Virus record (IMG/VR): IMGVR_UViG_3300025141_015636
Length of the DNA stretch: 64,000 nucleotides
Direction: 5' to 3' (one strand)
From: an uncultured virus (IMG/VR IMGVR_UViG_3300025141_015636)
Lineage: Duplodnaviria > Heunggongvirae > Uroviricota > Caudoviricetes
Part shown: one piece after another, positions 1-64,000 of the stretch
How positions within the stretch are numbered: position 1 is the first letter of the stretch
Layout of the letters: every line of letters begins with the position of its first letter
Program-made: the position numbers and the translations under genes
The notes under the pieces: generated by a model
Told to the model about the DNA's origin: nothing
The model's input: the letters and a program-made list of their open reading frames with translations, nothing else
The model's database searches: none

Positions 1-1452
1 GTTAATAACAGAGTGTTCCTATCAGGATCTGATATAGGTCTTAAGGGTGAAAGTACAGCAGCTAACGCTATCAGGCTCGAAGCTTCTGCCGGAGGTATTG
101 ATATTGACGCTATTGGTGCAATCAGCATTGATTCATCAGCTGGATCAATTGATATGAATGTTGTTGACGGACAAACTGTCGCAATTGGATTAAGCGGTGC
201 AGCAGAGCTTGTTCTCTCTCCGCATGGAACTCCTGCAAATGAGAAGATCGCACTTATCAACACAGCAGGTACTGCTGATGATGCTATTAAGCTTGATGCA
301 GTCGCTGGTGGTCTCCTTCTTGCTGCTGGTGATGATTCACTTCATCTCGATGCTGACGGTACTGATGCTGATGCATTGAATATCGATTCAGCTGGCGGTA
401 TGGACGTTGACGTTGTTGGCGTTCTTGACATGCTAGCCGGTGATGACTCTGTTATCGCTGTCGGTACAGCTGCCAAAGATCTTGCACTCACAGTTTCTGG
501 CGGAGGAGCCCAAGTTCTTCAGTTGAACTCAGCAGGTACAGGCACTGATGCTATTGACATTAATGCTACTGCTGGTGGTTTAGATGTTGATGCAGCTGGT
601 GCTATAGCAATAGATGGTACAGGTATCTCACTTGACTCTGATGCATCTTCAAACTTCAGCACATCAATTGGATCACTAACATTTGTTGGTGCGAATAGAA
701 CATTCGTAACAGGTTCAGACGTTGGAGTCAAGTCAACATCAACAGCTGTTAATTCAATTAATATAGAAGCTTCAGCTGGTGGAATGATCTTGTCAGTTCC
801 AGATCAAAAGGGCTTGTCTCTTGGTAAGGCTGGCGGTGCAGAGATTCTTATCTCACCTCATGATACACCTGCTCAGGAGAAGATATTAGTTGAGAATAGT
901 GCAGGTACTGCATTAGACTCTGTTCTTCTAAGATCACCAGGTGGTGTTATAGCTTCAGGATCACAGGTTCAGCTAACCGGATCAGATGGTGTATTCTTTG
1001 CTTCACATAAAGATATGACTGGCGATAGAATAAAACTAGCAAACACTGGAGATTGGACAAGCTTCGTTGGAAATGCACTCTTTGGTGCAAGCACAACAAT
1101 AATTGGAGCACTAAACGTTCTAGCTTCAGCTGCCGGTGGTGGCCAGATAGGCTATGCTGTTCTAACTGGATCAGTTTCTTCACCAGATCCTTTCTCGCTA
1201 AATGCAGCGTCAGGATTCGTAAATGGAAATGGATATACGCAGCACACTGCATTCATTCCAGGCGAAGTTAATCCAGCAAACACTCAGGTGTATGTAAATG
1301 GTCAACTACTTGCAAGTTCATCAAATGCTGCTGCACCAACAACTTCTGGTGACTATCAGATTGTTAGAGGTGTTACTGGTCAGATCAAGTTCAGTTTTGA
1401 TCTCGAGGAAGATGATGTTGTACTTATAAAAACCTCTGCACAACAAAGCTAA
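1..1452 (+). CDS. Tail fibre-like / virion structural protein with beta-repeats (5' end lies outside the window)
   Basis: Frame is open from base 1. Repeated units AIRLEASAGGIDID / AIKLDAVAGG / ALNIDSAGGMDVD / AIDINATAGGLDVD / SINIEASAGG, an internal duplication (SPHGTPANEKI vs SPHDTPAQEKI), and a C-terminal VYVNGQLL...GDY...IKFSFDL beta domain. Followed by a strong terminator. Confidence 0.65.
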   Translation, partial: VNNRVFLSGSDIGLKGESTAANAIRLEASAGGIDIDAIGAISIDSSAGSIDMNVVDGQTVAIGLSGAAELVLSPHGTPANEKIALINTAGTADDAIKLDAVAGGLLLAAGDDSLHLDADGTDADALNIDSAGGMDVDVVGVLDMLAGDDSVIAVGTAAKDLALTVSGGGAQVLQLNSAGTGTDAIDINATAGGLDVDAAGAIAIDGTGISLDSDASSNFSTSIGSLTFVGANRTFVTGSDVGVKSTSTAVNSINIEASAGGMILSVPDQKGLSLGKAGGAEILISPHDTPAQEKILVENSAGTALDSVLLRSPGGVIASGSQVQLTGSDGVFFASHKDMTGDRIKLANTGDWTSFVGNALFGASTTIIGALNVLASAAGGGQIGYAVLTGSVSSPDPFSLNAASGFVNGNGYTQHTAFIPGEVNPANTQVYVNGQLLASSSNAAAPTTSGDYQIVRGVTGQIKFSFDLEEDDVVLIKTSAQQS

Positions 1453-1481
1453 TCTTTAGATTATATTTGTAGAGTAATTTT

Positions 1482-1515
1482 TGAGGACCGTGTTTACGCA
1501 CGGTCCTCATTTTTT
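1482..1515 (+). terminator. Rho-independent terminator
   Basis: Perfect 11-bp stem TGAGGACCGTG (1482-1492) / CACGGTCCTCA (1499-1509), followed by T6. Confidence 0.9.
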
Positions 1516-1520
1516 ATAAT
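1493..1520 (+). promoter_or_regulatory. Putative sigma70-type promoter overlapping the terminator
   Basis: TTTACG (hairpin loop) - 16 nt - TATAAT (1515-1520), 26 nt before the 1547 start. Confidence 0.45.
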
Positions 1521-1546
1521 TTCTCTATGCATCAACAGGTGAAAAA

Positions 1547-1966
1547 TTGAAGTTTTTAGATGAATTAGACAATATGATAAAAGGCGCAGATAAAGAGATT
1601 TTAAAACTAGATACTGCAAGAATAAAAAAAGATTACCATGTTAATTTTGTGACAGATAGAATAAACAAAGGAATAGAAGCGCTGACAAAAGAAAACCCTG
1701 AGGATCCGGTAAAGGTTCTAGGGTCAGTTCTGTCAATGGTTCCAGATTTTATATCAGAGGGATTTGATCTAATAAATAGATCGCATAGAGACCTTTTAGT
1801 ATCAAAGCAAACAATGGTTAAAATAAGGGATGGTATACAGAAATCAGATGAGGAGGGTGAAGAAGAAGAAGAGCCTAGCGCATTGGTAGAAAACGGCCAG
1901 AGCAAAAAAAAATCATCTAGAAAAAAACCAAAGCAGAGAAAAACATCTGACAGACCTTCAAAATAA
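1547..1966 (+). CDS. Hypothetical protein, helical, with an acidic then Lys/Arg-rich C-terminus
   Basis: 139-aa ORF with a TTG start after AGGTG; no recognisable motif. Confidence 0.75.
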   Translation: MKFLDELDNMIKGADKEILKLDTARIKKDYHVNFVTDRINKGIEALTKENPEDPVKVLGSVLSMVPDFISEGFDLINRSHRDLLVSKQTMVKIRDGIQKSDEEGEEEEEPSALVENGQSKKKSSRKKPKQRKTSDRPSK

Positions 1967-2037
1967 AAGATAATAGTTTTAAAAACTAAATACTCGGAAA
2001 TATTTTCAAATACCTAGTAATATACTAGGAATTTATA

Positions 2038-2730
2038 TTGAAAAACTCAACACAGAGAAATGAGAGTAGAAAGCTTAGAAGGTTAAAGTCTAAGCTTTCA
2101 TATTATAGAGCTGCTCTTGATGATATAAAAGGTACACTCTTTGATTACGAAAAGGAGTGGCTTTCTGATATAACGAGAATAAAAAGCAAGGCTTGCAAAC
2201 AAAATGATAATAAAAAAGAAATAGACACAAAAACGTCTGTAGATATTAAAAATTTTGAAAACGCTAGCGAAGAAAAAGATCAAAATTGCAACAAAGAAGA
2301 CAATAGCATCTCAGATAAAAAACATCCTAGATGGGTAAAAAAACTATTTAAAAAAATAGCATATCTGACACATCCTGATAAGCTAATTGGCGAGTTAGAG
2401 AAAGAAAAATTCTCTGATTTATTTAATAAATCAAGGGAGGCTCTTGATAATACTGATTATGATAGACTCGTAGAAATAGGCGATAGCCTTAATGTTGAAA
2501 TAGATCTTAGTATAAATGAAATTATTTTAAAGCTTGAAAAAAGATTAGACTCTATAGTAAGTGAAATATCATTAATAGAAAAATCGTCTGCCTGGATGTG
2601 GGGAGAAAGTTTTGGAATTATAGATATCAGGCTCAAGATTGCAAAGTATGAGCTTGAATCATCAGGAGCTGGAAATATACATGATGGAGATATTATTGAT
2701 ATTATTTTAGATATAGAGTCTAAAATGTAA
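2038..2730 (+). CDS. J-domain (DnaJ-like) co-chaperone protein
   Basis: VKKLFKKIAYLTHPDKL...FSDLFNKSREAL matches helix II-HPD-helix III of a J-domain; N-terminal coiled coil. Confidence 0.75.
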   Translation: MKNSTQRNESRKLRRLKSKLSYYRAALDDIKGTLFDYEKEWLSDITRIKSKACKQNDNKKEIDTKTSVDIKNFENASEEKDQNCNKEDNSISDKKHPRWVKKLFKKIAYLTHPDKLIGELEKEKFSDLFNKSREALDNTDYDRLVEIGDSLNVEIDLSINEIILKLEKRLDSIVSEISLIEKSSAWMWGESFGIIDIRLKIAKYELESSGAGNIHDGDIIDIILDIESKM

Positions 2731-2754
2731 TTTTATATCAAACTTACTATCGGT

Positions 2755-2761
2755 ATAATTA
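2755..2761 (+). promoter_or_regulatory. Putative late promoter (ATANTTA motif)
   Basis: ATAATTA 20 nt upstream of the 2782 start; the same motif precedes many structural genes. It also overlaps a TATAAT. Confidence 0.4.
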
Positions 2762-2781
2762 GTATCTGAGGCTATTGTGAC

Positions 2782-4011
2782 ATGGCAGGAATACTTAATT
2801 CAAAAACAAGAGTGATAGACGCAGTCATCACAAGTGAAGGAAAAAGGCAAATAGCAGATGGAAACCTAATAGTTTCATATGCATCAGTATCTGATAAGCA
2901 CACATATTATGAGAAAGATATAGCAAGCGGATCATCAGATGCTACAAAGAGAATATACTTTGAATGCCCCATTAAATCATTTAATGATTCAATTACACTA
3001 GAGTCAGATGACTCTGGAAAGCTTTGGGGATATGAGACAACACCTGATATTTTGCTAAGGGGTGATGGTGTAGTAGAAAAACTAGTAACAGGATCAGATC
3101 AGTCAGAGCCTCAGTATACGCCAGCGGGTCAGTTTGAAGGATTTGCATCTGTAGCTGATAAAATACTTTCATCATCAATAGATAGCTTTAAAAATCTATA
3201 TACAATAGGAACTAGAGATGCAGGCGAGTCAATATCGCTTAGAACAAAGCTAAGTAAAAATTCATATAAATTTACTATTAGTAATACTTATCCATTTATA
3301 GAAGGTCCAGGAGATAGCACAATAAATGTAGATTTTGTAAATCCATTATTTTTTGATGAAAGGCTTCAGTATGCACCCCAGTTTAAATACTTACCTCCTA
3401 TTGTAATGGATCCGGAAGACTTTTTTGATCCTGATAACATACAAGAGACACAGGGTATTCCGCTATACTTTGGAGATTACGTGCAAATAGCAAGGGCGGA
3501 GCATTTGCAATTATCAGATCTCATGTACCATTTAAACAAGACTGATAGCTGGTTTACGCAAGAAATTCACCCAGATGATCCTGGAGAATTATTAACAAGA
3601 TCGGATATGGAGTCGTCAGTTATAAACTGGGATCCTGATGATGATGAGGATAATACATCTCTATCTCAGCAAGGCCCATGGGTTAAAAGCGAAGATTCAT
3701 CAAATTATGGATTAAATGAATCAGAAACAGATGGATCAAGAATAAACCTATCATCAGATGAGCTAGCAAGGGAAAGAGTTTCTGTATTTTTTGAAAGAAC
3801 ATCTTCAACTAATAATATTATGATGCAAATGTTTGAGATTGATTCTTCAAAATCAACAATGCTAAAGCTAGATATTATTGATTTTGGATATCATACAGAT
3901 TCTCACGATTCTGCAAGACCTATAAAACATGTATTTTTTGCAGGAAAAATATTTATAAATTCTTACGGGCTACCCGTTTTTATTAACCTTTTTGATATAA
4001 TTTTAGACTAA
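2782..4011 (+). CDS. Virion structural protein (baseplate/fibre-anchor-like N-terminus)
   Basis: N-terminal IDAVITSEGKRQIA...IVSYASVSD is paralogous to the 12926 protein and resembles the first half of the P2 gpH-type fibre-attachment domain. Confidence 0.55.
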   Translation: MAGILNSKTRVIDAVITSEGKRQIADGNLIVSYASVSDKHTYYEKDIASGSSDATKRIYFECPIKSFNDSITLESDDSGKLWGYETTPDILLRGDGVVEKLVTGSDQSEPQYTPAGQFEGFASVADKILSSSIDSFKNLYTIGTRDAGESISLRTKLSKNSYKFTISNTYPFIEGPGDSTINVDFVNPLFFDERLQYAPQFKYLPPIVMDPEDFFDPDNIQETQGIPLYFGDYVQIARAEHLQLSDLMYHLNKTDSWFTQEIHPDDPGELLTRSDMESSVINWDPDDDEDNTSLSQQGPWVKSEDSSNYGLNESETDGSRINLSSDELARERVSVFFERTSSTNNIMMQMFEIDSSKSTMLKLDIIDFGYHTDSHDSARPIKHVFFAGKIFINSYGLPVFINLFDIILD

Positions 4012-4012
4012 C

Positions 4013-6829
4013 ATGATAATAAGAAAAAAGAAACACCCAAAAATACTTTCAAGCATAGGCGGAAATTCGTCAAAAATTACAAGCATAAAAGATAAGACAT
4101 TAGATATTCTTATAAATGAGGGGCAAAATCCTCTAGGCTTATCCGTCTCTCAGAAAGTTGTAAAAAGAGATTGTGAAGAAATAGACTATGAGTTTTATTT
4201 TAAATGCGATATGAGAAATTTAATTTCAATAGGTGCCACAGAAATAGAATTTTTAGTTGTAAAATCTGATTTAAAAATTTCTCCTGGGTTTTTTAAAAAT
4301 ATATCAGAAAAATCTCCAATTTCAGTTTCGTCTGTTATATTTGGGCAAAAATCAGACAACTCAAGAATAATGACAAATGACTTTAATGATAAGGTTATCA
4401 TGAAAGGAAAAATAGACATGATTAACGAAATAAGAGATACTAGAATGTCTAGAAGTTCTTCAAAGTCTAAAAAGTCTAATGATAGCGATATGTTTGGAAG
4501 CGCAATAAAATCAGTAATAGTAGAAAAGAGATCACTAAAAAGAAAAGGTCTGTTAAACAAGAGAATGCCTCAGGTTCAAACTTCAACTGTTGATAACAAT
4601 AGCGTGGAAAATAGTCTCGAAGTTAGTGACATATATACTTCACTTCTATCAAACGGGATAGATCCTGTAGATTCACTAAGGCCAATGATAAATATGTCAA
4701 GTCCTGACCCAACTATTTCGCCAGGACTTGTTACAAATAAAATATACTCATCAAATAGAAACTTAAACAAAAATCTAAACTCAATGAGATCAAAATTTGA
4801 AAAGGGTTTTTCAAACTCATTCCCGCAAACAACAGTAAAATATGGATCTGGCAACTCTGATTATATTACAATTGAAAAATCAGTTCCAGACAGGGTTAGA
4901 GATATAACCCATAAATTTAAAATAAATTCAAGATTGTTATATTCCATGTCTTCATTTTTTATTATACTAAGAATAAGAGATAAGAAGTCAGGGATGATTA
5001 CAGAAAAGTTCAACGTAAGAGTTAATCATAAAATAAATGTTGAGAATTACTATATCCCAGGTGAAATTCCCATTGTTAGCTCTGTTATGTCATCAAATGG
5101 ATCTAGAAGAATTGCAGCATCAATAGGAAAAAAAGATAATACAATAAATGACGAAAAAATTTATATCAGAAAGATAGTAGATGACTCTCCCTTAGTTTTA
5201 TTTCCATTTAAAGAGTTTATAAGAAGAAGTAAAATTCCAAGCCCAGGGGGACAAAATGGAAATATTAGTACTCCACCATCTGAAAATATATTTGATGGGT
5301 CTTCATTTCAAAATGGAACAAAAAATTTAAATATGATAAGAGTTTGTCCAGTTATAAAGACAGGGTTAAAATTATCAAATTTTTCAAGTACATCAGTTTC
5401 CGGCAGATCATTTAATTATACATCTTGCTCAATTACTGCCAAAAATATCGGAGGGGGAATATTAATAAGTGTTTCAGATATTACAAGCGATATTTCTGGA
5501 GTTGCAATTTATAAAAAAATTGCAGGATCTAGAGTGCCTTTTAAGTTATTTAGCAAAGCCCTGGGCCAAGAAAGATTAGATTTTAGATCATCTGAGAATT
5601 TTACTCGTACCACAACAGCTGGAAGAATTATGATTGATTCAAATGTAAAAGAAGGTTTGACATATATCTACAGGGCGAGATTATTTTTTAAGTCAGGTGG
5701 CGACAAATTTTCTAAAGTATTTGCAACTGCAAAGTGTCAAAGAAATGCAGAATTTTTATCAATATCTACTAGCAATCTTAAGATTAGTAATGCGAGCATA
5801 GGAAATTCGCTGTATGGAAAAGATACAATACCATACAATCCAGCGATGATATCTTTCAATATAGACTACAATATACTAGATACACAAAGTGATATTCTTC
5901 TTTCAATATTACAAGATGCAGGAATGGAAGATTTATTTGGAGGAGAAATAGAACAGATAAAAAATTCACTATCAGATAGAGTTGTATTTGGAATATTTAG
6001 AAAAAATATAACTCTATCAGAAGAAATATTTCTTGGATATTCAGGAAGCGGTGAATTTAAAGATGATGGATCATCTGCTCCCTTTCCAACACATGGAATG
6101 AAATATATCTATAGCGTAAGAGCATTTCTAACAACTCCTGAAGAATTTTCAAGAGCTATTACTACAAAACTACAAACAGACTTAAATGTTGTAAAGAATA
6201 CATCTATGCTTCTCTTACCGTCAACATTCACATCAATAAGAAGTTCTGTTGTAAATAATTTAAACTTAAAAGTAAATACCACTGCAGTTGGTTCAATAAC
6301 AAGTGTATCACAAGAATTGGATACAGAGGCGATATTTCAATCAGTAAAACTTACAAAGAATTTTGACAAAATGTCTCTTTCAAAGGGTACACTGGCTAGC
6401 CAGACAAAAACAACACCCGACGATGTACTTCAAAAATTTGACATAGGTGACAATACAGAAATTTTAGTAAATTTAGCAGAGTTTGATTTCACAATATCAT
6501 CAACAAGAGGACAGTCTGTAACAACATCATCAAAGGGATTCCCAGTTTTAAGATTTTCTGTAATACCTGCAACAGATTTCGCAACGTTAAAGCTGATTGA
6601 TTCAATTGTAATATCGTGTGAGAGGCAGGGAAGAAGATCAATATGCGGTTCAGCACATCCCTCAGAATCTATTGTATTTGTAGACTATACAAATAAAGAT
6701 TATATAGGACAAATAAATTATTATGCTACAATAATAAAGATAGACGGTACAGTTATTGATGATAAGATTGTAGGATCTACAGTATTAGTAGACAGGTCAC
6801 CAAAAAAGAAGAAAATTAGGAAAAAATAA
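4013..6829 (+). CDS. Large hypothetical protein, probably virion-associated, with Ig/FN3-like segments
   Basis: 938 aa. GVAIYKK...DSNVKEGLTYIYRARL and FKDDG...KYIYSVRA resemble FN3 strands. Tightly coupled to neighbours (1-nt gap, TAATG overlap). Confidence 0.55.
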   Translation: MIIRKKKHPKILSSIGGNSSKITSIKDKTLDILINEGQNPLGLSVSQKVVKRDCEEIDYEFYFKCDMRNLISIGATEIEFLVVKSDLKISPGFFKNISEKSPISVSSVIFGQKSDNSRIMTNDFNDKVIMKGKIDMINEIRDTRMSRSSSKSKKSNDSDMFGSAIKSVIVEKRSLKRKGLLNKRMPQVQTSTVDNNSVENSLEVSDIYTSLLSNGIDPVDSLRPMINMSSPDPTISPGLVTNKIYSSNRNLNKNLNSMRSKFEKGFSNSFPQTTVKYGSGNSDYITIEKSVPDRVRDITHKFKINSRLLYSMSSFFIILRIRDKKSGMITEKFNVRVNHKINVENYYIPGEIPIVSSVMSSNGSRRIAASIGKKDNTINDEKIYIRKIVDDSPLVLFPFKEFIRRSKIPSPGGQNGNISTPPSENIFDGSSFQNGTKNLNMIRVCPVIKTGLKLSNFSSTSVSGRSFNYTSCSITAKNIGGGILISVSDITSDISGVAIYKKIAGSRVPFKLFSKALGQERLDFRSSENFTRTTTAGRIMIDSNVKEGLTYIYRARLFFKSGGDKFSKVFATAKCQRNAEFLSISTSNLKISNASIGNSLYGKDTIPYNPAMISFNIDYNILDTQSDILLSILQDAGMEDLFGGEIEQIKNSLSDRVVFGIFRKNITLSEEIFLGYSGSGEFKDDGSSAPFPTHGMKYIYSVRAFLTTPEEFSRAITTKLQTDLNVVKNTSMLLLPSTFTSIRSSVVNNLNLKVNTTAVGSITSVSQELDTEAIFQSVKLTKNFDKMSLSKGTLASQTKTTPDDVLQKFDIGDNTEILVNLAEFDFTISSTRGQSVTTSSKGFPVLRFSVIPATDFATLKLIDSIVISCERQGRRSICGSAHPSESIVFVDYTNKDYIGQINYYATIIKIDGTVIDDKIVGSTVLVDRSPKKKKIRKK

Positions 6830-9800
6830 TGGGAAATCCAACACCCGGAATAATTGTACAAATACAGCCGGTTGAAATTAATTCGTCGCCAACTCCGTCT
6901 GGAATGTCATCAATAGAAGATAGCTCACTAACATTTGATGAAGCACAGGCTCTTACAAACGTGCCATATCTTGATATGGTATTGGTTGAAAAAAACTATG
7001 ATGATATTTATTTAAATCCCGATCTTGAAGCTATGCTAAATACTAGAGGGTTTTCAACACAAAGACCTGAGATTCTAGGCATGTTTGAGTTCCTGCCTCC
7101 TTTGTCTGCATACGGAGAAGGCTATGACTATCAGACAACATCTTACGGGGAGCTATTTGACTATCAATGTCAACTTAAGCAACTAAGATATACTGATGCG
7201 CTAGGATTTTTTACAAAAATGCTTGAATTTTCATATGAAGATGCATCTGCTGGAAAGATTTTTAAAAATGATTCAAAATCAGATGAGTATTTAGATGTAT
7301 ACGAAGAAGATATGGATATTGCAAAATCTACTATTGACTATCTTGAATCACTATATGAGTCAATTAGCTCGTTTATTGATGGCCAAAATATAAAAGCTAA
7401 ATCTTTTAATACAATAGATGTTGTAACACCACATCCGTCGTCAAGAACGACGACGGTCGGAGAGTCAATTGTAGCATCACTAGCTGATATAATTCCAATG
7501 CCAGCCGAGAATGCATGGAATGACGCCAACACAAACTTTACAGTTGAAGAATTTATAGAATATAAAATAGGATTTACAAGTGATTGGGTAGCAAGATCAT
7601 CCAATACGACGATAGTTTTACAGCTACTGTCATATTTAGGCGGGATGGGAGCATTTGCAAACGGTATCTATGGGGTCATGACACCGGGCACAGACTCAGA
7701 CTACTCACAATATCCAACAAATGGAATAGTTGGATACAGTGTCGGTATAAATTCAACTATAACTAAACTTCTTGATTGGAACTTGCTATATCCAAAATTA
7801 GTAACAGCAGGTGGAGAATTATATCTATATTCAGAACAAGATAACAATATGATATCATTAAGTGATGTTTTAAAATATCATGATCAGGATGGCGATAGCT
7901 GGAGCGATGCAACTGTGTATGGAGGTGAAGGATCAGAGGCCCATTCGACGCTCGGAGCACTCATTCATGCATTCGGGATGGATGCTATTCAAAATGCAAC
8001 TTTTCAAATGGATCTACATGGAACGGGAGAGGTAAGAGATATTCCTACTGAAATAGCATCAATACTTGGTATTGATACTTCACAGACAGTAGAATCAATT
8101 CTTGATGGTAGGGAGTCAGCAAAAGATACATCTGCCATTGCACATCTTATTCCAGAAAATGAAGATGCTAGTTCACAAGATCAACAGTATGTGGAGTCAT
8201 TTACAACATCAAACTTTAATCTTGCAGAAGGAATAGCTTCGAGTAGATCTGGAAGATCATATTATGTAGATGAAATACCGACGCGAGAAGTTACAGAGTC
8301 TCAGGAAAGATTGAATAAACTAATATCAAACCTATACTCTCTTGGGACTAATTCTGTGAAGAACTTACTCAGGCTTTCAGGAATAAAAAAGCTTAACGAA
8401 AATAATAATCATTTTTCCTATACACCAGGATATGATTCAAACTATTCTTTGACACCAAGTCTTTTCATAGTTAAAATATTTGAAGCACTTGCAAAAACAC
8501 TTAAACCCTGGGCAAACCTTGGCGGATCAGGTTCATGGCTTCCAGGACATATTGTACCTCTTGCAGTTTGTACAACAGCAACTGGTGATATAAACATGGG
8601 CCCATATGATGGAAATATAACTAGATCTCTATTGAAGTACATACTTGCAAGAGATGAGTATAAATATAAAAACTGGAGAGAGGCTTCCTCAGAAGCAGAA
8701 GCAAGGGATATCTACATACAGGCAAGGGATGATTTAACAGAAGATATTAAAGATCATATGAGAGACAGAATTACATTTGCTGAATTTAACGGCTCAAATG
8801 GTAAGGATGAAACGTCAGCTCCAGTCTTTGGCGGAGGGGAAAAGGGAACTTCATGGGAACAAGACTGGTCATATGCCTATATGTGCAAAGAAGCCTATAC
8901 TAGCGAAGAAAGCATCTTTTCAAATTCATCAAAAATAGGCGATGATTATTTTACTATTATGTTTGGTGTTGGTGGATTTGAACTAGATAGCGATAAGGGA
9001 TCTGTTTTTGATGCACCTATAGAAGCTGTAAATGAATTTTTAGAAATACTTGAGACAGGATGTCAAACAATGCCTGGCAGCAGAAATGAAGAAATACTTT
9101 TAGAAAATGATTATACGGGAAGAGGTATTAATAGGGCTAGCATGATATCTGCAGCATATCTTTTGTGCTTGCGCGTCTGGAAACAATTTGCAGGCGGAGC
9201 TGTAATCTGGACAGACTCTGCTGAAAGACGTTCCTCAGGTGGAGGAGTTTCAGTTGGAAATAAGTGGGGAGGATCGTCAGGATGGTTCGATAAAAGAGTT
9301 ATACATTCATATATTAATGCATTTGAAGAGTGGCAGCACGGAGGTACACCCTTCTTGGGTGAAATTGGTGACATCCTCACTGAGACAAAATATGATAATG
9401 ATGTTGTGCCGTGGTCAACGGGATATGGATACTATAAGGATATACAATCAGCACTAGAGATGATGGACGAAATATATAATACAGCCATAAATATCGAAAA
9501 AAATGCAATTCAAACATCATTATATATAGGAAATATACTAGATTCGTTAAAATCAGCTGCATCAGGTGTAATATCACATATAGATGAAATAAATTTAACA
9601 TCACAGACATTTGAAAATCCACTAGAAGAAATAATGTCAGACGAAGATTTTGGTCAGGCAACACTTTTTTCAACAACAAGAGACCAAATATCATTAGCAA
9701 GAGCTCTCTATGATTCATTTGCAGTTCCAAATAGGGAATACCCATATCTTCCTGCATCAAAAGCAATAATGACAAATCAGTCAAAAAATCTTGCTGGGTT

Positions 9801-10764
9801 TTGCAAAACAACCGAACTTCTAGATACAGGAGGAACTGGTAGAAAATTTATAATGCCAGTTGCAATTACGGCAGGAATGATGGAATCTTTAAGAAACAGA
9901 GCAATGGATTCTACCGGAGATCTTTCATACAGAGATTCAACACTTGTATCTATAAAAATATGGAGAAGAAATCTTTTAAAAGAGTCTGAGCTTGCAACAC
10001 CGAGAGAGTTTGTATTTGATACGTCGAGATTTGTAATTATGGGAAGACCAGAGCATACTGAAAAAGAGGGATCTGGAGAAATAGATGGAGATGTTTCATC
10101 ACCAGATCCTCAAACAGCAGATACTGTTCTTTCAGATACTGTTGTACGGCACTATGGAACTGAGGGAAACAAAGGAACCTATACGGGAAAAGCATATAAA
10201 GATTCATGGGACGCTTCAGACTTTGGATATAATGTTACGTCTCAAGATGTCTTCAACAATCACGCAATAGATAATCTTTTAAAAACATATCTTAGATTGA
10301 CAACTGGATTTGATGTATCTGAAGATGTATTTCCATTTCTAGAGGGAAATGTTTTCTTCGATGGTGTTGATCCAGGCAAGGAGGATCTTCTTGAGTCATT
10401 ATCTAACGATGCTGCTGAGATGTTTGCAGATAGAGATTTAGAAGCATCATTAAATTATGACAGGCTTGTAGGAGAATTAAAAAGATCAATAATTTTAAGT
10501 TCTCAAAAATATAGAAACAGAATAGTTTATCCAAAAGTTTTTGAAAGAGTATTTTGTATGCTTGTTGATCAGGAGTGGTCAGATTCTGCCAATACTGAAG
10601 GTGGAACATATGCACAATTTTATGCAACAGTATCAATACTTCCGCCAGCAACAACATTTAGCTTTGAAGGTGATGATACAATAACTGCGCCTGAATTCAC
10701 CGCAGCAGTTTTTACAGGAACAGATAGTAATGTACCAAGTGCTCTCCTTCCATGGGAAAGTTAA
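6829..10764 (+). CDS. Large acidic hypothetical protein, probably structural
   Basis: 1311-aa uninterrupted ORF within the structural block; no motif recognised. Confidence 0.6.
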   Translation: MGNPTPGIIVQIQPVEINSSPTPSGMSSIEDSSLTFDEAQALTNVPYLDMVLVEKNYDDIYLNPDLEAMLNTRGFSTQRPEILGMFEFLPPLSAYGEGYDYQTTSYGELFDYQCQLKQLRYTDALGFFTKMLEFSYEDASAGKIFKNDSKSDEYLDVYEEDMDIAKSTIDYLESLYESISSFIDGQNIKAKSFNTIDVVTPHPSSRTTTVGESIVASLADIIPMPAENAWNDANTNFTVEEFIEYKIGFTSDWVARSSNTTIVLQLLSYLGGMGAFANGIYGVMTPGTDSDYSQYPTNGIVGYSVGINSTITKLLDWNLLYPKLVTAGGELYLYSEQDNNMISLSDVLKYHDQDGDSWSDATVYGGEGSEAHSTLGALIHAFGMDAIQNATFQMDLHGTGEVRDIPTEIASILGIDTSQTVESILDGRESAKDTSAIAHLIPENEDASSQDQQYVESFTTSNFNLAEGIASSRSGRSYYVDEIPTREVTESQERLNKLISNLYSLGTNSVKNLLRLSGIKKLNENNNHFSYTPGYDSNYSLTPSLFIVKIFEALAKTLKPWANLGGSGSWLPGHIVPLAVCTTATGDINMGPYDGNITRSLLKYILARDEYKYKNWREASSEAEARDIYIQARDDLTEDIKDHMRDRITFAEFNGSNGKDETSAPVFGGGEKGTSWEQDWSYAYMCKEAYTSEESIFSNSSKIGDDYFTIMFGVGGFELDSDKGSVFDAPIEAVNEFLEILETGCQTMPGSRNEEILLENDYTGRGINRASMISAAYLLCLRVWKQFAGGAVIWTDSAERRSSGGGVSVGNKWGGSSGWFDKRVIHSYINAFEEWQHGGTPFLGEIGDILTETKYDNDVVPWSTGYGYYKDIQSALEMMDEIYNTAINIEKNAIQTSLYIGNILDSLKSAASGVISHIDEINLTSQTFENPLEEIMSDEDFGQATLFSTTRDQISLARALYDSFAVPNREYPYLPASKAIMTNQSKNLAGFCKTTELLDTGGTGRKFIMPVAITAGMMESLRNRAMDSTGDLSYRDSTLVSIKIWRRNLLKESELATPREFVFDTSRFVIMGRPEHTEKEGSGEIDGDVSSPDPQTADTVLSDTVVRHYGTEGNKGTYTGKAYKDSWDASDFGYNVTSQDVFNNHAIDNLLKTYLRLTTGFDVSEDVFPFLEGNVFFDGVDPGKEDLLESLSNDAAEMFADRDLEASLNYDRLVGELKRSIILSSQKYRNRIVYPKVFERVFCMLVDQEWSDSANTEGGTYAQFYATVSILPPATTFSFEGDDTITAPEFTAAVFTGTDSNVPSALLPWES

Positions 10765-10817
10765 AATTATGAACTATCTATCAATATATTTTAAAACAAA
10801 AAAGGAGATTTTATAGA

Positions 10818-12854
10818 ATGGCTGGAGAAAGCTTAATACAAGAAATGGTAAGCGATGAAGAGCTGGTAACTGGAGTTGAAATAAGCCACGCAGCACAGGT
10901 AGGATCAGAGTCATCTGCATCAGAAAGCTTTTCTGAATTCCTTGAAGAAAATATATCTGGATGGGAATCAGCAACATATCCTGCAGCACCTTCAACGGTT
11001 ATAGATCTTCCAGAAGTAATATCAATAGATTCTGAGTTTTTCTATAACTACTATACAAGAGATGAGAGAACTGTTAGTACAGGAGTTGAGTCAATAATTG
11101 ATATATCATCTAGTGAAGCTGACATAGAGTTTGTAAAGAAAAGATCACGGACGGCAAGATCAGTTATTATAAAGATAAGAGTTCCGTCAGCAATGCCGTA
11201 TACAAATGCAGGATCAACATTTTTATATGACTATGTTAATAGTAATATGAACTCATCAGATTTTCTATCTGAAAATAAAGACAAGATAGTTTTTGAAGGT
11301 GCTGTAGCAAATAGTAGATTTTCTTCTGTTATATTGATGGATAACCAGCTTGATACAGCATTTTATCATGCACTAACATCATCAGTAGCATTTGAAGATA
11401 CACTTCATAATTCACCTATGGTTACAGATGCTAATTCAGAGCTAACAGCTTTTTTATCATCTCCGTTTGCAAGCATATCAGGGGCAACAAATATTGTAAG
11501 AAAAGCTCTTGGAAATCTTCAGCCAGTGGGCGTTGCATATGCACCGACTGATGCAAGGCAAGAAATAGTTACAGATGCATTGAGAAGTGTCAGATTTGTA
11601 GAGTTTAACTCAACAATTAACAATGCAGTAATTTCAAATATGACTCTCGCTGCATTAGAGGATAGGGGCAATATATATCAGGATGAGTTACTTGGAATAG
11701 CTGATGACGCAGAACAAATTCAAACAAACTATGTGCAGAATTCAAATCCTAGTAACTTAAGTACTTCTGAGTTTGAGCTAGAGCTAGCTGCGACAGATGT
11801 CTTTGTAAAGTCTGAAGTAATTGATCAGGGTTTTACCATAAATGAAAGTTCAATTGCAGTTGGACTTTATATAGAAAAGTTTGAAATACAGTCGTCAGAT
11901 GATGGTAAATCTTGGACTAGAAAAGAGCTTGAACCTATAATAATAAGCAATTATGGAAACTTTAATATATTTGATTCTGATATAAAATATGGAGCATCGT
12001 ATGTCTATAAAGTTAAGATAATTCATGCAACGGCATACGAAGCAACAGCAGTAGATCCGGATGGTCTAACACAAGACGAAGAGGTTTTTGCTGTAAGTTT
12101 AATTGCATCAAGAGGCGTAAGTACAAAAGTTAGCTGTGTTGAAACAATAGCACCAAAACCTCCTCAAAATATTAGATTTAAATATAATTTTCAAAATAAT
12201 ACACTTACAATACTATGGGAAGAACCATCTAATCCGCAGCGTGATGTTGTAAGGTACCAAATTTTTAGAAGAGCAAGTACAGATCTTCCATTTACGCTTC
12301 TAGGAGAGCTAGACTTTGATAACTCTACATCAAGAGTTGTTCCACTTGAAAAAGCCCCGCCCGAAAAAAGCTTTAGAGTTGCAGGCCAAAGAAAGATTTT
12401 TGTAGATGTAAACTATAATAGGGACAAGAATTATATTTATGCAATAGCTTGCGTAGATGCAAGAGGCTTAACATCTGGATATTCTGAGCAAATTTTAGTA
12501 TCTTATGATAAGTTTAAAAATAAAATAAATTCAAAAAGTATTTCAAAGCCAAATGCTCCAAAGCCATATCCGAATATGTACCTAGAGGGAGACTTTTTTG
12601 TTGATACAATGAGATCATCGGGAGAGACAAGGATGAGAATATTTTTTGATCCAGAGTATTATAAAGCTTTACAAACCGAAAGTGACGGGACATCTTTATC
12701 AGAGATTGATTTGGGATTAATAGGTGATAAGTATAAGCTTCATATAATTAATTTAGATCTCCAGGATAGTCAGGTTTTTGACATAGAAATTGGTGATGAA
12801 ACAGGTCCTCCAATGGAAGTTCCAGTAACAGAGGCTAATATTACATCTCTGTGA
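10818..12854 (+). CDS. Fibronectin type III-domain virion protein
   Basis: APKPPQNI...LTILWEEP...VRYQIFRR...FVD...YIYAIACVDARG..SGYS is a typical FN3 pattern; SD AAGGAG. Confidence 0.65.
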   Translation: MAGESLIQEMVSDEELVTGVEISHAAQVGSESSASESFSEFLEENISGWESATYPAAPSTVIDLPEVISIDSEFFYNYYTRDERTVSTGVESIIDISSSEADIEFVKKRSRTARSVIIKIRVPSAMPYTNAGSTFLYDYVNSNMNSSDFLSENKDKIVFEGAVANSRFSSVILMDNQLDTAFYHALTSSVAFEDTLHNSPMVTDANSELTAFLSSPFASISGATNIVRKALGNLQPVGVAYAPTDARQEIVTDALRSVRFVEFNSTINNAVISNMTLAALEDRGNIYQDELLGIADDAEQIQTNYVQNSNPSNLSTSEFELELAATDVFVKSEVIDQGFTINESSIAVGLYIEKFEIQSSDDGKSWTRKELEPIIISNYGNFNIFDSDIKYGASYVYKVKIIHATAYEATAVDPDGLTQDEEVFAVSLIASRGVSTKVSCVETIAPKPPQNIRFKYNFQNNTLTILWEEPSNPQRDVVRYQIFRRASTDLPFTLLGELDFDNSTSRVVPLEKAPPEKSFRVAGQRKIFVDVNYNRDKNYIYAIACVDARGLTSGYSEQILVSYDKFKNKINSKSISKPNAPKPYPNMYLEGDFFVDTMRSSGETRMRIFFDPEYYKALQTESDGTSLSEIDLGLIGDKYKLHIINLDLQDSQVFDIEIGDETGPPMEVPVTEANITSL

Positions 12855-12925
12855 GTAATAATATTAACAATTATCATTTACAGAAATAAAATAAGAGAAT
12901 ATATAATCAATAAGGAGTGTGAAAG

Positions 12926-13636
12926 TTGGGTTTCTTAGATCATTCGACAAATAATATAATTTTAGATGCAGTTTTAACAGATATGGGTAGAAAGATGCTT
13001 GCAGAGGCAGGCGGAAATTTTCAAATTTCAAAGTTTGCTTTAGCAGACGATGAAGTCGACTATAGAATTGTAAAAGAGTTTGGAAGAACAGTAGGTAAAG
13101 AAAAGATAGAAAAAAATACACCTGTGCTAGAAGCAAATACCACAGGATATCTAGGTTTGAAATATAGACTTAGAAGTTTAAATAACAATTCACTATCAAC
13201 ACTTCCAATACTAAAAGTAACATCTGGCCTTACTAGTGACATAGTTTCACTTGCAAGATCAAACTCAACAGTATCAGGCGTCTCAACAAGTCAGTCTGTT
13301 ACAATAGAGCAATCAATAGCATCAGGAAGGCAAAATGATCCTGATGCAGCTGATTTCTCATTTAGAGTTGTTCTTGACAGCTTATTCTTTCAAATAGTTG
13401 GACATGTGCCTGATTCAATAGACTCAAGAAATGTAGCTGTATATACTATTCCTGCTAATAGTTCAATCAGCAGTCAGAATACTACATCGTGTACGTTTAC
13501 AATATTTGCAAAACCAGTTGGACCAGATGTATTTTCGTCATATAGACTTGCAGGTCAAGACGTGGTACAAAAAAATTGCGAAGTTACCGGACTTAATTCT
13601 GGTGCAAATATTCACTTTACTGTACAAACACAGTAG
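12926..13636 (+). CDS. Virion structural protein (baseplate/fibre-anchor-like N-terminus)
   Basis: ILDAVLTDMGRKMLA...FQISKFALADDEVDY; TTG start with SD AAGGAG; paralogous N-terminus to the 2782 protein. Confidence 0.6.
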   Translation: MGFLDHSTNNIILDAVLTDMGRKMLAEAGGNFQISKFALADDEVDYRIVKEFGRTVGKEKIEKNTPVLEANTTGYLGLKYRLRSLNNNSLSTLPILKVTSGLTSDIVSLARSNSTVSGVSTSQSVTIEQSIASGRQNDPDAADFSFRVVLDSLFFQIVGHVPDSIDSRNVAVYTIPANSSISSQNTTSCTFTIFAKPVGPDVFSSYRLAGQDVVQKNCEVTGLNSGANIHFTVQTQ

Positions 13637-13660
13637 AATGTTTTATTAGAGGAATTATAA

Positions 13661-14911
13661 GTGAGTACATCAAAAACATTAGATCCGTCAACGGATATAA
13701 AAACATCTGATAGTCAGCTAAACCAGTTAGTAGACTTTATTCAGACAGACGTATCTTCGTCAAATTCTAGAAAGTCATATCAGGTATTTGTTACTGGTGG
13801 AATAGGTCCAGGGGTAACGTCATCTCTTTTTCAAACAGTATATGATCAGGATTTTTCACTACAGACATCAAATCCATGCTTTGATATAACGTGTATGATA
13901 TTTTCCGGAAGTGGTGTTGTTACAGGTTCAAAAACTGGAGAAGATTCAACAGGAAAGATGCTATTTCCATCAACATCAATAATGATGAGGGAGAAAATAG
14001 AGAATTATAATCAATATGCACAACTTCTTCTTGGAAATGCAGGTTCACCTTTTTACTCTCCATATGGAAGTTCAACACTTTCAGATAGAATAAATGTTGG
14101 AATTGCATTCAACATTAAGCGTCTTTTTCACAGGGATGCCATAAAGAGAGAATCTTTTGCAATGAGATTTTATAGAAGTGCAGCATATAGCAGTAATTCT
14201 CCAGTAAATCCAGTCATGAGACAGAATCTATGGGTAACTTCTGAATCAGGATCATGTGTCATAACAGATCTAGGATCATCCACAGCAATGGCATCTTCAG
14301 TTGGTGGAGCTGTGGGAAATCTTGTAAACTCAGCAAACACTAGTGAGAATCTTGGATTAATTTTTTACGATCAGGGGATAATTTTACTAGATGCAGAAAA
14401 GACAATGTCAGGATCTGAACATGCAACGGGATCAATTCAGGCAGTTTCTGCACAGACAGTTGACGGTGCAGCTGGTCGTACAGTTCTAGGAGAGATCTTA
14501 TCAACATCTGGTAAGAAAGGAAATAGGCAGGCAAAGTTCATACCCGACTTCTTCGTATCAGCTTCGATAGATCAAGTAGTAGATCACATAGCAGAGGCAA
14601 GAGTAAGTTCTGGATCACTAACATTTATGACTTTTCAAAATATAACACAGATCAAATCAACTCTAATATTCTGCAGGGCGACTGCTGATGAGTTCAACTA
14701 TTCATCTAATCCAACGTATGTCGATCCATCAAATAACAAGATAAGGGTTATTGAAACAGGACAGGAAGGCTCACAAAAGGCTTTCTCATATATTACTACA
14801 ATAGGACTTTATGATGCAAATGATAATTTATTAGCAGTTGCAAAGACATCAAGACCAATTGAAAAAAATGATGAAAAGGATTTGACAATACGGGTAAGGC
14901 TCGATTTCTAG
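13661..14911 (+). CDS. Virion structural protein (baseplate/fibre-anchor-like C-terminus)
   Basis: C-terminal FNYSSNPTY...YITTIGLYDANDNLLAVAKTSRPIEK...IRVRLDF; paralogous C-terminus to the 14921 protein. Confidence 0.6.
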   Translation: MSTSKTLDPSTDIKTSDSQLNQLVDFIQTDVSSSNSRKSYQVFVTGGIGPGVTSSLFQTVYDQDFSLQTSNPCFDITCMIFSGSGVVTGSKTGEDSTGKMLFPSTSIMMREKIENYNQYAQLLLGNAGSPFYSPYGSSTLSDRINVGIAFNIKRLFHRDAIKRESFAMRFYRSAAYSSNSPVNPVMRQNLWVTSESGSCVITDLGSSTAMASSVGGAVGNLVNSANTSENLGLIFYDQGIILLDAEKTMSGSEHATGSIQAVSAQTVDGAAGRTVLGEILSTSGKKGNRQAKFIPDFFVSASIDQVVDHIAEARVSSGSLTFMTFQNITQIKSTLIFCRATADEFNYSSNPTYVDPSNNKIRVIETGQEGSQKAFSYITTIGLYDANDNLLAVAKTSRPIEKNDEKDLTIRVRLDF

Positions 14912-14920
14912 GGTCTTAGT

Positions 14921-17341
14921 ATGTCTATTGTCAAAGTCTTAAATGAGCGACAGGAGAACTTTTCACTAACTCTTCATCCTGAAACTAGATACCTTAGTTC
15001 ATCAAATGGAACATCTGGATCTGCTGCACTATCTCCAAGACCCAGTCCGGCATTAAAAGATTTGATAGCTCCCGGAGAAACAGGCGAGCTATCATTTGGA
15101 ACTGATGGATCGACAGATAGTTCATTTGACGAATCTGCATTTCTAGCAACAATAGCAAAAGATGCAGCATCTTTAATTGTAAATGGTGCAATGCTAGCTG
15201 GGACGTCTGTAGATGTTTCCGAGTATATGGAAACATATCTATCAGGGGTTAATACAGCAAATAGTCCAACTAGAAACTCTAAAAGATTGTATATAACAAG
15301 ATTTGATCCACCTTTCTCTCTTAACGATGTTGCAATTGAAAAGTTGATAATAAAAGATAATCTTTTACCATTCTATGCTGCAAGATATGACGTTAGTGAA
15401 TTTGCATATACAAACTATAGTACTTTAAATTTTTTAACTGCTTCTGGGCTTCCTGAAAATTCTGCTATAATATACCCAAACTTAAGTAGAACAGTAAATG
15501 AGCCGAGGCCGTACTCTCCCACCGGATCATTTTCAATAGACTTTTATATAAATCCAAGATATACTACAGAGAGGCTAGAGTCTTATAAAGCTGGGACAAT
15601 TTTTCATCTATCATCATCATTTGCTGTATCTTTAGTTTCTGGAAGTAGTCGTGACCAAGATCAGAAGGTCGATGGATTTAGAATAGCATTACAGCTAAGT
15701 CACAGTGCAGATGTACCTCCAAGTACTATAAATTTCAATGCCACATCACATACACATCCTAAAGATCTTGTATTTGTTACACCTGACAACTCTTTAAAAA
15801 GAAATAATTGGCATCATGTTACAATAAGGTGGGGCGGAAAAGATTTTAATATGGGTACAGGCAGTATCTTAATTGATAGTATGTCTACACAATTTGTATT
15901 TACAGGGTCAGATATACTTCCCCCACCTCATATTGGATGCTCTGCACTTATTGTAGGAAATTATTATGAGGGGTATGATAATGAGGCAAAATTCTTTAAT
16001 GAAAATGTTTCAAATGAAGGTGTATATCCTACGCTAGAAGGTCTCACTGAAGATCCAGTTAACTTCTTCTTCAGGCACAAGCTGAATGCAGAAGTTCATG
16101 AGCTAAAAATATTCAACAGGTATATTGCAAATAAAGAAATTGAAAAATATAGCAAGTCTTCACCGCAAAATTTTAAAGATTTAATGTTCTACGTTCCGCC
16201 AATGTTTATAAGGGAATCAAGGGAAAGAGACGTTCTCTTGACTCCATTTCAGACAACAAGTAAAAAAACTGATGATCCATTTAATGTAGATTTCTCATTT
16301 GGTGTCGGAGGGTTTGTTATGAATCTTGAAAACCACACCAGGGAGTTTATTAAAAGATTCTCTCCGCGTTTATATAATCTTACTGCTTCAACATTAAATA
16401 CAACTGTTGAAAATATAACTGCAACACAATTTGTCTACGCATCTGCATCAATAAGGGCAAGAAATTTAACTATACTTCCAAATGACAATGGAAGATTTAT
16501 GCCAGATTATACTATTTTATCTACCGGTAGCAGTGATAGTTCAAAGTTTAAATCTATATACGGCGGTCAAAATTTAAGTCTGGTATCTATAGATTCAATG
16601 ATATCCACAGGAACAATATTTCCTGGATTGCCAACAACAGCAGTTTCAGATGTAATTGCAGCAATAGATGATGATGCAACAACACTTCCTGATGCAACAG
16701 GTCCCGATACAATAACAGCACTAATAGCAGGCGTTACACCTGAAAGCATGGGTGGAATATCAGGTCCAATACTCACAATTGCACAAAGAACGCGAGATTT
16801 ATCTTCTAATGAGATATGCTTTTTCGACATATCAAATCTTTTCTATGGAGATCAAATAAAAGAGGAGTCTTTGACAATTGTAGATAACTCACTAACTGGA
16901 TCAGGTGGAAAGATAAAGATATCGCTAAGGGATAACGGAAAGGGAGGTGTATATAGGTGTGATGCACAAGGTCCAAATCCCAAATGGTCAAATATAGGGA
17001 ACTGTATATATGATGAGGGAATTGTTCTTGTTAAACACCCAGCGCTAACATTTTTTGGAAAAGATCAGTTTGAAATAACATTTAAGGGTCACCAAAATAT
17101 TCATATAAAAATGTATAATATTGAACTAGGCAGCGGATTATTTAATTCATCTAGCAACCCTCAATATAAAGTCTTGTCAGCTTCTGGAAGTCCATCAGAT
17201 ATTGGAAAGAAGTTTGTATATATAGACAGCCTTAATCTTCATGATGAAAATTTAAATATAATTATGAGGGCAAATTTCGCACAACCGATTAAAAAGAGAG
17301 TGAATGATTCTATGGTAATAAGATTTAAGATGGATTTTTAA
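14921..17341 (+). CDS. Virion protein with a ConA/laminin-G-like domain and fibre-anchor-like C-terminus
   Basis: SFSIDFYINP...NNWHHVTIRW...LIVGN...VHELKIFNRYI fits a LamG-3 pattern. Ends FNSSSNPQY...YIDSLNLHDENLNIIMRANFAQPIKK...RFKMDF. Confidence 0.65.
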   Translation: MSIVKVLNERQENFSLTLHPETRYLSSSNGTSGSAALSPRPSPALKDLIAPGETGELSFGTDGSTDSSFDESAFLATIAKDAASLIVNGAMLAGTSVDVSEYMETYLSGVNTANSPTRNSKRLYITRFDPPFSLNDVAIEKLIIKDNLLPFYAARYDVSEFAYTNYSTLNFLTASGLPENSAIIYPNLSRTVNEPRPYSPTGSFSIDFYINPRYTTERLESYKAGTIFHLSSSFAVSLVSGSSRDQDQKVDGFRIALQLSHSADVPPSTINFNATSHTHPKDLVFVTPDNSLKRNNWHHVTIRWGGKDFNMGTGSILIDSMSTQFVFTGSDILPPPHIGCSALIVGNYYEGYDNEAKFFNENVSNEGVYPTLEGLTEDPVNFFFRHKLNAEVHELKIFNRYIANKEIEKYSKSSPQNFKDLMFYVPPMFIRESRERDVLLTPFQTTSKKTDDPFNVDFSFGVGGFVMNLENHTREFIKRFSPRLYNLTASTLNTTVENITATQFVYASASIRARNLTILPNDNGRFMPDYTILSTGSSDSSKFKSIYGGQNLSLVSIDSMISTGTIFPGLPTTAVSDVIAAIDDDATTLPDATGPDTITALIAGVTPESMGGISGPILTIAQRTRDLSSNEICFFDISNLFYGDQIKEESLTIVDNSLTGSGGKIKISLRDNGKGGVYRCDAQGPNPKWSNIGNCIYDEGIVLVKHPALTFFGKDQFEITFKGHQNIHIKMYNIELGSGLFNSSSNPQYKVLSASGSPSDIGKKFVYIDSLNLHDENLNIIMRANFAQPIKKRVNDSMVIRFKMDF

Positions 17342-17886
17342 TGATACTTGGCCTAGATGTTTCAACTGCATGTACTGGATGGTGTGTCTTAGATATGAGT
17401 GGATCACTTGTTTCTATGGGTGCAATAGAGCTATCAAGTATAAAGAACACATACAAAAAAGCAAAACTAGTAAGAGATAAAATGTCTTCTCTTTTAATTG
17501 ATTATAATATAAAAAGCGTTTATATAGAGGAAAATTTACAATCATTCAGATCAGGATTTTCATCAGCGAGAACATTATCAACACTAGCAAGATTTAATGG
17601 AATAGTATCACTTATATGCTATGAGACATTTAACTTAGATCCTATCCATATAAACGTCAATCATGCAAGAAGATCACTGGATATAAAAATTATTAGAAAA
17701 AAAGACGGCGGACAGCCAACAAAGGCACAAATTTTAAATTGGGTATCAGGTGAGATCGATTTCTTATGGCCGACTAAAATCTTAAAATCTGGCCCTAGAA
17801 AGGGATTAAAGATCACAAAGGATACATGCTATGATATGGCAGATGCATATGTCATAGCAAGAGCTGGAATACTAGAGTGTAAATAG
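17341..17886 (+). CDS. RuvC-like Holliday junction resolvase
   Basis: MILGLDVSTACTGW, VYIEE and DMADA carry the RNase H-fold acidic residues of the RuvC family. Confidence 0.8.
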   Translation: MILGLDVSTACTGWCVLDMSGSLVSMGAIELSSIKNTYKKAKLVRDKMSSLLIDYNIKSVYIEENLQSFRSGFSSARTLSTLARFNGIVSLICYETFNLDPIHINVNHARRSLDIKIIRKKDGGQPTKAQILNWVSGEIDFLWPTKILKSGPRKGLKITKDTCYDMADAYVIARAGILECK

Positions 17887-17931
17887 TTCAAAAATAGTTT
17901 ATTATTACCTACAAGTATTGGAAAAGGTATA

Positions 17932-18909
17932 TTGAACTCTGTAACTGAAAAGCTAGATTTCCTAAGATCTGTTTTTGGTGATATAAAAGTCGCTAGAGAC
18001 GGAGTTAATGTTGCTGTAATGTGTCCTTCATGTGAAAATAAAAGAAAAGAAAAATTTTCAATAAATATTGAAACATGGCAGTGTCACTGCTGGATATGCG
18101 GTGTAAAATCAAATAATTTATTTTTTATACTAAGAGACAAAGTTTCAAATTCTTTATCTGTAAAGTTTAAAGAGAAATTTGATACAAACAATTCTATAAA
18201 ATTATCTAAAAATATTGAAAATGTTGATAGTGAAATTCCAAAAATTCCAGATAATTTTATACTTTTATCAGAAGCATATCTTGGAAATACTCGCGATCCA
18301 GATATAAGGGCATGTATATCGTATCTCTTTAAAAGAGGCTTAACAGTAAGCGATTTATGGTATTTTAAAATAGGAACATCTATAGACGGTAATTACAGAC
18401 GTAAAGTAATATTTCCATCATTTTCAACCGAGGGAGAGATAAATTACTTTGTATCCAGAACTATAGATGATGATCAAAAAATAAAATATAAAAATTCAAA
18501 AAATAAAAAGACAGAAATAATTTTTAATGAAATTAACATAGATTGGAACAGAGAAGTGACTATAGTAGAGGGACCATTTGATCTTGTAAAAGCAAATAAA
18601 AATTCAACTTGTATTTTAGGATCAAAGCTTTCAAAAGAAAGCAGACTATTTAAAAAGCTTGTAAAGAATAAAACACCAGTTCTTTTAGCACTTGATTCAG
18701 ATATGAAATTAGAATCTCATATGATAGCAACGTCACTTGATAGTTTTGGATGCAGAGTAAAAATTTTAAATAATAGTACTACACATGATGTTGGTGATAT
18801 GAAAAAGCAAGAATTTATGATATTAAGAAATGCATCGACAGAGTGGAAAAGAGGCGATCTTTTAAAGTTTAGAATTGAATCAATTAAGACAGGTTCTATA
18901 CTTAGTTAA
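17932..18909 (+). CDS. DNA primase (zinc-binding + TOPRIM)
   Basis: CPSC...CHCWIC zinc finger; VIFPSF...YFVSR; TOPRIM IVEGPFD and LALDSD; HDVGDM. Confidence 0.88.
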   Translation: MNSVTEKLDFLRSVFGDIKVARDGVNVAVMCPSCENKRKEKFSINIETWQCHCWICGVKSNNLFFILRDKVSNSLSVKFKEKFDTNNSIKLSKNIENVDSEIPKIPDNFILLSEAYLGNTRDPDIRACISYLFKRGLTVSDLWYFKIGTSIDGNYRRKVIFPSFSTEGEINYFVSRTIDDDQKIKYKNSKNKKTEIIFNEINIDWNREVTIVEGPFDLVKANKNSTCILGSKLSKESRLFKKLVKNKTPVLLALDSDMKLESHMIATSLDSFGCRVKILNNSTTHDVGDMKKQEFMILRNASTEWKRGDLLKFRIESIKTGSILS

Positions 18910-18921
18910 TAGTTATATTTA
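18909..18921 (+). promoter_or_regulatory. Putative late promoter (two overlapping ATANTTA motifs)
   Basis: ATAGTTA (18909-18915) and ATATTTA (18915-18921) precede a putative head-cargo gene inside a replication block. Confidence 0.45.
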
Positions 18922-18943
18922 TCATCAGGGAAAACAGTAGAAA

Positions 18944-19357
18944 ATGAATAGGCTAGAACTTAGAAAATTTATTATTGATGAAATGAAAACAATAATTCAA
19001 GATGACGCTTTGTTTAGACATGAAGATAATCCTGGAATTCTTGATAAGATTGATATTCCGGGAGACTCTCACAAGAAGCACAGGTCTCGACATTCATATA
19101 TGGCAAGGCCACAGCTATACAGTATTGTAAAAAATGCATCAAAAATATTTAATATGCTAGAAGATGGTCAAGAAATAGACGATTGGATGGAGAGCCATAT
19201 TTCTCAAGCTTCTGAAATGATAGAGTCTGTATTTAGAAAGCTAGATTATAAAAATAGTGGTCATAAACTCGATGGAATATTAGATAATAATTCTGAAAAT
19301 CTTCAAAAGAATCATGATACTGAGTCTCTTCAAGATTATACTAAAATAGATTTTTAA
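18944..19357 (+). CDS. Hypothetical protein, putative internal head protein
   Basis: N-terminal LRKFIIDEM helix shared with head-module ORFs; helical core MARPQLYSIVKNA...IDDWMESHISQA. Confidence 0.55.
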   Translation: MNRLELRKFIIDEMKTIIQDDALFRHEDNPGILDKIDIPGDSHKKHRSRHSYMARPQLYSIVKNASKIFNMLEDGQEIDDWMESHISQASEMIESVFRKLDYKNSGHKLDGILDNNSENLQKNHDTESLQDYTKIDF

Positions 19358-19442
19358 AAAATATCTTCTATCATATAAGAAATACTATTTGTACATGTGC
19401 CTACAATGTGTAATAATTGAATAGTACTAAAACTTTATTATA

Positions 19443-22400
19443 ATGAAAATAGTTCATATTGCAGACATACACTGGCGTGGTCTTTCACGCCACGATGAAT
19501 ACATAGAGTCATTTAAAGATTTCTTTAAATCATGCAGATCTCTTTCACCAGACGTAATATACGTTGGAGGAGATATTGTACATTCAAAAACTCAAGGTAT
19601 CTCACCAGAGCTTATTGAAAATCTTACGTGGTGGTTTGAAGAGCTATGCAAGATATGTCCAGTCCATGTTATACTTGGAAATCATGACGGATTAATCATG
19701 AACAAGGATAGGCAGGATGCAATAACACCAATACTCTCTGCAATTGGCAATAAAAATATACACTTGTATAAAAAATCTGGAATATATCCTACAGGTATTA
19801 GCGGATTTAACTGGTGTGTATTCTCATGTTTCGATGAAGAAGGATGGCCAAGAGTTGTCCCAGTTGATAATGAAATAAATATTGCACTATTTCATGGTCC
19901 TGTATGGGGTTCAAAAACAGATATAGATTGGGAGATAGATGGCGACGTAACAGATGACTTCTTTGATATGTTTGATTTTACCATGCTAGGTGATATACAC
20001 AGGGCACAATTTTTAAATAAAGAAAAAACAATGGCATACTGTGGATCATCAATACAACAAAACTATGGTGAAAGTCAAGGAAAGGGATTTCTATTTTGGG
20101 ATATTAAAGATAAAAACGATTTCACAGTTAAGTTTTATCCAATACTTCATTCAACACCGTTTGTAACAATTGAGTGGAAAGGAAATGTCGAAGATACGAT
20201 TAATGAAGCAAAAAGATTTCCAAAGAAATCAAGATTTAGAATAAAGTCAGATACAATAATAACACAAGCAGATTCTCAAGAAATAGGATCAATACTTAAA
20301 AAGCAACATTTTGCAACTGAAGTTGTTTTTAAAAATGATCACCAGTTTGATCCAAAGAAATATCACATATCAATAGGAAATAATTCTGAAACATTAAATC
20401 TTAGAGATCCTTCTTTTCATAAATTTCTATTTAAAGATTTTTTTAAAAATTCAAATCTTCTAGATGAAGAATCAGAAGATATGAATAATCTAATAGTAAA
20501 GTATATATCAGAGATTAGTGAGAAAGACGAAATTCTAAGAAACTCTAGATGGGAAATTGAAAATATAAAGTTTGATAATTTATTTGCTTATGGAAAAAAC
20601 AATTATATAAATTTTAAATCTAATCCTGGAATAACTGGAATATTTGGAAAAAATGCAAGAGGAAAATCTTCTATAATTGGATCAATGATGTATTGTTTAT
20701 TTAATACAACTGATAGGGGATCTGTAAAAAACTTGCACATTATCAATACAAGAAAAAATTCATGTCATGCATCAATAGAGATAAATTTAAATGGAGAAAA
20801 ATTTAGAATAAAAAGATCTACAGTAAAGCATACAACGAGAAAGGGAGAAGAATATGCTTCAACATCACTTCAAATAGAAAGAATTGATGAAAGTGGATCT
20901 GTTGTTGAAAACCTTAGTGAGGAACAGCGAAGGGAGACAGAGAAAACTTTAAGAAGAATGATAGGAATATCTGATGATTTTTTAATGACATCTCTTGCAT
21001 CTCAAGGCGGCATGAATAACTTTTTAAATGAAGGTGCTACATCAAGAAAATCAATATTGACAAAATTTCTAGATCTTGAAGTGTTTGATAAGATGAATGA
21101 TATGTGTAAGCGAGATTCATCCCAAATAAGAGATATTATGAGGTCTATAGAAAATAAAGATTGGGATGTAGTAATACCTGAAGTAGAGATTGAGATAGAA
21201 AAGAAGAAGCTAAGTCTTACAGAAATATCTAATAAAATATCTTTAAATAGAAAAATACTAGGTGACCTTAGGGTAAAGATAGCGTCTAGCGATTCTTCCA
21301 GTAGCTTTACAATAGGACAGGTTAATGAGCAGAAAAAAGTTGTTAAATCTATAGACATAGAAAGTAATAAAGTCTTAGACCGCATATTAAGTGAAAAGGA
21401 AGGCGCCCTAGATCTCAATGAAAAGTTAGAAAAGATAATATCTGTAGTAGATTCAGTTTCAATAGAAGAGCTTAAAAGCCAGAGAGACGCAAAGATATCT
21501 CTTGAGAAAACTTCTATATCTCTTTGTGGCCAGAGAGATGGAATAGCAAAAGAGCTAGAAAGAATAGAGAAGTCTGCAGAGAGTCTAAGCATAGTCCCTT
21601 GCGGCGATCAATATCCTTCATGTATGTTTATAAAATCTTCACATGAAGACAAAGCTATGATAAAAGATCATCTTGAATCGCTATCTGAAACACTGGATGA
21701 AATAGAGAGAGCATCTGACTGTATTAAAGTTTTATCTGAAATAGACCCGGAAGATAAAATTAGAAAATATAATGCCCTTATATCTAGACAGAAAGACCTA
21801 GAGCACTCCATTATTAGGAGTAATTCAAATATAGAAAATTTAACAGATAAGTCATTAATACTAAAAGAAAAGTTGTCTAAAGAAAAGGCTCGACTAGATG
21901 AGATGAATCTTATGATATTAAGTGATGATGAGTCAATTGTGCATGATAAAATAGACAATATATCTAAGTTTATTTCAAATCTCGATCTAGACAAAAATAG
22001 CATCATCGAAGAAATAGCTACACTAAAGATAAGAAAAAATTCACTATCTGACGATAGGGACAGATTCAAAGAGATAAAGGATCAGTTAAAAATTTACGAC
22101 TTATTTATGCAAGCATCATCAAAGAAGGGTATTCCGTTAAGAATAATGATGTCAAGACTCCCGATTATTAATTCTGAGATATCAAAAATACTTCTCGGGG
22201 TCGTAGACTTTACAATAAATCTTGAAGCAGATAGTGATTCAAATTCAATGGATATCTATATAGATTACGGAGATAGCAAGAGAGTTATTGAGCTTGCGTC
22301 TGGCATGGAAAAAATGATAGCATCTCTTGCCATTAGGGTTGCCTTGATAAATACTTCATCACTTACAAAAACAAATATGATAATAATAGATGAAGGATTT

Positions 22401-22571
22401 GGTGCTCTTGACGAAACAAATCTTGAATCTTGTGCAAGACTTCTCGAATCTTTAAAGAGATGGTTTAGAAATATAATAGTTATTTCTCATGTTGATGCTG
22501 TAAAAGATTGTGTTGATGGATCGCTGGAGATTACAAAAAATGGAAAGGATTCATATGTCTATTGTGAGTAA
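19443..22571 (+). CDS. Fused Mre11/SbcD nuclease - Rad50/SbcC ATPase (gp47-gp46-like recombination nuclease)
   Basis: Phosphoesterase motifs ADIH, GGD, GNHD, HG, GDIH, then Walker A GKNARGKSS, a coiled coil, signature ASGMEK, Walker B IIIDEGFGALD and ISH, all in one ORF. Confidence 0.92.
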   Translation: MKIVHIADIHWRGLSRHDEYIESFKDFFKSCRSLSPDVIYVGGDIVHSKTQGISPELIENLTWWFEELCKICPVHVILGNHDGLIMNKDRQDAITPILSAIGNKNIHLYKKSGIYPTGISGFNWCVFSCFDEEGWPRVVPVDNEINIALFHGPVWGSKTDIDWEIDGDVTDDFFDMFDFTMLGDIHRAQFLNKEKTMAYCGSSIQQNYGESQGKGFLFWDIKDKNDFTVKFYPILHSTPFVTIEWKGNVEDTINEAKRFPKKSRFRIKSDTIITQADSQEIGSILKKQHFATEVVFKNDHQFDPKKYHISIGNNSETLNLRDPSFHKFLFKDFFKNSNLLDEESEDMNNLIVKYISEISEKDEILRNSRWEIENIKFDNLFAYGKNNYINFKSNPGITGIFGKNARGKSSIIGSMMYCLFNTTDRGSVKNLHIINTRKNSCHASIEINLNGEKFRIKRSTVKHTTRKGEEYASTSLQIERIDESGSVVENLSEEQRRETEKTLRRMIGISDDFLMTSLASQGGMNNFLNEGATSRKSILTKFLDLEVFDKMNDMCKRDSSQIRDIMRSIENKDWDVVIPEVEIEIEKKKLSLTEISNKISLNRKILGDLRVKIASSDSSSSFTIGQVNEQKKVVKSIDIESNKVLDRILSEKEGALDLNEKLEKIISVVDSVSIEELKSQRDAKISLEKTSISLCGQRDGIAKELERIEKSAESLSIVPCGDQYPSCMFIKSSHEDKAMIKDHLESLSETLDEIERASDCIKVLSEIDPEDKIRKYNALISRQKDLEHSIIRSNSNIENLTDKSLILKEKLSKEKARLDEMNLMILSDDESIVHDKIDNISKFISNLDLDKNSIIEEIATLKIRKNSLSDDRDRFKEIKDQLKIYDLFMQASSKKGIPLRIMMSRLPIINSEISKILLGVVDFTINLEADSDSNSMDIYIDYGDSKRVIELASGMEKMIASLAIRVALINTSSLTKTNMIIIDEGFGALDETNLESCARLLESLKRWFRNIIVISHVDAVKDCVDGSLEITKNGKDSYVYCE

Positions 22572-22803
22572 TAAAATTCCAATCTTTTGTCCAATGTGTG
22601 ATATAATGATGGGAACAGGTCAGGATACAGAGTTTTTTCTTACATACGGGGTTTGTAAAGATTGTTCAATAATGTTTGCAGAACCTAGAAAGAAAAAATG
22701 GAAAGAGGGCTGGAGGCCTTCTGAAAAAGAAATTAAAGAATTTAAAAGTACAAATTCAAAAAGAGTATTTTCAATTCTTTCGCAAATAGATAATTACATT
22801 TAG
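22555..22803 (+). CDS. Small zinc-finger protein
   Basis: CPMC...CKDC...WKEGWRP. The start is better placed at ATG 22555 (AAAGGA upstream) than at 22510. Confidence 0.7.
   Translation: MSIVSNKIPIFCPMCDIMMGTGQDTEFFLTYGVCKDCSIMFAEPRKKKWKEGWRPSEKEIKEFKSTNSKRVFSILSQIDNYI
22790..22796 (+). promoter_or_regulatory. Putative late promoter (ATANTTA)
   Basis: ATAATTA 17 nt before the 22814 start, at the head of the terminase operon. Confidence 0.4.
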
Positions 22804-22813
22804 AGGAAATAAA

Positions 22814-23200
22814 ATGCTAAATTCACAAGAAGTCAATATTTTAGGTCAAATTTGCAATGGAACATGGGGAAAAGGTTCATACGGAAACAATCGTGTCCCT
22901 ACAATGTCAATAACAACATCTCTTCAGGGAAATATTATGACATGCACATATACAACAGTTGTAAATCTAGCGTCTGAAAGAAATCTTAGAGATCAATCAA
23001 AAGTTTTTGAATCAGAGTCAGTTAGTATGCTAAAGCAATATTTTGACAATATAAAGTCTGAGTTCAAGAGTAATGCTGGTAGATCACTAAAGGCAAAGGA
23101 AGTCTCAAATACAGATTCTATTGAGCTTATTACAACGTCACCCTATACTCCTAGAAAGACTGCTTACTATAGAAGATTTATAAACTATGAAGTAGAGTAG
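22814..23200 (+). CDS. Hypothetical protein immediately upstream of the terminase
   Basis: 128 aa, SD GAGG, 1-nt gap to the terminase; function not recognisable. Confidence 0.7.
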   Translation: MLNSQEVNILGQICNGTWGKGSYGNNRVPTMSITTSLQGNIMTCTYTTVVNLASERNLRDQSKVFESESVSMLKQYFDNIKSEFKSNAGRSLKAKEVSNTDSIELITTSPYTPRKTAYYRRFINYEVE

Positions 23201-23201
23201 T

Positions 23202-24830
23202 ATGTCTGCCAGCAAGTCAAGGCAAATAAAAGAGATAGTTAAAAGTGGAAAAAATCCTGTATACTTTTTTAATAGCTACTTAAAGATACAGCATCCAATA
23301 AAGGGATTAATTGGGTTTGATACATATAAGTTTCAAGATGACTGTGTTGAAGACTTTATAGAGAATAGATTTAATATAATATTAAAGTCTAGACAGCTAG
23401 GAATGTCAACACTGGTTGCAGCATATGCTGTCTGGATGGCACTTTTCCAGAGAGATAAAAATGTACTAGTAATTGCTACAAAGCTTAGTGTTGCTCAAAA
23501 CTTTATATCAAAAGTTAAAATAATGATAAGAAGTCTTCCCAGCTGGATAGTAATGCCTTCAATAACAACTAATAATAAACAGTTAATTGAATTAAGCAAT
23601 GGTTCATCAATAAAGGCAATTCCAACATCAGACGACGCAGGTAGATCAGAAGCACTATCACTGCTTATAGTAGATGAGGCTGCTTTTGTTAAAAACTTTG
23701 ATGAACTTTGGATGGGATTGTATCCTACGATATCTACCGGTGGCCGAGTTATAATTTTATCTACACCGAATGGTGTAGGTGGCCAGTATTACAAACTCTA
23801 TAAAGATGCAGAGACAAATCTAAATGAATTTAATCCAATAAAGCTTCCGTGGGACGCGCATCCCGATAGAGACGATGAGTGGTTTAGCGAAACAACGAAA
23901 AACCTATCAGATAGACAAATTGCCCAGGAGTATCTCTGTGACTTCGCATCGTCGGGAGAAACGTTTCTATCAAGCATAGATATGGAGTACATCAGAGCGC
24001 AAATAAGACCACCTAGAGATAGGTCTGGACCAGATATGGGTGTGTGGATATGGGAATACCCGCTTTCAGAGCACAGTTACATAATTTCAGCAGACGTTTC
24101 TAGGGGAGACTCTCGCGATTACTCTACATTTCATGTTATAGATGTAACTTCCGGAGAGTGTGTTGCAGAATATAAGGGTAAAATTCCGCCAGATAGATTT
24201 GGAGAGCTCATAGCAGAGTTTGGAATGAAGTATAATAAAGCTCTTGTTTGTCCTGAGAATAATAGCTATGGATATGCAACTATATTAAAAATGAAAGAGA
24301 TAGATTATCCCAACATGTATTACAAGAAAAGAAAAGCAGTGTATATTGGTGGGTATACGCCCGAATATGACACAGATCTTGCTGGATTTACAACAAGCGG
24401 AAGGACAAGATCTTTAATTTTAACAAAACTAGAAGAAGTCTTGAGAAATAAAATGATAAAAATATATAGCTCTAGATTCTATGATGAGCTTAAGACTTTT
24501 GTATGGATTGGAAATAAGGCGCAAGGTATGAAAGGTCACAATGATGATCTTGTTATGAGTTTTGCAATAGGTACTTGGCTTTATGATGCATCTGAAGACT
24601 ATAGTAAAAATTCAAGATTAATTAATGATGCCATGTTAAAAGCAATGTCAGTTACAAGAAATTCTTATGATGATCTTCCAGATGCTATACTTGACGGAAG
24701 GCCTCATAATAATAAATCACAAGAAAACAAGAATGTTGACAAAAAGTCAAAAATTGATAGAAATATACACGGTACGGAAACTAATAAAAAGTTAAAAATA
24801 CTTAGTGAATGGGATTGGATACTTAAATAA
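23202..24830 (+). CDS. Terminase large subunit (T4 gp17-like)
   Basis: YKFQ adenine-binding motif, Walker A KSRQLGMST, Walker B LLIVDEAAF, STPNG coupling motif, nuclease ISADVSRG...DYS, PENNSYG and HNDDLVM. Confidence 0.95.
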   Translation: MSASKSRQIKEIVKSGKNPVYFFNSYLKIQHPIKGLIGFDTYKFQDDCVEDFIENRFNIILKSRQLGMSTLVAAYAVWMALFQRDKNVLVIATKLSVAQNFISKVKIMIRSLPSWIVMPSITTNNKQLIELSNGSSIKAIPTSDDAGRSEALSLLIVDEAAFVKNFDELWMGLYPTISTGGRVIILSTPNGVGGQYYKLYKDAETNLNEFNPIKLPWDAHPDRDDEWFSETTKNLSDRQIAQEYLCDFASSGETFLSSIDMEYIRAQIRPPRDRSGPDMGVWIWEYPLSEHSYIISADVSRGDSRDYSTFHVIDVTSGECVAEYKGKIPPDRFGELIAEFGMKYNKALVCPENNSYGYATILKMKEIDYPNMYYKKRKAVYIGGYTPEYDTDLAGFTTSGRTRSLILTKLEEVLRNKMIKIYSSRFYDELKTFVWIGNKAQGMKGHNDDLVMSFAIGTWLYDASEDYSKNSRLINDAMLKAMSVTRNSYDDLPDAILDGRPHNNKSQENKNVDKKSKIDRNIHGTETNKKLKILSEWDWILK

Positions 24831-24835
24831 GTATC
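24818..24835 (+). promoter_or_regulatory. Inverted repeat containing the ATACTTA late-promoter candidate, upstream of the portal
   Basis: GATACTTA-AA-TAAGTATC perfect 8-bp inverted repeat over the terminase stop codon. Confidence 0.45.
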
Positions 24836-24847
24836 AGGGATAGCTAG

Positions 24848-26905
24848 ATGGCAAATGAATCAGGTGCGGCACTATTTAGAAGACTAACAACTCTTTTTAG
24901 AAGTGGTCCAGTAGTAAAGAGAAAAGTAAGATCACTGGATTCGAGTGTAAAGACTTCCTCTGCATTCGAAACATTCAGAAAAAATCAAAGTAGCGTGTAT
25001 AGCTCAGCAATGAGTGCATACGGAACATATGATAGAATGGCTAGATACTCTGATTTTTCAGAAATGGAGTACACACCTGAAATAAGTTCAGCGCTAGATA
25101 TATACTCTGAAGAAACAGTTGCTTCAGATGAACACGGTAGAGTTCTACACATATATTCAGAAAATCCAACAATTGATAATCTTTTAAATGATCTCTTTTA
25201 TGATACACTGAATGTAGAATTTAACTTGACTGCTTGGGCAAGAAATTTATGCAAGTATGGAGACTTCTTTCTTTTCAATGACGTTAGTCCTGAGCATGGA
25301 GTAATAAGTGCATTTCCAATACCAGTAAATGAAATAGAGCGAGAAGAGGGTTTCGATCCAGATGACCCATCTGCAGTAAGATTTAGATGGGTAACGCAGG
25401 GAAATCAGGTGCTTGAAAACTGGCAAGTATCTCATATGAGAGTCTTAGGTAACGATGCATTTTTACCATATGGATCATCAGTTTTAGAGGCTGCAAGAAG
25501 AATATGGAGACAGCTAATACTTGTAGAAGATGCAATGCTTGTATATAGAATAGTAAGATCTCCTGAAAGAAGAGTATTCTATATAGATGTTGGAAATGTA
25601 CCGCCCGAGGATATTGGAAATTATATGGAGCAAGTTCAGACAACTTTGAAAAAAGCACAAGTTGTTGATAAATCTACTGGAAGAGTTGATCTGAGATACA
25701 ATCCTTTGTCTGTAGATGAGGACTACTACCTTCCTGTTCGAGGATCAGAGTCGGGAACAAAAATAGACACCCTCGCTGGAGGCGCAAATGCAACTGCAAT
25801 TGAGGATGTCGAATATATTCAAAAGAAATTATTTGCTGCTCTAAAGATTCCAAAAGCTTACCTTGGATACGATGAAGGCCTTGGTGCAAAAGCAACACTA
25901 TCACAAGAAGATATAAGATTTAGTAGAACAATAGCTAGAATTCAGAGAACAATTATAGCTGAATTAAATAAAATAGCAATTATACACTTATATTGTAATG
26001 GGTTTGAAGGAGAGGATCTTTTAGATTTTAAATTACACCTTTCAAATCCATCAACTATAGCACAGCAACAAAAGCTTGAACTTTATAGAACTAGATTCGA
26101 CATAGCAACATCTGCAAATGGAATAGAGGGTCTTGTAAGCAGGGACTGGATTAGAAAAATTGTCTTTAATATGACGGATGATGATATTTTATCAATTCAA
26201 AGAGAAAGAGAGGAAGACAAGCTAAAGGATCTCGAAGTAGAGGCAATAACACTTCCTGGTGATGATGACTCTGCAATGGATGCAGGTGATGATATGGGAA
26301 TGCCATCATCTCCTGGCGGAGATGATGGTCCAGAAGATCTAACTGCTGGAGATCCAATGAATTCAGCAGGATTACCAATGCTATCAGAACCTAATTTAAA
26401 AAATCTTTCACTATCAGATGATAATGCACCAATAGTTGCACAAAAGAAAGTAGATATGATTACAAGGTCGATATCTGAGGATTCAGAAATTAAAGTAGAT
26501 GACGAAGAAACAGATGACAAAGATACTAATGAGGATGAAAGAACTCCTTCAGAAGTAAGAGCTGACAATAGAAAGAGATCAAAAAAGAGCCCATTTGTAG
26601 ATCATTACAGGCTAACAACACATGATCCAAAAAATCCTTCAGATTCTGTATCTGGAAACATAGCCAAGGCTGAAAGATACAAAGCAGCATCTCAGCTAAG
26701 AGATGATATAACAGGCGGTATGAGAACTGCACACAAGATGCCAACACTGTCAGAATATGATGATTTTATGTCAACTTTTATTGATGGAAAGATGCAACAT
26801 CAGGCTAGAATGACAGATACTCTAAAGTCTACGTTAAAATCTCTCGATAGAAATATACATATAGATAGAAGAAGAACAATATTGTCTGAAGACAAAGAGG
26901 TGTAA
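24848..26905 (+). CDS. Portal protein (T4 gp20-like) with a long acidic C-terminal extension
   Basis: EDAMLVYRIVRSPERRVFYIDVGNVP, EDYYLPVRG...TKIDTLAGG and KLFAALKIPK are gp20 family hallmarks. Confidence 0.95.
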   Translation: MANESGAALFRRLTTLFRSGPVVKRKVRSLDSSVKTSSAFETFRKNQSSVYSSAMSAYGTYDRMARYSDFSEMEYTPEISSALDIYSEETVASDEHGRVLHIYSENPTIDNLLNDLFYDTLNVEFNLTAWARNLCKYGDFFLFNDVSPEHGVISAFPIPVNEIEREEGFDPDDPSAVRFRWVTQGNQVLENWQVSHMRVLGNDAFLPYGSSVLEAARRIWRQLILVEDAMLVYRIVRSPERRVFYIDVGNVPPEDIGNYMEQVQTTLKKAQVVDKSTGRVDLRYNPLSVDEDYYLPVRGSESGTKIDTLAGGANATAIEDVEYIQKKLFAALKIPKAYLGYDEGLGAKATLSQEDIRFSRTIARIQRTIIAELNKIAIIHLYCNGFEGEDLLDFKLHLSNPSTIAQQQKLELYRTRFDIATSANGIEGLVSRDWIRKIVFNMTDDDILSIQREREEDKLKDLEVEAITLPGDDDSAMDAGDDMGMPSSPGGDDGPEDLTAGDPMNSAGLPMLSEPNLKNLSLSDDNAPIVAQKKVDMITRSISEDSEIKVDDEETDDKDTNEDERTPSEVRADNRKRSKKSPFVDHYRLTTHDPKNPSDSVSGNIAKAERYKAASQLRDDITGGMRTAHKMPTLSEYDDFMSTFIDGKMQHQARMTDTLKSTLKSLDRNIHIDRRRTILSEDKEV

Positions 26906-26909
26906 AATC

Positions 26910-27779
26910 GTGCCAAAATCTCACAATAAGAAAAGAAATGTAGGGATAGTATACGAGCTTTTGCTTAGAAGAATTTCTCAATGCCTTATCGAAGGTAACA
27001 ATCAAGAGGCTCAAAAGACTTTAAATATAATTTCCAAAAGATTTAAAAAGGGAACAGAACTTTATAAGGAGTTTAGACTCTTTAGAGCCCTTGCAAAATC
27101 ATCTGTTAGTGATACCGCAATAGCAGCAGCAATTATAACAGAAGCAAAGTCAGCTGCAAGAAAAACAAACACCAGGGATCTTAATAAAGAAAAGTCAATG
27201 CTCATAAGGGAAATGAACCATACCCTGGATGACTCAAATCTATATAGAAGATTTATACCAGACTATAAAAATCTAGCTACGATTCAAGTTTTGCTAAATG
27301 ACTGGAGAGATGGTGAGTCAGTAGATATTGAAAGAATGGCAAAATATGAATCACAAATAATAACTCATTTGATAAAAGAAAAAAATGATATTGACATAGA
27401 AGATCATCAGGATAAAGACATAGATTCACTTGTTGTTAAAATAATGACAGAGAAAATTAATAAAAAGTATAGTAGAATGTTTGATAGCAATCAGAGAGAT
27501 CTTATAAAAGAATACGCATTTTCAATACAGTCTGGAGATTCTACTTCACTAAGATCTAAAATTATAGATGTAAAAAGAAAATCAATTGAAGATCTAGATG
27601 CTCTTGAAAGCAGTGCGAAAAATGAAACAATTTCAAAAAAAATATCAAATGTTAGAGAGAAGATAGTTAATGAATCTGTTCCAGATGTATTGGTTGATAT
27701 AGATGATACGAAGGTTACAAGATTTTTAACTCTTATAGATATGTCAAACCAGATAAGGAATTATACTCATGGAAAATAA
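26910..27779 (+). CDS. Prohead core / head assembly protein (putative)
   Basis: Helical 289-aa ORF between portal and protease; HNKKRNVG N-terminus; several [LIV]xE sites. Confidence 0.55.
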   Translation: MPKSHNKKRNVGIVYELLLRRISQCLIEGNNQEAQKTLNIISKRFKKGTELYKEFRLFRALAKSSVSDTAIAAAIITEAKSAARKTNTRDLNKEKSMLIREMNHTLDDSNLYRRFIPDYKNLATIQVLLNDWRDGESVDIERMAKYESQIITHLIKEKNDIDIEDHQDKDIDSLVVKIMTEKINKKYSRMFDSNQRDLIKEYAFSIQSGDSTSLRSKIIDVKRKSIEDLDALESSAKNETISKKISNVREKIVNESVPDVLVDIDDTKVTRFLTLIDMSNQIRNYTHGK

Positions 27780-28386
27780 AAATTTGAAGCTTTTAACTGA
27801 ATGGATGCCCTTAACATACTCTAGCAAGACAATAAATGAGTCAAGATCTTTAAACGATGGAAGGATAATGCTCAGGGGGATACTTCAAAAATCAGATACA
27901 CTTAATCAAAATGGAAGAGTCTATCCGAAATCAATACTTGAAAGAGAGATAATAAATTATCAAAAGTTTATACAAGAAAATAGAGCCCTTGGAGAGTGTG
28001 ACCATCCAGATACTTCTGTAATTGAACTTAAAAATGTCTCACATATCGTTAGAGATGCTAGAATGGAAGGTAACGATGTTGTTGGAACTGTTGAGCTATT
28101 AGACACACCTGCAGGAAAAATACTTCAAAGTCTAGTAGAATCCGGTGTTACACTTGGAATATCTTCTAGAGGTGTAGGATCAACGAGATCTGAGGGAGAT
28201 ACGCAAGTTGTTCAAGAAGATTTTCAGCTAATATGTTTCGATATGGTTAGTGAGCCATCAACTCCCGGAGCATTTATGATGAACGAGTCAGTTAATGTTA
28301 ATATGTCAGATCTTGATAAACACTTTAACGATTCAGACAAGATTGATAGAATATTTAATGATATCTTAATGTGGAAAAATGAGTAA
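27769..28386 (+). CDS. Prohead protease (T4 gp21-like)
   Basis: NQNGRVYP, ALGECDHP (catalytic His), GISSRGVGS (catalytic Ser), FDMVSEPS. Confidence 0.95.
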   Translation: MENKNLKLLTEWMPLTYSSKTINESRSLNDGRIMLRGILQKSDTLNQNGRVYPKSILEREIINYQKFIQENRALGECDHPDTSVIELKNVSHIVRDARMEGNDVVGTVELLDTPAGKILQSLVESGVTLGISSRGVGSTRSEGDTQVVQEDFQLICFDMVSEPSTPGAFMMNESVNVNMSDLDKHFNDSDKIDRIFNDILMWKNE

Positions 28387-28825
28387 ATTACTAAGATCAG
28401 AACTTAAAGAAATTGTCAGAGAGTGTTTAGTTGAAATACTAACTGAGGGTGCGGGTACATCTCCTAGCAAAATATCAGAATCTACATCTAGATTAAAAAA
28501 TCAAAATTCACATATTAATAATTCCAATAGTATGAGAAGCTCTCTAGATAATATTACGTGGGGATCAAAGCAACCTATCCAAGAAGCAGCACGCGAATCA
28601 GAAAGAGATATTGTTAAAAACGTTGTAGAAGATCCACTTCTTGCTGAAATGATAGCCGGATCACATGAAACACTTATGAAGCAAAATGGAGCAGGGCATG
28701 GAATGAGAAATCCATCAATAACAGGTGATAATGCGCAGCGATCAGTTGCAAATAGTAATCCTGTTGACTTGTTTGGAGATGCTGCAGGAAAATGGGCTCA
28801 TCTTGCATTTAATGGTACTGACTAG
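28379..28825 (+). CDS. Small head-module protein (putative core/internal protein)
   Basis: Starts LKEIVRECLVEILTE; ISE and IQE sites; overlaps the protease stop. Confidence 0.65.
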   Translation: MSKLLRSELKEIVRECLVEILTEGAGTSPSKISESTSRLKNQNSHINNSNSMRSSLDNITWGSKQPIQEAARESERDIVKNVVEDPLLAEMIAGSHETLMKQNGAGHGMRNPSITGDNAQRSVANSNPVDLFGDAAGKWAHLAFNGTD

Positions 28826-28906
28826 AAATATATCTTATTGATTTTAAAATTAAGATCAAATATTTTTTTCACATAATATATAAGTATAGAAACCCCGAGG
28901 TCTAAT

Positions 28907-29164
28907 ATGTCTGATAAACATCTTACTGTTGAAAAGTTAAAAAAAATTATTTCTGAAGAAAAGAAGAAGCTAAAAGATCAAGGCTTAATATCTGTAGATA
29001 CAGTTGAAGACGCCTGGTCTGGCGGAAAAAATCTAGTAAATCAAGTAGATTTTATAAAAAAACTTGGAATAAAAGAGTCAATCTATAGAAAAAAGGCTGA
29101 AAAACTTGCAAAGCTAAGAAGAGCACTTAAAGATCAGGTTAAAAAGGAGATAAAGAATGGCTAG
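28907..29164 (+). CDS. Small head-module protein
   Basis: LKKIISEEK helix; SD GAGG; ATATATA upstream. Confidence 0.7.
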   Translation: MSDKHLTVEKLKKIISEEKKKLKDQGLISVDTVEDAWSGGKNLVNQVDFIKKLGIKESIYRKKAEKLAKLRRALKDQVKKEIKNG

Positions 29165-29756
29165 CCAATCACAATTTATAATAGATGAAGGAATAAAAGA
29201 GAGAAGTCCAGCAAAAAAAGTCGGAACAAGAAATCAGCAAAATCTTAGATCATCTTTTCCTGGATCTCCTATGTACACTGATCAAATAACAACTGATGAG
29301 AGAAAATCAACATACCAAAATCTTATATTAGATGGTGATCCAACACGACCTAGTTTTGGAACATCAACAGGACAAACAATTCCCGGAGGCGAAGGATTAG
29401 GTATAGATAAATTTAACTCTGATTATTTGCCAAACTGGGATGTTCATTTTGATGGAGGGCTAGTATCAGAAAATGAAATGACTGCAGACGGAAAAAAATT
29501 CGGAGCAGGTGAGGGCGCGCCAACTACGCCATTTATACCACCTTTGACTTCACCCGGAGAGGGAAGTATGAATGCAGCAGAGCAACCAGCGTTTGATACA
29601 TCTTCTGGTGCAGCTCCACCAGAAGCCGGAGTGGAGTTTGGGTCTGGAAAGTCATCAGATGAAAGATCACCAACAAGATCTATGAAAAATATATCTGATC
29701 AAAATATTTTAGGTTCATATATTTCAGGAAGATCTTACAACGGATCAGGAAATTAA
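29157..29756 (+). CDS. Gly/Pro/Ser-rich head-module protein
   Basis: 199-aa low-complexity ORF with strong SD AAGGAG, located between protease and scaffold. Confidence 0.7.
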   Translation: MASQSQFIIDEGIKERSPAKKVGTRNQQNLRSSFPGSPMYTDQITTDERKSTYQNLILDGDPTRPSFGTSTGQTIPGGEGLGIDKFNSDYLPNWDVHFDGGLVSENEMTADGKKFGAGEGAPTTPFIPPLTSPGEGSMNAAEQPAFDTSSGAAPPEAGVEFGSGKSSDERSPTRSMKNISDQNILGSYISGRSYNGSGN

Positions 29757-29761
29757 GAAAA

Positions 29762-30406
29762 TTGGCATCTCGTCTCTACTATAACGCATCATCGTTTGAT
29801 GCAAATACGGGAAGGGGTTACGGAAAATCTCAGCCAAAAATACCCTCAATAGGAACTAGCCAGGGCTCTGAGTATATTATGGGGTCATCTGAAACAGGTA
29901 TATACTCAGAACCTGTTGAAGAGTATGATGAAGATGAAGATTACGGATTTTATGAACTAGATGATCTTTATAAGTTTGTAAGAATGATAAATAAAGACTA
30001 TGTATCAGGAGATTCAGTTAGGCCAAGAGCAGATATGTCATCACTTGGAAATTCAAATAATAGATTTTCAACAGTAGGAATGGGAAATACAATGTCTGAA
30101 AGTGACATGCCATCAGCACGTAGTGGAATATCTCCCTTTTCATCAAAGCAATTATATCCTTCTGGATTTACTGGTCCGCCGCTTGGTACTGGCGGAGCAG
30201 ATCAAGCATTTAGAACAACTGGAAATTTTAGAAGAACTGGTACTCAGTATGGAACTTCCAGGGCACCAATATTAGATAGTGATGTAGATAATTTACGATT
30301 TCTATCTGCTATAAACTTGGTTAATTTTTCAAATGATGATATAAATTTTTTAAAACAGCTCGAAAAAGTTAAAAAAGCATTACAATATACAGAATCTTTA
30401 GTTTAA
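29762..30406 (+). CDS. Gly/Ser-rich head-module protein
   Basis: 214-aa ORF with a TTG start and low complexity, within the head operon. Confidence 0.65.
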   Translation: MASRLYYNASSFDANTGRGYGKSQPKIPSIGTSQGSEYIMGSSETGIYSEPVEEYDEDEDYGFYELDDLYKFVRMINKDYVSGDSVRPRADMSSLGNSNNRFSTVGMGNTMSESDMPSARSGISPFSSKQLYPSGFTGPPLGTGGADQAFRTTGNFRRTGTQYGTSRAPILDSDVDNLRFLSAINLVNFSNDDINFLKQLEKVKKALQYTESLV

Positions 30407-30470
30407 TAATGAATACATAGAATAGTATAGTTTCACTATTCTGCCATATGTAGTCTTATGAGGTTTATAA

Positions 30471-31931
30471 ATGTCAACAAAAATTTACGAAGAAGCACTT
30501 GCTGATGCTAAACACCTTAGAGAGGTAGCTGAGACAAATGCAAAAAATGCAATAATAGAAGCAGTAACACCTAAAATTAGAGAATTTATAGATCAGGAGC
30601 TAATGGGATCTGGTTCAGAAAATAAAAATACAGATGAATATTCGTCTGCTGAAGATATAATTTCTGAATCTATTGGCTTAAAACCAGATAAAAATATTGC
30701 TCTTGATTCTAGTGCTATAGGATCTCTAGCTAAAATGTTTGGAAGCAGTAATCACAAAGAAATACTGGGTGCACTCTCTGAGTCAATAAACGAGTTAAGT
30801 AATGAAGACGCTGACTTAGTCAAATCAGCGTTTAAAAAGATTGATAATTTATCAAGTGACGAAATAAATAATACAGTGAATAATATACAGGAGAATTCCA
30901 CAATGAGATCACGCAAGGAAAAGGTTTATGAAGTTGACCTTAATCTTTTAAAAGAACAAGCAGAACATATGTTCGAAGAAGAAGAAGAAGAAGTGGCACC
31001 GCCAAAGAGATCTCGCAGGTCAAGATCTAAAAAGGAAGGTTCTAAAAAATCAGATGATAGAGAGATGATGGAAGTCTTGAGAGACCTTGGCCTCTTAAAT
31101 GAAGATGTCCTTGAAATTGATTTAGCTGATCTGGAATTGCCAGATGACTTTCAGCCAACAGTAAGAGTTGTTGGAGATGAGGACGAAGAAGTTGATGTTG
31201 AGCTTGGTGCTGAGTTAGATATTGATGACGAAGGCGAAGACTTAGACTTGGACGTTGATGTCGAAGAGGAAGAAGTTCTCGCGGAAACTTACGAAATTGA
31301 TCCACTAATGCTCAAACAAGAGCTTCGAAGAGTTAGAAGAAAAATCAGAGAAGCAAAAGACTTGACAAAGGTAAAAGGCATTAAGAATGACCAGTCAAGC
31401 TCATGGGGTGGAAAAGGAAACGCAAATGCCGGCCAAAAGAATCAATTTGGCGGAAAAGGCAGCGGAAAAGGAAATGCATTTGGCGGAGGCTCTGAAAAGG
31501 GCGACGTCTACAAGGTTAAACTCAATGCTCTAGCTGAGCAATTGAAGAAAGAGATGCGCAAAAATCGTAATCTCAATGGCAGGCTCGATGAATACAGAAG
31601 TGCAGTTGAAACACTTCGTGAGCAACTTACAGATTTAAATCTGTTTAACGCAAAGCTTCTTTATGTTAATAAGCTTTTTCAGAATAAGTCAATATCGCAA
31701 GCGAGAAGACGTTCTATGGTTGAATCAATAGATTCAGCAAAAAGTTTGAGAGAAGTTAAGCTAATCTATAAGACTCTAACAGAATCTGGATCTACTAGAA
31801 GTAGAAAAGGAAATTTGAAAGAGTCAGTCGTTCGCTCTGTAGGTTCTTCCTCTAGAGTAAGCGGTCGTTCATCTGCTAATAGGGCAACAACCGAGGTTGA
31901 TCGGTGGGCCACATTGGCAGGACTTAAGTAA
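30471..31931 (+). CDS. Prohead scaffold/core protein (gp22-like by position)
   Basis: Directly before the capsid gene; acidic low-complexity middle; C-terminal coiled coil LNLFNAKLLYVNKL...RWATLAGL; many [LIV]xE sites. Confidence 0.75.
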   Translation: MSTKIYEEALADAKHLREVAETNAKNAIIEAVTPKIREFIDQELMGSGSENKNTDEYSSAEDIISESIGLKPDKNIALDSSAIGSLAKMFGSSNHKEILGALSESINELSNEDADLVKSAFKKIDNLSSDEINNTVNNIQENSTMRSRKEKVYEVDLNLLKEQAEHMFEEEEEEVAPPKRSRRSRSKKEGSKKSDDREMMEVLRDLGLLNEDVLEIDLADLELPDDFQPTVRVVGDEDEEVDVELGAELDIDDEGEDLDLDVDVEEEEVLAETYEIDPLMLKQELRRVRRKIREAKDLTKVKGIKNDQSSSWGGKGNANAGQKNQFGGKGSGKGNAFGGGSEKGDVYKVKLNALAEQLKKEMRKNRNLNGRLDEYRSAVETLREQLTDLNLFNAKLLYVNKLFQNKSISQARRRSMVESIDSAKSLREVKLIYKTLTESGSTRSRKGNLKESVVRSVGSSSRVSGRSSANRATTEVDRWATLAGLK

Positions 31932-31972
31932 TTCACAGGTCGTTTCAACAACATATATAAAGGAGAAAAAAC

Positions 31973-33925
31973 ATGGCCAAATCATTTACATTAAACCAAC
32001 TAACTGAAGGTATTCGTGACAGAGACATGAGTGCTGAAGGTCAGAAGGTAACAAACAAGTGGGCGCGTACAGGTCTTCTAAGGGGTCTAGGTGAGCAGGG
32101 TCGAGAGACAATGTCACGACTTCTTGAGAACCAGGCAGCTCAGGTACTTAGAGAGGTTAACTCTCTCGGTGGCGGTGCAGGTAGTGCATCATCATCTGGC
32201 GATATTAGAGGTTTTACAAATATCGCATTCCCAATCGTTCGTAGAGTTTTCGGAGGCTTAGTTGCCAATGATCTCGTTTCAATCCAGCCAATGAGTCTTC
32301 CCTCGGGACTTCTCTTCTATCTGGACTACACATATGGCACAGCTGTAGGTGGTGATTCAAATAGACAAACAGGCGCTGCTGGTGCAACAAACACACAAGC
32401 ATATTCAAAAGGTCAATCAATCTACAACCTTCCGACAGGTAAGGGTGTAAGATCTGGATCTGATGCAGTCGGTGGACCCTATGATCTTGCTGGAACAGCT
32501 TATACAAGAGTTCATACTTCTCTTAGCAATACATCAGGTGATAGACTTACACTTCTAGCTTCTGGTGCATATGGTAATAGTACATCCCTAAGTGGAAATA
32601 CAAAATGCCAAGCTACAGGATCAGATGGAAAAGCTCTTCAGTTTGACCCACAGGTAACACAGCTCATTGAAGAAAATGCAAGCTCAGGTGGAAAGCTACA
32701 GGGTGTCGGACAGTTTCAGCTTATGATATGGGATGTAACTCAGTTTCCTGCAAAGGCTGATCTTACAGCTGTTAAGCAGTTTACGCTTGGTGCGCAGGGT
32801 GCTTCAGACGGCGTCACAATCGTTAGTTCGACAGGTCTTAAGTACATTACATCCGGTGATGAGATTCAGGGCGGACGAACCCTTAACGTTAGAAGGCTTA
32901 ACCAGCTAGGAACTTACTCAGGTGGTGTCTTTACACCTAATCCTCTAGTTACAAGATCTACATCAAATGCAGCTCTTTTAACTGTTGTATCTGGTACATA
33001 TCTTCCTAAATTCTCAGCACAGGGTCACGGATGTACAGGTTCATACGTTCAGTCACCAACACTCAATGTTGGATCAGACGGCGATGCACTCACTATCCCA
33101 ACTTTCGAGTCAGACTTTGAGTCATCACCTCAGGTTGTTATACCAGAGATTGATATCAAGATCGAATCAATTGCTGTAACAGCAGAGACTCGTAAGCTTC
33201 GTGCTCGTTGGTCACCAGAACTCGCACAGGACTTGAATGCCTACCACAGCCTTGACGCTGAGGTTGAGCTTACTCAGATCCTATCAGAGCAGATTGCTCT
33301 TGAGCTTGACAGAGAGATCCTAAACGATCTGCTTACTGAAGCGCAGGGTGCAAACTTCTACTGGTCAAGAATGCCTGGTAAGTTCGTTAACAAGAGAAGC
33401 GGAGCAGAGGTAGAGCTAGCTAGCTCACTATCAGCTGGTCCTGCATTCACTGGAACTGTTAGAGAGTGGTATGAGACTCTTACTGAGACAATCATTGATG
33501 TCGCAAATGAGATTCATAGAAAGACCCTTCGCGGATCTGCTAACTTTATCGTGGTTTCACCTGAAGTTGCTACAATCTTCGAGGCTTCTGTTCTCTATAA
33601 GCCAAGCCTAAGTCTTGATGGACAAGGTCAGGTTGGATCTCCATTCCAGCTTGGTGCTGCACCGATTGGTAGCCTTAGCAACCGTTTCACGGTTTACAAG
33701 GATCCATATTTCCCGCGCAACAAGGTTCTTGTTGGATATAAGGGAGGTAGCTACCTTGAAACCGGATACGTATACGCACCTTACGTTCCATTGATTGTTA
33801 CACCTACAATCTTCGCGCCAGAGGATTTCACACCCCGCAAGGGAGTGATGACTCGCTACGGCAAGAAGATGGTTCGTGCTGACTTCTACGGAACAGTTAC
33901 AGTTCTTGATATGAATGTAATATAA
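31973..33925 (+). CDS. Major capsid protein (T4 gp23-like) with a large insertion
   Basis: LLENQ, PIVRRVF...VSIQPMSLPSGLLFYL, TRKLRARWSPELAQDLNAYHSLDAEVEL and YAPYVPL...FTPRKGVMTRYG; SD AAGGAG. Confidence 0.97.
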   Translation: MAKSFTLNQLTEGIRDRDMSAEGQKVTNKWARTGLLRGLGEQGRETMSRLLENQAAQVLREVNSLGGGAGSASSSGDIRGFTNIAFPIVRRVFGGLVANDLVSIQPMSLPSGLLFYLDYTYGTAVGGDSNRQTGAAGATNTQAYSKGQSIYNLPTGKGVRSGSDAVGGPYDLAGTAYTRVHTSLSNTSGDRLTLLASGAYGNSTSLSGNTKCQATGSDGKALQFDPQVTQLIEENASSGGKLQGVGQFQLMIWDVTQFPAKADLTAVKQFTLGAQGASDGVTIVSSTGLKYITSGDEIQGGRTLNVRRLNQLGTYSGGVFTPNPLVTRSTSNAALLTVVSGTYLPKFSAQGHGCTGSYVQSPTLNVGSDGDALTIPTFESDFESSPQVVIPEIDIKIESIAVTAETRKLRARWSPELAQDLNAYHSLDAEVELTQILSEQIALELDREILNDLLTEAQGANFYWSRMPGKFVNKRSGAEVELASSLSAGPAFTGTVREWYETLTETIIDVANEIHRKTLRGSANFIVVSPEVATIFEASVLYKPSLSLDGQGQVGSPFQLGAAPIGSLSNRFTVYKDPYFPRNKVLVGYKGGSYLETGYVYAPYVPLIVTPTIFAPEDFTPRKGVMTRYGKKMVRADFYGTVTVLDMNVI

Positions 33926-33946
33926 TATCAAAGAAGTATATAATTC

Positions 33947-33978
33947 AAAGAGGCACCTTAAAAAGGTGCCTCTTTTTT
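33947..33978 (+). terminator. Rho-independent terminator after the capsid gene (potentially bidirectional)
   Basis: AAAGAGGCACCTT-AAA-AAGGTGCCTCTTT followed by a T-run. Confidence 0.9.
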
Positions 33979-34026
33979 ATTAACTTTTTATAATATTTTG
34001 TGTATAAATTTATCTTAGGGGTAAAT

Positions 34027-34617
34027 ATGCCAAAAAGAAGACAGATCCTAAGAATACTTGCGGGTAGCGAAGAGGCTAAAAGAAGAAATAAAAATAAACT
34101 ATTTCTTGATAACAATTTAGAAGAAATTGTTGATATCCCCCCAGTCTTAAAGGAAGATTCCAAAATAACAGTACAAAGCGAAGACAAACAAAGTAGCAAA
34201 AGTACTACAGCTAAAAAATCTCTAACTAGAAAAAGAAGATCACCAAAGAAGGATTTGTCGAATGATTCTGATAATAAAAAAATAACATTATCTGAGACAG
34301 CTAAAAAATCTACAACTAGAAAGAGAAGAACAGCTAAAAAGAAAGAAACACAAGCCAGCGTGCAGAAAAAGTCCACCAAGACAAGATCACGAAGTAAAAT
34401 ATCTAATACAGGTGATAAATTATCACCAGGAAAACGATCCTCACAAAAAAGCACAACACAGAAAAGAAAAAGAGTTGCAAACAATGGAAAGCTTGAGCTA
34501 GGTGATCAGATAGGTGATACAATAGACTGGCTAATGGAGTGTTCTGGATCTAATAAAGAAGAAAATAGAACAAAAAAAACTCCCAGAAAAAGAAGAAGTA
34601 GTGCTACTACAAGGTAG
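34027..34617 (+). CDS. Highly basic Lys/Arg/Ser/Thr-rich protein (histone H1-like composition)
   Basis: ATG 34027 after AGGGG; repeats TAKKSLTRKRRS, TAKKSTTRKRRTAKKK, QKSTTQKRKR, KKTPRKRRSS. Confidence 0.7.
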   Translation: MPKRRQILRILAGSEEAKRRNKNKLFLDNNLEEIVDIPPVLKEDSKITVQSEDKQSSKSTTAKKSLTRKRRSPKKDLSNDSDNKKITLSETAKKSTTRKRRTAKKKETQASVQKKSTKTRSRSKISNTGDKLSPGKRSSQKSTTQKRKRVANNGKLELGDQIGDTIDWLMECSGSNKEENRTKKTPRKRRSSATTR

Positions 34618-34688
34618 GTATACTGATTTTAATTTTTGATTCACTCTTAAAACAATCAAACATTGAATGAAAAGCACTAAGCACTCGA

Positions 34689-34695
34689 ATACTTA
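34689..34695 (+). promoter_or_regulatory. Putative late promoter (ATANTTA)
   Basis: ATACTTA 24 nt before the neck-gene GTG. Confidence 0.45.
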
Positions 34696-34719
34696 AATTT
34701 ATAGTGAAAGGGTGTTACT

Positions 34720-35907
34720 GTGGCGACATTTACAAATACAACTAGTCCAACTCCTTTTGGATTTTTTGACGAAGAATCAGCTTTTAAAACAGAGGCTGAT
34801 AATATGATAACGTTTGTAAAGAGAAAGCTTGGAGACGATATTCTGAGTGTAGAGCTTACAAAAAAACAAATATGGGCAACACTTGAAGAAGCAACACTAG
34901 AGTTTAGTGCAATATTAAATACATACCAGGCGAAGTCACAAATAGTTAATTTTTTAGGAGGCCCGATAACAGGATCAACGGGTGAGATGTCTGGCTCGGA
35001 GGGAAAATATCCTAGAGAAAATTTAGACTACTTGACAAGATTTGCAGAGCCATACGCACAAGAGGCAGGCACGGGTGGATCTTATAACATGATGTCAGGA
35101 TCGATATCACTTAAAGATGGTCAGCAAGATTATGACATGTATACACAGCTTAAAGATTCAGATGGAAATTTAATATTTTCATCTAGCTTAAATAGCAAAA
35201 AAAGTAAAATGCAAGTAAGTGAAGTATTCCATTTTAGTCCGCAAGCAGCATATAGATTCTTTGATACAACTTCTGCAATTAACTATCTTAACAATGAGTT
35301 CTCATTTGAGTCATTTACCCCAGAAACAATATTCTATGTATTACCAGTATTTGAAGATATACTAAGGGCTGGTCAGCTAGATTTATCAAATAGAGTTAGA
35401 AGATCAAATTATTCCTATAAGATAATTGGTACAAAAATAAGAATATACCCAATGCCAACTTCAAACTCAGAGTCTCCTCTTAAGCTATGGCTAAGGGTAA
35501 AGTTTTATTCAGATCCTCTTAATGCTAGCTATGGAGATGATACCATAGAGGGAGTTTCAAATCTATCAGACCTTCCATTTGGAAATTTACAATATACAAA
35601 TATTAATAGCATAGGCAGGCAGTGGATCAGGCAATATTCTTTATCACTCTCTAAGGAACTATTGGGTCATGTAAGATCAAAGTTCTCTAATATTCCGATA
35701 CCTGGAGCAGATCTAACACTAGATGGAAAAGAGCTTATAACACAAGGAAGAGAGGATCAGACAGCACTAAAAACATCGCTCAAGGAAATGCTTGACACGA
35801 TGACATATGATAAGCTTATGGAGCTTGCAGCAACAAGAGCAGAGTTTATTAATAAGCAATTAAAATTCATTCCCATGCCAAATGGGCTAGCAATACTAAT
35901 GGGATAA
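34720..35907 (+). CDS. Neck protein (T4 gp13-like)
   Basis: KRKLGDDILSVELT..QI and WIRQYSLSLSKELLG.VRSKF..IPIPG..LTLDG motifs; positioned after the capsid gene. Confidence 0.8.
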   Translation: MATFTNTTSPTPFGFFDEESAFKTEADNMITFVKRKLGDDILSVELTKKQIWATLEEATLEFSAILNTYQAKSQIVNFLGGPITGSTGEMSGSEGKYPRENLDYLTRFAEPYAQEAGTGGSYNMMSGSISLKDGQQDYDMYTQLKDSDGNLIFSSSLNSKKSKMQVSEVFHFSPQAAYRFFDTTSAINYLNNEFSFESFTPETIFYVLPVFEDILRAGQLDLSNRVRRSNYSYKIIGTKIRIYPMPTSNSESPLKLWLRVKFYSDPLNASYGDDTIEGVSNLSDLPFGNLQYTNINSIGRQWIRQYSLSLSKELLGHVRSKFSNIPIPGADLTLDGKELITQGREDQTALKTSLKEMLDTMTYDKLMELAATRAEFINKQLKFIPMPNGLAILMG

Positions 35908-35910
35908 ATT

Positions 35911-36567
35911 ATGTCAAGATTATTCATAACAGAAAGAGAAATAAATTTCATAAATGACCTTGGAAAGGAAATAGTAAAAGACGTTGTCGGTCAGAAAATA
36001 TACTATTTTTCGATATCTGAGTCAAAATCTAGAGTTCACGAGGTCTATGAAGAGGCAGTTGATAAAATATTTGAAAATCCTATAGAGATAAACTCTCTTG
36101 TAAAGTACTTACCGCAGGAAATTAGAGCTAATACGTTTGGAAGCGAAGAATACTATACGATTGAAGTCTATATACAAGAAAGAGACTTGATAGAGAAAAA
36201 TATAGAAATACTAGAAGGTGATTTTTTTAGCTATGGAACTGTATTTTTTGAAGTAATATCTGTGCCTGATTCAAATACAATATATGGAGAAGTTGAGCAC
36301 AAGGGATTTGTTACAATAACTGGTAAACAGTCAAGAAAAGGACAGTTTGTATCAAAAGTACTCGGACCAACAGACGAGGGCTACTCAGATCCAGGTGCTG
36401 TTCAAAAGAATTTTTATCAGCAGCGTGGATACAAAGAGAATGTAGAGGGAGTAACAGGAGATATAAGAGACCTAAGGAGAAATGGCGTACTATCAGATCC
36501 AATATCTGGTGTAAAAGAAGTTACAGAAAGAGGTCAAAAGGGAGGATCGTCTTTTTATGACGAGTGA
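35911..36567 (+). CDS. Neck / head-completion protein (gp14-like)
   Basis: GQKIYYF...VYEEA..KIF.NPIEI...EGDF pattern; follows the gp13-like gene. Confidence 0.65.
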   Translation: MSRLFITEREINFINDLGKEIVKDVVGQKIYYFSISESKSRVHEVYEEAVDKIFENPIEINSLVKYLPQEIRANTFGSEEYYTIEVYIQERDLIEKNIEILEGDFFSYGTVFFEVISVPDSNTIYGEVEHKGFVTITGKQSRKGQFVSKVLGPTDEGYSDPGAVQKNFYQQRGYKENVEGVTGDIRDLRRNGVLSDPISGVKEVTERGQKGGSSFYDE

Positions 36568-36573
36568 TAGAAA

Positions 36574-37779
36574 ATGGTAAAGAGAGGACTTGATGATAGG
36601 GATGATCTTCCATCCCCAGATGATTTTAATCTACCGTCTGCAGACATAGAGTCTGTAGATAGAGCACTTTTTAACTTATTTGATAAGGAAATTCCTTTTC
36701 AGGTAAAAATAGACAATCAGTCAGAAAAGGTTCCAGTAGTATTTTCAACTGGTGAGAGATTTGCGCTAACTAGAAGAAAATCTCCAATAAGAGATAAAAA
36801 CAATGCATTAATTCTGCCAATTATAGCAATACATAGAAAAAGTATAGATATATCTGCAAATCTTGGTGGGTATGGAACAGCAATAGCTCCTAGGGACCAA
36901 GAATTATATGTAGTTAAAAAAAGACTTTCAAAAAAAGACAGAGAGTATCAGAATATTATAAACAGGCCAGGTCTAAAAAATCAAAAAAATATATCAAGTA
37001 GGGCAAATTTTGCATCAAGCGAGATCTTTCCTGGAAAAACAGCAAAGCCAGGAACTATTGCAACTAGGAGAAATGGAAAAAATCTATCGTATGTTCCGCA
37101 GAGCACAGACGGCCTCTTGGAAAATAATTTATCTGATAATATTTTTGAAATAATAACTGCACCATATCCTACTTTTTTCCTAGCATCATATGAAGTTACA
37201 TTCTGGACACAATATGTCCAGCATATGAATCAGATTATGGAGGTTATGATGACAAGATTTAGTGGGCAAGAGCACGGATTCAAAATAACAAGCCCATCAG
37301 GATTTGAGTATGTTGCATTCATAAAATCACCGTTAAATTCAGCAGATAACTTTTCTGATTTTTCGTCTGATGAGAGAATAATAAGATATACATTTACAGT
37401 AGATGTACCCTCCTATCTCTTTGCATCACAGCATGATGGATTGCCAGATCCATTTAGAAAGTATGAATCTGCTCCGATAATAGAGTTTGGATATATTCAA
37501 ACAAATACTCAGGTTGTAACTTTTGATAAAAATCCTGAAGGGGTAGTTAATCAAAATAAATTTATATTATCTGATATAGATACAGAGAAAATGAACGAGC
37601 CGCGACGCGGACAAGGTCGTGAGTTTTTAACTGAAATTGTTGAAAATCCATTCACTGGAGAGGACTCTGTTAAGTTCTCCAGGGTCCTAATACGTAATGA
37701 AAGAGCAGGCGAAACTGTTGCCAGTTCAAGAATTACTGTAGATTTACAAACAACGTTAGATTCACCATCATCTGAATAG
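36574..37779 (+). CDS. Tail terminator / sheath stabiliser (gp15-like)
   Basis: KVPVVFSTGER, LILPIIAI.R, PYPTFFLASYEVTFWT...MNQIME; located before the sheaths. Confidence 0.7.
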   Translation: MVKRGLDDRDDLPSPDDFNLPSADIESVDRALFNLFDKEIPFQVKIDNQSEKVPVVFSTGERFALTRRKSPIRDKNNALILPIIAIHRKSIDISANLGGYGTAIAPRDQELYVVKKRLSKKDREYQNIINRPGLKNQKNISSRANFASSEIFPGKTAKPGTIATRRNGKNLSYVPQSTDGLLENNLSDNIFEIITAPYPTFFLASYEVTFWTQYVQHMNQIMEVMMTRFSGQEHGFKITSPSGFEYVAFIKSPLNSADNFSDFSSDERIIRYTFTVDVPSYLFASQHDGLPDPFRKYESAPIIEFGYIQTNTQVVTFDKNPEGVVNQNKFILSDIDTEKMNEPRRGQGREFLTEIVENPFTGEDSVKFSRVLIRNERAGETVASSRITVDLQTTLDSPSSE

Positions 37780-37800
37780 TGACGTTTGACTTGTTACGTG

Positions 37801-37807
37801 ATAGTTA
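37801..37807 (+). promoter_or_regulatory. Putative late promoter (ATANTTA)
   Basis: ATAGTTA 33 nt before sheath 1. Confidence 0.45.
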
Positions 37808-37840
37808 TACCTGTATAGAATTGTTACGGGAGATTTCTTA

Positions 37841-40800
37841 ATGGCTGAACAGACATTCAAATCGCCAGGTTTTTTTGAGAGAGAAATAGACCTATCGCAA
37901 AGAGATAAGACGATATCAGGTATTCCAGCAGGAATTGCCGGAACTTCACATATGGGTCCAGCTTTTGTACCCGTTACAGTTGGATCGTTTTCTGACTTTG
38001 AAAATAGGTTTGGTGGACTAGATCCTGATAAGTTTGGTCCATATGCAGTAAAGGAATTTTTAAAGCACAGAACAGCAGTGACATACGTTAGAGTGCTTGG
38101 TGCTGGTGCAAATGATTCCACCACAGATTTCGACAATACTCTTACAGCTGGTATAACAAAGGGTGCTGGGTTTAAGATAAAGGGTGAGATGGCCGCTGAA
38201 GGATCTGTAAGTGCACATGGAAGAGGTGCAGGATGTGTCCAGTTCATAGTTGGACGCCATTACGTTTCAGCATCAAATGAAGCAGTAGGCTATCCAATGC
38301 TATCAGATAATGATTCATTTTTTAGAACAGGCGGTTCATTTGCATACATGGTAAGAGGAATGCTTATGTGTGCATCTGGAACTAGATTCGAAATAATGAA
38401 TATAAATTCTGGATCTTATTCAACTGGCATCGGAGCAAATAATGATACGGCTGGTGTCGGATATACAGCCGACGACGGCGGACTGTTTAAACTTATAATT
38501 TCATCATCAGCAGGATCCACATTCTCATCTGATGAAGGAAATTCAGGAATTAGAATATATACAGCATCTTTAGATCCGACTGATGATGCATACATTGCAA
38601 ATATTCTAAATACAGATCCAAAATTCTTTCAGAAAGAGCAGCATTTACTTTATGCTCACTTTCCTGTTGAGTCAGAGGTTGCAACTCTTGATTGGTCAAA
38701 GACAAAAGCCTCTGTTGCACTTACTTCTGGCTCTGCTTTAACATCCGCAGCATCAGGAATTTCAACAGAAACTTTTGCAAATGCATATGGAAGATTTGAT
38801 TCAAGATTTACAACGCCTGCAACAACATGGTTTATCTCACAGCCATACGGTACAAATGCATACGATCTCTTCAAGGTAGAGACAATTTCAGATGGTGCAT
38901 ATGCAAATTCGAAATTCAAGATTTCAATTAGAGATATAAGAAAATCAGTTGATCCATCATCGCCTTTCGCAACATTTACTCTTGAAGTTAGAGACTTCGA
39001 TGATGTTGATACAAATGCAAAGGTTCTTGAGAGATATCCCGGTTGCACTCTTGATAAGAATTCATCCGACTACATTGCTAGAAAGATAGGTGATTTTAAA
39101 GCATACTATAACTTTGATGCAGAACAAGATTCAGAAAAGATGGTGCTTGTCAAGGGTCAATATCCAAATGTATCTTCTAGAGTACGTGTTGTAATGGCTG
39201 GTGGTCTTGTTGCAGGCGATGTTCCTGATGATGCAATGCCATTCGGATTCAGAGGACTACCGGTAGTAAAGACATCAGATACTCTTAGTGATACGCGCCT
39301 TCCAGTTCCTGGAATAGGATCACCAAAACAGCCTAGAAGACTTAGTATGGATCTTGGTGATATGAATATTTATACTCCAAGTGCTGCTTCAACAACTTAC
39401 TGGGCAGAAATTCTTGCTATGACAGGATCAATCTTGCCGCCAATTCCAATGAGATTCAAAGTAACTCGAGGAACTATTGATAAAACTCCAACATTCACAG
39501 GTCAAGCTGGCGGTGATGAAAGAGTTGACGGAAGATTTTACTGGGGAATTAAATCAACAAGACTTCCAAGAACAGGTTCAAAAGCTGATGCAATATTTAA
39601 TAGTAATGCATCTAGTGAACTAAATCCAATAGTTAGAGAATATACGAAATTCTTGGGTATACAAAAGCTAGATGTTCTAGTCACAGGATCTGGTGCAGAC
39701 AAGTTCAATAATAATATGTTTACTCTTGCAAGGGTTGCACTTTATAACAGCACGGGATCAACATCAGGAAATCTAGATAAATCTATTCCTGCAGTTATAA
39801 CTGGATCTGCAAAAGAGCACATGTTAAATACTGCATACATTAGAAATGGAGACCCGGATCCAAAAGAATACTTGATCGACGATGATGATATGAAGAGGCT
39901 GACATTTGCCTCCCTTGCGTCTATAACATCATCAGTTTACTTTAATAAGTTTACAGATTACGCAAAATTCACAAATATCATGCATGGCGGATTTGATGGT
40001 CTTAATATTCTTGATAAGCACATGGCTAACATGGATGATCAATCCTGTTCGTCTGACACCGGTGGATATGCTTCTGGAGCAACACTTGATATTGGCCTAA
40101 GGGATCTAATCGTAGGATCAGGAAAGTACAATGCGAACGTTTCTTCATACAGAGCGGCTGCCAGAATATTGACTGATGAAGTTTCTTCAAGGGTTAATAT
40201 TATTGTAATTCCTGGAATTAGAGATTCTTCTCTTACCGACTACGTAATGGAAAGACTTGAAGATTATGGAAAAGCATTTTATATCATAGATGTTCCATCA
40301 TATGATGCAGATCAAGTCAGACTTTTTGACGGAAGTTCAAAAGCACCGAACGTAGGCATGACAGCACAAAACTTTGCTGCAAGGTCTATTAACAATAATT
40401 TCTCCGCAGCTTACTTTCCAGATGTAACAATAGGAGACCCAATTAATAACAGGCCTGTACAGGTGCCTGCAACAGTTGCAGCTCTAGGGGCACTTGCATA
40501 TAGTGATTCAGTATCATATCCGTGGTTTGCTCCTGCTGGATTTAACAGGGCATCACTTGGATTTGTTAGCAATACAAAGGTAAGGTTAAATCAGGGCGAT
40601 AGGGACGAACTATACGAATCAAGAGTTAATCCAATAGCATCCTTCCCTAGGGCTGGTTACGTAATATTTGGTCAAAAAACATTGCAACTTGGAAGAAGTG
40701 CCCTTGACAGAGTAAATGTAAGAAGAATGCTTCTTGAAGTTAGAAGAGTTGTAAGTGAAGTTGCAAACTTAATAGTTTTCGAACAAAATACACCGGAAAC

Positions 40801-41020
40801 AAGAGCAAGATTTGTTGCAGATGTTACACCCTTGCTGTCAAACGTTCAATCACAGCAAGGTATAGACCAGTTTAAAGTTATTATGGATACAAGTAACAAT
40901 ACATCTGAGGATATAGAGAGCAATGTTCTTAATGGAAGAATTGTTGTTGTTCCAACAAGAGCAATAGAGTTTATAGCAATAGACTTTATTATAACACATT
41001 CAGGTGTAAGTTTCGAATGA
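37841..41020 (+). CDS. Tail sheath protein 1 (gp18-like)
   Basis: SPGFFEREIDLS, GPAFVP, PWFAPAGFNR, LYESRVNPI, FGQKTL...ALDRVNVRR, EFIAIDF. Confidence 0.95.
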   Translation: MAEQTFKSPGFFEREIDLSQRDKTISGIPAGIAGTSHMGPAFVPVTVGSFSDFENRFGGLDPDKFGPYAVKEFLKHRTAVTYVRVLGAGANDSTTDFDNTLTAGITKGAGFKIKGEMAAEGSVSAHGRGAGCVQFIVGRHYVSASNEAVGYPMLSDNDSFFRTGGSFAYMVRGMLMCASGTRFEIMNINSGSYSTGIGANNDTAGVGYTADDGGLFKLIISSSAGSTFSSDEGNSGIRIYTASLDPTDDAYIANILNTDPKFFQKEQHLLYAHFPVESEVATLDWSKTKASVALTSGSALTSAASGISTETFANAYGRFDSRFTTPATTWFISQPYGTNAYDLFKVETISDGAYANSKFKISIRDIRKSVDPSSPFATFTLEVRDFDDVDTNAKVLERYPGCTLDKNSSDYIARKIGDFKAYYNFDAEQDSEKMVLVKGQYPNVSSRVRVVMAGGLVAGDVPDDAMPFGFRGLPVVKTSDTLSDTRLPVPGIGSPKQPRRLSMDLGDMNIYTPSAASTTYWAEILAMTGSILPPIPMRFKVTRGTIDKTPTFTGQAGGDERVDGRFYWGIKSTRLPRTGSKADAIFNSNASSELNPIVREYTKFLGIQKLDVLVTGSGADKFNNNMFTLARVALYNSTGSTSGNLDKSIPAVITGSAKEHMLNTAYIRNGDPDPKEYLIDDDDMKRLTFASLASITSSVYFNKFTDYAKFTNIMHGGFDGLNILDKHMANMDDQSCSSDTGGYASGATLDIGLRDLIVGSGKYNANVSSYRAAARILTDEVSSRVNIIVIPGIRDSSLTDYVMERLEDYGKAFYIIDVPSYDADQVRLFDGSSKAPNVGMTAQNFAARSINNNFSAAYFPDVTIGDPINNRPVQVPATVAALGALAYSDSVSYPWFAPAGFNRASLGFVSNTKVRLNQGDRDELYESRVNPIASFPRAGYVIFGQKTLQLGRSALDRVNVRRMLLEVRRVVSEVANLIVFEQNTPETRARFVADVTPLLSNVQSQQGIDQFKVIMDTSNNTSEDIESNVLNGRIVVVPTRAIEFIAIDFIITHSGVSFE

Positions 41021-41023
41021 TGA

Positions 41024-41030
41024 ATATTTA
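41024..41030 (+). promoter_or_regulatory. Putative late promoter (ATANTTA)
   Basis: ATATTTA 23 nt before sheath 2. Confidence 0.45.
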
Positions 41031-41053
41031 TCAGTGTACAATGGAGAACATGA

Positions 41054-44000
41054 ATGGCTGAAGTAGTTTACAAAAGTGCGGGAATATACGCAACAGAAAT
41101 AGATTTGTCCCAGCCCACGGCGAGAAAGCCATCTGGAACACCAGCAGGCGTTATTGGAACTTCAAACCAAGGGCCTGCATTTATTCCTGTAACAATTGGA
41201 TCTTATGAAGACTTTGCAAGAGTATTTGGTGCAACAGACGGTGAAAAATTTGGACCGTTAGCTGTCTATGAATTTCTTAAAAATGCGCAGGCTTTAACAT
41301 ACCTTAGAGTTTTAGGGGCTGGTGATGGTAATAAAAGAAGCGGAGATACAGGAAAAGTCACAAATGCTGGCTTTACTGTGGGTCAGTCACTACCACTAGG
41401 TACAGGAATATACGGAGATAATCCATATGCAGTTGCAGATGGTGATACAGGAAGAACATACTTTCTTGGATGCTTTATGTCAGAGTCTGCTGGAAGTAGA
41501 ATTTTCACATCAGCGGGAATTTCTAGACTTCACAGTGCTAGTTCAATAGTCAGAGGAGTTCTTTTAGCAGCATCAGGGGTTATACTAACACTATCTGGAA
41601 ATAACAGTCCGGCTGGAGCAGCTGGGCAGCCTTCAAATACTGTTGCAGCAACAGCAGGAGCAACAACACTAAAAGGTGGAATGACTGGTTCTGTAAGAAT
41701 ATCTGACGGTCAGTTTACATTGCTTCTAAATGGTCATGTAAATACAGATCTTTATCCGAACACATTAACAGCTTCGTTTGTTACAACGGAAAATTCATAT
41801 TTTGGAAAAGTCTTTAATACAGACCCGCTTAAGCTTCAAAAGGCTGGACATATTCTATATGCTCAATATGATATAAACTCTGCATATGCACATATAACAG
41901 GATCTGGTATACTTTCTGGAAGTCGACATGCGACTGGGCAACATCTTCTTGGAACATCAGAAGAATTACAGGATATTGGATTCTTGCTTACAGGATCAAA
42001 TGCTAGAGATACAGCAACAGGTATTGCACCTAATTATGAGTCATTTAATGATAGATTTACGCATGCAAAAACTCCATTCTTTATATCTCAAGATTTCGGA
42101 GGAACAAAATATGATCTATTTAGAGTTCACTCGCTAGATGATGGTTCATATGCAAATGACCTTATAAAGATATCTATACAATCAATTAAACCTTCAACAT
42201 CTGATACAGATAAGTTTGGAAGATTTGACTTATTAGTTAGAAGATTCGATGATCAAGATCACAAAGTAATTGCACTAGAGAAGCATCTTGGCTTAACTTT
42301 AGATCCTAGCAGTGATAAGTACGTCGCAAGAGTTATTGGTGATCAAAACATATATTTTGACTTCGATCAGGCAGCTGGTAGCCAAAAGATCGTTGTAAGT
42401 GGAGATCATCCTGGATCTTCAACACTTATAAGAGTTGAAATGTCAACTACACTTAAAAACGGACAAGTGCCAGATGCAGCACTACCATTAGGGCACAGGG
42501 GACCAGATCATCTTGTAACATCCGGAAGTGGACCTTTAGCTTGCTTCCCACAAGTTCGAACAGCAAAAGTTGGAATTCACAGATCAACAGGATTTATTAC
42601 AACACCTAGTGCACCCAAGCTTCTAAAAGAAGCTGTTACAACACCAGTTGACTATAGGGAAGATATAATGATGGGAATATCTCCAGATATCAAGCCGGGA
42701 TCCTGGCTATACTGGGGGACAAGATTTGATGAAAGAATACCAGATGTTTTAGTTGATAGAACTGGTGAAGAATCAAAAGTTCTAAGAACACTAAATAGTC
42801 CTACAATTTCAGATAAGACAATTGCAAAGGCAAGGGTTAAATATTTTCCATCATTCAATCCTGGAACATTTAACTTTGCTGTAGGAAACAATCCAGGAAA
42901 AGCAGACTCTGGGGGCACAGTACTTGATTGTGACAAGTTTAATAAGAATATCTTTACTCTTGAAAGAATAAGAGTTAGAACAGGATCTGACGGAATTGCT
43001 GATACATCTGAATGGGCAAGCTCTTCATATGTAAGAGGCGGTGCAATATCAACGGATCATTCTACAAAGACAAGAGCTCTAAAAGTATCAGACTTAAAGA
43101 CACAAGGAAATAGAAAATACGCAAAGTTTACTGTATTCCTTCAGGGTGGATTTAATGGTACGAATATATTTGATAAGAATAAGAGCGAATTATTGAATAC
43201 AGCATGCAAGTGGGAAATGGATGATTCGACAAATCAGGGCGGTGTACAAGGTCCTACAGTTTCAACATATAGAAAAGCAATCGATATCATGGGAACAAAG
43301 GCTGATGCAGATATAAATCTTCTTGCAATACCGGGGCTTAGACATACAAGTGTAACAGACTATGCAATAGATGCAATTGAAAGTAGATTTGATTCAATGT
43401 ATATTATGGATATTGAAAGTAGAGATACATCAAACACAGTAATAACAGCATCAGTTGATTCAGATGGTGAACCTATTACACCAAACGTTAAGAATACAGT
43501 TGCAGGATTTCTTGCACGGTCTGTTAATACATCTTTTGCTGCAGCATACTTTCCAGATATAGTTATAACAGATCCGACTACAAAGACAAATGTAACAGTT
43601 CCGCCTTCTGTATCGGTTCTTGGTGCAATGTCTTTAAATGATGCAGTATCTCATCCGTGGTTTGCTCCAGCTGGATTTACAAGAGGCGCGCTCGGATCAG
43701 CACTATATGCTGCAAGACCTTTGAATAAGACAAATCTAGATGATCTTTATGAAGCAAAAATCAATCCAATTGTATCATTTACAAATGGAAAAGGTCTAGT
43801 TGTATGGGGACAAAAGACACTATTCCAAAATGCATCTGCGCTTGACAGGGTTAATGTTAGAAGGCTTCTTATAAATATTAGAAGGCAAGTTAAGAATATC
43901 GCAAACTCAATGCTATTTGAACCCAATAGGCAAGAAACACTTGATAGATTCAACTCTCTAGTTAAGCCAGTAATGCAAAGAGTTCAAGAGCAACAGGGTG

Positions 44001-44161
44001 TAGATAAGTACAAAGTAATTATCGATACAACTACAACAACACAGCTAGATATAGAGAATAATACACTTAGAGGGAAAATATTCCTTCAACCAACAAGAAC
44101 AGCAGAATTCATAGCACTTGATTTTGTTGTTGCAAATTCAGATAATTTTGATGATGCGTAA
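41054..44161 (+). CDS. Tail sheath protein 2 (gp18-like paralogue)
   Basis: SAGIYATEIDLS, GPAFIP, PWFAPAGFTRG, WGQKTL...ALDRVNVRRLL, PTRTAEFIALDF. Confidence 0.95.
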   Translation: MAEVVYKSAGIYATEIDLSQPTARKPSGTPAGVIGTSNQGPAFIPVTIGSYEDFARVFGATDGEKFGPLAVYEFLKNAQALTYLRVLGAGDGNKRSGDTGKVTNAGFTVGQSLPLGTGIYGDNPYAVADGDTGRTYFLGCFMSESAGSRIFTSAGISRLHSASSIVRGVLLAASGVILTLSGNNSPAGAAGQPSNTVAATAGATTLKGGMTGSVRISDGQFTLLLNGHVNTDLYPNTLTASFVTTENSYFGKVFNTDPLKLQKAGHILYAQYDINSAYAHITGSGILSGSRHATGQHLLGTSEELQDIGFLLTGSNARDTATGIAPNYESFNDRFTHAKTPFFISQDFGGTKYDLFRVHSLDDGSYANDLIKISIQSIKPSTSDTDKFGRFDLLVRRFDDQDHKVIALEKHLGLTLDPSSDKYVARVIGDQNIYFDFDQAAGSQKIVVSGDHPGSSTLIRVEMSTTLKNGQVPDAALPLGHRGPDHLVTSGSGPLACFPQVRTAKVGIHRSTGFITTPSAPKLLKEAVTTPVDYREDIMMGISPDIKPGSWLYWGTRFDERIPDVLVDRTGEESKVLRTLNSPTISDKTIAKARVKYFPSFNPGTFNFAVGNNPGKADSGGTVLDCDKFNKNIFTLERIRVRTGSDGIADTSEWASSSYVRGGAISTDHSTKTRALKVSDLKTQGNRKYAKFTVFLQGGFNGTNIFDKNKSELLNTACKWEMDDSTNQGGVQGPTVSTYRKAIDIMGTKADADINLLAIPGLRHTSVTDYAIDAIESRFDSMYIMDIESRDTSNTVITASVDSDGEPITPNVKNTVAGFLARSVNTSFAAAYFPDIVITDPTTKTNVTVPPSVSVLGAMSLNDAVSHPWFAPAGFTRGALGSALYAARPLNKTNLDDLYEAKINPIVSFTNGKGLVVWGQKTLFQNASALDRVNVRRLLINIRRQVKNIANSMLFEPNRQETLDRFNSLVKPVMQRVQEQQGVDKYKVIIDTTTTTQLDIENNTLRGKIFLQPTRTAEFIALDFVVANSDNFDDA

Positions 44162-44196
44162 TTATAAGCATAGTTATAGTTATAAGCATAGTTATA
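44162..44196 (+). repeat. Perfect 17-nt direct repeat containing three ATAGTTA motifs
   Basis: TTATAAGCATAGTTATA at 44162-44178 and 44180-44196; ATAGTTA at 44170, 44176 and 44188. Confidence 0.85.
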
Positions 44197-44223
44197 AACA
44201 AATGACTTTAGGAGAAAAATAAA

Positions 44224-44715
44224 ATGGCCGAAACACTTTCAGTTACGGATATGTTACCAAATAAATTTGAGCCGAAAAGACAGTTTCGGTGGGTGTTTGC
44301 AATAGAGGGAATAGATTCTTTTCTTATGAAAACATCTGCAAGACCTCAGATGCAATTTCAAGAACTCCCAATTCCGTTTATGAATGCATATAGATATATA
44401 GCAGGAAGAATGACATTCCAGGAAATGTCAATCTCGTTATATGATCCAATCGCACCATCAGGAGCTCAACAGGTTATGGAGTGGATAAGAACTCACTATG
44501 AGTCAGTATCCGGAAGAGCAGGATACGCAGATTTCTATAAGCGCGATATACAGATAAAGTTACTTGATCCAATTGGAACAGTAGTAGAGCTTTGGGATAT
44601 GAAAGGCGCATTTATAAAATCAGTAAACTTTCAAACTCTTACATACGAAAATGATAACGCACCTGTAACAATTGATATGTCAATAAGATACGATAATTGC
44701 GTATTACAATTTTAA
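44224..44715 (+). CDS. Tail tube protein (gp19-like)
   Basis: FEPKRQFRW...RP...YIAGRMTFQEMSISLYDP...YKRDIQIKLLDPIG.VVE.W...GAF; follows the sheaths; SD AGGAG. Confidence 0.9.
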   Translation: MAETLSVTDMLPNKFEPKRQFRWVFAIEGIDSFLMKTSARPQMQFQELPIPFMNAYRYIAGRMTFQEMSISLYDPIAPSGAQQVMEWIRTHYESVSGRAGYADFYKRDIQIKLLDPIGTVVELWDMKGAFIKSVNFQTLTYENDNAPVTIDMSIRYDNCVLQF

Positions 44716-44736
44716 TATTAATATTATCACTATAAT

Positions 44737-44770
44737 AAAAAGCAGGCTCTTTAGCCTGCTTTTTTATTTT
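44737..44770 (+). terminator. Rho-independent terminator after the tube gene
   Basis: AAAAAGCAGGCT-CTTT-AGCCTGCTTTTT followed by further T residues. Confidence 0.9.
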
Positions 44771-44796
44771 ACGAATATACATTTTTTTAATATCTT
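44768..44796 (+). promoter_or_regulatory. Putative sigma70-type promoter for the gp26-like gene
   Basis: TTTACG - 17 nt - TATCTT, directly after the terminator. Confidence 0.35.
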
Positions 44797-44821
44797 TACA
44801 AAAGACAGGGAGAAAATCTAA

Positions 44822-45628
44822 GTGTCTACAGAAAATATAAGTACTCAAAATCTTACAAAGGAAAAATTTGATTGGGAAGTTCCAATAGAAGCAGTTCCAA
44901 TTCCATCAAGAGGTGCTGTCTACCCAGCAACAAGTAGTCTTTGTGGAAAAGATTTAGTAGAAATCAAAGCCATGACAGCACAAGAAGAAGATATATTATC
45001 ATCACAGGCATTAATAAGACAAGGAACAGTAATAACACAGCTTATTAGATCTTGCATGATTGACAAGTCAGTAGATGTTGATCAAATGTTAATTGGTGAT
45101 AGAAATGCACTAATGATATCAATAAGAATAACAGGCTATGGTTCTTCGTATAAGGTTGATGCTTTATGTCCATCATGTTCTCAAAAAAGTAGTCAAGATT
45201 TTGATCTTGGAAACTTAGAAATAAAACGTCTAAAAATAGATCCTGTTTCAAAGGGAGAAAACTTATTTGAATTTAAGTTGCCAGTAACAGGAAAAACGGT
45301 CCAGTTTAAGTTTCTCACAGGAAGAGATGAAAATGAAAGAAGTACACTTCTTGACAGGTCAAAGAAAATAACGGGCGGCGCGGGAATTGAGAGAAATATT
45401 ACAACAAAACTAGAGTATCACATAATATCTGTAGAAGGAATAAGCGATAGAAATGCTGTTTCTCAGTTTGTATCTAAAATGCCTGCAAGAGACTCTAGAA
45501 GTATTAGAAAATATATCACTGAAAATGAGCCTGGAATGAAAATGTCTGTTGATATGCAATGTCCTCATTGTGGTTCTGTATCGGAGGTTGCGCTACCTAT
45601 TGGCGCAAACTTTTTTTGGCCCAACTAA
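44822..45628 (+). CDS. Baseplate hub assembly / tail chaperone (T4 gp26-like)
   Basis: IPSRG..Y, MTAQEEDIL, GDRNALMISIRI..YG..Y, CPSC, LPVTGK.V.FKFLTG.DE, CPHC, and a C-terminal FFWP; lies between tube and tape measure. Confidence 0.8.
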   Translation: MSTENISTQNLTKEKFDWEVPIEAVPIPSRGAVYPATSSLCGKDLVEIKAMTAQEEDILSSQALIRQGTVITQLIRSCMIDKSVDVDQMLIGDRNALMISIRITGYGSSYKVDALCPSCSQKSSQDFDLGNLEIKRLKIDPVSKGENLFEFKLPVTGKTVQFKFLTGRDENERSTLLDRSKKITGGAGIERNITTKLEYHIISVEGISDRNAVSQFVSKMPARDSRSIRKYITENEPGMKMSVDMQCPHCGSVSEVALPIGANFFWPN

Positions 45629-45926
45629 AGGTCTAAAAATAACATTTCTAGAAGAAGCGTTTGTTCTAAATTATCATCTTAACATAAGCTATTCTGATGC
45701 AAGGGCAATGCCGATAACATATAGGCGCTGGTTTATAGAAAGATTGACAGAAGAGTTCGAAAGAAAAAGCGAAAATGCTAAGAAGAATCAAAGAGGAACA
45801 ATTGTAAAAGATATTCCAATGGGAGATATTGCAGAATCAATGCAATCGATGTCTGATAATATATCTGGAATAGCTGATGGATTACAATCAAATCAGTCAT
45901 CTAGATCATTTAAAGGTTTTAAGTAG
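45600..45926 (+). CDS. gp51-like hub assembly protein, possibly made as a frameshift fusion to the upstream gp26-like protein
   Basis: FLEEAFVLNYHLNISYSDARAMPITYRRWFIERL resembles the gp51-type motif. It is in the +1 frame across a T7 run; only weak TTG starts (45549, 45600) precede the conserved part, and the first ATG (45708) falls inside it. Confidence 0.6.
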   Translation: MAQTFFGPTKGLKITFLEEAFVLNYHLNISYSDARAMPITYRRWFIERLTEEFERKSENAKKNQRGTIVKDIPMGDIAESMQSMSDNISGIADGLQSNQSSRSFKGFK

Positions 45927-45946
45927 ATGAAACTCTTTTTTATGTA

Positions 45947-45953
45947 ATATTTA
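45947..45953 (+). promoter_or_regulatory. Putative late promoter (ATANTTA)
   Basis: ATATTTA 20 nt before the tape measure start. Confidence 0.45.
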
Positions 45954-45973
45954 TTATACTATAAGGGACTAAA

Positions 45974-48448
45974 ATGTCGACACTTTCCCAACAAGCTGAA
46001 ATTATCGCAGGTATAACTAGATCTCTACAGCAAGCTGCTACTGCTATGAAGTCTGCCTCTATTGCACAGCTAACATCGCAAGCAGCAATTGAAAAAGCAG
46101 CAGGTCGAGACTCATCGCAGCTTGATGCTGCTCTGAGATCACTTAGTGGAGCAGCTGGTGACGTTAGACAAGCAAATAGAAATCTTGTAACAACTACAAA
46201 CGACATACAGCAAGGGTCATCAGACATTAGAGGTGCAGTTGCAGGCTCTATGACGCAGGCAGACGGTGTCCTAAAGAATGTAAATGCAACTCTAGAAAAC
46301 CTAATCTCAGATGACCTATACGATAGGATGAGTGGAATTCAGAATAGGCTTGGAGGAATAGGTCAGGGATTCGGCGCCGCAGATACTGCAGGCGGCAGAG
46401 TCGCAAGAATGTTTACAGAGATGGACCAAGCCCTTCAGGGTGGAGATTCAAGTGTCTCAAGTCTTGGTATAAATTTAAATGACCTTCTCGGTGAGATCAA
46501 CGAAGCTTCAAAAGCTCTTGACGTAATGATAACAGGAACACAAGGGACTGTTGACGGCTTAACAGTTATGAAAACTGCAACTGCTGATACTGGTCTTGAA
46601 ATGGCTGTCTTTGGAACAACAATGGGTTTATCCGCAGAAGAGACATCAACTTTCATCACAAGAGCAATTACTCTGCAGAATGAAGCTAGTACAGATATGC
46701 TTAGAGATGCTGCTGTTTACTCAAAGAGAATAGCCGGTATTACCGGTGACTCTGCAAAAGTTATCATGGGTGAAATAGAGCAGATTGTCAGAAATACAAA
46801 TAACTACGGAAATGTAACTATAGAGACAGCTGCAATGATAGCAGGAACTCTTAGACAACTTGGTATCGACTACGAAGACTTCAATGGTATGATTGGTAAG
46901 TACCTAAGCTTCGATTCAGCTGCACAATCAGTCTCAGCTCTAACATCTGTTTTCGGTGTTCAGATTGACGCAATGGAGATGATGGAGCTTGCCAATGAGG
47001 ATCAGTTTGGATTCCTTCTTAGGATGAGAGAGCAGTTCCTATTAACAGCAAAATCTGTCGACGATATGAGTCAGGCGGAGTTAAGGCTAATCCAGAGCCA
47101 GCTTGGCTTAAGTGATGTAGAAGCTGTCCAGAGACTTCTTGACCCTGACAGGGAGATTTCCTCAATGGAGGACCTTGCCGGAGCAACAGAGGGTGCAGCA
47201 ACCACGACAGAAGGGGCAATAGAAGAGCTCAAGGACGAGCTAGACAGATTCGGCGATATATCAGAAAATACAATTGAGAGATATGCGGATAATCTTCACA
47301 AGTCTGTCTATGCACAGACTCAGACAACGCTTATAGATGCAGCAAGGCAGTATGACCGCTTCTATGATGAAGTAACTCGAATGGGACAGGAGCACGGAGC
47401 TGATGTAGGACAGTCAGCAATTGTTCAAGGAGGCGTTGAGCAACTCACAGACGGTCTTCTTGACGCTGCAGAGGAGCTAAAGGAAACTTTTGAAAATGCA
47501 TTTAAACAACTTCCAAGATTTTTTAGAGCAGCACTTACTGCAATGGGTGTCGAATTTGAAGAGTCAGATTTCAGTGAGGAAAGCCCTACTAGCAAAATAA
47601 GTTCTGAGTTTGCATCGACCTGGTTGAATGCTATATGGCAGGTCCCACCAGCAACATCCGAAATGCTCGCAGAGATGGAAGGATTGACAGCCCAGTCATT
47701 GCAAGTTCTTTCTAAAGATACTGATTCATGGGCTGGGCAAGTAAAGGAGAGATCTGATCAACTTGGTTTGAGTTGGGATGAGATGGGCACAGGCATGCAG
47801 CAGGCATGGATGCAAAGATATAATATGTCTGCTGAGCAAGGCAGAATCTTAGTTGCCGCATCGCAAGATTCAGATCAAAGAGAGGCAAGAACAACTTCGA
47901 CAAGAATAGCAGAAGCACTTGAGAGATATAAAGATCAATATGCTGGTAACGAAGAGGGTTTGCGCGCACAGCTATCACAGCTCGCAGCGGGAAATAATCT
48001 TTCTCTTGATATGCTAACTCAGTACTATCAACAAGCAGTTGTCGGCGGAAACGCACAGTCAGATATAATATTTGAATCAATCAGATCTCTCCAGAGAAGA
48101 GGAGTATCAACCTCTGCAGAAGATAACGATACTGAGGAGCGAAGACTTCGCTCTGACGCTGAGCGCAGAGCTGCTGAAGCTTCAAGAATAAGAGAAGCGA
48201 ATGGAACCACCATGGCACAAAATACTCTTATTACTCAAATAGCAACGGCTATAAATGCAATGAAGACAAGTGTAGATACTCTAAATAGAAACTTTACTGA
48301 AGGAAATATAACTGCTGTTGTTCCAAATATTTCAGTTGAAGTCGACGGAAATGCAATTGCAACAGCGGTTGCAGATGTAAGAGCAGATGGCGGTGGATTT
48401 ACAACAGGCAGAGGAAATAGACTTGCATTTGAGCCGCAAAACAGTTAA
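45974..48448 (+). CDS. Tape measure protein (putative)
   Basis: 824-aa Ala/Gln/Ser-rich helical ORF directly after the chaperone pair; C-terminal ISVEVDGNAIATAV is typical of TMP ends. Confidence 0.75.
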   Translation: MSTLSQQAEIIAGITRSLQQAATAMKSASIAQLTSQAAIEKAAGRDSSQLDAALRSLSGAAGDVRQANRNLVTTTNDIQQGSSDIRGAVAGSMTQADGVLKNVNATLENLISDDLYDRMSGIQNRLGGIGQGFGAADTAGGRVARMFTEMDQALQGGDSSVSSLGINLNDLLGEINEASKALDVMITGTQGTVDGLTVMKTATADTGLEMAVFGTTMGLSAEETSTFITRAITLQNEASTDMLRDAAVYSKRIAGITGDSAKVIMGEIEQIVRNTNNYGNVTIETAAMIAGTLRQLGIDYEDFNGMIGKYLSFDSAAQSVSALTSVFGVQIDAMEMMELANEDQFGFLLRMREQFLLTAKSVDDMSQAELRLIQSQLGLSDVEAVQRLLDPDREISSMEDLAGATEGAATTTEGAIEELKDELDRFGDISENTIERYADNLHKSVYAQTQTTLIDAARQYDRFYDEVTRMGQEHGADVGQSAIVQGGVEQLTDGLLDAAEELKETFENAFKQLPRFFRAALTAMGVEFEESDFSEESPTSKISSEFASTWLNAIWQVPPATSEMLAEMEGLTAQSLQVLSKDTDSWAGQVKERSDQLGLSWDEMGTGMQQAWMQRYNMSAEQGRILVAASQDSDQREARTTSTRIAEALERYKDQYAGNEEGLRAQLSQLAAGNNLSLDMLTQYYQQAVVGGNAQSDIIFESIRSLQRRGVSTSAEDNDTEERRLRSDAERRAAEASRIREANGTTMAQNTLITQIATAINAMKTSVDTLNRNFTEGNITAVVPNISVEVDGNAIATAVADVRADGGGFTTGRGNRLAFEPQNS

Positions 48449-48469
48449 TTTATATGGTGGAAATTAAAA

Positions 48470-48712
48470 ATGAGTGAATTGATAGATAATATACTTAGTA
48501 CAGATCTTATGAAAATGATATGCAAGGATCTTTCAAAAGAAGAGGCTGAAGATCTTATAAGCTGGATGGAAGATAATATAGAACCTATAGATATTATTAG
48601 AAAATCTATAAAAGATTTATCATCAACAGATGACGGTTTTAATAAGCTAAACGAAGCTTTTGAATATGTATTCTCTGAGGAAGGAATTGAAGAGTGGCGA
48701 GGGAAAAATTAA
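48470..48712 (+). CDS. Small acidic hypothetical protein
   Basis: 80-aa ORF filling the gap between the TMP and the tube initiator. Confidence 0.65.
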   Translation: MSELIDNILSTDLMKMICKDLSKEEAEDLISWMEDNIEPIDIIRKSIKDLSSTDDGFNKLNEAFEYVFSEEGIEEWRGKN

Positions 48713-51700
48713 AAGAGTTCTTGAATTCAATAGGTTCAAGCAAACAGGGTATAACATATACAGTTGACCCTACGTACGGCGGTGATGATTCCGGAACGTC
48801 GGCTGATGAGTCTAAGATAGTAGACATCGGAGACGATCTCGGAAAGGATCCGGGAACTGGAAAAGATCTTGTCTCTATAGGGCCTGATCTTGGCGATAGT
48901 TTAATAAATGATTTTCTTGAATATTTGACATTTGCAGAAAACTATTATAGTATTTCTGGAGGCTCACAAAGAGCACCAATGCTATCTCACCTAGATGCAT
49001 CTGGAAACCCAGTTGTATTAAAACCAGCAGAATCTCAAGGTTCACTTGATGGAAATGTATTTGTAAAAACATCAGAGTCCGATGGGGAAATGGGATCATC
49101 AATGTCTCAGTATTCCAATAGTGGCTATTTTGACGGAGAGAGTGTAAAACTTAAAGATATTATTAGCAAGCTTGGGAATATTGGGATAAACGAAGACACA
49201 GGCGACGGACCCCATAGCGGAAATAATCTTCTACCATCGATTGAGGGAACTAGCCTGGATGCAACAGGAAAAACAGTTGTTGATTCGTCGCCGTCAGACG
49301 CTTCTCAAAATCTTACAAAGGGTGTACAGGATGTTGTTCTTTCTAGAAATAGATTTAAAACATCTGATAATACACCCTACAAGAATTCAGATATAGATAT
49401 ATCTGATTTTGAATCAGGCATAAACAAGTCAGGAACAAGAACTTCTCAGGTAAGCATTGGAAACTATAATGCAAACCCGCAAGAGAGTCAAGTTATGACA
49501 AATGAAAAACTAGAGAAGATTGCCAGATCAATGATGCTAAAAGCACTTGGTCTAGATTATGCGGGCACCCCTGGGGAAAGTACAGATCCTGATGAGTATT
49601 CATATGATAATGATATTGCATATGCAGTCTCAGCTCTTCCTGGTCCGCTTCCATTAAAATCTACAAAACCAAGAGAGGCATATGGATCTCCGCAGTTAAG
49701 CACTGGTCAATCAACAAGAGATGGAAAAGGAGCATTTGAACTATCTGGAAAGCAATCATCATACGGTAGCAGCTATACACCTGATTTAAAGTATAATAGT
49801 AATGCATCAAGTGCAGTCATAAAAGCAAGGGCAGCAGCTACAATTATTGGAATGATGAATGTTCTACAGGGAACAGTTGATATCTTATCTGCTGTTAAGG
49901 GAGATGGCGACAAGATAGATCTTAGAAGTGGGCCACTTCTTCTGGGTCAGGCAAAGAGAGTAGCGCTAAAGTCAAGAGTGCAACTATTTCAAAAATATCT
50001 ATCTCCCTATACAAAATATCCATTTATGAGATGCCTAAACCAAGGAATGCTAGTTTTATTTGGAAAAACTTACGAGAATAGAGGAGATCTAGCATCAAAC
50101 TCAGATAGGAATGATATATCGGGTCACCAGACAGTCTCAGAGGCACCAGGGTTCTGGTACTCTATATCAAGATCAATTCTTAATAAATATATTCTTATTT
50201 CATCTAAAATAGGTAATAACGAAGAAAGCTATACTTCGTATCCATCAGCAGCACTATCTGATACAATGTCTGCTGTTGCAAATACTGGTCTTGTAGGAAT
50301 TATTAATGCTGTAGCAGAGATCGGAGATATATCGCTTAGAGCAACTGGAGGTGTTCAGGGAATAGACGCAATGGATGATCCAGTTGCCCCATGGAACGTT
50401 GACAAGCTTTATGATGGACCATCAACAAGAGTTTCAAAAAGTAGATCAAGTGATGGACAAACTTCACTATCACTTGCGTGGAGGGGATCCTCCTCTCCCG
50501 GAATGTATTTGCTTCCTAGAAATGTTATGCTAGCAGCAACCGATATGAATACTTTTGCTAACGGGGCTAATCCGACAAAGGGTCACATGACAAGTGATCT
50601 TATGATGAAAACTTATGTGAATGTAAATGGAGCAGGCCAGTCTGCAAGAATACCAACCGATGTTGTGCAAAGATTGGAAAATGCAATGGACGCTGAGTAT
50701 GTACCGTTTTACTTTCATGATGTTAGAACAAATGAAATGATAGGATTTCATGCATTTCTAGATAATTTATCGGATAGTTATACTGTTAGTCACAATGGTC
50801 AAAAAGGGTACGGAAGAGTTGAGGATGTTAAAGTATACAGAAGTACAACAAGGTCTCTTACATTTAGCTTTTATATAGCTGCAACTTCAAAAGAAGACTT
50901 TGATGAAATGTGGTTTAAAATAAACAAGCTTGTAACCCTAGCATACCCCCAGTGGACAAAGGGCACAGCCATGAAGACTCCGGATGGCGCTGATACTTTT
51001 ATACAACCTTTTAGTCAGGTAATTGGAGCAACCCCTCTCGTAAGATTAAGAATAGGAGACGTTATAAAGGGAAATTATTCTAGATTTAATCTTGCAAGAA
51101 TGTTTGGTGTTGGAGAAAGAGATTTTGAAATATCTGGTGGTCTAGCATTAGGAAAATCAGGGCTTTTAGTTACTGGAAACGCACAGAGAAAAATTGGAGA
51201 AGTACAACTTGAAACAGTTTTTAAAGTAATGTTTGGATCGCCTCTAGCTCTAGGGATAGGTAGTGGAGATGCAGGAGCAGGTTTTGGAGATAAGATATTA
51301 AGAACAGCTCTTTCGGGAGTATCTTTAAATGGATTTGTAAATCCTATAGGTGCTGGCCTTGTCCTTAGACAGTTGAGAAGTCCTGATATAGCAGAGAAGA
51401 CAGCACCAGAGTCAGCCTCAACAGTAGCAGAAACGCTTCAAAAAGCTGCAGCATCTCTTGCTGGATCTACAGCAGGCTGGTTTTCAGATGATGTTGGGGG
51501 ATATACTGAATCAGACAAGCCAATTCTAAAAGCTAGCATAGATCTTGGATATGAATTAAAATCTGGTACAACATACAGAATAACAAGGCCCTATGTCGTG
51601 CAAGTTATTGATAAAAAACGTGTAGATATTAATTCAATAGGATCTGCGCAGCCATCCAAAGTATCAAAAGGATTTAGAAGAGAAGGTGAAATTAAGACGA

Positions 51701-52305
51701 AGGTCAGGTATACAGTAAAAATTATTGACTACGCTGCCCCCTCTGATATTTATGGAAAAAGTATGACTTGTTACCATGAGGATCTTATGCCCAATCCTGA
51801 TGTTATGTTTCTTAATAATATAGCACCATTTATGAATGTCATGGCTTGGGGAACTGGAGCTCTATCAGCTTTTTTAAGTGATTTTGCAACACAGACAGGA
51901 TTTCCAAATGATGCTATGCAACTATTTACAACAAATGCAAATGAATTTATGCATCCCGGAAATAACTCAATTACAAGAGCATTTGAAAATTCTGGCGGAA
52001 GAGGCCTTGCTGGTGTCTTTAGGAGTCTTAGTTTTAACTGGATTGATCCTATGACTACATGGGAGATTGACTGGAATTCTCGAGCTCCAAAGTTTTGCAA
52101 AGTTCAAGTCGGCTTTGATGTTATTCACGATCTACCACCAGGAATTGATTCAAGTGGATACAATAGAGCCCCAATTTATAATGTTGGAAATATTATGAAT
52201 TCAGTTGCAGGAGATGTCCAGCCAGATGGCGGAAGGGGATCACAAGATTCTTACAAGAGAGCAGGCAAATTTAGTGCGCAACCGCTAGATAAAAATAAAC
52301 TATAG
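48694..52305 (+). CDS. Baseplate tube-initiator-like protein (gp48/gp54 / CIS-tube-type domain) with large additions
   Basis: PFYFHD...FHAFLDNLSDSY.......GYGRVEDVKVY..TTRSLTFSF...MWFKINKL..LAYP...PLVRLRIGD, and later GVFRSLSF.W...WE....RAPK...V...FDVIHD. Confidence 0.7.
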   Translation: MAREKLKEFLNSIGSSKQGITYTVDPTYGGDDSGTSADESKIVDIGDDLGKDPGTGKDLVSIGPDLGDSLINDFLEYLTFAENYYSISGGSQRAPMLSHLDASGNPVVLKPAESQGSLDGNVFVKTSESDGEMGSSMSQYSNSGYFDGESVKLKDIISKLGNIGINEDTGDGPHSGNNLLPSIEGTSLDATGKTVVDSSPSDASQNLTKGVQDVVLSRNRFKTSDNTPYKNSDIDISDFESGINKSGTRTSQVSIGNYNANPQESQVMTNEKLEKIARSMMLKALGLDYAGTPGESTDPDEYSYDNDIAYAVSALPGPLPLKSTKPREAYGSPQLSTGQSTRDGKGAFELSGKQSSYGSSYTPDLKYNSNASSAVIKARAAATIIGMMNVLQGTVDILSAVKGDGDKIDLRSGPLLLGQAKRVALKSRVQLFQKYLSPYTKYPFMRCLNQGMLVLFGKTYENRGDLASNSDRNDISGHQTVSEAPGFWYSISRSILNKYILISSKIGNNEESYTSYPSAALSDTMSAVANTGLVGIINAVAEIGDISLRATGGVQGIDAMDDPVAPWNVDKLYDGPSTRVSKSRSSDGQTSLSLAWRGSSSPGMYLLPRNVMLAATDMNTFANGANPTKGHMTSDLMMKTYVNVNGAGQSARIPTDVVQRLENAMDAEYVPFYFHDVRTNEMIGFHAFLDNLSDSYTVSHNGQKGYGRVEDVKVYRSTTRSLTFSFYIAATSKEDFDEMWFKINKLVTLAYPQWTKGTAMKTPDGADTFIQPFSQVIGATPLVRLRIGDVIKGNYSRFNLARMFGVGERDFEISGGLALGKSGLLVTGNAQRKIGEVQLETVFKVMFGSPLALGIGSGDAGAGFGDKILRTALSGVSLNGFVNPIGAGLVLRQLRSPDIAEKTAPESASTVAETLQKAAASLAGSTAGWFSDDVGGYTESDKPILKASIDLGYELKSGTTYRITRPYVVQVIDKKRVDINSIGSAQPSKVSKGFRREGEIKTKVRYTVKIIDYAAPSDIYGKSMTCYHEDLMPNPDVMFLNNIAPFMNVMAWGTGALSAFLSDFATQTGFPNDAMQLFTTNANEFMHPGNNSITRAFENSGGRGLAGVFRSLSFNWIDPMTTWEIDWNSRAPKFCKVQVGFDVIHDLPPGIDSSGYNRAPIYNVGNIMNSVAGDVQPDGGRGSQDSYKRAGKFSAQPLDKNKL

Positions 52306-52315
52306 GATTTAAATT

Positions 52316-52612
52316 ATGGCAATGGGTAGATATACTTTCCTTAGAAGACTTAATGAAGGAACAATGTACAGCACACCTCACTCATCAGATAAGATATTTA
52401 TGGGTGTTCTAAAGGGCACAATATCAGTTACTTTTAAAAAGCTTGTTGAAAATCAAAGAATTGATCATATTGCAGCAGAACACTATGGAGACGGATCTTA
52501 CTGGTGGGTTATAGCAGCTGCTTCTGGAATTGGGTGGTCACTGCAAGCTCCAGCTGGAACAATTCTAAGAATTCCAATAGATCTTGGCCAGATAATGAGA
52601 ATAGTGAGATAG
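52316..52612 (+). CDS. LysM-like baseplate wedge protein (gp53 / P2 gpX-like)
   Basis: QRIDHIAAEHYGDGSYWWVIAAASGI....PAGTILRIP. Confidence 0.85.
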   Translation: MAMGRYTFLRRLNEGTMYSTPHSSDKIFMGVLKGTISVTFKKLVENQRIDHIAAEHYGDGSYWWVIAAASGIGWSLQAPAGTILRIPIDLGQIMRIVR

Positions 52613-52613
52613 A

Positions 52614-55600
52614 ATGAGTGACGAAGCACCCCCAGCAAATAGACTTGATGCGGCAGTTAGAGAGTTAGAAAAATACTATACCGGAACAGGATTTGAAAAT
52701 TCGTCTGCTCAATTCTCTGATCTCGGATTTTTGAGCCTATTTGGCCTCGGATCATCCGTCACAATCGAGGGCGTGCCCGGGCCTATGTCAGACAGCATGC
52801 AAGATAGTCAGATAAGATTTTTGCAGGGAATTCTTTACGATAATAGTGAGGGAGGATACTTTCTAAAAGATATAATGAATTCTATTGGAAGTCAATTTGG
52901 ATCTGAGATCGCAGCCTCAATTGGGATTAAGATGGAGTCAAGCATTGAACCAGATTCTCCTGTAAATGATAGTGCAAGAGTTGAAGCTGCTGGAGGTCAA
53001 GCAGGTGTTACTGAGTGTACTGCAGGTGTAGATAGAAGTTCTCAGCTGGAATCATCTGCAACTCCAGGTGCAGCCGCAGCAGCAGGAGATGCTTCTACAG
53101 GTGCAGGGGCGAGAGAAACTGTTCCAGAAGGAAATAATTCAGGAGATCCGGATAGAATAGATAATCCAACTATGGGAACAGTAGAAATTGCAGATTATAA
53201 TCTTTTCTTTTGTAATAGGCATGCATCTGCAGCTTCAATATTTATGAATTCAATACCTTCAATTGAAATGTCACAATGCGCACCATATATAAATCTTAGA
53301 TTTATAACAGACTTGCCGCAATTTATAGGTGGATTTGATACATTTAACCTTGTCGGATTTTTGGGTTCTGACACAGGAGGACCAGCTCTCTCGATACCGT
53401 CTCTAGATGGGGGGTCTGCTGATACAATACTAGCATCAGCAGTTCCAATAAATGATGATTCAAATTTATTTGACATAGCTAGCGGAGACTCTATTGATTT
53501 TGATGCGGCAGCAGTCACACTAGACCTCTCAAGCCCAAATATTTCGATAACAAGACAGGTCGCAAATGCAGGAATTGAATTATTCACAATCCCACAAACT
53601 GCAAATAATGCATCACAGACCGGCGAGTTAGGAGGACCTCTAAATACAATGGTTCCGCTGATGTCGCTTGAGCAACTTACAATTGATATAGCAGGTCTTG
53701 GGCAGTCTATTCTTGCAAATAAAACTGCAACGATGCAACTAGTTTTACATGATAGATCACAATTATCTACAATATCTCCCATAATAGCAGCAGATTCAAC
53801 ATCAGCTACGTATATCGAGATAGAGTGGGGATGGTCACATGCCCAAGGGAATAATATGGTTGGGTCAAATGTATATGCAGATTTCTTAGATTCTCTCAAG
53901 AGCAAATCAATATTCAATATTCAAGTTTCAAATGTAGATTTTCTCGATGATGGTCAGGTTAGAGTAACACTTAAGCTTGCGTCTAGAGGCCAGTCAGACG
54001 TGGATAGTCTGCCAATTGGAAGCGGAGTAGAGCATGTATCTCTTTCTCTTATAAGGCCCCTGGCAGAAAGAATAGTTGCTGCAGTAGAAGGTTCAAAAGT
54101 TAGAGGTACAATATCACACGGTGAGTCTCTAAGTGATTCACGAAGATTGCAAGCAAATGCTCACGAAGCAAGGAGAATTCATCAAAGAATACCGGGAAGG
54201 ATTAGAAACGTAGCAAGTCCGCTCACTTTAATTCCAATTTCTGTATACAAAGATTTACTAAAGACTTTGAGAACTCATGCACAAGAACCTGATCAAGATT
54301 CTGCAACTATAGCTGGAACAATGTCATCTCTTACCGCAGCAATCAATGTTGCGCTTGATGCTCTTGATGAACAGCAGACAACAACAGCTAGGTATTCAAC
54401 GCTAACAGCTGAAATAGAAAGAAAAAATGGAATGTTAAACAGAAGAGATCTCTTTGCAGACGGAGGAACACCTGCATCTGAAAGTGTCACTGTCGCAATT
54501 GATAGACAGTCTGACTCACAGGGAGCTGTAGAAGCAACATCAGAATCAACATCGTCAGAAGAGACAATAACATTTTCTGTTCCAACTCTTGGACAGCTAC
54601 TTGTTACAATGGTTGGAACGCCCTTGCAGCAATCTGGAAAATATGACGAAGTTCAATGGTTTTTTTATCCCTTTAATGATCACGCAGCTGCAATGGCTGA
54701 TGTAAGTCTTGCAAGATTCACTGTTACAAACTGGGCGCGACTATACTCAGAGCTAACAGTTGGAGACAATGTCAGAATATCTGCATATACAATAAAGTCA
54801 TTTATAAACTGGGTTTTTGGTGAGACTGTTGAAAAATTAAATGATCCAAATTATGAGCTTACTGACTACTATAACTCTATATCTGAGCTTCGTGCAGATG
54901 ATGATATAGATCCTGCACTAAGAGACTCACAGATATCACAGATTAGAGATTCTCTCCCGTCGAGGCTAAGAACAATATATTCTCGTAAAGAAGGCCCTCG
55001 AAACGAAAAATTTACTATTCCAGATGTAAGAGTTCTTATGGAGTGTGTTCCAGCACTTATAGGGACACCGCCAAGCGGAAAGCCGTCTTCTGAGAAAAAT
55101 ATATTAAGAATACATGTATATGATGCAAATGCGGGAATTCCATGGGAAGCAAGGCTTCTACAGCAAATAATGAACAGTGATGAATATACAGTTGTAAGTC
55201 CAGGTGGCTCTCCAACACCTCCAACACCATCGGATGTAGATAGTGATACTGCGGGAGCAAGAGAAACGAATGTCAGCGCAACAAGATCTAGCAATAGAAC
55301 TAGTCAATTTTTTGACAAGCTATTAGAAGATTATGGAATTAAAAAGGCAGCTGTCCAAATAGAGAATCCGGACGGAAGCGGAATGTCAGATGTAGAAGCA
55401 TATATCAATGCTATGTCAATTGGTCAGATTAAAGATGCAATAAAATCAATCTCACCAAGTATAACCTTTGGAGGACAATTTACAAATATAACCAGGATTA
55501 GCATGAGAAGTGAAACATCTGGAGACGTTGCAAATACACTTCTTTTAAATTCAATCAGAGATAATGCTGGAAATATGGGAACTGATCAAGATGGCGGTGT

Positions 55601-55868
55601 TGAGGAAGATGTTTTTGTAATACCGACACAGGCAACTATATCTTGTGCAGGCTTTCCCCTTGTAGAATATGGTCAAAAGTTTTATATAGATATGGGAAGT
55701 GGAACAACTGCTGATAATTTTTACTATGTTGTGGGCATAAGACATACCTTGAGATCGGGAGACTTTACCACTAATTTGACTTTAAGATATAATAGTTCTG
55801 CAACTATGCAATCAATAAGAACAGCTTTGTCAACAGCTGCAAAGACAACTGATACTAACTATACATAG
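52614..55868 (+). CDS. Baseplate hub protein (gp27 / P2 gpD-like), enlarged
   Basis: IEIEWGWS motif; C-terminal ATISCAGFPLVEYGQKFYID.....DNFYYVVGIRHTLRSGDFTTNLTL; follows the LysM gene. Confidence 0.65.
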   Translation: MSDEAPPANRLDAAVRELEKYYTGTGFENSSAQFSDLGFLSLFGLGSSVTIEGVPGPMSDSMQDSQIRFLQGILYDNSEGGYFLKDIMNSIGSQFGSEIAASIGIKMESSIEPDSPVNDSARVEAAGGQAGVTECTAGVDRSSQLESSATPGAAAAAGDASTGAGARETVPEGNNSGDPDRIDNPTMGTVEIADYNLFFCNRHASAASIFMNSIPSIEMSQCAPYINLRFITDLPQFIGGFDTFNLVGFLGSDTGGPALSIPSLDGGSADTILASAVPINDDSNLFDIASGDSIDFDAAAVTLDLSSPNISITRQVANAGIELFTIPQTANNASQTGELGGPLNTMVPLMSLEQLTIDIAGLGQSILANKTATMQLVLHDRSQLSTISPIIAADSTSATYIEIEWGWSHAQGNNMVGSNVYADFLDSLKSKSIFNIQVSNVDFLDDGQVRVTLKLASRGQSDVDSLPIGSGVEHVSLSLIRPLAERIVAAVEGSKVRGTISHGESLSDSRRLQANAHEARRIHQRIPGRIRNVASPLTLIPISVYKDLLKTLRTHAQEPDQDSATIAGTMSSLTAAINVALDALDEQQTTTARYSTLTAEIERKNGMLNRRDLFADGGTPASESVTVAIDRQSDSQGAVEATSESTSSEETITFSVPTLGQLLVTMVGTPLQQSGKYDEVQWFFYPFNDHAAAMADVSLARFTVTNWARLYSELTVGDNVRISAYTIKSFINWVFGETVEKLNDPNYELTDYYNSISELRADDDIDPALRDSQISQIRDSLPSRLRTIYSRKEGPRNEKFTIPDVRVLMECVPALIGTPPSGKPSSEKNILRIHVYDANAGIPWEARLLQQIMNSDEYTVVSPGGSPTPPTPSDVDSDTAGARETNVSATRSSNRTSQFFDKLLEDYGIKKAAVQIENPDGSGMSDVEAYINAMSIGQIKDAIKSISPSITFGGQFTNITRISMRSETSGDVANTLLLNSIRDNAGNMGTDQDGGVEEDVFVIPTQATISCAGFPLVEYGQKFYIDMGSGTTADNFYYVVGIRHTLRSGDFTTNLTLRYNSSATMQSIRTALSTAAKTTDTNYT

Positions 55869-55897
55869 TTGAACATATACAATTTTGTATGTATAGT
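55869..55897 (+). promoter_or_regulatory. Sigma70-type promoter for the polymerase operon
   Basis: TTGAAC (55869-55874) - 17 nt - TATAGT (55892-55897), at the switch from structural to replication genes. Confidence 0.7.
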
Positions 55898-55904
55898 TTT
55901 ATAT

Positions 55905-57104
55905 ATGAATCTTGTTCTATCATCAGAATCTATTGGATCAGATAGGAATCTACTATATAATGGTAAGACTTGGACATGGGTATCTTCATATCCAAAAGAA
56001 TCTTTTCTATGGGGATTTGATGATTATAGGGATATTAGAGAGGCAATGTCATGCATAGGAATAGAAATTCCTAATTTTTTATCAACTCCGCACACAAAAG
56101 CATTTAAATATCTTGGTGCAAATATTGAAAAAATTCCGTGGTCCATGTGTATGAAAAAATCGAAGTATAAAGAGATTATTAAAAACATTGTAGATCAGCT
56201 CTGGATGAATATCAATGATGAATCCAACAGTTACTATATTACAACTCACAGAAGAAATAGAAAGTTGATCCAGGGCCTTGTATCGCCATATATTGATATG
56301 CATGAGGTAAAGAGAATTTCTTTAGAAAACATTAATGAGAATAGTAATTTAAATTCAAATCTACAAATTAAAAAATTTATATCAAACGGGACAAATGTTG
56401 CAAATAAATCTACATATTCACTATCGTCCTCTGTAACTGGGAGAATGACTATATCTAGTGGTCCTAATATATTGACTCTTAAGAAAGAGAATAGGTCTAT
56501 TATTAAGTCAAGATATAATGATGGATCAATACTTGAAATAGATATAAAGTCCGCAGAGCCACGAGTTGCACTATCACTAATAGGAAAAAGTGTGTCAGGT
56601 GACATTTATAGCGAAATAATGAATTCAATTGGTGTAAAAATATCTAGAGAGGCTGCAAAAATAGCAACGTTATCTGCAATATATGGAGCTTCACATCACT
56701 CTTTAAAGAGTAGACTTCCAGACTCAGCAAATTCTAGACACGTTCTTGATAGCGTAAAGAATTATTTTAGAGTTTCTGATCTTGAAAAAGTTATACATGA
56801 GCAAAAAAAAGATTTCGGATATATCTCTAATACACACGGCCGAAAAATATTTAGTAGTGAACCAAGCGTCAATCACCTCATACAGTCATCAACTGTGGAT
56901 GTTTCTTTTGATATTTTTGAAAATCTCTTTGCATATCTAGATAGTCAGGAAATAGATTACAAGCCCTTGTACTTTATTCACGATGCAGTTATAATAGATG
57001 TACGTGGTTCTGATAAGATGCGTGCTATTAAAGCTTGCAGTGATGGATTTATATCTAAGAAAGTTGGAACATTATTCCCAGTATCAGTAGAGGAGATAAA
57101 ATGA
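55905..57104 (+). CDS. Compact family A DNA polymerase (polymerase domain only)
   Basis: TGRMT...PN, motif A EIDIKSAEPR, motif B REAAKIATLSAIYG, NHLIQS, motif C IHDAV. No exonuclease motifs recognised. ATG 55905 preferred over the TTG at 55869, which is the -35 box. Confidence 0.85.
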   Translation: MNLVLSSESIGSDRNLLYNGKTWTWVSSYPKESFLWGFDDYRDIREAMSCIGIEIPNFLSTPHTKAFKYLGANIEKIPWSMCMKKSKYKEIIKNIVDQLWMNINDESNSYYITTHRRNRKLIQGLVSPYIDMHEVKRISLENINENSNLNSNLQIKKFISNGTNVANKSTYSLSSSVTGRMTISSGPNILTLKKENRSIIKSRYNDGSILEIDIKSAEPRVALSLIGKSVSGDIYSEIMNSIGVKISREAAKIATLSAIYGASHHSLKSRLPDSANSRHVLDSVKNYFRVSDLEKVIHEQKKDFGYISNTHGRKIFSSEPSVNHLIQSSTVDVSFDIFENLFAYLDSQEIDYKPLYFIHDAVIIDVRGSDKMRAIKACSDGFISKKVGTLFPVSVEEIK

Positions 57105-57688
57105 GTGTACTAGATTTAGAAAATAACTGGAAAACATATGAAAAGTTATGTCAAAGATTGTCTAATGATAATTTAAATAAACTTCTTGAATATTTGGGTG
57201 AAAGAATTGTAATGTGCCCAGCTACTCCTCGAACTGATCAGTATAGCTGCGAGCCCGGAGGTTTGGTTCAGCACTCACTCGATACTACTATTATGATGAG
57301 GACCCTAAATGAATCTTTAGGATTTAATTTACCTATTGCTTCTATTCTCAAGGTAGGCCTCTTGCATGATATCGGAAAAGTAGGAGACTTAGAAAATGAC
57401 TATTTTGTTGAGCAAGACTCTGACTGGCATAGAGAAAAACTAGGTCAGCATTACAAATACAACGAAGATATACAAAAGATGTCTATTTCACACAGGACAC
57501 TGTTTTTACTCAATCATTTTGGTATTATGCTAGGTGTTGATGAGTGGATAGCTATTCAATTAGCGCAAGGATCACACTTCGAGGAAAATAGATTCTACGT
57601 GGGAAGTGAACCATCACTAGCAATATTACTCCAAATGTCAAAATCTATAGCTATTCATAAGGAAAGACTCACGCAGAAGCATAATTAA
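57101..57688 (+). CDS. HD-domain protein (YhaM-like HD subfamily)
   Basis: PA........GGLVQHSL...LLHDIGKVG; ATGA overlap with the polymerase stop. Confidence 0.8.
   Translation: MSVLDLENNWKTYEKLCQRLSNDNLNKLLEYLGERIVMCPATPRTDQYSCEPGGLVQHSLDTTIMMRTLNESLGFNLPIASILKVGLLHDIGKVGDLENDYFVEQDSDWHREKLGQHYKYNEDIQKMSISHRTLFLLNHFGIMLGVDEWIAIQLAQGSHFEENRFYVGSEPSLAILLQMSKSIAIHKERLTQKHN
57681..57687 (+). promoter_or_regulatory. Putative late promoter (ATANTTA)
   Basis: ATAATTA only 5 nt before the GTG at 57693; no SD, so possibly leaderless. Confidence 0.35.
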
Positions 57689-57692
57689 ACAT

Positions 57693-59225
57693 GTGAAAAG
57701 CAAAGAGTTTATAAAGAGATACGCATCAGAGCTAGAGCCGAAAGGTCCTATTGGTGTGTATTCTGGTAGAGGAATAGGAATACCTGTTGTTGGAGCTATT
57801 GGTGGCGGTGACGGCGCAAAGAGCAAGATAGGTAGAAATAAGAGGCCTTACTACCAAGGTGATGGCGGATCACCATCGCAGGCAGCCGATGCAGGATTTT
57901 CTAGTTATATGGCAAGAGTGAATAAGGGTGATCATCCAGAATTTGATGAAATAAGATTAATGTTTCCTGAGCAAGAAGAGGAAGAGGAAGATATTTATTA
58001 TACGGATTACCCGTTTACAAAATTAAGAATGTCGGAAGATGAAATGAGAACCAAAAAGATAAGCTCGGTATTGCTTGATGAAGATGCAGTAGTAGATGGA
58101 AGTATATATAGCTTAGCCTCTCTATATGATACAGATGAAGCATATCAAATAAATGAGTTTCTTGATACAATAAAGTCAACTTTTAAGGATATTGGAAGTG
58201 AGCTTATCGGAGATCAGATAGGAATATGGTCAGGAAGAATTCCATTTCTCGGAACACCCTTGACTCTCGGCCAAATAGCATGGAATATGAGACAGCTCCA
58301 GGGTGATATGGATGACGCCCAGACAAACGTTAATAACTTTGTCAGCAACCCTGATGATAGCCTTGCCCAACAATTAGTTAGTGATGTTGAATCTATAACA
58401 ATAAACTATTTTGATCTTATAAGATCTCTTCTCAGTCTTGCAACATTGGGATGGGGCGGCCAAATGGTTTCAGGTTGGGCACAAGCTTTTCACAATTCTT
58501 GGGGTGCGAGAATAGTAGGGATGGGAGCAGGAGGATCAATAGGAAATGCTGTAAAAAGTGTAATTATTGGACATAATCTATTTGAAGAAATGACTGAGAC
58601 GCTGATGTCTCCGAGTATATCTTCAAAGATAGCACAGGGCGCAGCTTCAGGACTAATAGGGACAGTATTTACAGCACCGGGAACTTGTGTTGCTCTTGGT
58701 GACATAATTCAAAGCTGGGAAGAATACAGTGAACAATGCGGCGGCGGCTCATCTTCAGTAATGAATACTTTCTTGGGCTTTGATTTAAATCAGTCAACAC
58801 AATCTACATGTCCACCCTGGACACCGTCCATGGTAAATTCAGAATATCTAACAGTATCTGGAAATAGTATATCACTATCTCCAAGTTCAGGTGGAACATA
58901 TCAATCTACAATACAATCATCAGGAGCCCCCTTGTCAGAGTCAAAATTAAGAGAATTTATTAGAGAGTCAGTATACTTCGATCAGCCAGGATATTATGAA
59001 GCACAGCCTGCTGGGTATCAATTTAGATCTCCGCCATCAGTAGAAATGACAGACGAAGAACAGTTTAAAATTGAGAGTGACTATGATTCGTCTCTTGTCA
59101 AATACAAAGCAGACGGGGGAATAGTAAATTATCAAAGTAGGCCAGAAACACTTGAAGAGATGGCACTAAGAAGGATAATAAGAAATGAGTTATCATTTCT
59201 TGCAGAAGATAAAAAAAAAAGATAG
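57693..59225 (+). CDS. Hypothetical multi-segment protein, putative capsid-packaged protein
   Basis: Gly-rich N-terminus, acidic linker, hydrophobic Gly-rich helical core, and LSESKLREFIRES and LRRIIRNEL helices. Ends on an A10 run. Confidence 0.7.
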   Translation: MKSKEFIKRYASELEPKGPIGVYSGRGIGIPVVGAIGGGDGAKSKIGRNKRPYYQGDGGSPSQAADAGFSSYMARVNKGDHPEFDEIRLMFPEQEEEEEDIYYTDYPFTKLRMSEDEMRTKKISSVLLDEDAVVDGSIYSLASLYDTDEAYQINEFLDTIKSTFKDIGSELIGDQIGIWSGRIPFLGTPLTLGQIAWNMRQLQGDMDDAQTNVNNFVSNPDDSLAQQLVSDVESITINYFDLIRSLLSLATLGWGGQMVSGWAQAFHNSWGARIVGMGAGGSIGNAVKSVIIGHNLFEEMTETLMSPSISSKIAQGAASGLIGTVFTAPGTCVALGDIIQSWEEYSEQCGGGSSSVMNTFLGFDLNQSTQSTCPPWTPSMVNSEYLTVSGNSISLSPSSGGTYQSTIQSSGAPLSESKLREFIRESVYFDQPGYYEAQPAGYQFRSPPSVEMTDEEQFKIESDYDSSLVKYKADGGIVNYQSRPETLEEMALRRIIRNELSFLAEDKKKR

Positions 59226-59425
59226 ACGAAGATCCTGAAGAAAAAGATGATGCTGTTGATGAGTTTAGCTCAGTCGGCGGAGTAGCAGGAATGGTATTGC
59301 CACTTGGAATGTCAGGCGCAGGAAATGCTATGGACAGCGTCAGTTCTTTTGGAGGAGCATCTAATCCAGGTAAAAAAAGAAAAGCATCAAAGAAAAGAAA
59401 AGCAGCAAAGAAAAGAAAAAAATAG
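59213..59425 (+). CDS. -1 frame continuation of the 57693 ORF (not in the ORF track)
   Basis: Open from the A10 run: KIDEDPEEKDDAVDEFSSVGGVAGMVLPLGMSGAGNAMDSVSSFGGASNPGKKRKASKKRKAAKKRKK*. Fills the gap exactly up to the gp32 promoter. Confidence 0.6.
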   Translation, partial: KKKIDEDPEEKDDAVDEFSSVGGVAGMVLPLGMSGAGNAMDSVSSFGGASNPGKKRKASKKRKAAKKRKK

Positions 59426-59455
59426 TTGAAAACTATATCAAGCCTTGTGTATGAT
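59426..59455 (+). promoter_or_regulatory. Sigma70-type promoter for the gp32-like gene
   Basis: TTGAAA (59426-59431) - 18 nt - TATGAT (59450-59455). Confidence 0.6.
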
Positions 59456-59462
59456 ACATAAG

Positions 59463-59510
59463 CAATGAAACATTGAAAATTAAAAACTAAACATTGCAAA
59501 TTAAACATTG
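59463..59510 (+). promoter_or_regulatory. A-rich repeated leader of the gp32-like gene (candidate autogenous translational operator)
   Basis: AAACATTG at 59468, 59489 and 59503; AAATTAAA twice; the last copy abuts SD GGAG. Confidence 0.5.
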
Positions 59511-59518
59511 GAGAAAAA

Positions 59519-60307
59519 ATGAGCATTGATTTTGAAGCAATTCGAAAAAAGTTAGAGCGCCTAAGCGGTGCAAATAGAAATAGGTCGGCTATGTGGAAGC
59601 CGACAGAGGGTGAAGAACATGTAGTTAGACTACTTTCTTTCCCAGATAATGAAGGCCAGCCCTTTCAAGAGCGCTGGTTTTATTACGGAATTGGAAACAA
59701 TAGGGGACTTCTTGCTCCTTATCAGTTTAGCGATCCAGATCCTGTACAGGAACTTATTACAACACTTCGAGATGACGGGTCTAAAGAGTCATATGAATTA
59801 GCGAAGAAGCTTTATCCAAAGATGAGAACATACGCACCTGTAATTGTTAGAGGGGAAGAGGATAAAGGAGTCCAGATTTGGGGATTCGGAAAGACAGTAT
59901 ACCAAACTTTACTTGGAATTATGCTTGACGAGGACTACGGCGATATTACAGATCCTACATCTGGAAGAGATATAAAAGTAGCATGTGTTAAGCAGCCAGG
60001 AAGAAAGTGGGCAATGACAGAGGTGAGGCCCAGAGGCAGACAGTCAAAACTATCATCAAAGTCAGACCAAGCAAAAGAATGGCTTGATAGCATTCCAAAT
60101 CTTAGCGATATTTATCAGTGTAAGTCATATGATGAGTTATCTAAAATTGTAAATGACTGGCTTAATGATGATAATGATTCTGGAGACGGTTTTGAAAAGC
60201 CGACAGGATCATCACAAATGTCTCAGCAGAAACAATCTTCAACCGATAGCTCATCAAAAGCATATAGCAATATTGATGATGCATTTGCTGATTTAATGGA
60301 TGAGTAA
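59519..60307 (+). CDS. Single-stranded DNA-binding protein (T4 gp32-like)
   Basis: WKP......VRLL, DPV.E, GVQIWGFGKTVY, DITDP..GRDI, and acidic tail IDDAFADLMDE. Confidence 0.88.
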   Translation: MSIDFEAIRKKLERLSGANRNRSAMWKPTEGEEHVVRLLSFPDNEGQPFQERWFYYGIGNNRGLLAPYQFSDPDPVQELITTLRDDGSKESYELAKKLYPKMRTYAPVIVRGEEDKGVQIWGFGKTVYQTLLGIMLDEDYGDITDPTSGRDIKVACVKQPGRKWAMTEVRPRGRQSKLSSKSDQAKEWLDSIPNLSDIYQCKSYDELSKIVNDWLNDDNDSGDGFEKPTGSSQMSQQKQSSTDSSSKAYSNIDDAFADLMDE

Positions 60308-60315
60308 GTTTAGAT

Positions 60316-60344
60316 TGCCGAGATAGTATTTTGCTATCTCGGCA
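60316..60344 (+). terminator. Strong hairpin after gp32 (weak terminator or 3' stabiliser)
   Basis: TGCCGAGATAG...CTATCTCGGCA 11-bp perfect stem, but a poor U-tract (GTTAAT). Confidence 0.55.
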
Positions 60345-60383
60345 GTTAATACCAAGATAGTATTATATGACGGATAAAAAAAT

Positions 60384-61535
60384 ATGGGAAAAAAGACTAC
60401 AGATGATTTTACATCTGATTTAATAAAATCTTTAAACAAAGATCACGGATCAAGGGTTGCATATAATCTTTCTACAGATGAATCCCCTACACATGTTAAT
60501 AGATGGATAAGCACAGGTTCAAAACTTTTAGATTATATATGCTCAAACAGATCCCAGGGAGGACTTCCTGAGGGTAGGATCGTAGAAATATTTGGTCCGC
60601 CTTCTATTGGTAAGTCACATATTGCAACTCAGATTGCAAGAACAACACAAAATCTGGGTGGAATAATAGTTTATATCGATACAGAAAATGCAACAAGTGT
60701 TGAAAATTTAAAGATGCTAGGCGTTGATGTTTCAAAAAGATTTGTATATGTTGATACACATTGCACTGAGGAAGTTTTATCAATAGCTGAATCTACAATT
60801 ATGAAAGCAAAGGCAATGGACAAAGATATACCTGTTACAATAGTATGGGATTCTGTTGCTGCATCATCTCCAAAAGCAGAGCTGCTTGGAGATTATGATA
60901 AAGAATCAATTGGATTACAAGCAAGGGCTATATCGAAAGGTATGAGAAAAATTACTGGTGTTATTGCTAACCAGAACGTGCTATTCGTAATTCTTAATCA
61001 AATTCGAACAAAAATTGGTGTAATGTATGGAGATCCTGATACAACACCTGGTGGTAAGGCAATACCGTTTCACTCATCTACAAGAATAAAGCTAGGAGCA
61101 GGTCAACAGATAAAAGATGGAGATGATGTAATTGGAATCCATGTTTCAGCTAAGACAATTAAAAATAAAGTAGCTCCCCCTTTTAGAAAGGTAAACTTTG
61201 AAATACATTTTGGTGTTGGAATCAAAGAGCATGAACAAATATTTGATATATTAAGAAAGAATGGCCCAGAAATAATTGATGGAAAAGAGATATCTGTATC
61301 TGGAACAGGATCATGGAAGTGCTTTTCTGTCTCTGATGTAGGAACAGGCGAAATTCTAATTGAGAAAAAGTTTCATAAGCAGAAGTTTAATGAGATTATT
61401 GAAAATCCTGAGTATGAAAATTATATTTCTCAAATACTAGAGAAAACAATGGTAAAAAAGATGAATTCTGAAGAAATGGATATTGATCATGAGTCTCTTG
61501 TTGAGATGGAGGCTTTGTCACTTGAACTAGTGTGA
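60384..61535 (+). CDS. recA: RecA/UvsX recombinase
   Basis: ISTGS..LD, GGLPEGRIVEIFGPPSIGKS, YIDTENA, IVWDSVAA, NQIRTKIGVMYGDP.TTPGGKA, KNKVAPPF. Confidence 0.95.
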   Translation: MGKKTTDDFTSDLIKSLNKDHGSRVAYNLSTDESPTHVNRWISTGSKLLDYICSNRSQGGLPEGRIVEIFGPPSIGKSHIATQIARTTQNLGGIIVYIDTENATSVENLKMLGVDVSKRFVYVDTHCTEEVLSIAESTIMKAKAMDKDIPVTIVWDSVAASSPKAELLGDYDKESIGLQARAISKGMRKITGVIANQNVLFVILNQIRTKIGVMYGDPDTTPGGKAIPFHSSTRIKLGAGQQIKDGDDVIGIHVSAKTIKNKVAPPFRKVNFEIHFGVGIKEHEQIFDILRKNGPEIIDGKEISVSGTGSWKCFSVSDVGTGEILIEKKFHKQKFNEIIENPEYENYISQILEKTMVKKMNSEEMDIDHESLVEMEALSLELV

Positions 61536-62488
61536 TTATTATGAATGAAACCTGCCTAATATTTGACGGACTCAATATTTTTACTCGTCATTATATTGCA
61601 AACCCATCTATCGGTGAAAATGGTGATGCTATCGGTGGAGTAGTTGGAATGATTAATGCTATTGCATCTTTATGTGAAAAATTTTCACCAACAAAAGTAT
61701 TTGTTATATGGGAAGGCGGAGGCTCTTCAAGAAAGAGATCAATATTTCCTGAATATAAATCGGGAAGAAGACCTCAACGTCTCAATAGATACTATGATAG
61801 TGATATTCCAAATACAGTTGAAAATAGAAATGAACAAGTGCAGATGATAATATCAGTTTTAAGATATATGCCTGTATCACAAATTTATGTAGAAGATTGC
61901 GAAGCCGATGATGTAATTGGGTATATTTGCAAATACAAACTAAAAGATTCTAGAAAAGTAATAGTCTCGTCAGATAAAGATTTTTATCAGCTACTGGACA
62001 AGAAGACAATAATATATTCACCTACATGGAAAAAATTTGTCAGCTTCAAACAAGTAAAAGAAAAATTTGGAATATCTTCAAAAAATTTCTGTCTTGCAAA
62101 ATGTTTATGCGGTGATCCGTCAGATAATATTCCGGGTGCAAAGGGAGCAGGATTCAAAACAATTTCTAAAAGATTCACGTTTTTAGATTCAGATGATGAA
62201 TATTTAATTGATGATATCTTACAAGCTTGCAATGATAAAATATTGTCTGGATCGAAAGTAAAAGTTTTTAGATCAATACTTGATTCTGAGTCACAAATTA
62301 GAAAAAACTGGAAGTTAATAATGCTAGATACAAATAACTTATCAGCATCACAAATTAAAAAAATAGAAAATTCTATTGATACTTTTAAGCCCGTTAGAAA
62401 TAAAATGAAAGCAATTAAAACATTAAGAGATTTATCAATTACAAGTATTAATATTGATAGAGCTTTTATATCAATGAGAAACCTTTAA
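61532..62488 (+). CDS. 5'-3' exonuclease / flap endonuclease (T4 RNase H-like)
   Basis: LIFDG.N, EYKSGR, EADDVIG, SSDKDFYQL, GDPSDNIPG.KG.G.KT. The true start may be ATG 61541. Confidence 0.93.
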   Translation: MIIMNETCLIFDGLNIFTRHYIANPSIGENGDAIGGVVGMINAIASLCEKFSPTKVFVIWEGGGSSRKRSIFPEYKSGRRPQRLNRYYDSDIPNTVENRNEQVQMIISVLRYMPVSQIYVEDCEADDVIGYICKYKLKDSRKVIVSSDKDFYQLLDKKTIIYSPTWKKFVSFKQVKEKFGISSKNFCLAKCLCGDPSDNIPGAKGAGFKTISKRFTFLDSDDEYLIDDILQACNDKILSGSKVKVFRSILDSESQIRKNWKLIMLDTNNLSASQIKKIENSIDTFKPVRNKMKAIKTLRDLSITSINIDRAFISMRNL

Positions 62489-62503
62489 TGGTAGAGATAA
62501 TAA

Positions 62504-63880
62504 ATGAATGAAGTAGCTTACTTTGGACAGTATGGAAAATCTTTTCAAGAGAAAATTTTCCAAGCCTTTATAACAGATACAAATTGGGCAGCCCAAATGA
62601 TAGAGGTTATGACTCCAACTTATTTTGAGCAAGGATATTTACAATACTTGACAAAGAAATATTTCGCATATTATGAAAAGTATAAATGCTTTCCAACTAT
62701 GCCATTATTGATAACAATAGTAAGGGATTCGCTGAGAGAAGGAAGCGATATAATACTCAGGGATCAGGTTGTTGAATTTTTGCATAGGGTTAAGACAAAT
62801 CCTGATATGGGTGATCTTCACTTTGTAAAAGAGAAGTCATTAGACTTTTGCAAAAAGCAAGCACTAAAAGGCGCTCTCGGATCAGCAGTTGACCTTATAG
62901 AGACTGAAGAGTATGAATCTATAGTTACTCTTATGAAGGATGCGATTGCAAAAGGAACGCCATCAACTCTTGGTCATGACTTCTTTAATGACTATGAGCA
63001 TAGGTTTACGACAATAAGTAGATTAACCTGTCCAACGGGACTTAGGCAGCTTGACCAAAAAGATGTCTTAAACGGAGGTTTAGGAAGAGGGGAAATAGGT
63101 GTAATTACAGCACCGACTGGTTGCGGAAAATCTCATTTTCTTGTTCACGTTGGATCTGAAGCACTAAAGGTTGGAAAAAACGTTATACACTATACGTTTG
63201 AGCTATCTGAGAGAGCTGTCGGATTGCGATATGATAGCAATTTATGTAATATTCCTAGTAACGAAATAGTCGATAGAAAAGAAGAGGTCATAAAAATTTA
63301 TGATGAATCTGAGCATGGTAGGCTTATTATAAAAGAGTACCCGACAGGATCTGCAACATCACTAACAATAAGAAATCATATTGAAAAGCTTCTTCTAAAA
63401 GGATTTGTTCCAAGTCTAATAGTGATAGACTACGCTGATATCATGCGATCAACAAGAAAAATGGATTCGCTTAGACATGAATTGAAATTAATATACGAAG
63501 AGTTGCGAAATCTTGCAATGGATATGAATATACCTATCTGGACAGCATCTCAAGCAAATAGAGATGCGTCTAATGCAGATGTAGTAGGTCTTGAAAATAT
63601 GTCAGAAGCATACGGAAAAGCAATGGTCGCTGATGTAGTAATATCTTTGTCAAGAAAACCTTTGGAAAAATCAACAGGGTCAGGAAGATTGTTTGTTGCA
63701 AAAAATAGAGCAGGCCGAGATGGTATTTTATTTCCAATACATTTAGATACAGCAAAATCAATCCTTATGATAGCAGACAATGCAAATGATATATCTTTAA
63801 ACGACGCAGTTGATTTTGATAATAACAGTATGAAAAAACTTTTACTTGAAAAATGGAAACAAGTTAATTCTAGTGTGTAA
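62504..63880 (+). CDS. Replicative helicase (DnaB / T4 gp41-like)
   Basis: GGLGRGE...APTGCGKS (Walker A), TFEL, IKEYPT, IVIDYAD (Walker B), WTASQANR, KNRAG. Confidence 0.93.
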   Translation: MNEVAYFGQYGKSFQEKIFQAFITDTNWAAQMIEVMTPTYFEQGYLQYLTKKYFAYYEKYKCFPTMPLLITIVRDSLREGSDIILRDQVVEFLHRVKTNPDMGDLHFVKEKSLDFCKKQALKGALGSAVDLIETEEYESIVTLMKDAIAKGTPSTLGHDFFNDYEHRFTTISRLTCPTGLRQLDQKDVLNGGLGRGEIGVITAPTGCGKSHFLVHVGSEALKVGKNVIHYTFELSERAVGLRYDSNLCNIPSNEIVDRKEEVIKIYDESEHGRLIIKEYPTGSATSLTIRNHIEKLLLKGFVPSLIVIDYADIMRSTRKMDSLRHELKLIYEELRNLAMDMNIPIWTASQANRDASNADVVGLENMSEAYGKAMVADVVISLSRKPLEKSTGSGRLFVAKNRAGRDGILFPIHLDTAKSILMIADNANDISLNDAVDFDNNSMKKLLLEKWKQVNSSV

Positions 63881-63903
63881 TGTAGAACTACAGGAGGGAA
63901 TCG

Positions 63904-64000
63904 GTGTTCGAGTATAGCGAAGTATTTAATTCAAGCATGGAGTATTTTAAAAATGATGAGCTTTCCGCAAGTGTATTTTCAGGAAAATATGCTTTGTGTG
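63904..64000 (+). CDS. nrdJ: Probable class II (adenosylcobalamin-dependent) ribonucleotide reductase, N-terminus only
   Basis: GTG after AGGAGG. MFEYSEVFNSSMEYFKNDELSASVFSGKYAL resembles the YF.GDELAA.V...KYAL start of one NrdJ clade; only 32 codons are visible. Confidence 0.55.
   Translation, partial: MFEYSEVFNSSMEYFKNDELSASVFSGKYALC

Follow-up and report, generated by a model that had tools for sequence, protein, structure and literature searches.

An uncultured tailed-phage record, IMGVR_UViG_3300025141_015636, raises the question of why one short tripeptide, [S/T]-G-S ([ST]GS), recurs in several unrelated proteins predicted to lie on the exterior of its virion. The stretch of DNA analysed here, called the window, is 64,000 nucleotides long. 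A first-pass annotation had counted the motif in seven of its proteins and proposed a recognition site for a modifying enzyme. All seven counts were reproduced exactly, and the approximate total of 38 in about 4,800 aa was recounted as 38 in 4,844 aa, where composition predicts 7.7 for these post hoc selected proteins.

Motif distribution in the window

The features used in the analysis are as follows.

1..1452, + strand: putative fibre-like ORF, open at its 5' end, with no Pfam or PHROG match; 5 motifs, at nt 22, 709, 955, 976 and 1165
2782..4011, + strand: conserved ORF, synteny anchor; 2 motifs against 0.5 expected
13661..14911, + strand: clade-specific protein, probably baseplate, with homologs in immuto, Mel-JY01, RM378 and LR756508; 6 motifs, at nt 13904, 13922, 14246, 14408, 14426 and 14609
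14921..17341, + strand: LamG-like protein, probably baseplate (label from ESM Atlas look-alikes only, 12-29% of nearest-cluster members; no Pfam match); 8 motifs, at nt 15014, 15521, 15638, 15857, 15902, 16523, 16895 and 17183
31973..33925, + strand: T4 gp23-like major capsid protein; 3 motifs, at nt 32453, 32615 and 33035, in the variable insertion
34720..35907, + strand: neck / head-tail adaptor Ad2; 3 motifs, at nt 34969, 34990 and 35095
37841..41020, + strand: tail sheath 1; 7 motifs, at nt 38408, 38726, 39422, 39572, 39683, 39752 and 39800
41054..44161, + strand: tail sheath 2; 6 motifs, at nt 41684, 41897, 41915, 41990, 42521 and 42980
44224..55868, + strand: tube, gp26-like, TMP, tube initiator, small wedge and hub genes; internal contrast, motif-free despite many GS dipeptides

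The window counts exceed chance. Shuffling gave p values of 0.0005-0.0085 in six of the seven motif-bearing proteins; the capsid by itself showed no significant excess (p=0.09), and its three motifs all fall within the variable insertion, as had been described. Among all 8,000 tripeptides in the window's 47 proteins, scored without preselection, TGS ranks first (29 against 10.1 expected, Bonferroni 0.007), while SGS taken singly ranks 108. The first-pass annotation argued that Gly/Ser composition is an insufficient explanation; the excess survives shuffling and recurs in held-out relatives. Also confirmed were the motif-free tube, TMP and portal, and the complete lack of S/T before GS in the tube initiator (0/12) and hub (0/11).

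Other parts of that description needed narrowing. The term virion-wide was too strong, given that the five ORFs at 2782-13636 together carry 4 motifs against 4.8 expected. The count of nine in the 11 window enzymes was right, but these are not a clean background (3.3 expected, p=0.007), though their orthologs are near chance. The sheath core does lack exact [ST]GS in the window genome, and the sheath-2 motifs lie outside the C-terminal core; across the family, however, there is a site near residue 800, in a subtilisin-like domain, in 27 of 99 sequences, and another occurs at residue ~62 in distant lineages.

Motif enrichment in related phages

By its neck, baseplate protein, gp23-like capsid, sheath and gene order, the window belongs to a myovirus of the RM378/immuto/Mel-JY01 group. 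Its closest cultured relatives in sheath, capsid and neck are Flavobacterium phage immuto_2-6A, Microcystis phage Mel-JY01 and Rhodothermus phage RM378. These share the motif excess and carry a GT4 glycosyltransferase (GT) pair, but have one sheath and genomes of 130-190 kb, while the window represents an uncultured two-sheath branch whose nearest near-complete relative is G016 (340 kb). A further record, G001, is 100% identical to window positions 397-39246 and lies wholly inside it. A literature search, with most subscription papers and supplements outside its reach, found no account of the motif or of virion glycans in these phages.

In 87 held-out orthologs of the seven proteins from 16 genomes, 293 motifs were found against 71.5 expected (4.1x), compared with 32 against 47.5 in internal virion proteins (0.67x), 35 against 28.6 in enzymes (1.2x) and 4 against 4.1 in control orthologs. 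Thus [ST]GS is about fourfold over-represented in the predicted outward-facing virion proteins of the window phage and its relatives; it is under selection at the protein level and restricted to these exterior-type proteins. The excess is visible genome-wide in immuto_2-6A (2.5x), Mel-JY01 (2.4x) and RM378 (2.7x), and in G/S/T-rich proteins of pair-bearing genomes it is limited to the ordered motif, [^ST]GS being at 0.7-1.1x. Two GT-negative controls, HTVC008M (2.1x) and RHph_Y65 (2.2x), score within the range of the pair-bearing genomes, whose low values are 1.6x (G003) and 1.8x (G049 fragment). The 141 kb of LR756511 examined held no G/S/T-rich protein to score.

A tandem GT4 pair in the clade

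The first-pass annotation saw no modifying enzyme in the window, and neither the GT4 pair nor any other glycosyltransferase was found there. Its relatives encode a phage-specific tandem pair, A then B (gp181 and gp180 in immuto). A profile search recovered both in 9 of 9 near-complete motif-positive genomes, including immuto, Mel-JY01, RM378 (whose B is divergent) and the 99%-complete two-sheath G016, while seven shorter fragments lack the pair. The two genes are neighbours in 79 of 80 loci; of 68 further loci with room for B, 67 have it next to A. In three relatives the pair lies 16.5-37 kb upstream of the 2782..4011 ortholog, so by synteny the window phage would be expected to carry it at least 14 kb upstream of the window, within a predicted 14-35 kb interval where a late sigma factor and baseplate genes would come after it; exact-match scans found no contig extending the window in that direction.

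The pair matches PF00534, and the consensuses of both A and B contain E-G-F-G-x-x-x-x-E, in keeping with the E-x7-E motif of retaining GT4 enzymes; the GT-B fold was obtained from a model of A only. The fold of this model resembles that of generic small-molecule GT4s, namely MshA (Z 36.5, rmsd 2.8, 357 aligned) and chlorovirus B736L (3oy2; Z 35.5, rmsd 3.2, 366 aligned, 17% identity).

The first-pass annotation suggested looking for co-occurrence of the motif with glycosyltransferases. The pair is conserved in the relatives, but motif and enzymes are common to one clade, so their co-occurrence is largely a single evolutionary event. GT4-A is found in at least 7,847 metagenome sequence clusters and has 9 matches among 50,697 phage records; clade markers and GT4-A fall in the same 7 of these records. 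Phylogeny therefore confounds the link between motif and enzyme, for which LR756508 supplies the single contrast. This 484-kb metagenomic record, possibly incomplete, retains A, lacks B in six frames and has all but lost the motif: its two sheaths, neck and wedge, all homologous, contain none. B is the sole true absence among 28 core groups in LR756508, and its joint absence with the motif is the one contrast in favour of motif loss with enzyme loss. No relatives of LR756508 were found, nor a usable second GT4-B-negative or motif-poor lineage with genomic context. Two GTDB loci carry A without B, without structural-gene context. In a FastTree tree the motif-poor sheaths fall into two or more small subclades, and in 17 such sheaths N-x-S/T or D-S/T-x was not consistently present as a replacement.

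A proposed virion glycosylation system

On balance, we consider it more probable than not that [ST]GS serves as a sequon for O-glycosylation of outward-facing virion proteins and is read by the phage GT4 pair. The targets would be the sheath, neck, baseplate, fibres and capsid insertion of RM378/immuto/Mel-JY01-like myoviruses, where the motif residues are predicted to be surface-exposed. The reader would be the cytoplasmic tandem pair of retaining enzymes, with B the better candidate for the sequon-linked step. One hydroxyl residue of the motif would receive the sugar and the other would aid recognition; variable neighbouring GT2 and nucleotide-sugar genes may then extend the glycan. Such a coat might shield or stabilise the particle, or alter adsorption. 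A broader version is held more tentatively, as a serious possibility: a very large group of aquatic T4-like phages, most of them uncultured, may have its own sequon-directed O-glycosylation, in which a core GT4 pair acts on [S/T]-G-S in unrelated folded virion proteins and gives the outer tail, neck and baseplate a glycan coat at tens of sites per protein set.

Virion glycosylation of tailed phages is documented mainly in mycobacteriophages, where tandem phage GT genes have been proposed to modify structural proteins (Freeman et al., 2023, as cited in PMC12619734 and PMC11600133). Tandem phage-encoded GTs are common to both systems. In those siphoviruses, glycans reportedly sit at the C-termini of capsid and tail tube, and cluster O has three tandem GTs. 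Here, by contrast, an ordered motif is spread across many unrelated exterior proteins of a T4-like myovirus with a motif-free tube, and the modification is a predicted one. No defined sequon for tailed-phage virion glycosylation was found in the literature searched.

Chloroviruses (PBCV-1 Vp54; NY-2A B736L) likewise encode their own GTs, and B736L ranks in the top three of GT4-A's structural matches. They differ in being eukaryotic viruses with mainly N-linked glycans on one capsid protein, and the acceptor of B736L is itself putative (PMC4691112). The third comparison is GtfA/GtfB, which O-GlcNAcylates serine-rich repeat adhesins of the accessory Sec system and is reported to be likewise a two-gene GT-B system for cytoplasmic Ser/Thr glycosylation. 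GtfA/GtfB works by a pair mechanism, with S-x-S-like repeats as substrate. Its targets are long Ser repeats, unlike the dispersed sites in folded phage proteins. Sequence similarity is marginal (GT4-B against Gtf1, E=0.27), and neither GtfA/Gtf1 nor SdgB is among the 50 fold matches listed for GT4-A, although they may yet be related. As both phage GT4s keep E-G-F-G-x-x-x-x-E, B looks unlike an inactive, GtfB-type partner.

If this reading is true, an abundant group of aquatic phages would have sugar-coated particles as a core trait, and the genes now labelled cell-wall glycosyltransferases would serve another role. A viral O-glycosylation code based on a sequon would be readable from genomes, and a compact cytoplasmic enzyme pair with a portable three-residue glyco-tag could become a glyco-engineering tool. 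The three cultured members make the question open to direct glycoproteomics.

Alternative explanations

The proposal that the motif is a recognition site for a modifier is partly supported, by shuffling, the held-out relatives, the GT pair and the LR756508 contrast; the strand-to-loop placement of the motif and its confinement to one clade weigh on the other side. The selection evidence leaves the reader unnamed. The motif may be a genuine tag with another reader (a kinase, an acyl- or methyltransferase, or host O-glycosylation) or a docking site for a decoration protein, with the GT4 pair acting on host surface polymers or DNA; this is unlikely, but not strikingly so. The fold of GT4-A is generic, and a DNA alpha-GT is found among its viral look-alikes; GT clusters of jumbo phages have been interpreted as surface-polysaccharide genes (PMC7824862), and host enzymes are reported to modify phage tail proteins (PMC13445384). 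No other family among the 28 core groups, however, tracks the motif, and the hosts as deposited are as different as Flavobacterium, Rhodothermus and Microcystis, which argues against one host enzyme. The Bacteroidetes O-glycosylation sequon is D-S/T-(A/I/L/V/M/T), which [ST]GS does not fit. LC-MS of immuto DNA found dA, dC, dT and, in place of dG, fdPreQ1; no glycosylated base appears in the passages of that report covered here (10.1101/2023.04.13.536721).

It is also unlikely, and a shade more doubtful, that turn preference and shared ancestry account for the pattern, with [ST]-G-S capping strand-to-loop transitions in beta-rich domains, inherited or copied within one clade, and the GT4 pair a core gene with another job. 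Five of the six sheath-2 motifs are at strand ends or loops and one is inside a strand. Because the motifs mostly sit where a beta-strand passes into a loop, an outcome that the first-pass annotation had named as counting against its proposal, burial or ordinary beta-turns, is partly seen. Their flanks are hydrophobic (I/V/F/L at -1, L/F/I downstream) and Pro is rare afterwards (0.12x), as expected of a strand context. The hypervariable sheath insertions show no TGS excess (7 against 7.4), and TGS occupies an unexceptional number of distinct sheath sites (47 against 35.6+-8.9; 23 of 194 similar tripeptides equally high). The roughly twofold excess in the two GT-negative controls and the single clade point the same way. 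Against this, [ST]G[ND], [ST]G[GA] and [^ST]GS are mostly near 1x in the same proteins, cyanophage fibre and baseplate proteins reach only 1.2-1.3x, the Gly/Ser-rich hub and tube initiator have no motif, and the homologous LR756508 proteins are motif-free. One consensus, moreover, appears across unrelated folds and at eight sites of a single protein: [ST]GS, with 8 semi-conserved sites, leads the 76,000 two-choice patterns scored over 99 sheath sequences. At these eight sites, position 1 is T138/S75, position 2 G213/S52/A16 and position 3 S213/T38; a test that ignores relatedness shows coupling between positions 1 and 3 at seven of them. The sites vary between sub-lineages, and the window's two sheath paralogs have one column in common.

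It is very improbable that the pattern is due to chance, to post-hoc choice of the proteins or to a motif at the DNA level (for example GATC within GGA-TCN): although the seven proteins were chosen once counts were known and 23 of the 38 motifs read GGATC, the top rank came without preselection, the excess was replicated in held-out genomes, the DNA pattern is in frame (38 occurrences against 2, 5, 4, 8 and 0 in the other frames), and GGA-TC is used in 33 of 54 motifs against 64 of 124 other GS dipeptides (p=0.26). For the final Ser of the motif both codon families are used, with AGY in 7 of 38.

Motif variants

Under the proposal, [S/T]-G-S would be the main form of the sequon and [S/T]-[S/A]-S a weaker one. 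As far as the window is concerned, a wider [ST]-x-S sequon was discarded: [ST][AS]S occurs only 22 times there, against 15.7 expected. The [ST][AS]S variants are more visible in the relatives than in the window, and RM378 additionally has [ST][FLY]S, which may reflect strand alternation. In sheath 2, a T-A-S variant at nt 43445 (residue 798) lies on the family-conserved site.

Motif excess in the window

The window comes from a T4-like myovirus that has two sheath genes, and it covers the phage's virion and replication module. The first-pass annotation read [ST]GS (Ser/Thr-Gly-Ser) as a candidate sequon for virion modification, with 5, 6, 8, 3, 3, 7 and 6 copies in seven proteins (ORF 1-1452, ORF 13661-14911, a LamG-like protein, capsid, neck, sheath-1 and sheath-2). 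These counts were exact on recount, a total of 38 motifs over 4,844 aa where the proteins' individual compositions predict 7.7. Because the set was picked after counting, a preselection-free test was added over all 47 window proteins; TGS ranked first of 8,000 tripeptides (29 vs 10.1 expected; Bonferroni 0.007) and SGS 108th, confirming an excess over composition. The claimed contrast with other proteins stood for eight internal virion proteins (0 motifs vs 6.0 expected) but not for 11 enzymes, which were raised too (9 vs 3.3, p=0.007), and the claimed spread over exterior ORFs did not extend to five ORFs at 2782-13636, which were at expectation (4 vs 4.8).

At 59519-63880, SSB, RecA-like, exonuclease and helicase genes hold 6 motifs vs ~1.1 expected, unlike most orthologs in relatives. 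As in the phages immuto_2-6A (Flavobacterium) and Mel-JY01 (Microcystis), there is a short PolA-like ORF of 411 aa that matches DNA_pol_A weakly (55869-57104), besides a separately encoded 5'-3' exonuclease (61532-62488). Two further ORFs have basic tails:

1547-1966, + strand: ORF with Lys/Arg/Ser/Thr-rich basic tail
34000-34617, + strand: ORF with Lys/Arg/Ser/Thr-rich basic tail, right after the capsid gene, without Pfam or PHROG match; we take it to be histone-H1-like in appearance

Held-out relatives

Protein classes were defined from the window alone, and orthologs were scored in 16 related genomes/contigs, including LR756508, a 484-kb metagenomic relative. The excess was reproduced in orthologs of the seven proteins (293 motifs vs 71.5 expected; 87 proteins, 16 genomes/contigs). 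Internal virion proteins had 32 vs 47.5 (96 proteins), enzymes 35 vs 28.6 (133 proteins) and the 2782-13636 class 27 vs 18.0 (35 proteins); four outgroup phages with few orthologs had 4 vs 4.1 (8 proteins). SGS or TGS was among the genome-wide top six tripeptides in immuto_2-6A, Mel-JY01 and RM378 (Rhodothermus), and likewise in the relatives G016, G017, G020, G035 and G038, with up to 23 copies in single probable fibre proteins of G035.

Selection on the motif and its sheath sites

The motif is under protein-level selection, clade-wide in RM378/immuto/Mel-JY01-like phages. Read in frame, its DNA pattern is found 38 times, against counts of 2, 5, 4, 8 and 0 for the remaining five frames, and GGA-TC usage is the same as in other GS dipeptides (p=0.26). 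The last Ser uses an AGY codon in 7/38 motifs, while first-position Ser uses TCN in 16/16, one base away from Thr.

An alignment of the window's own sheath with 98 of 150 representative sheaths, selected by a length of 900-1,300 aa, gave eight sites at which [ST]GS is kept by at least 13 sequences each, the maximum among 76,000 two-choice patterns. At these sites T or S occupies position 1 in 213/251 cases, position 2 is ordered G>S>A and position 3 S>T, and seven of the eight show coupling between positions 1 and 3 (relatedness ignored). Sites vary among sheath sub-lineages, and the two sheaths of the window also differ in theirs. Distinct TGS sites are not unusually numerous (23/194 similar tripeptides are equally high), and hypervariable sheath insertions have no TGS excess (7 vs 7.4 expected); the signal thus lies in a restricted set of sites that are kept, not in free recurrent gain. 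The window has two long tandem sheath paralogs (37841-44161) and the relative G006 three (8168-17623); lineages with short sheaths (570-590 aa) have 4-9 motifs, located at other positions.

The predicted sheath-2 model (mean pLDDT 87) matches T4-type sheaths. All six motifs lie N-terminal to the Pfam core (738-1026), as had been claimed: T282, T313 and T643 sit where strands end, T211 where one starts, and S288 and S490 in loops (secondary structure judged by eye). Inserted domains of the T4 sheath protein gp18 point outward.

A tandem GT4 pair in relatives

Candidate enzymes are encoded in relatives. Immuto and Mel-JY01 each have glycosyltransferase clusters, sharing GT2 genes and two tandem GT4 genes, GT4-A and GT4-B (immuto gp181 and gp180). 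B directly follows A in 79/80 loci; in a second viral set it adjoins A in 67/68 loci with room (the sole exception is an overlapping ORF call; 12 further loci lack room). A late sigma factor-like gene lies two genes past the pair in 78/80 loci (L242-L321; in G016, L354:15632-16435), and a PD-(D/E)XK-type exonuclease gene lies ahead in 73/80. In GTDB, B adjoins A in 20/23 loci (5 more without room). All 28 GTDB matches to A are on MAG contigs, assigned to unrelated phyla, archaea included (L471-L498); these are probably mis-binned phage contigs, and the A family could be a marker for contamination of this kind.

Matches in 50,697 phage records number 9 for A and 5 for B. Profile search found both in immuto, Mel-JY01 and RM378 (B divergent, E 4e-13), and also in G003, G007, G016, G017, G020, G034, G035, G038 and one G049 contig. 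Core GTs are also known from 'moraphages', a group that may overlap with this clade. Structurally, A is predicted to be a generic GT4, a fold that does not indicate the acceptor. In Mel-JY01 (PP395634.1 83441-84932; L026:34441-35932) A is in two adjacent ORFs (190 + 302 aa), by natural split or sequence error, in a genome where the motif remains strong.

In G016 the late sigma factor gene and baseplate module come after the pair. The pair lies upstream of the ORF-2782 ortholog by 37 kb (G003), 16.5 kb (G017) and 21.5 kb (G020). G002, G004, G006 and G010 lack it because these contigs stop 7-16 kb upstream of that ortholog, short of the pair's position; pair-less G005, G008 and G011 are fragments as well. 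From this synteny, the pair of the window's own phage is predicted just upstream of the window and outside it.

The LR756508 contrast

LR756508 keeps A, and B was found neither by six-frame profile search nor by genome search. Both sheaths, neck and wedge have 0 motifs, the capsid 1 and one baseplate protein 3. Among 28 core ortholog groups, defined by presence in seven or more of nine motif-positive genomes, three initially had no LR756508 member; portal and protease were then located in pieces, leaving B the only group truly missing. The portal matches are in three pieces and the prohead protease in two (LR756508.1 145787-149524, 156489-158099), with inserts between that may be introns, inteins or homing endonucleases.

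A B-less, nearly motif-free genome fits the expected co-occurrence of motif and enzyme, though as a single event in a metagenomic record of unverified completeness. Otherwise it concerns one clade: clade markers and A fall in the same seven phage records, so co-occurrence is confounded by descent.

Proposed modification and alternatives

Glycosylation is a plausible mechanism, still a proposal. We somewhat favor a reading in which the A+B pair would act in the cytoplasm and O-glycosylate exterior virion proteins on the [ST]-G-S motifs of their strand-end loops, and variable GT2 and sugar genes would extend the glycan. That the pair mainly serves DNA glycosylation is made less likely by immuto DNA, for which LC-MS gave canonical dA, dC and dT with fdPreQ1 in place of dG (available portion of 10.1101/2023.04.13.536721).

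That a modifier other than the GT4 pair reads the same tag is unlikely, if worth keeping in view; host-surface modification may be a job of the GTs (PMC7824862). Slightly less probable still is turn preference combined with shared ancestry. Among G/S/T-rich proteins 300 aa or longer, the motif was at 1.6-4.4x expected in twelve pair-bearing genomes (10/12 at ≥2.3x), 2.4x in the window and 1.2x in LR756508, and six GT-negative phages gave 0.6, 0.6, 1.2, 1.3, 2.1 and 2.2x (two covered in part), [ST]GT being raised as well in the two highest. Background from turn preference reaches up to 2x, and the ranges overlap. The 851 motifs compared, from motif-rich proteins of ten genomes, have hydrophobic flanks, and Pro directly after the motif is rare (0.12x), a pattern that fits turn and sequon alike. 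Chance is a very improbable source of the excess.

The motif is undescribed within the literature searched; new here are the held-out ortholog test, the sheath-site analysis, the synteny prediction of the pair and the LR756508 contrast. Some relatives are dominated by different hydroxyl-rich repeats, which may be further glycosylation targets: in G034 (L553-L566) these are TPT/VTP/PTN (TPT 224 vs 37), in Mel-JY01 (1-4591) collagen-like G-T-S/G-S-S. Motif-rich proteins of RM378 (NC_004735.1 17847-20267, 64825-75968) also favour [ST]-[F/L/Y]-S, through either a less strict motif or plain strand alternation.
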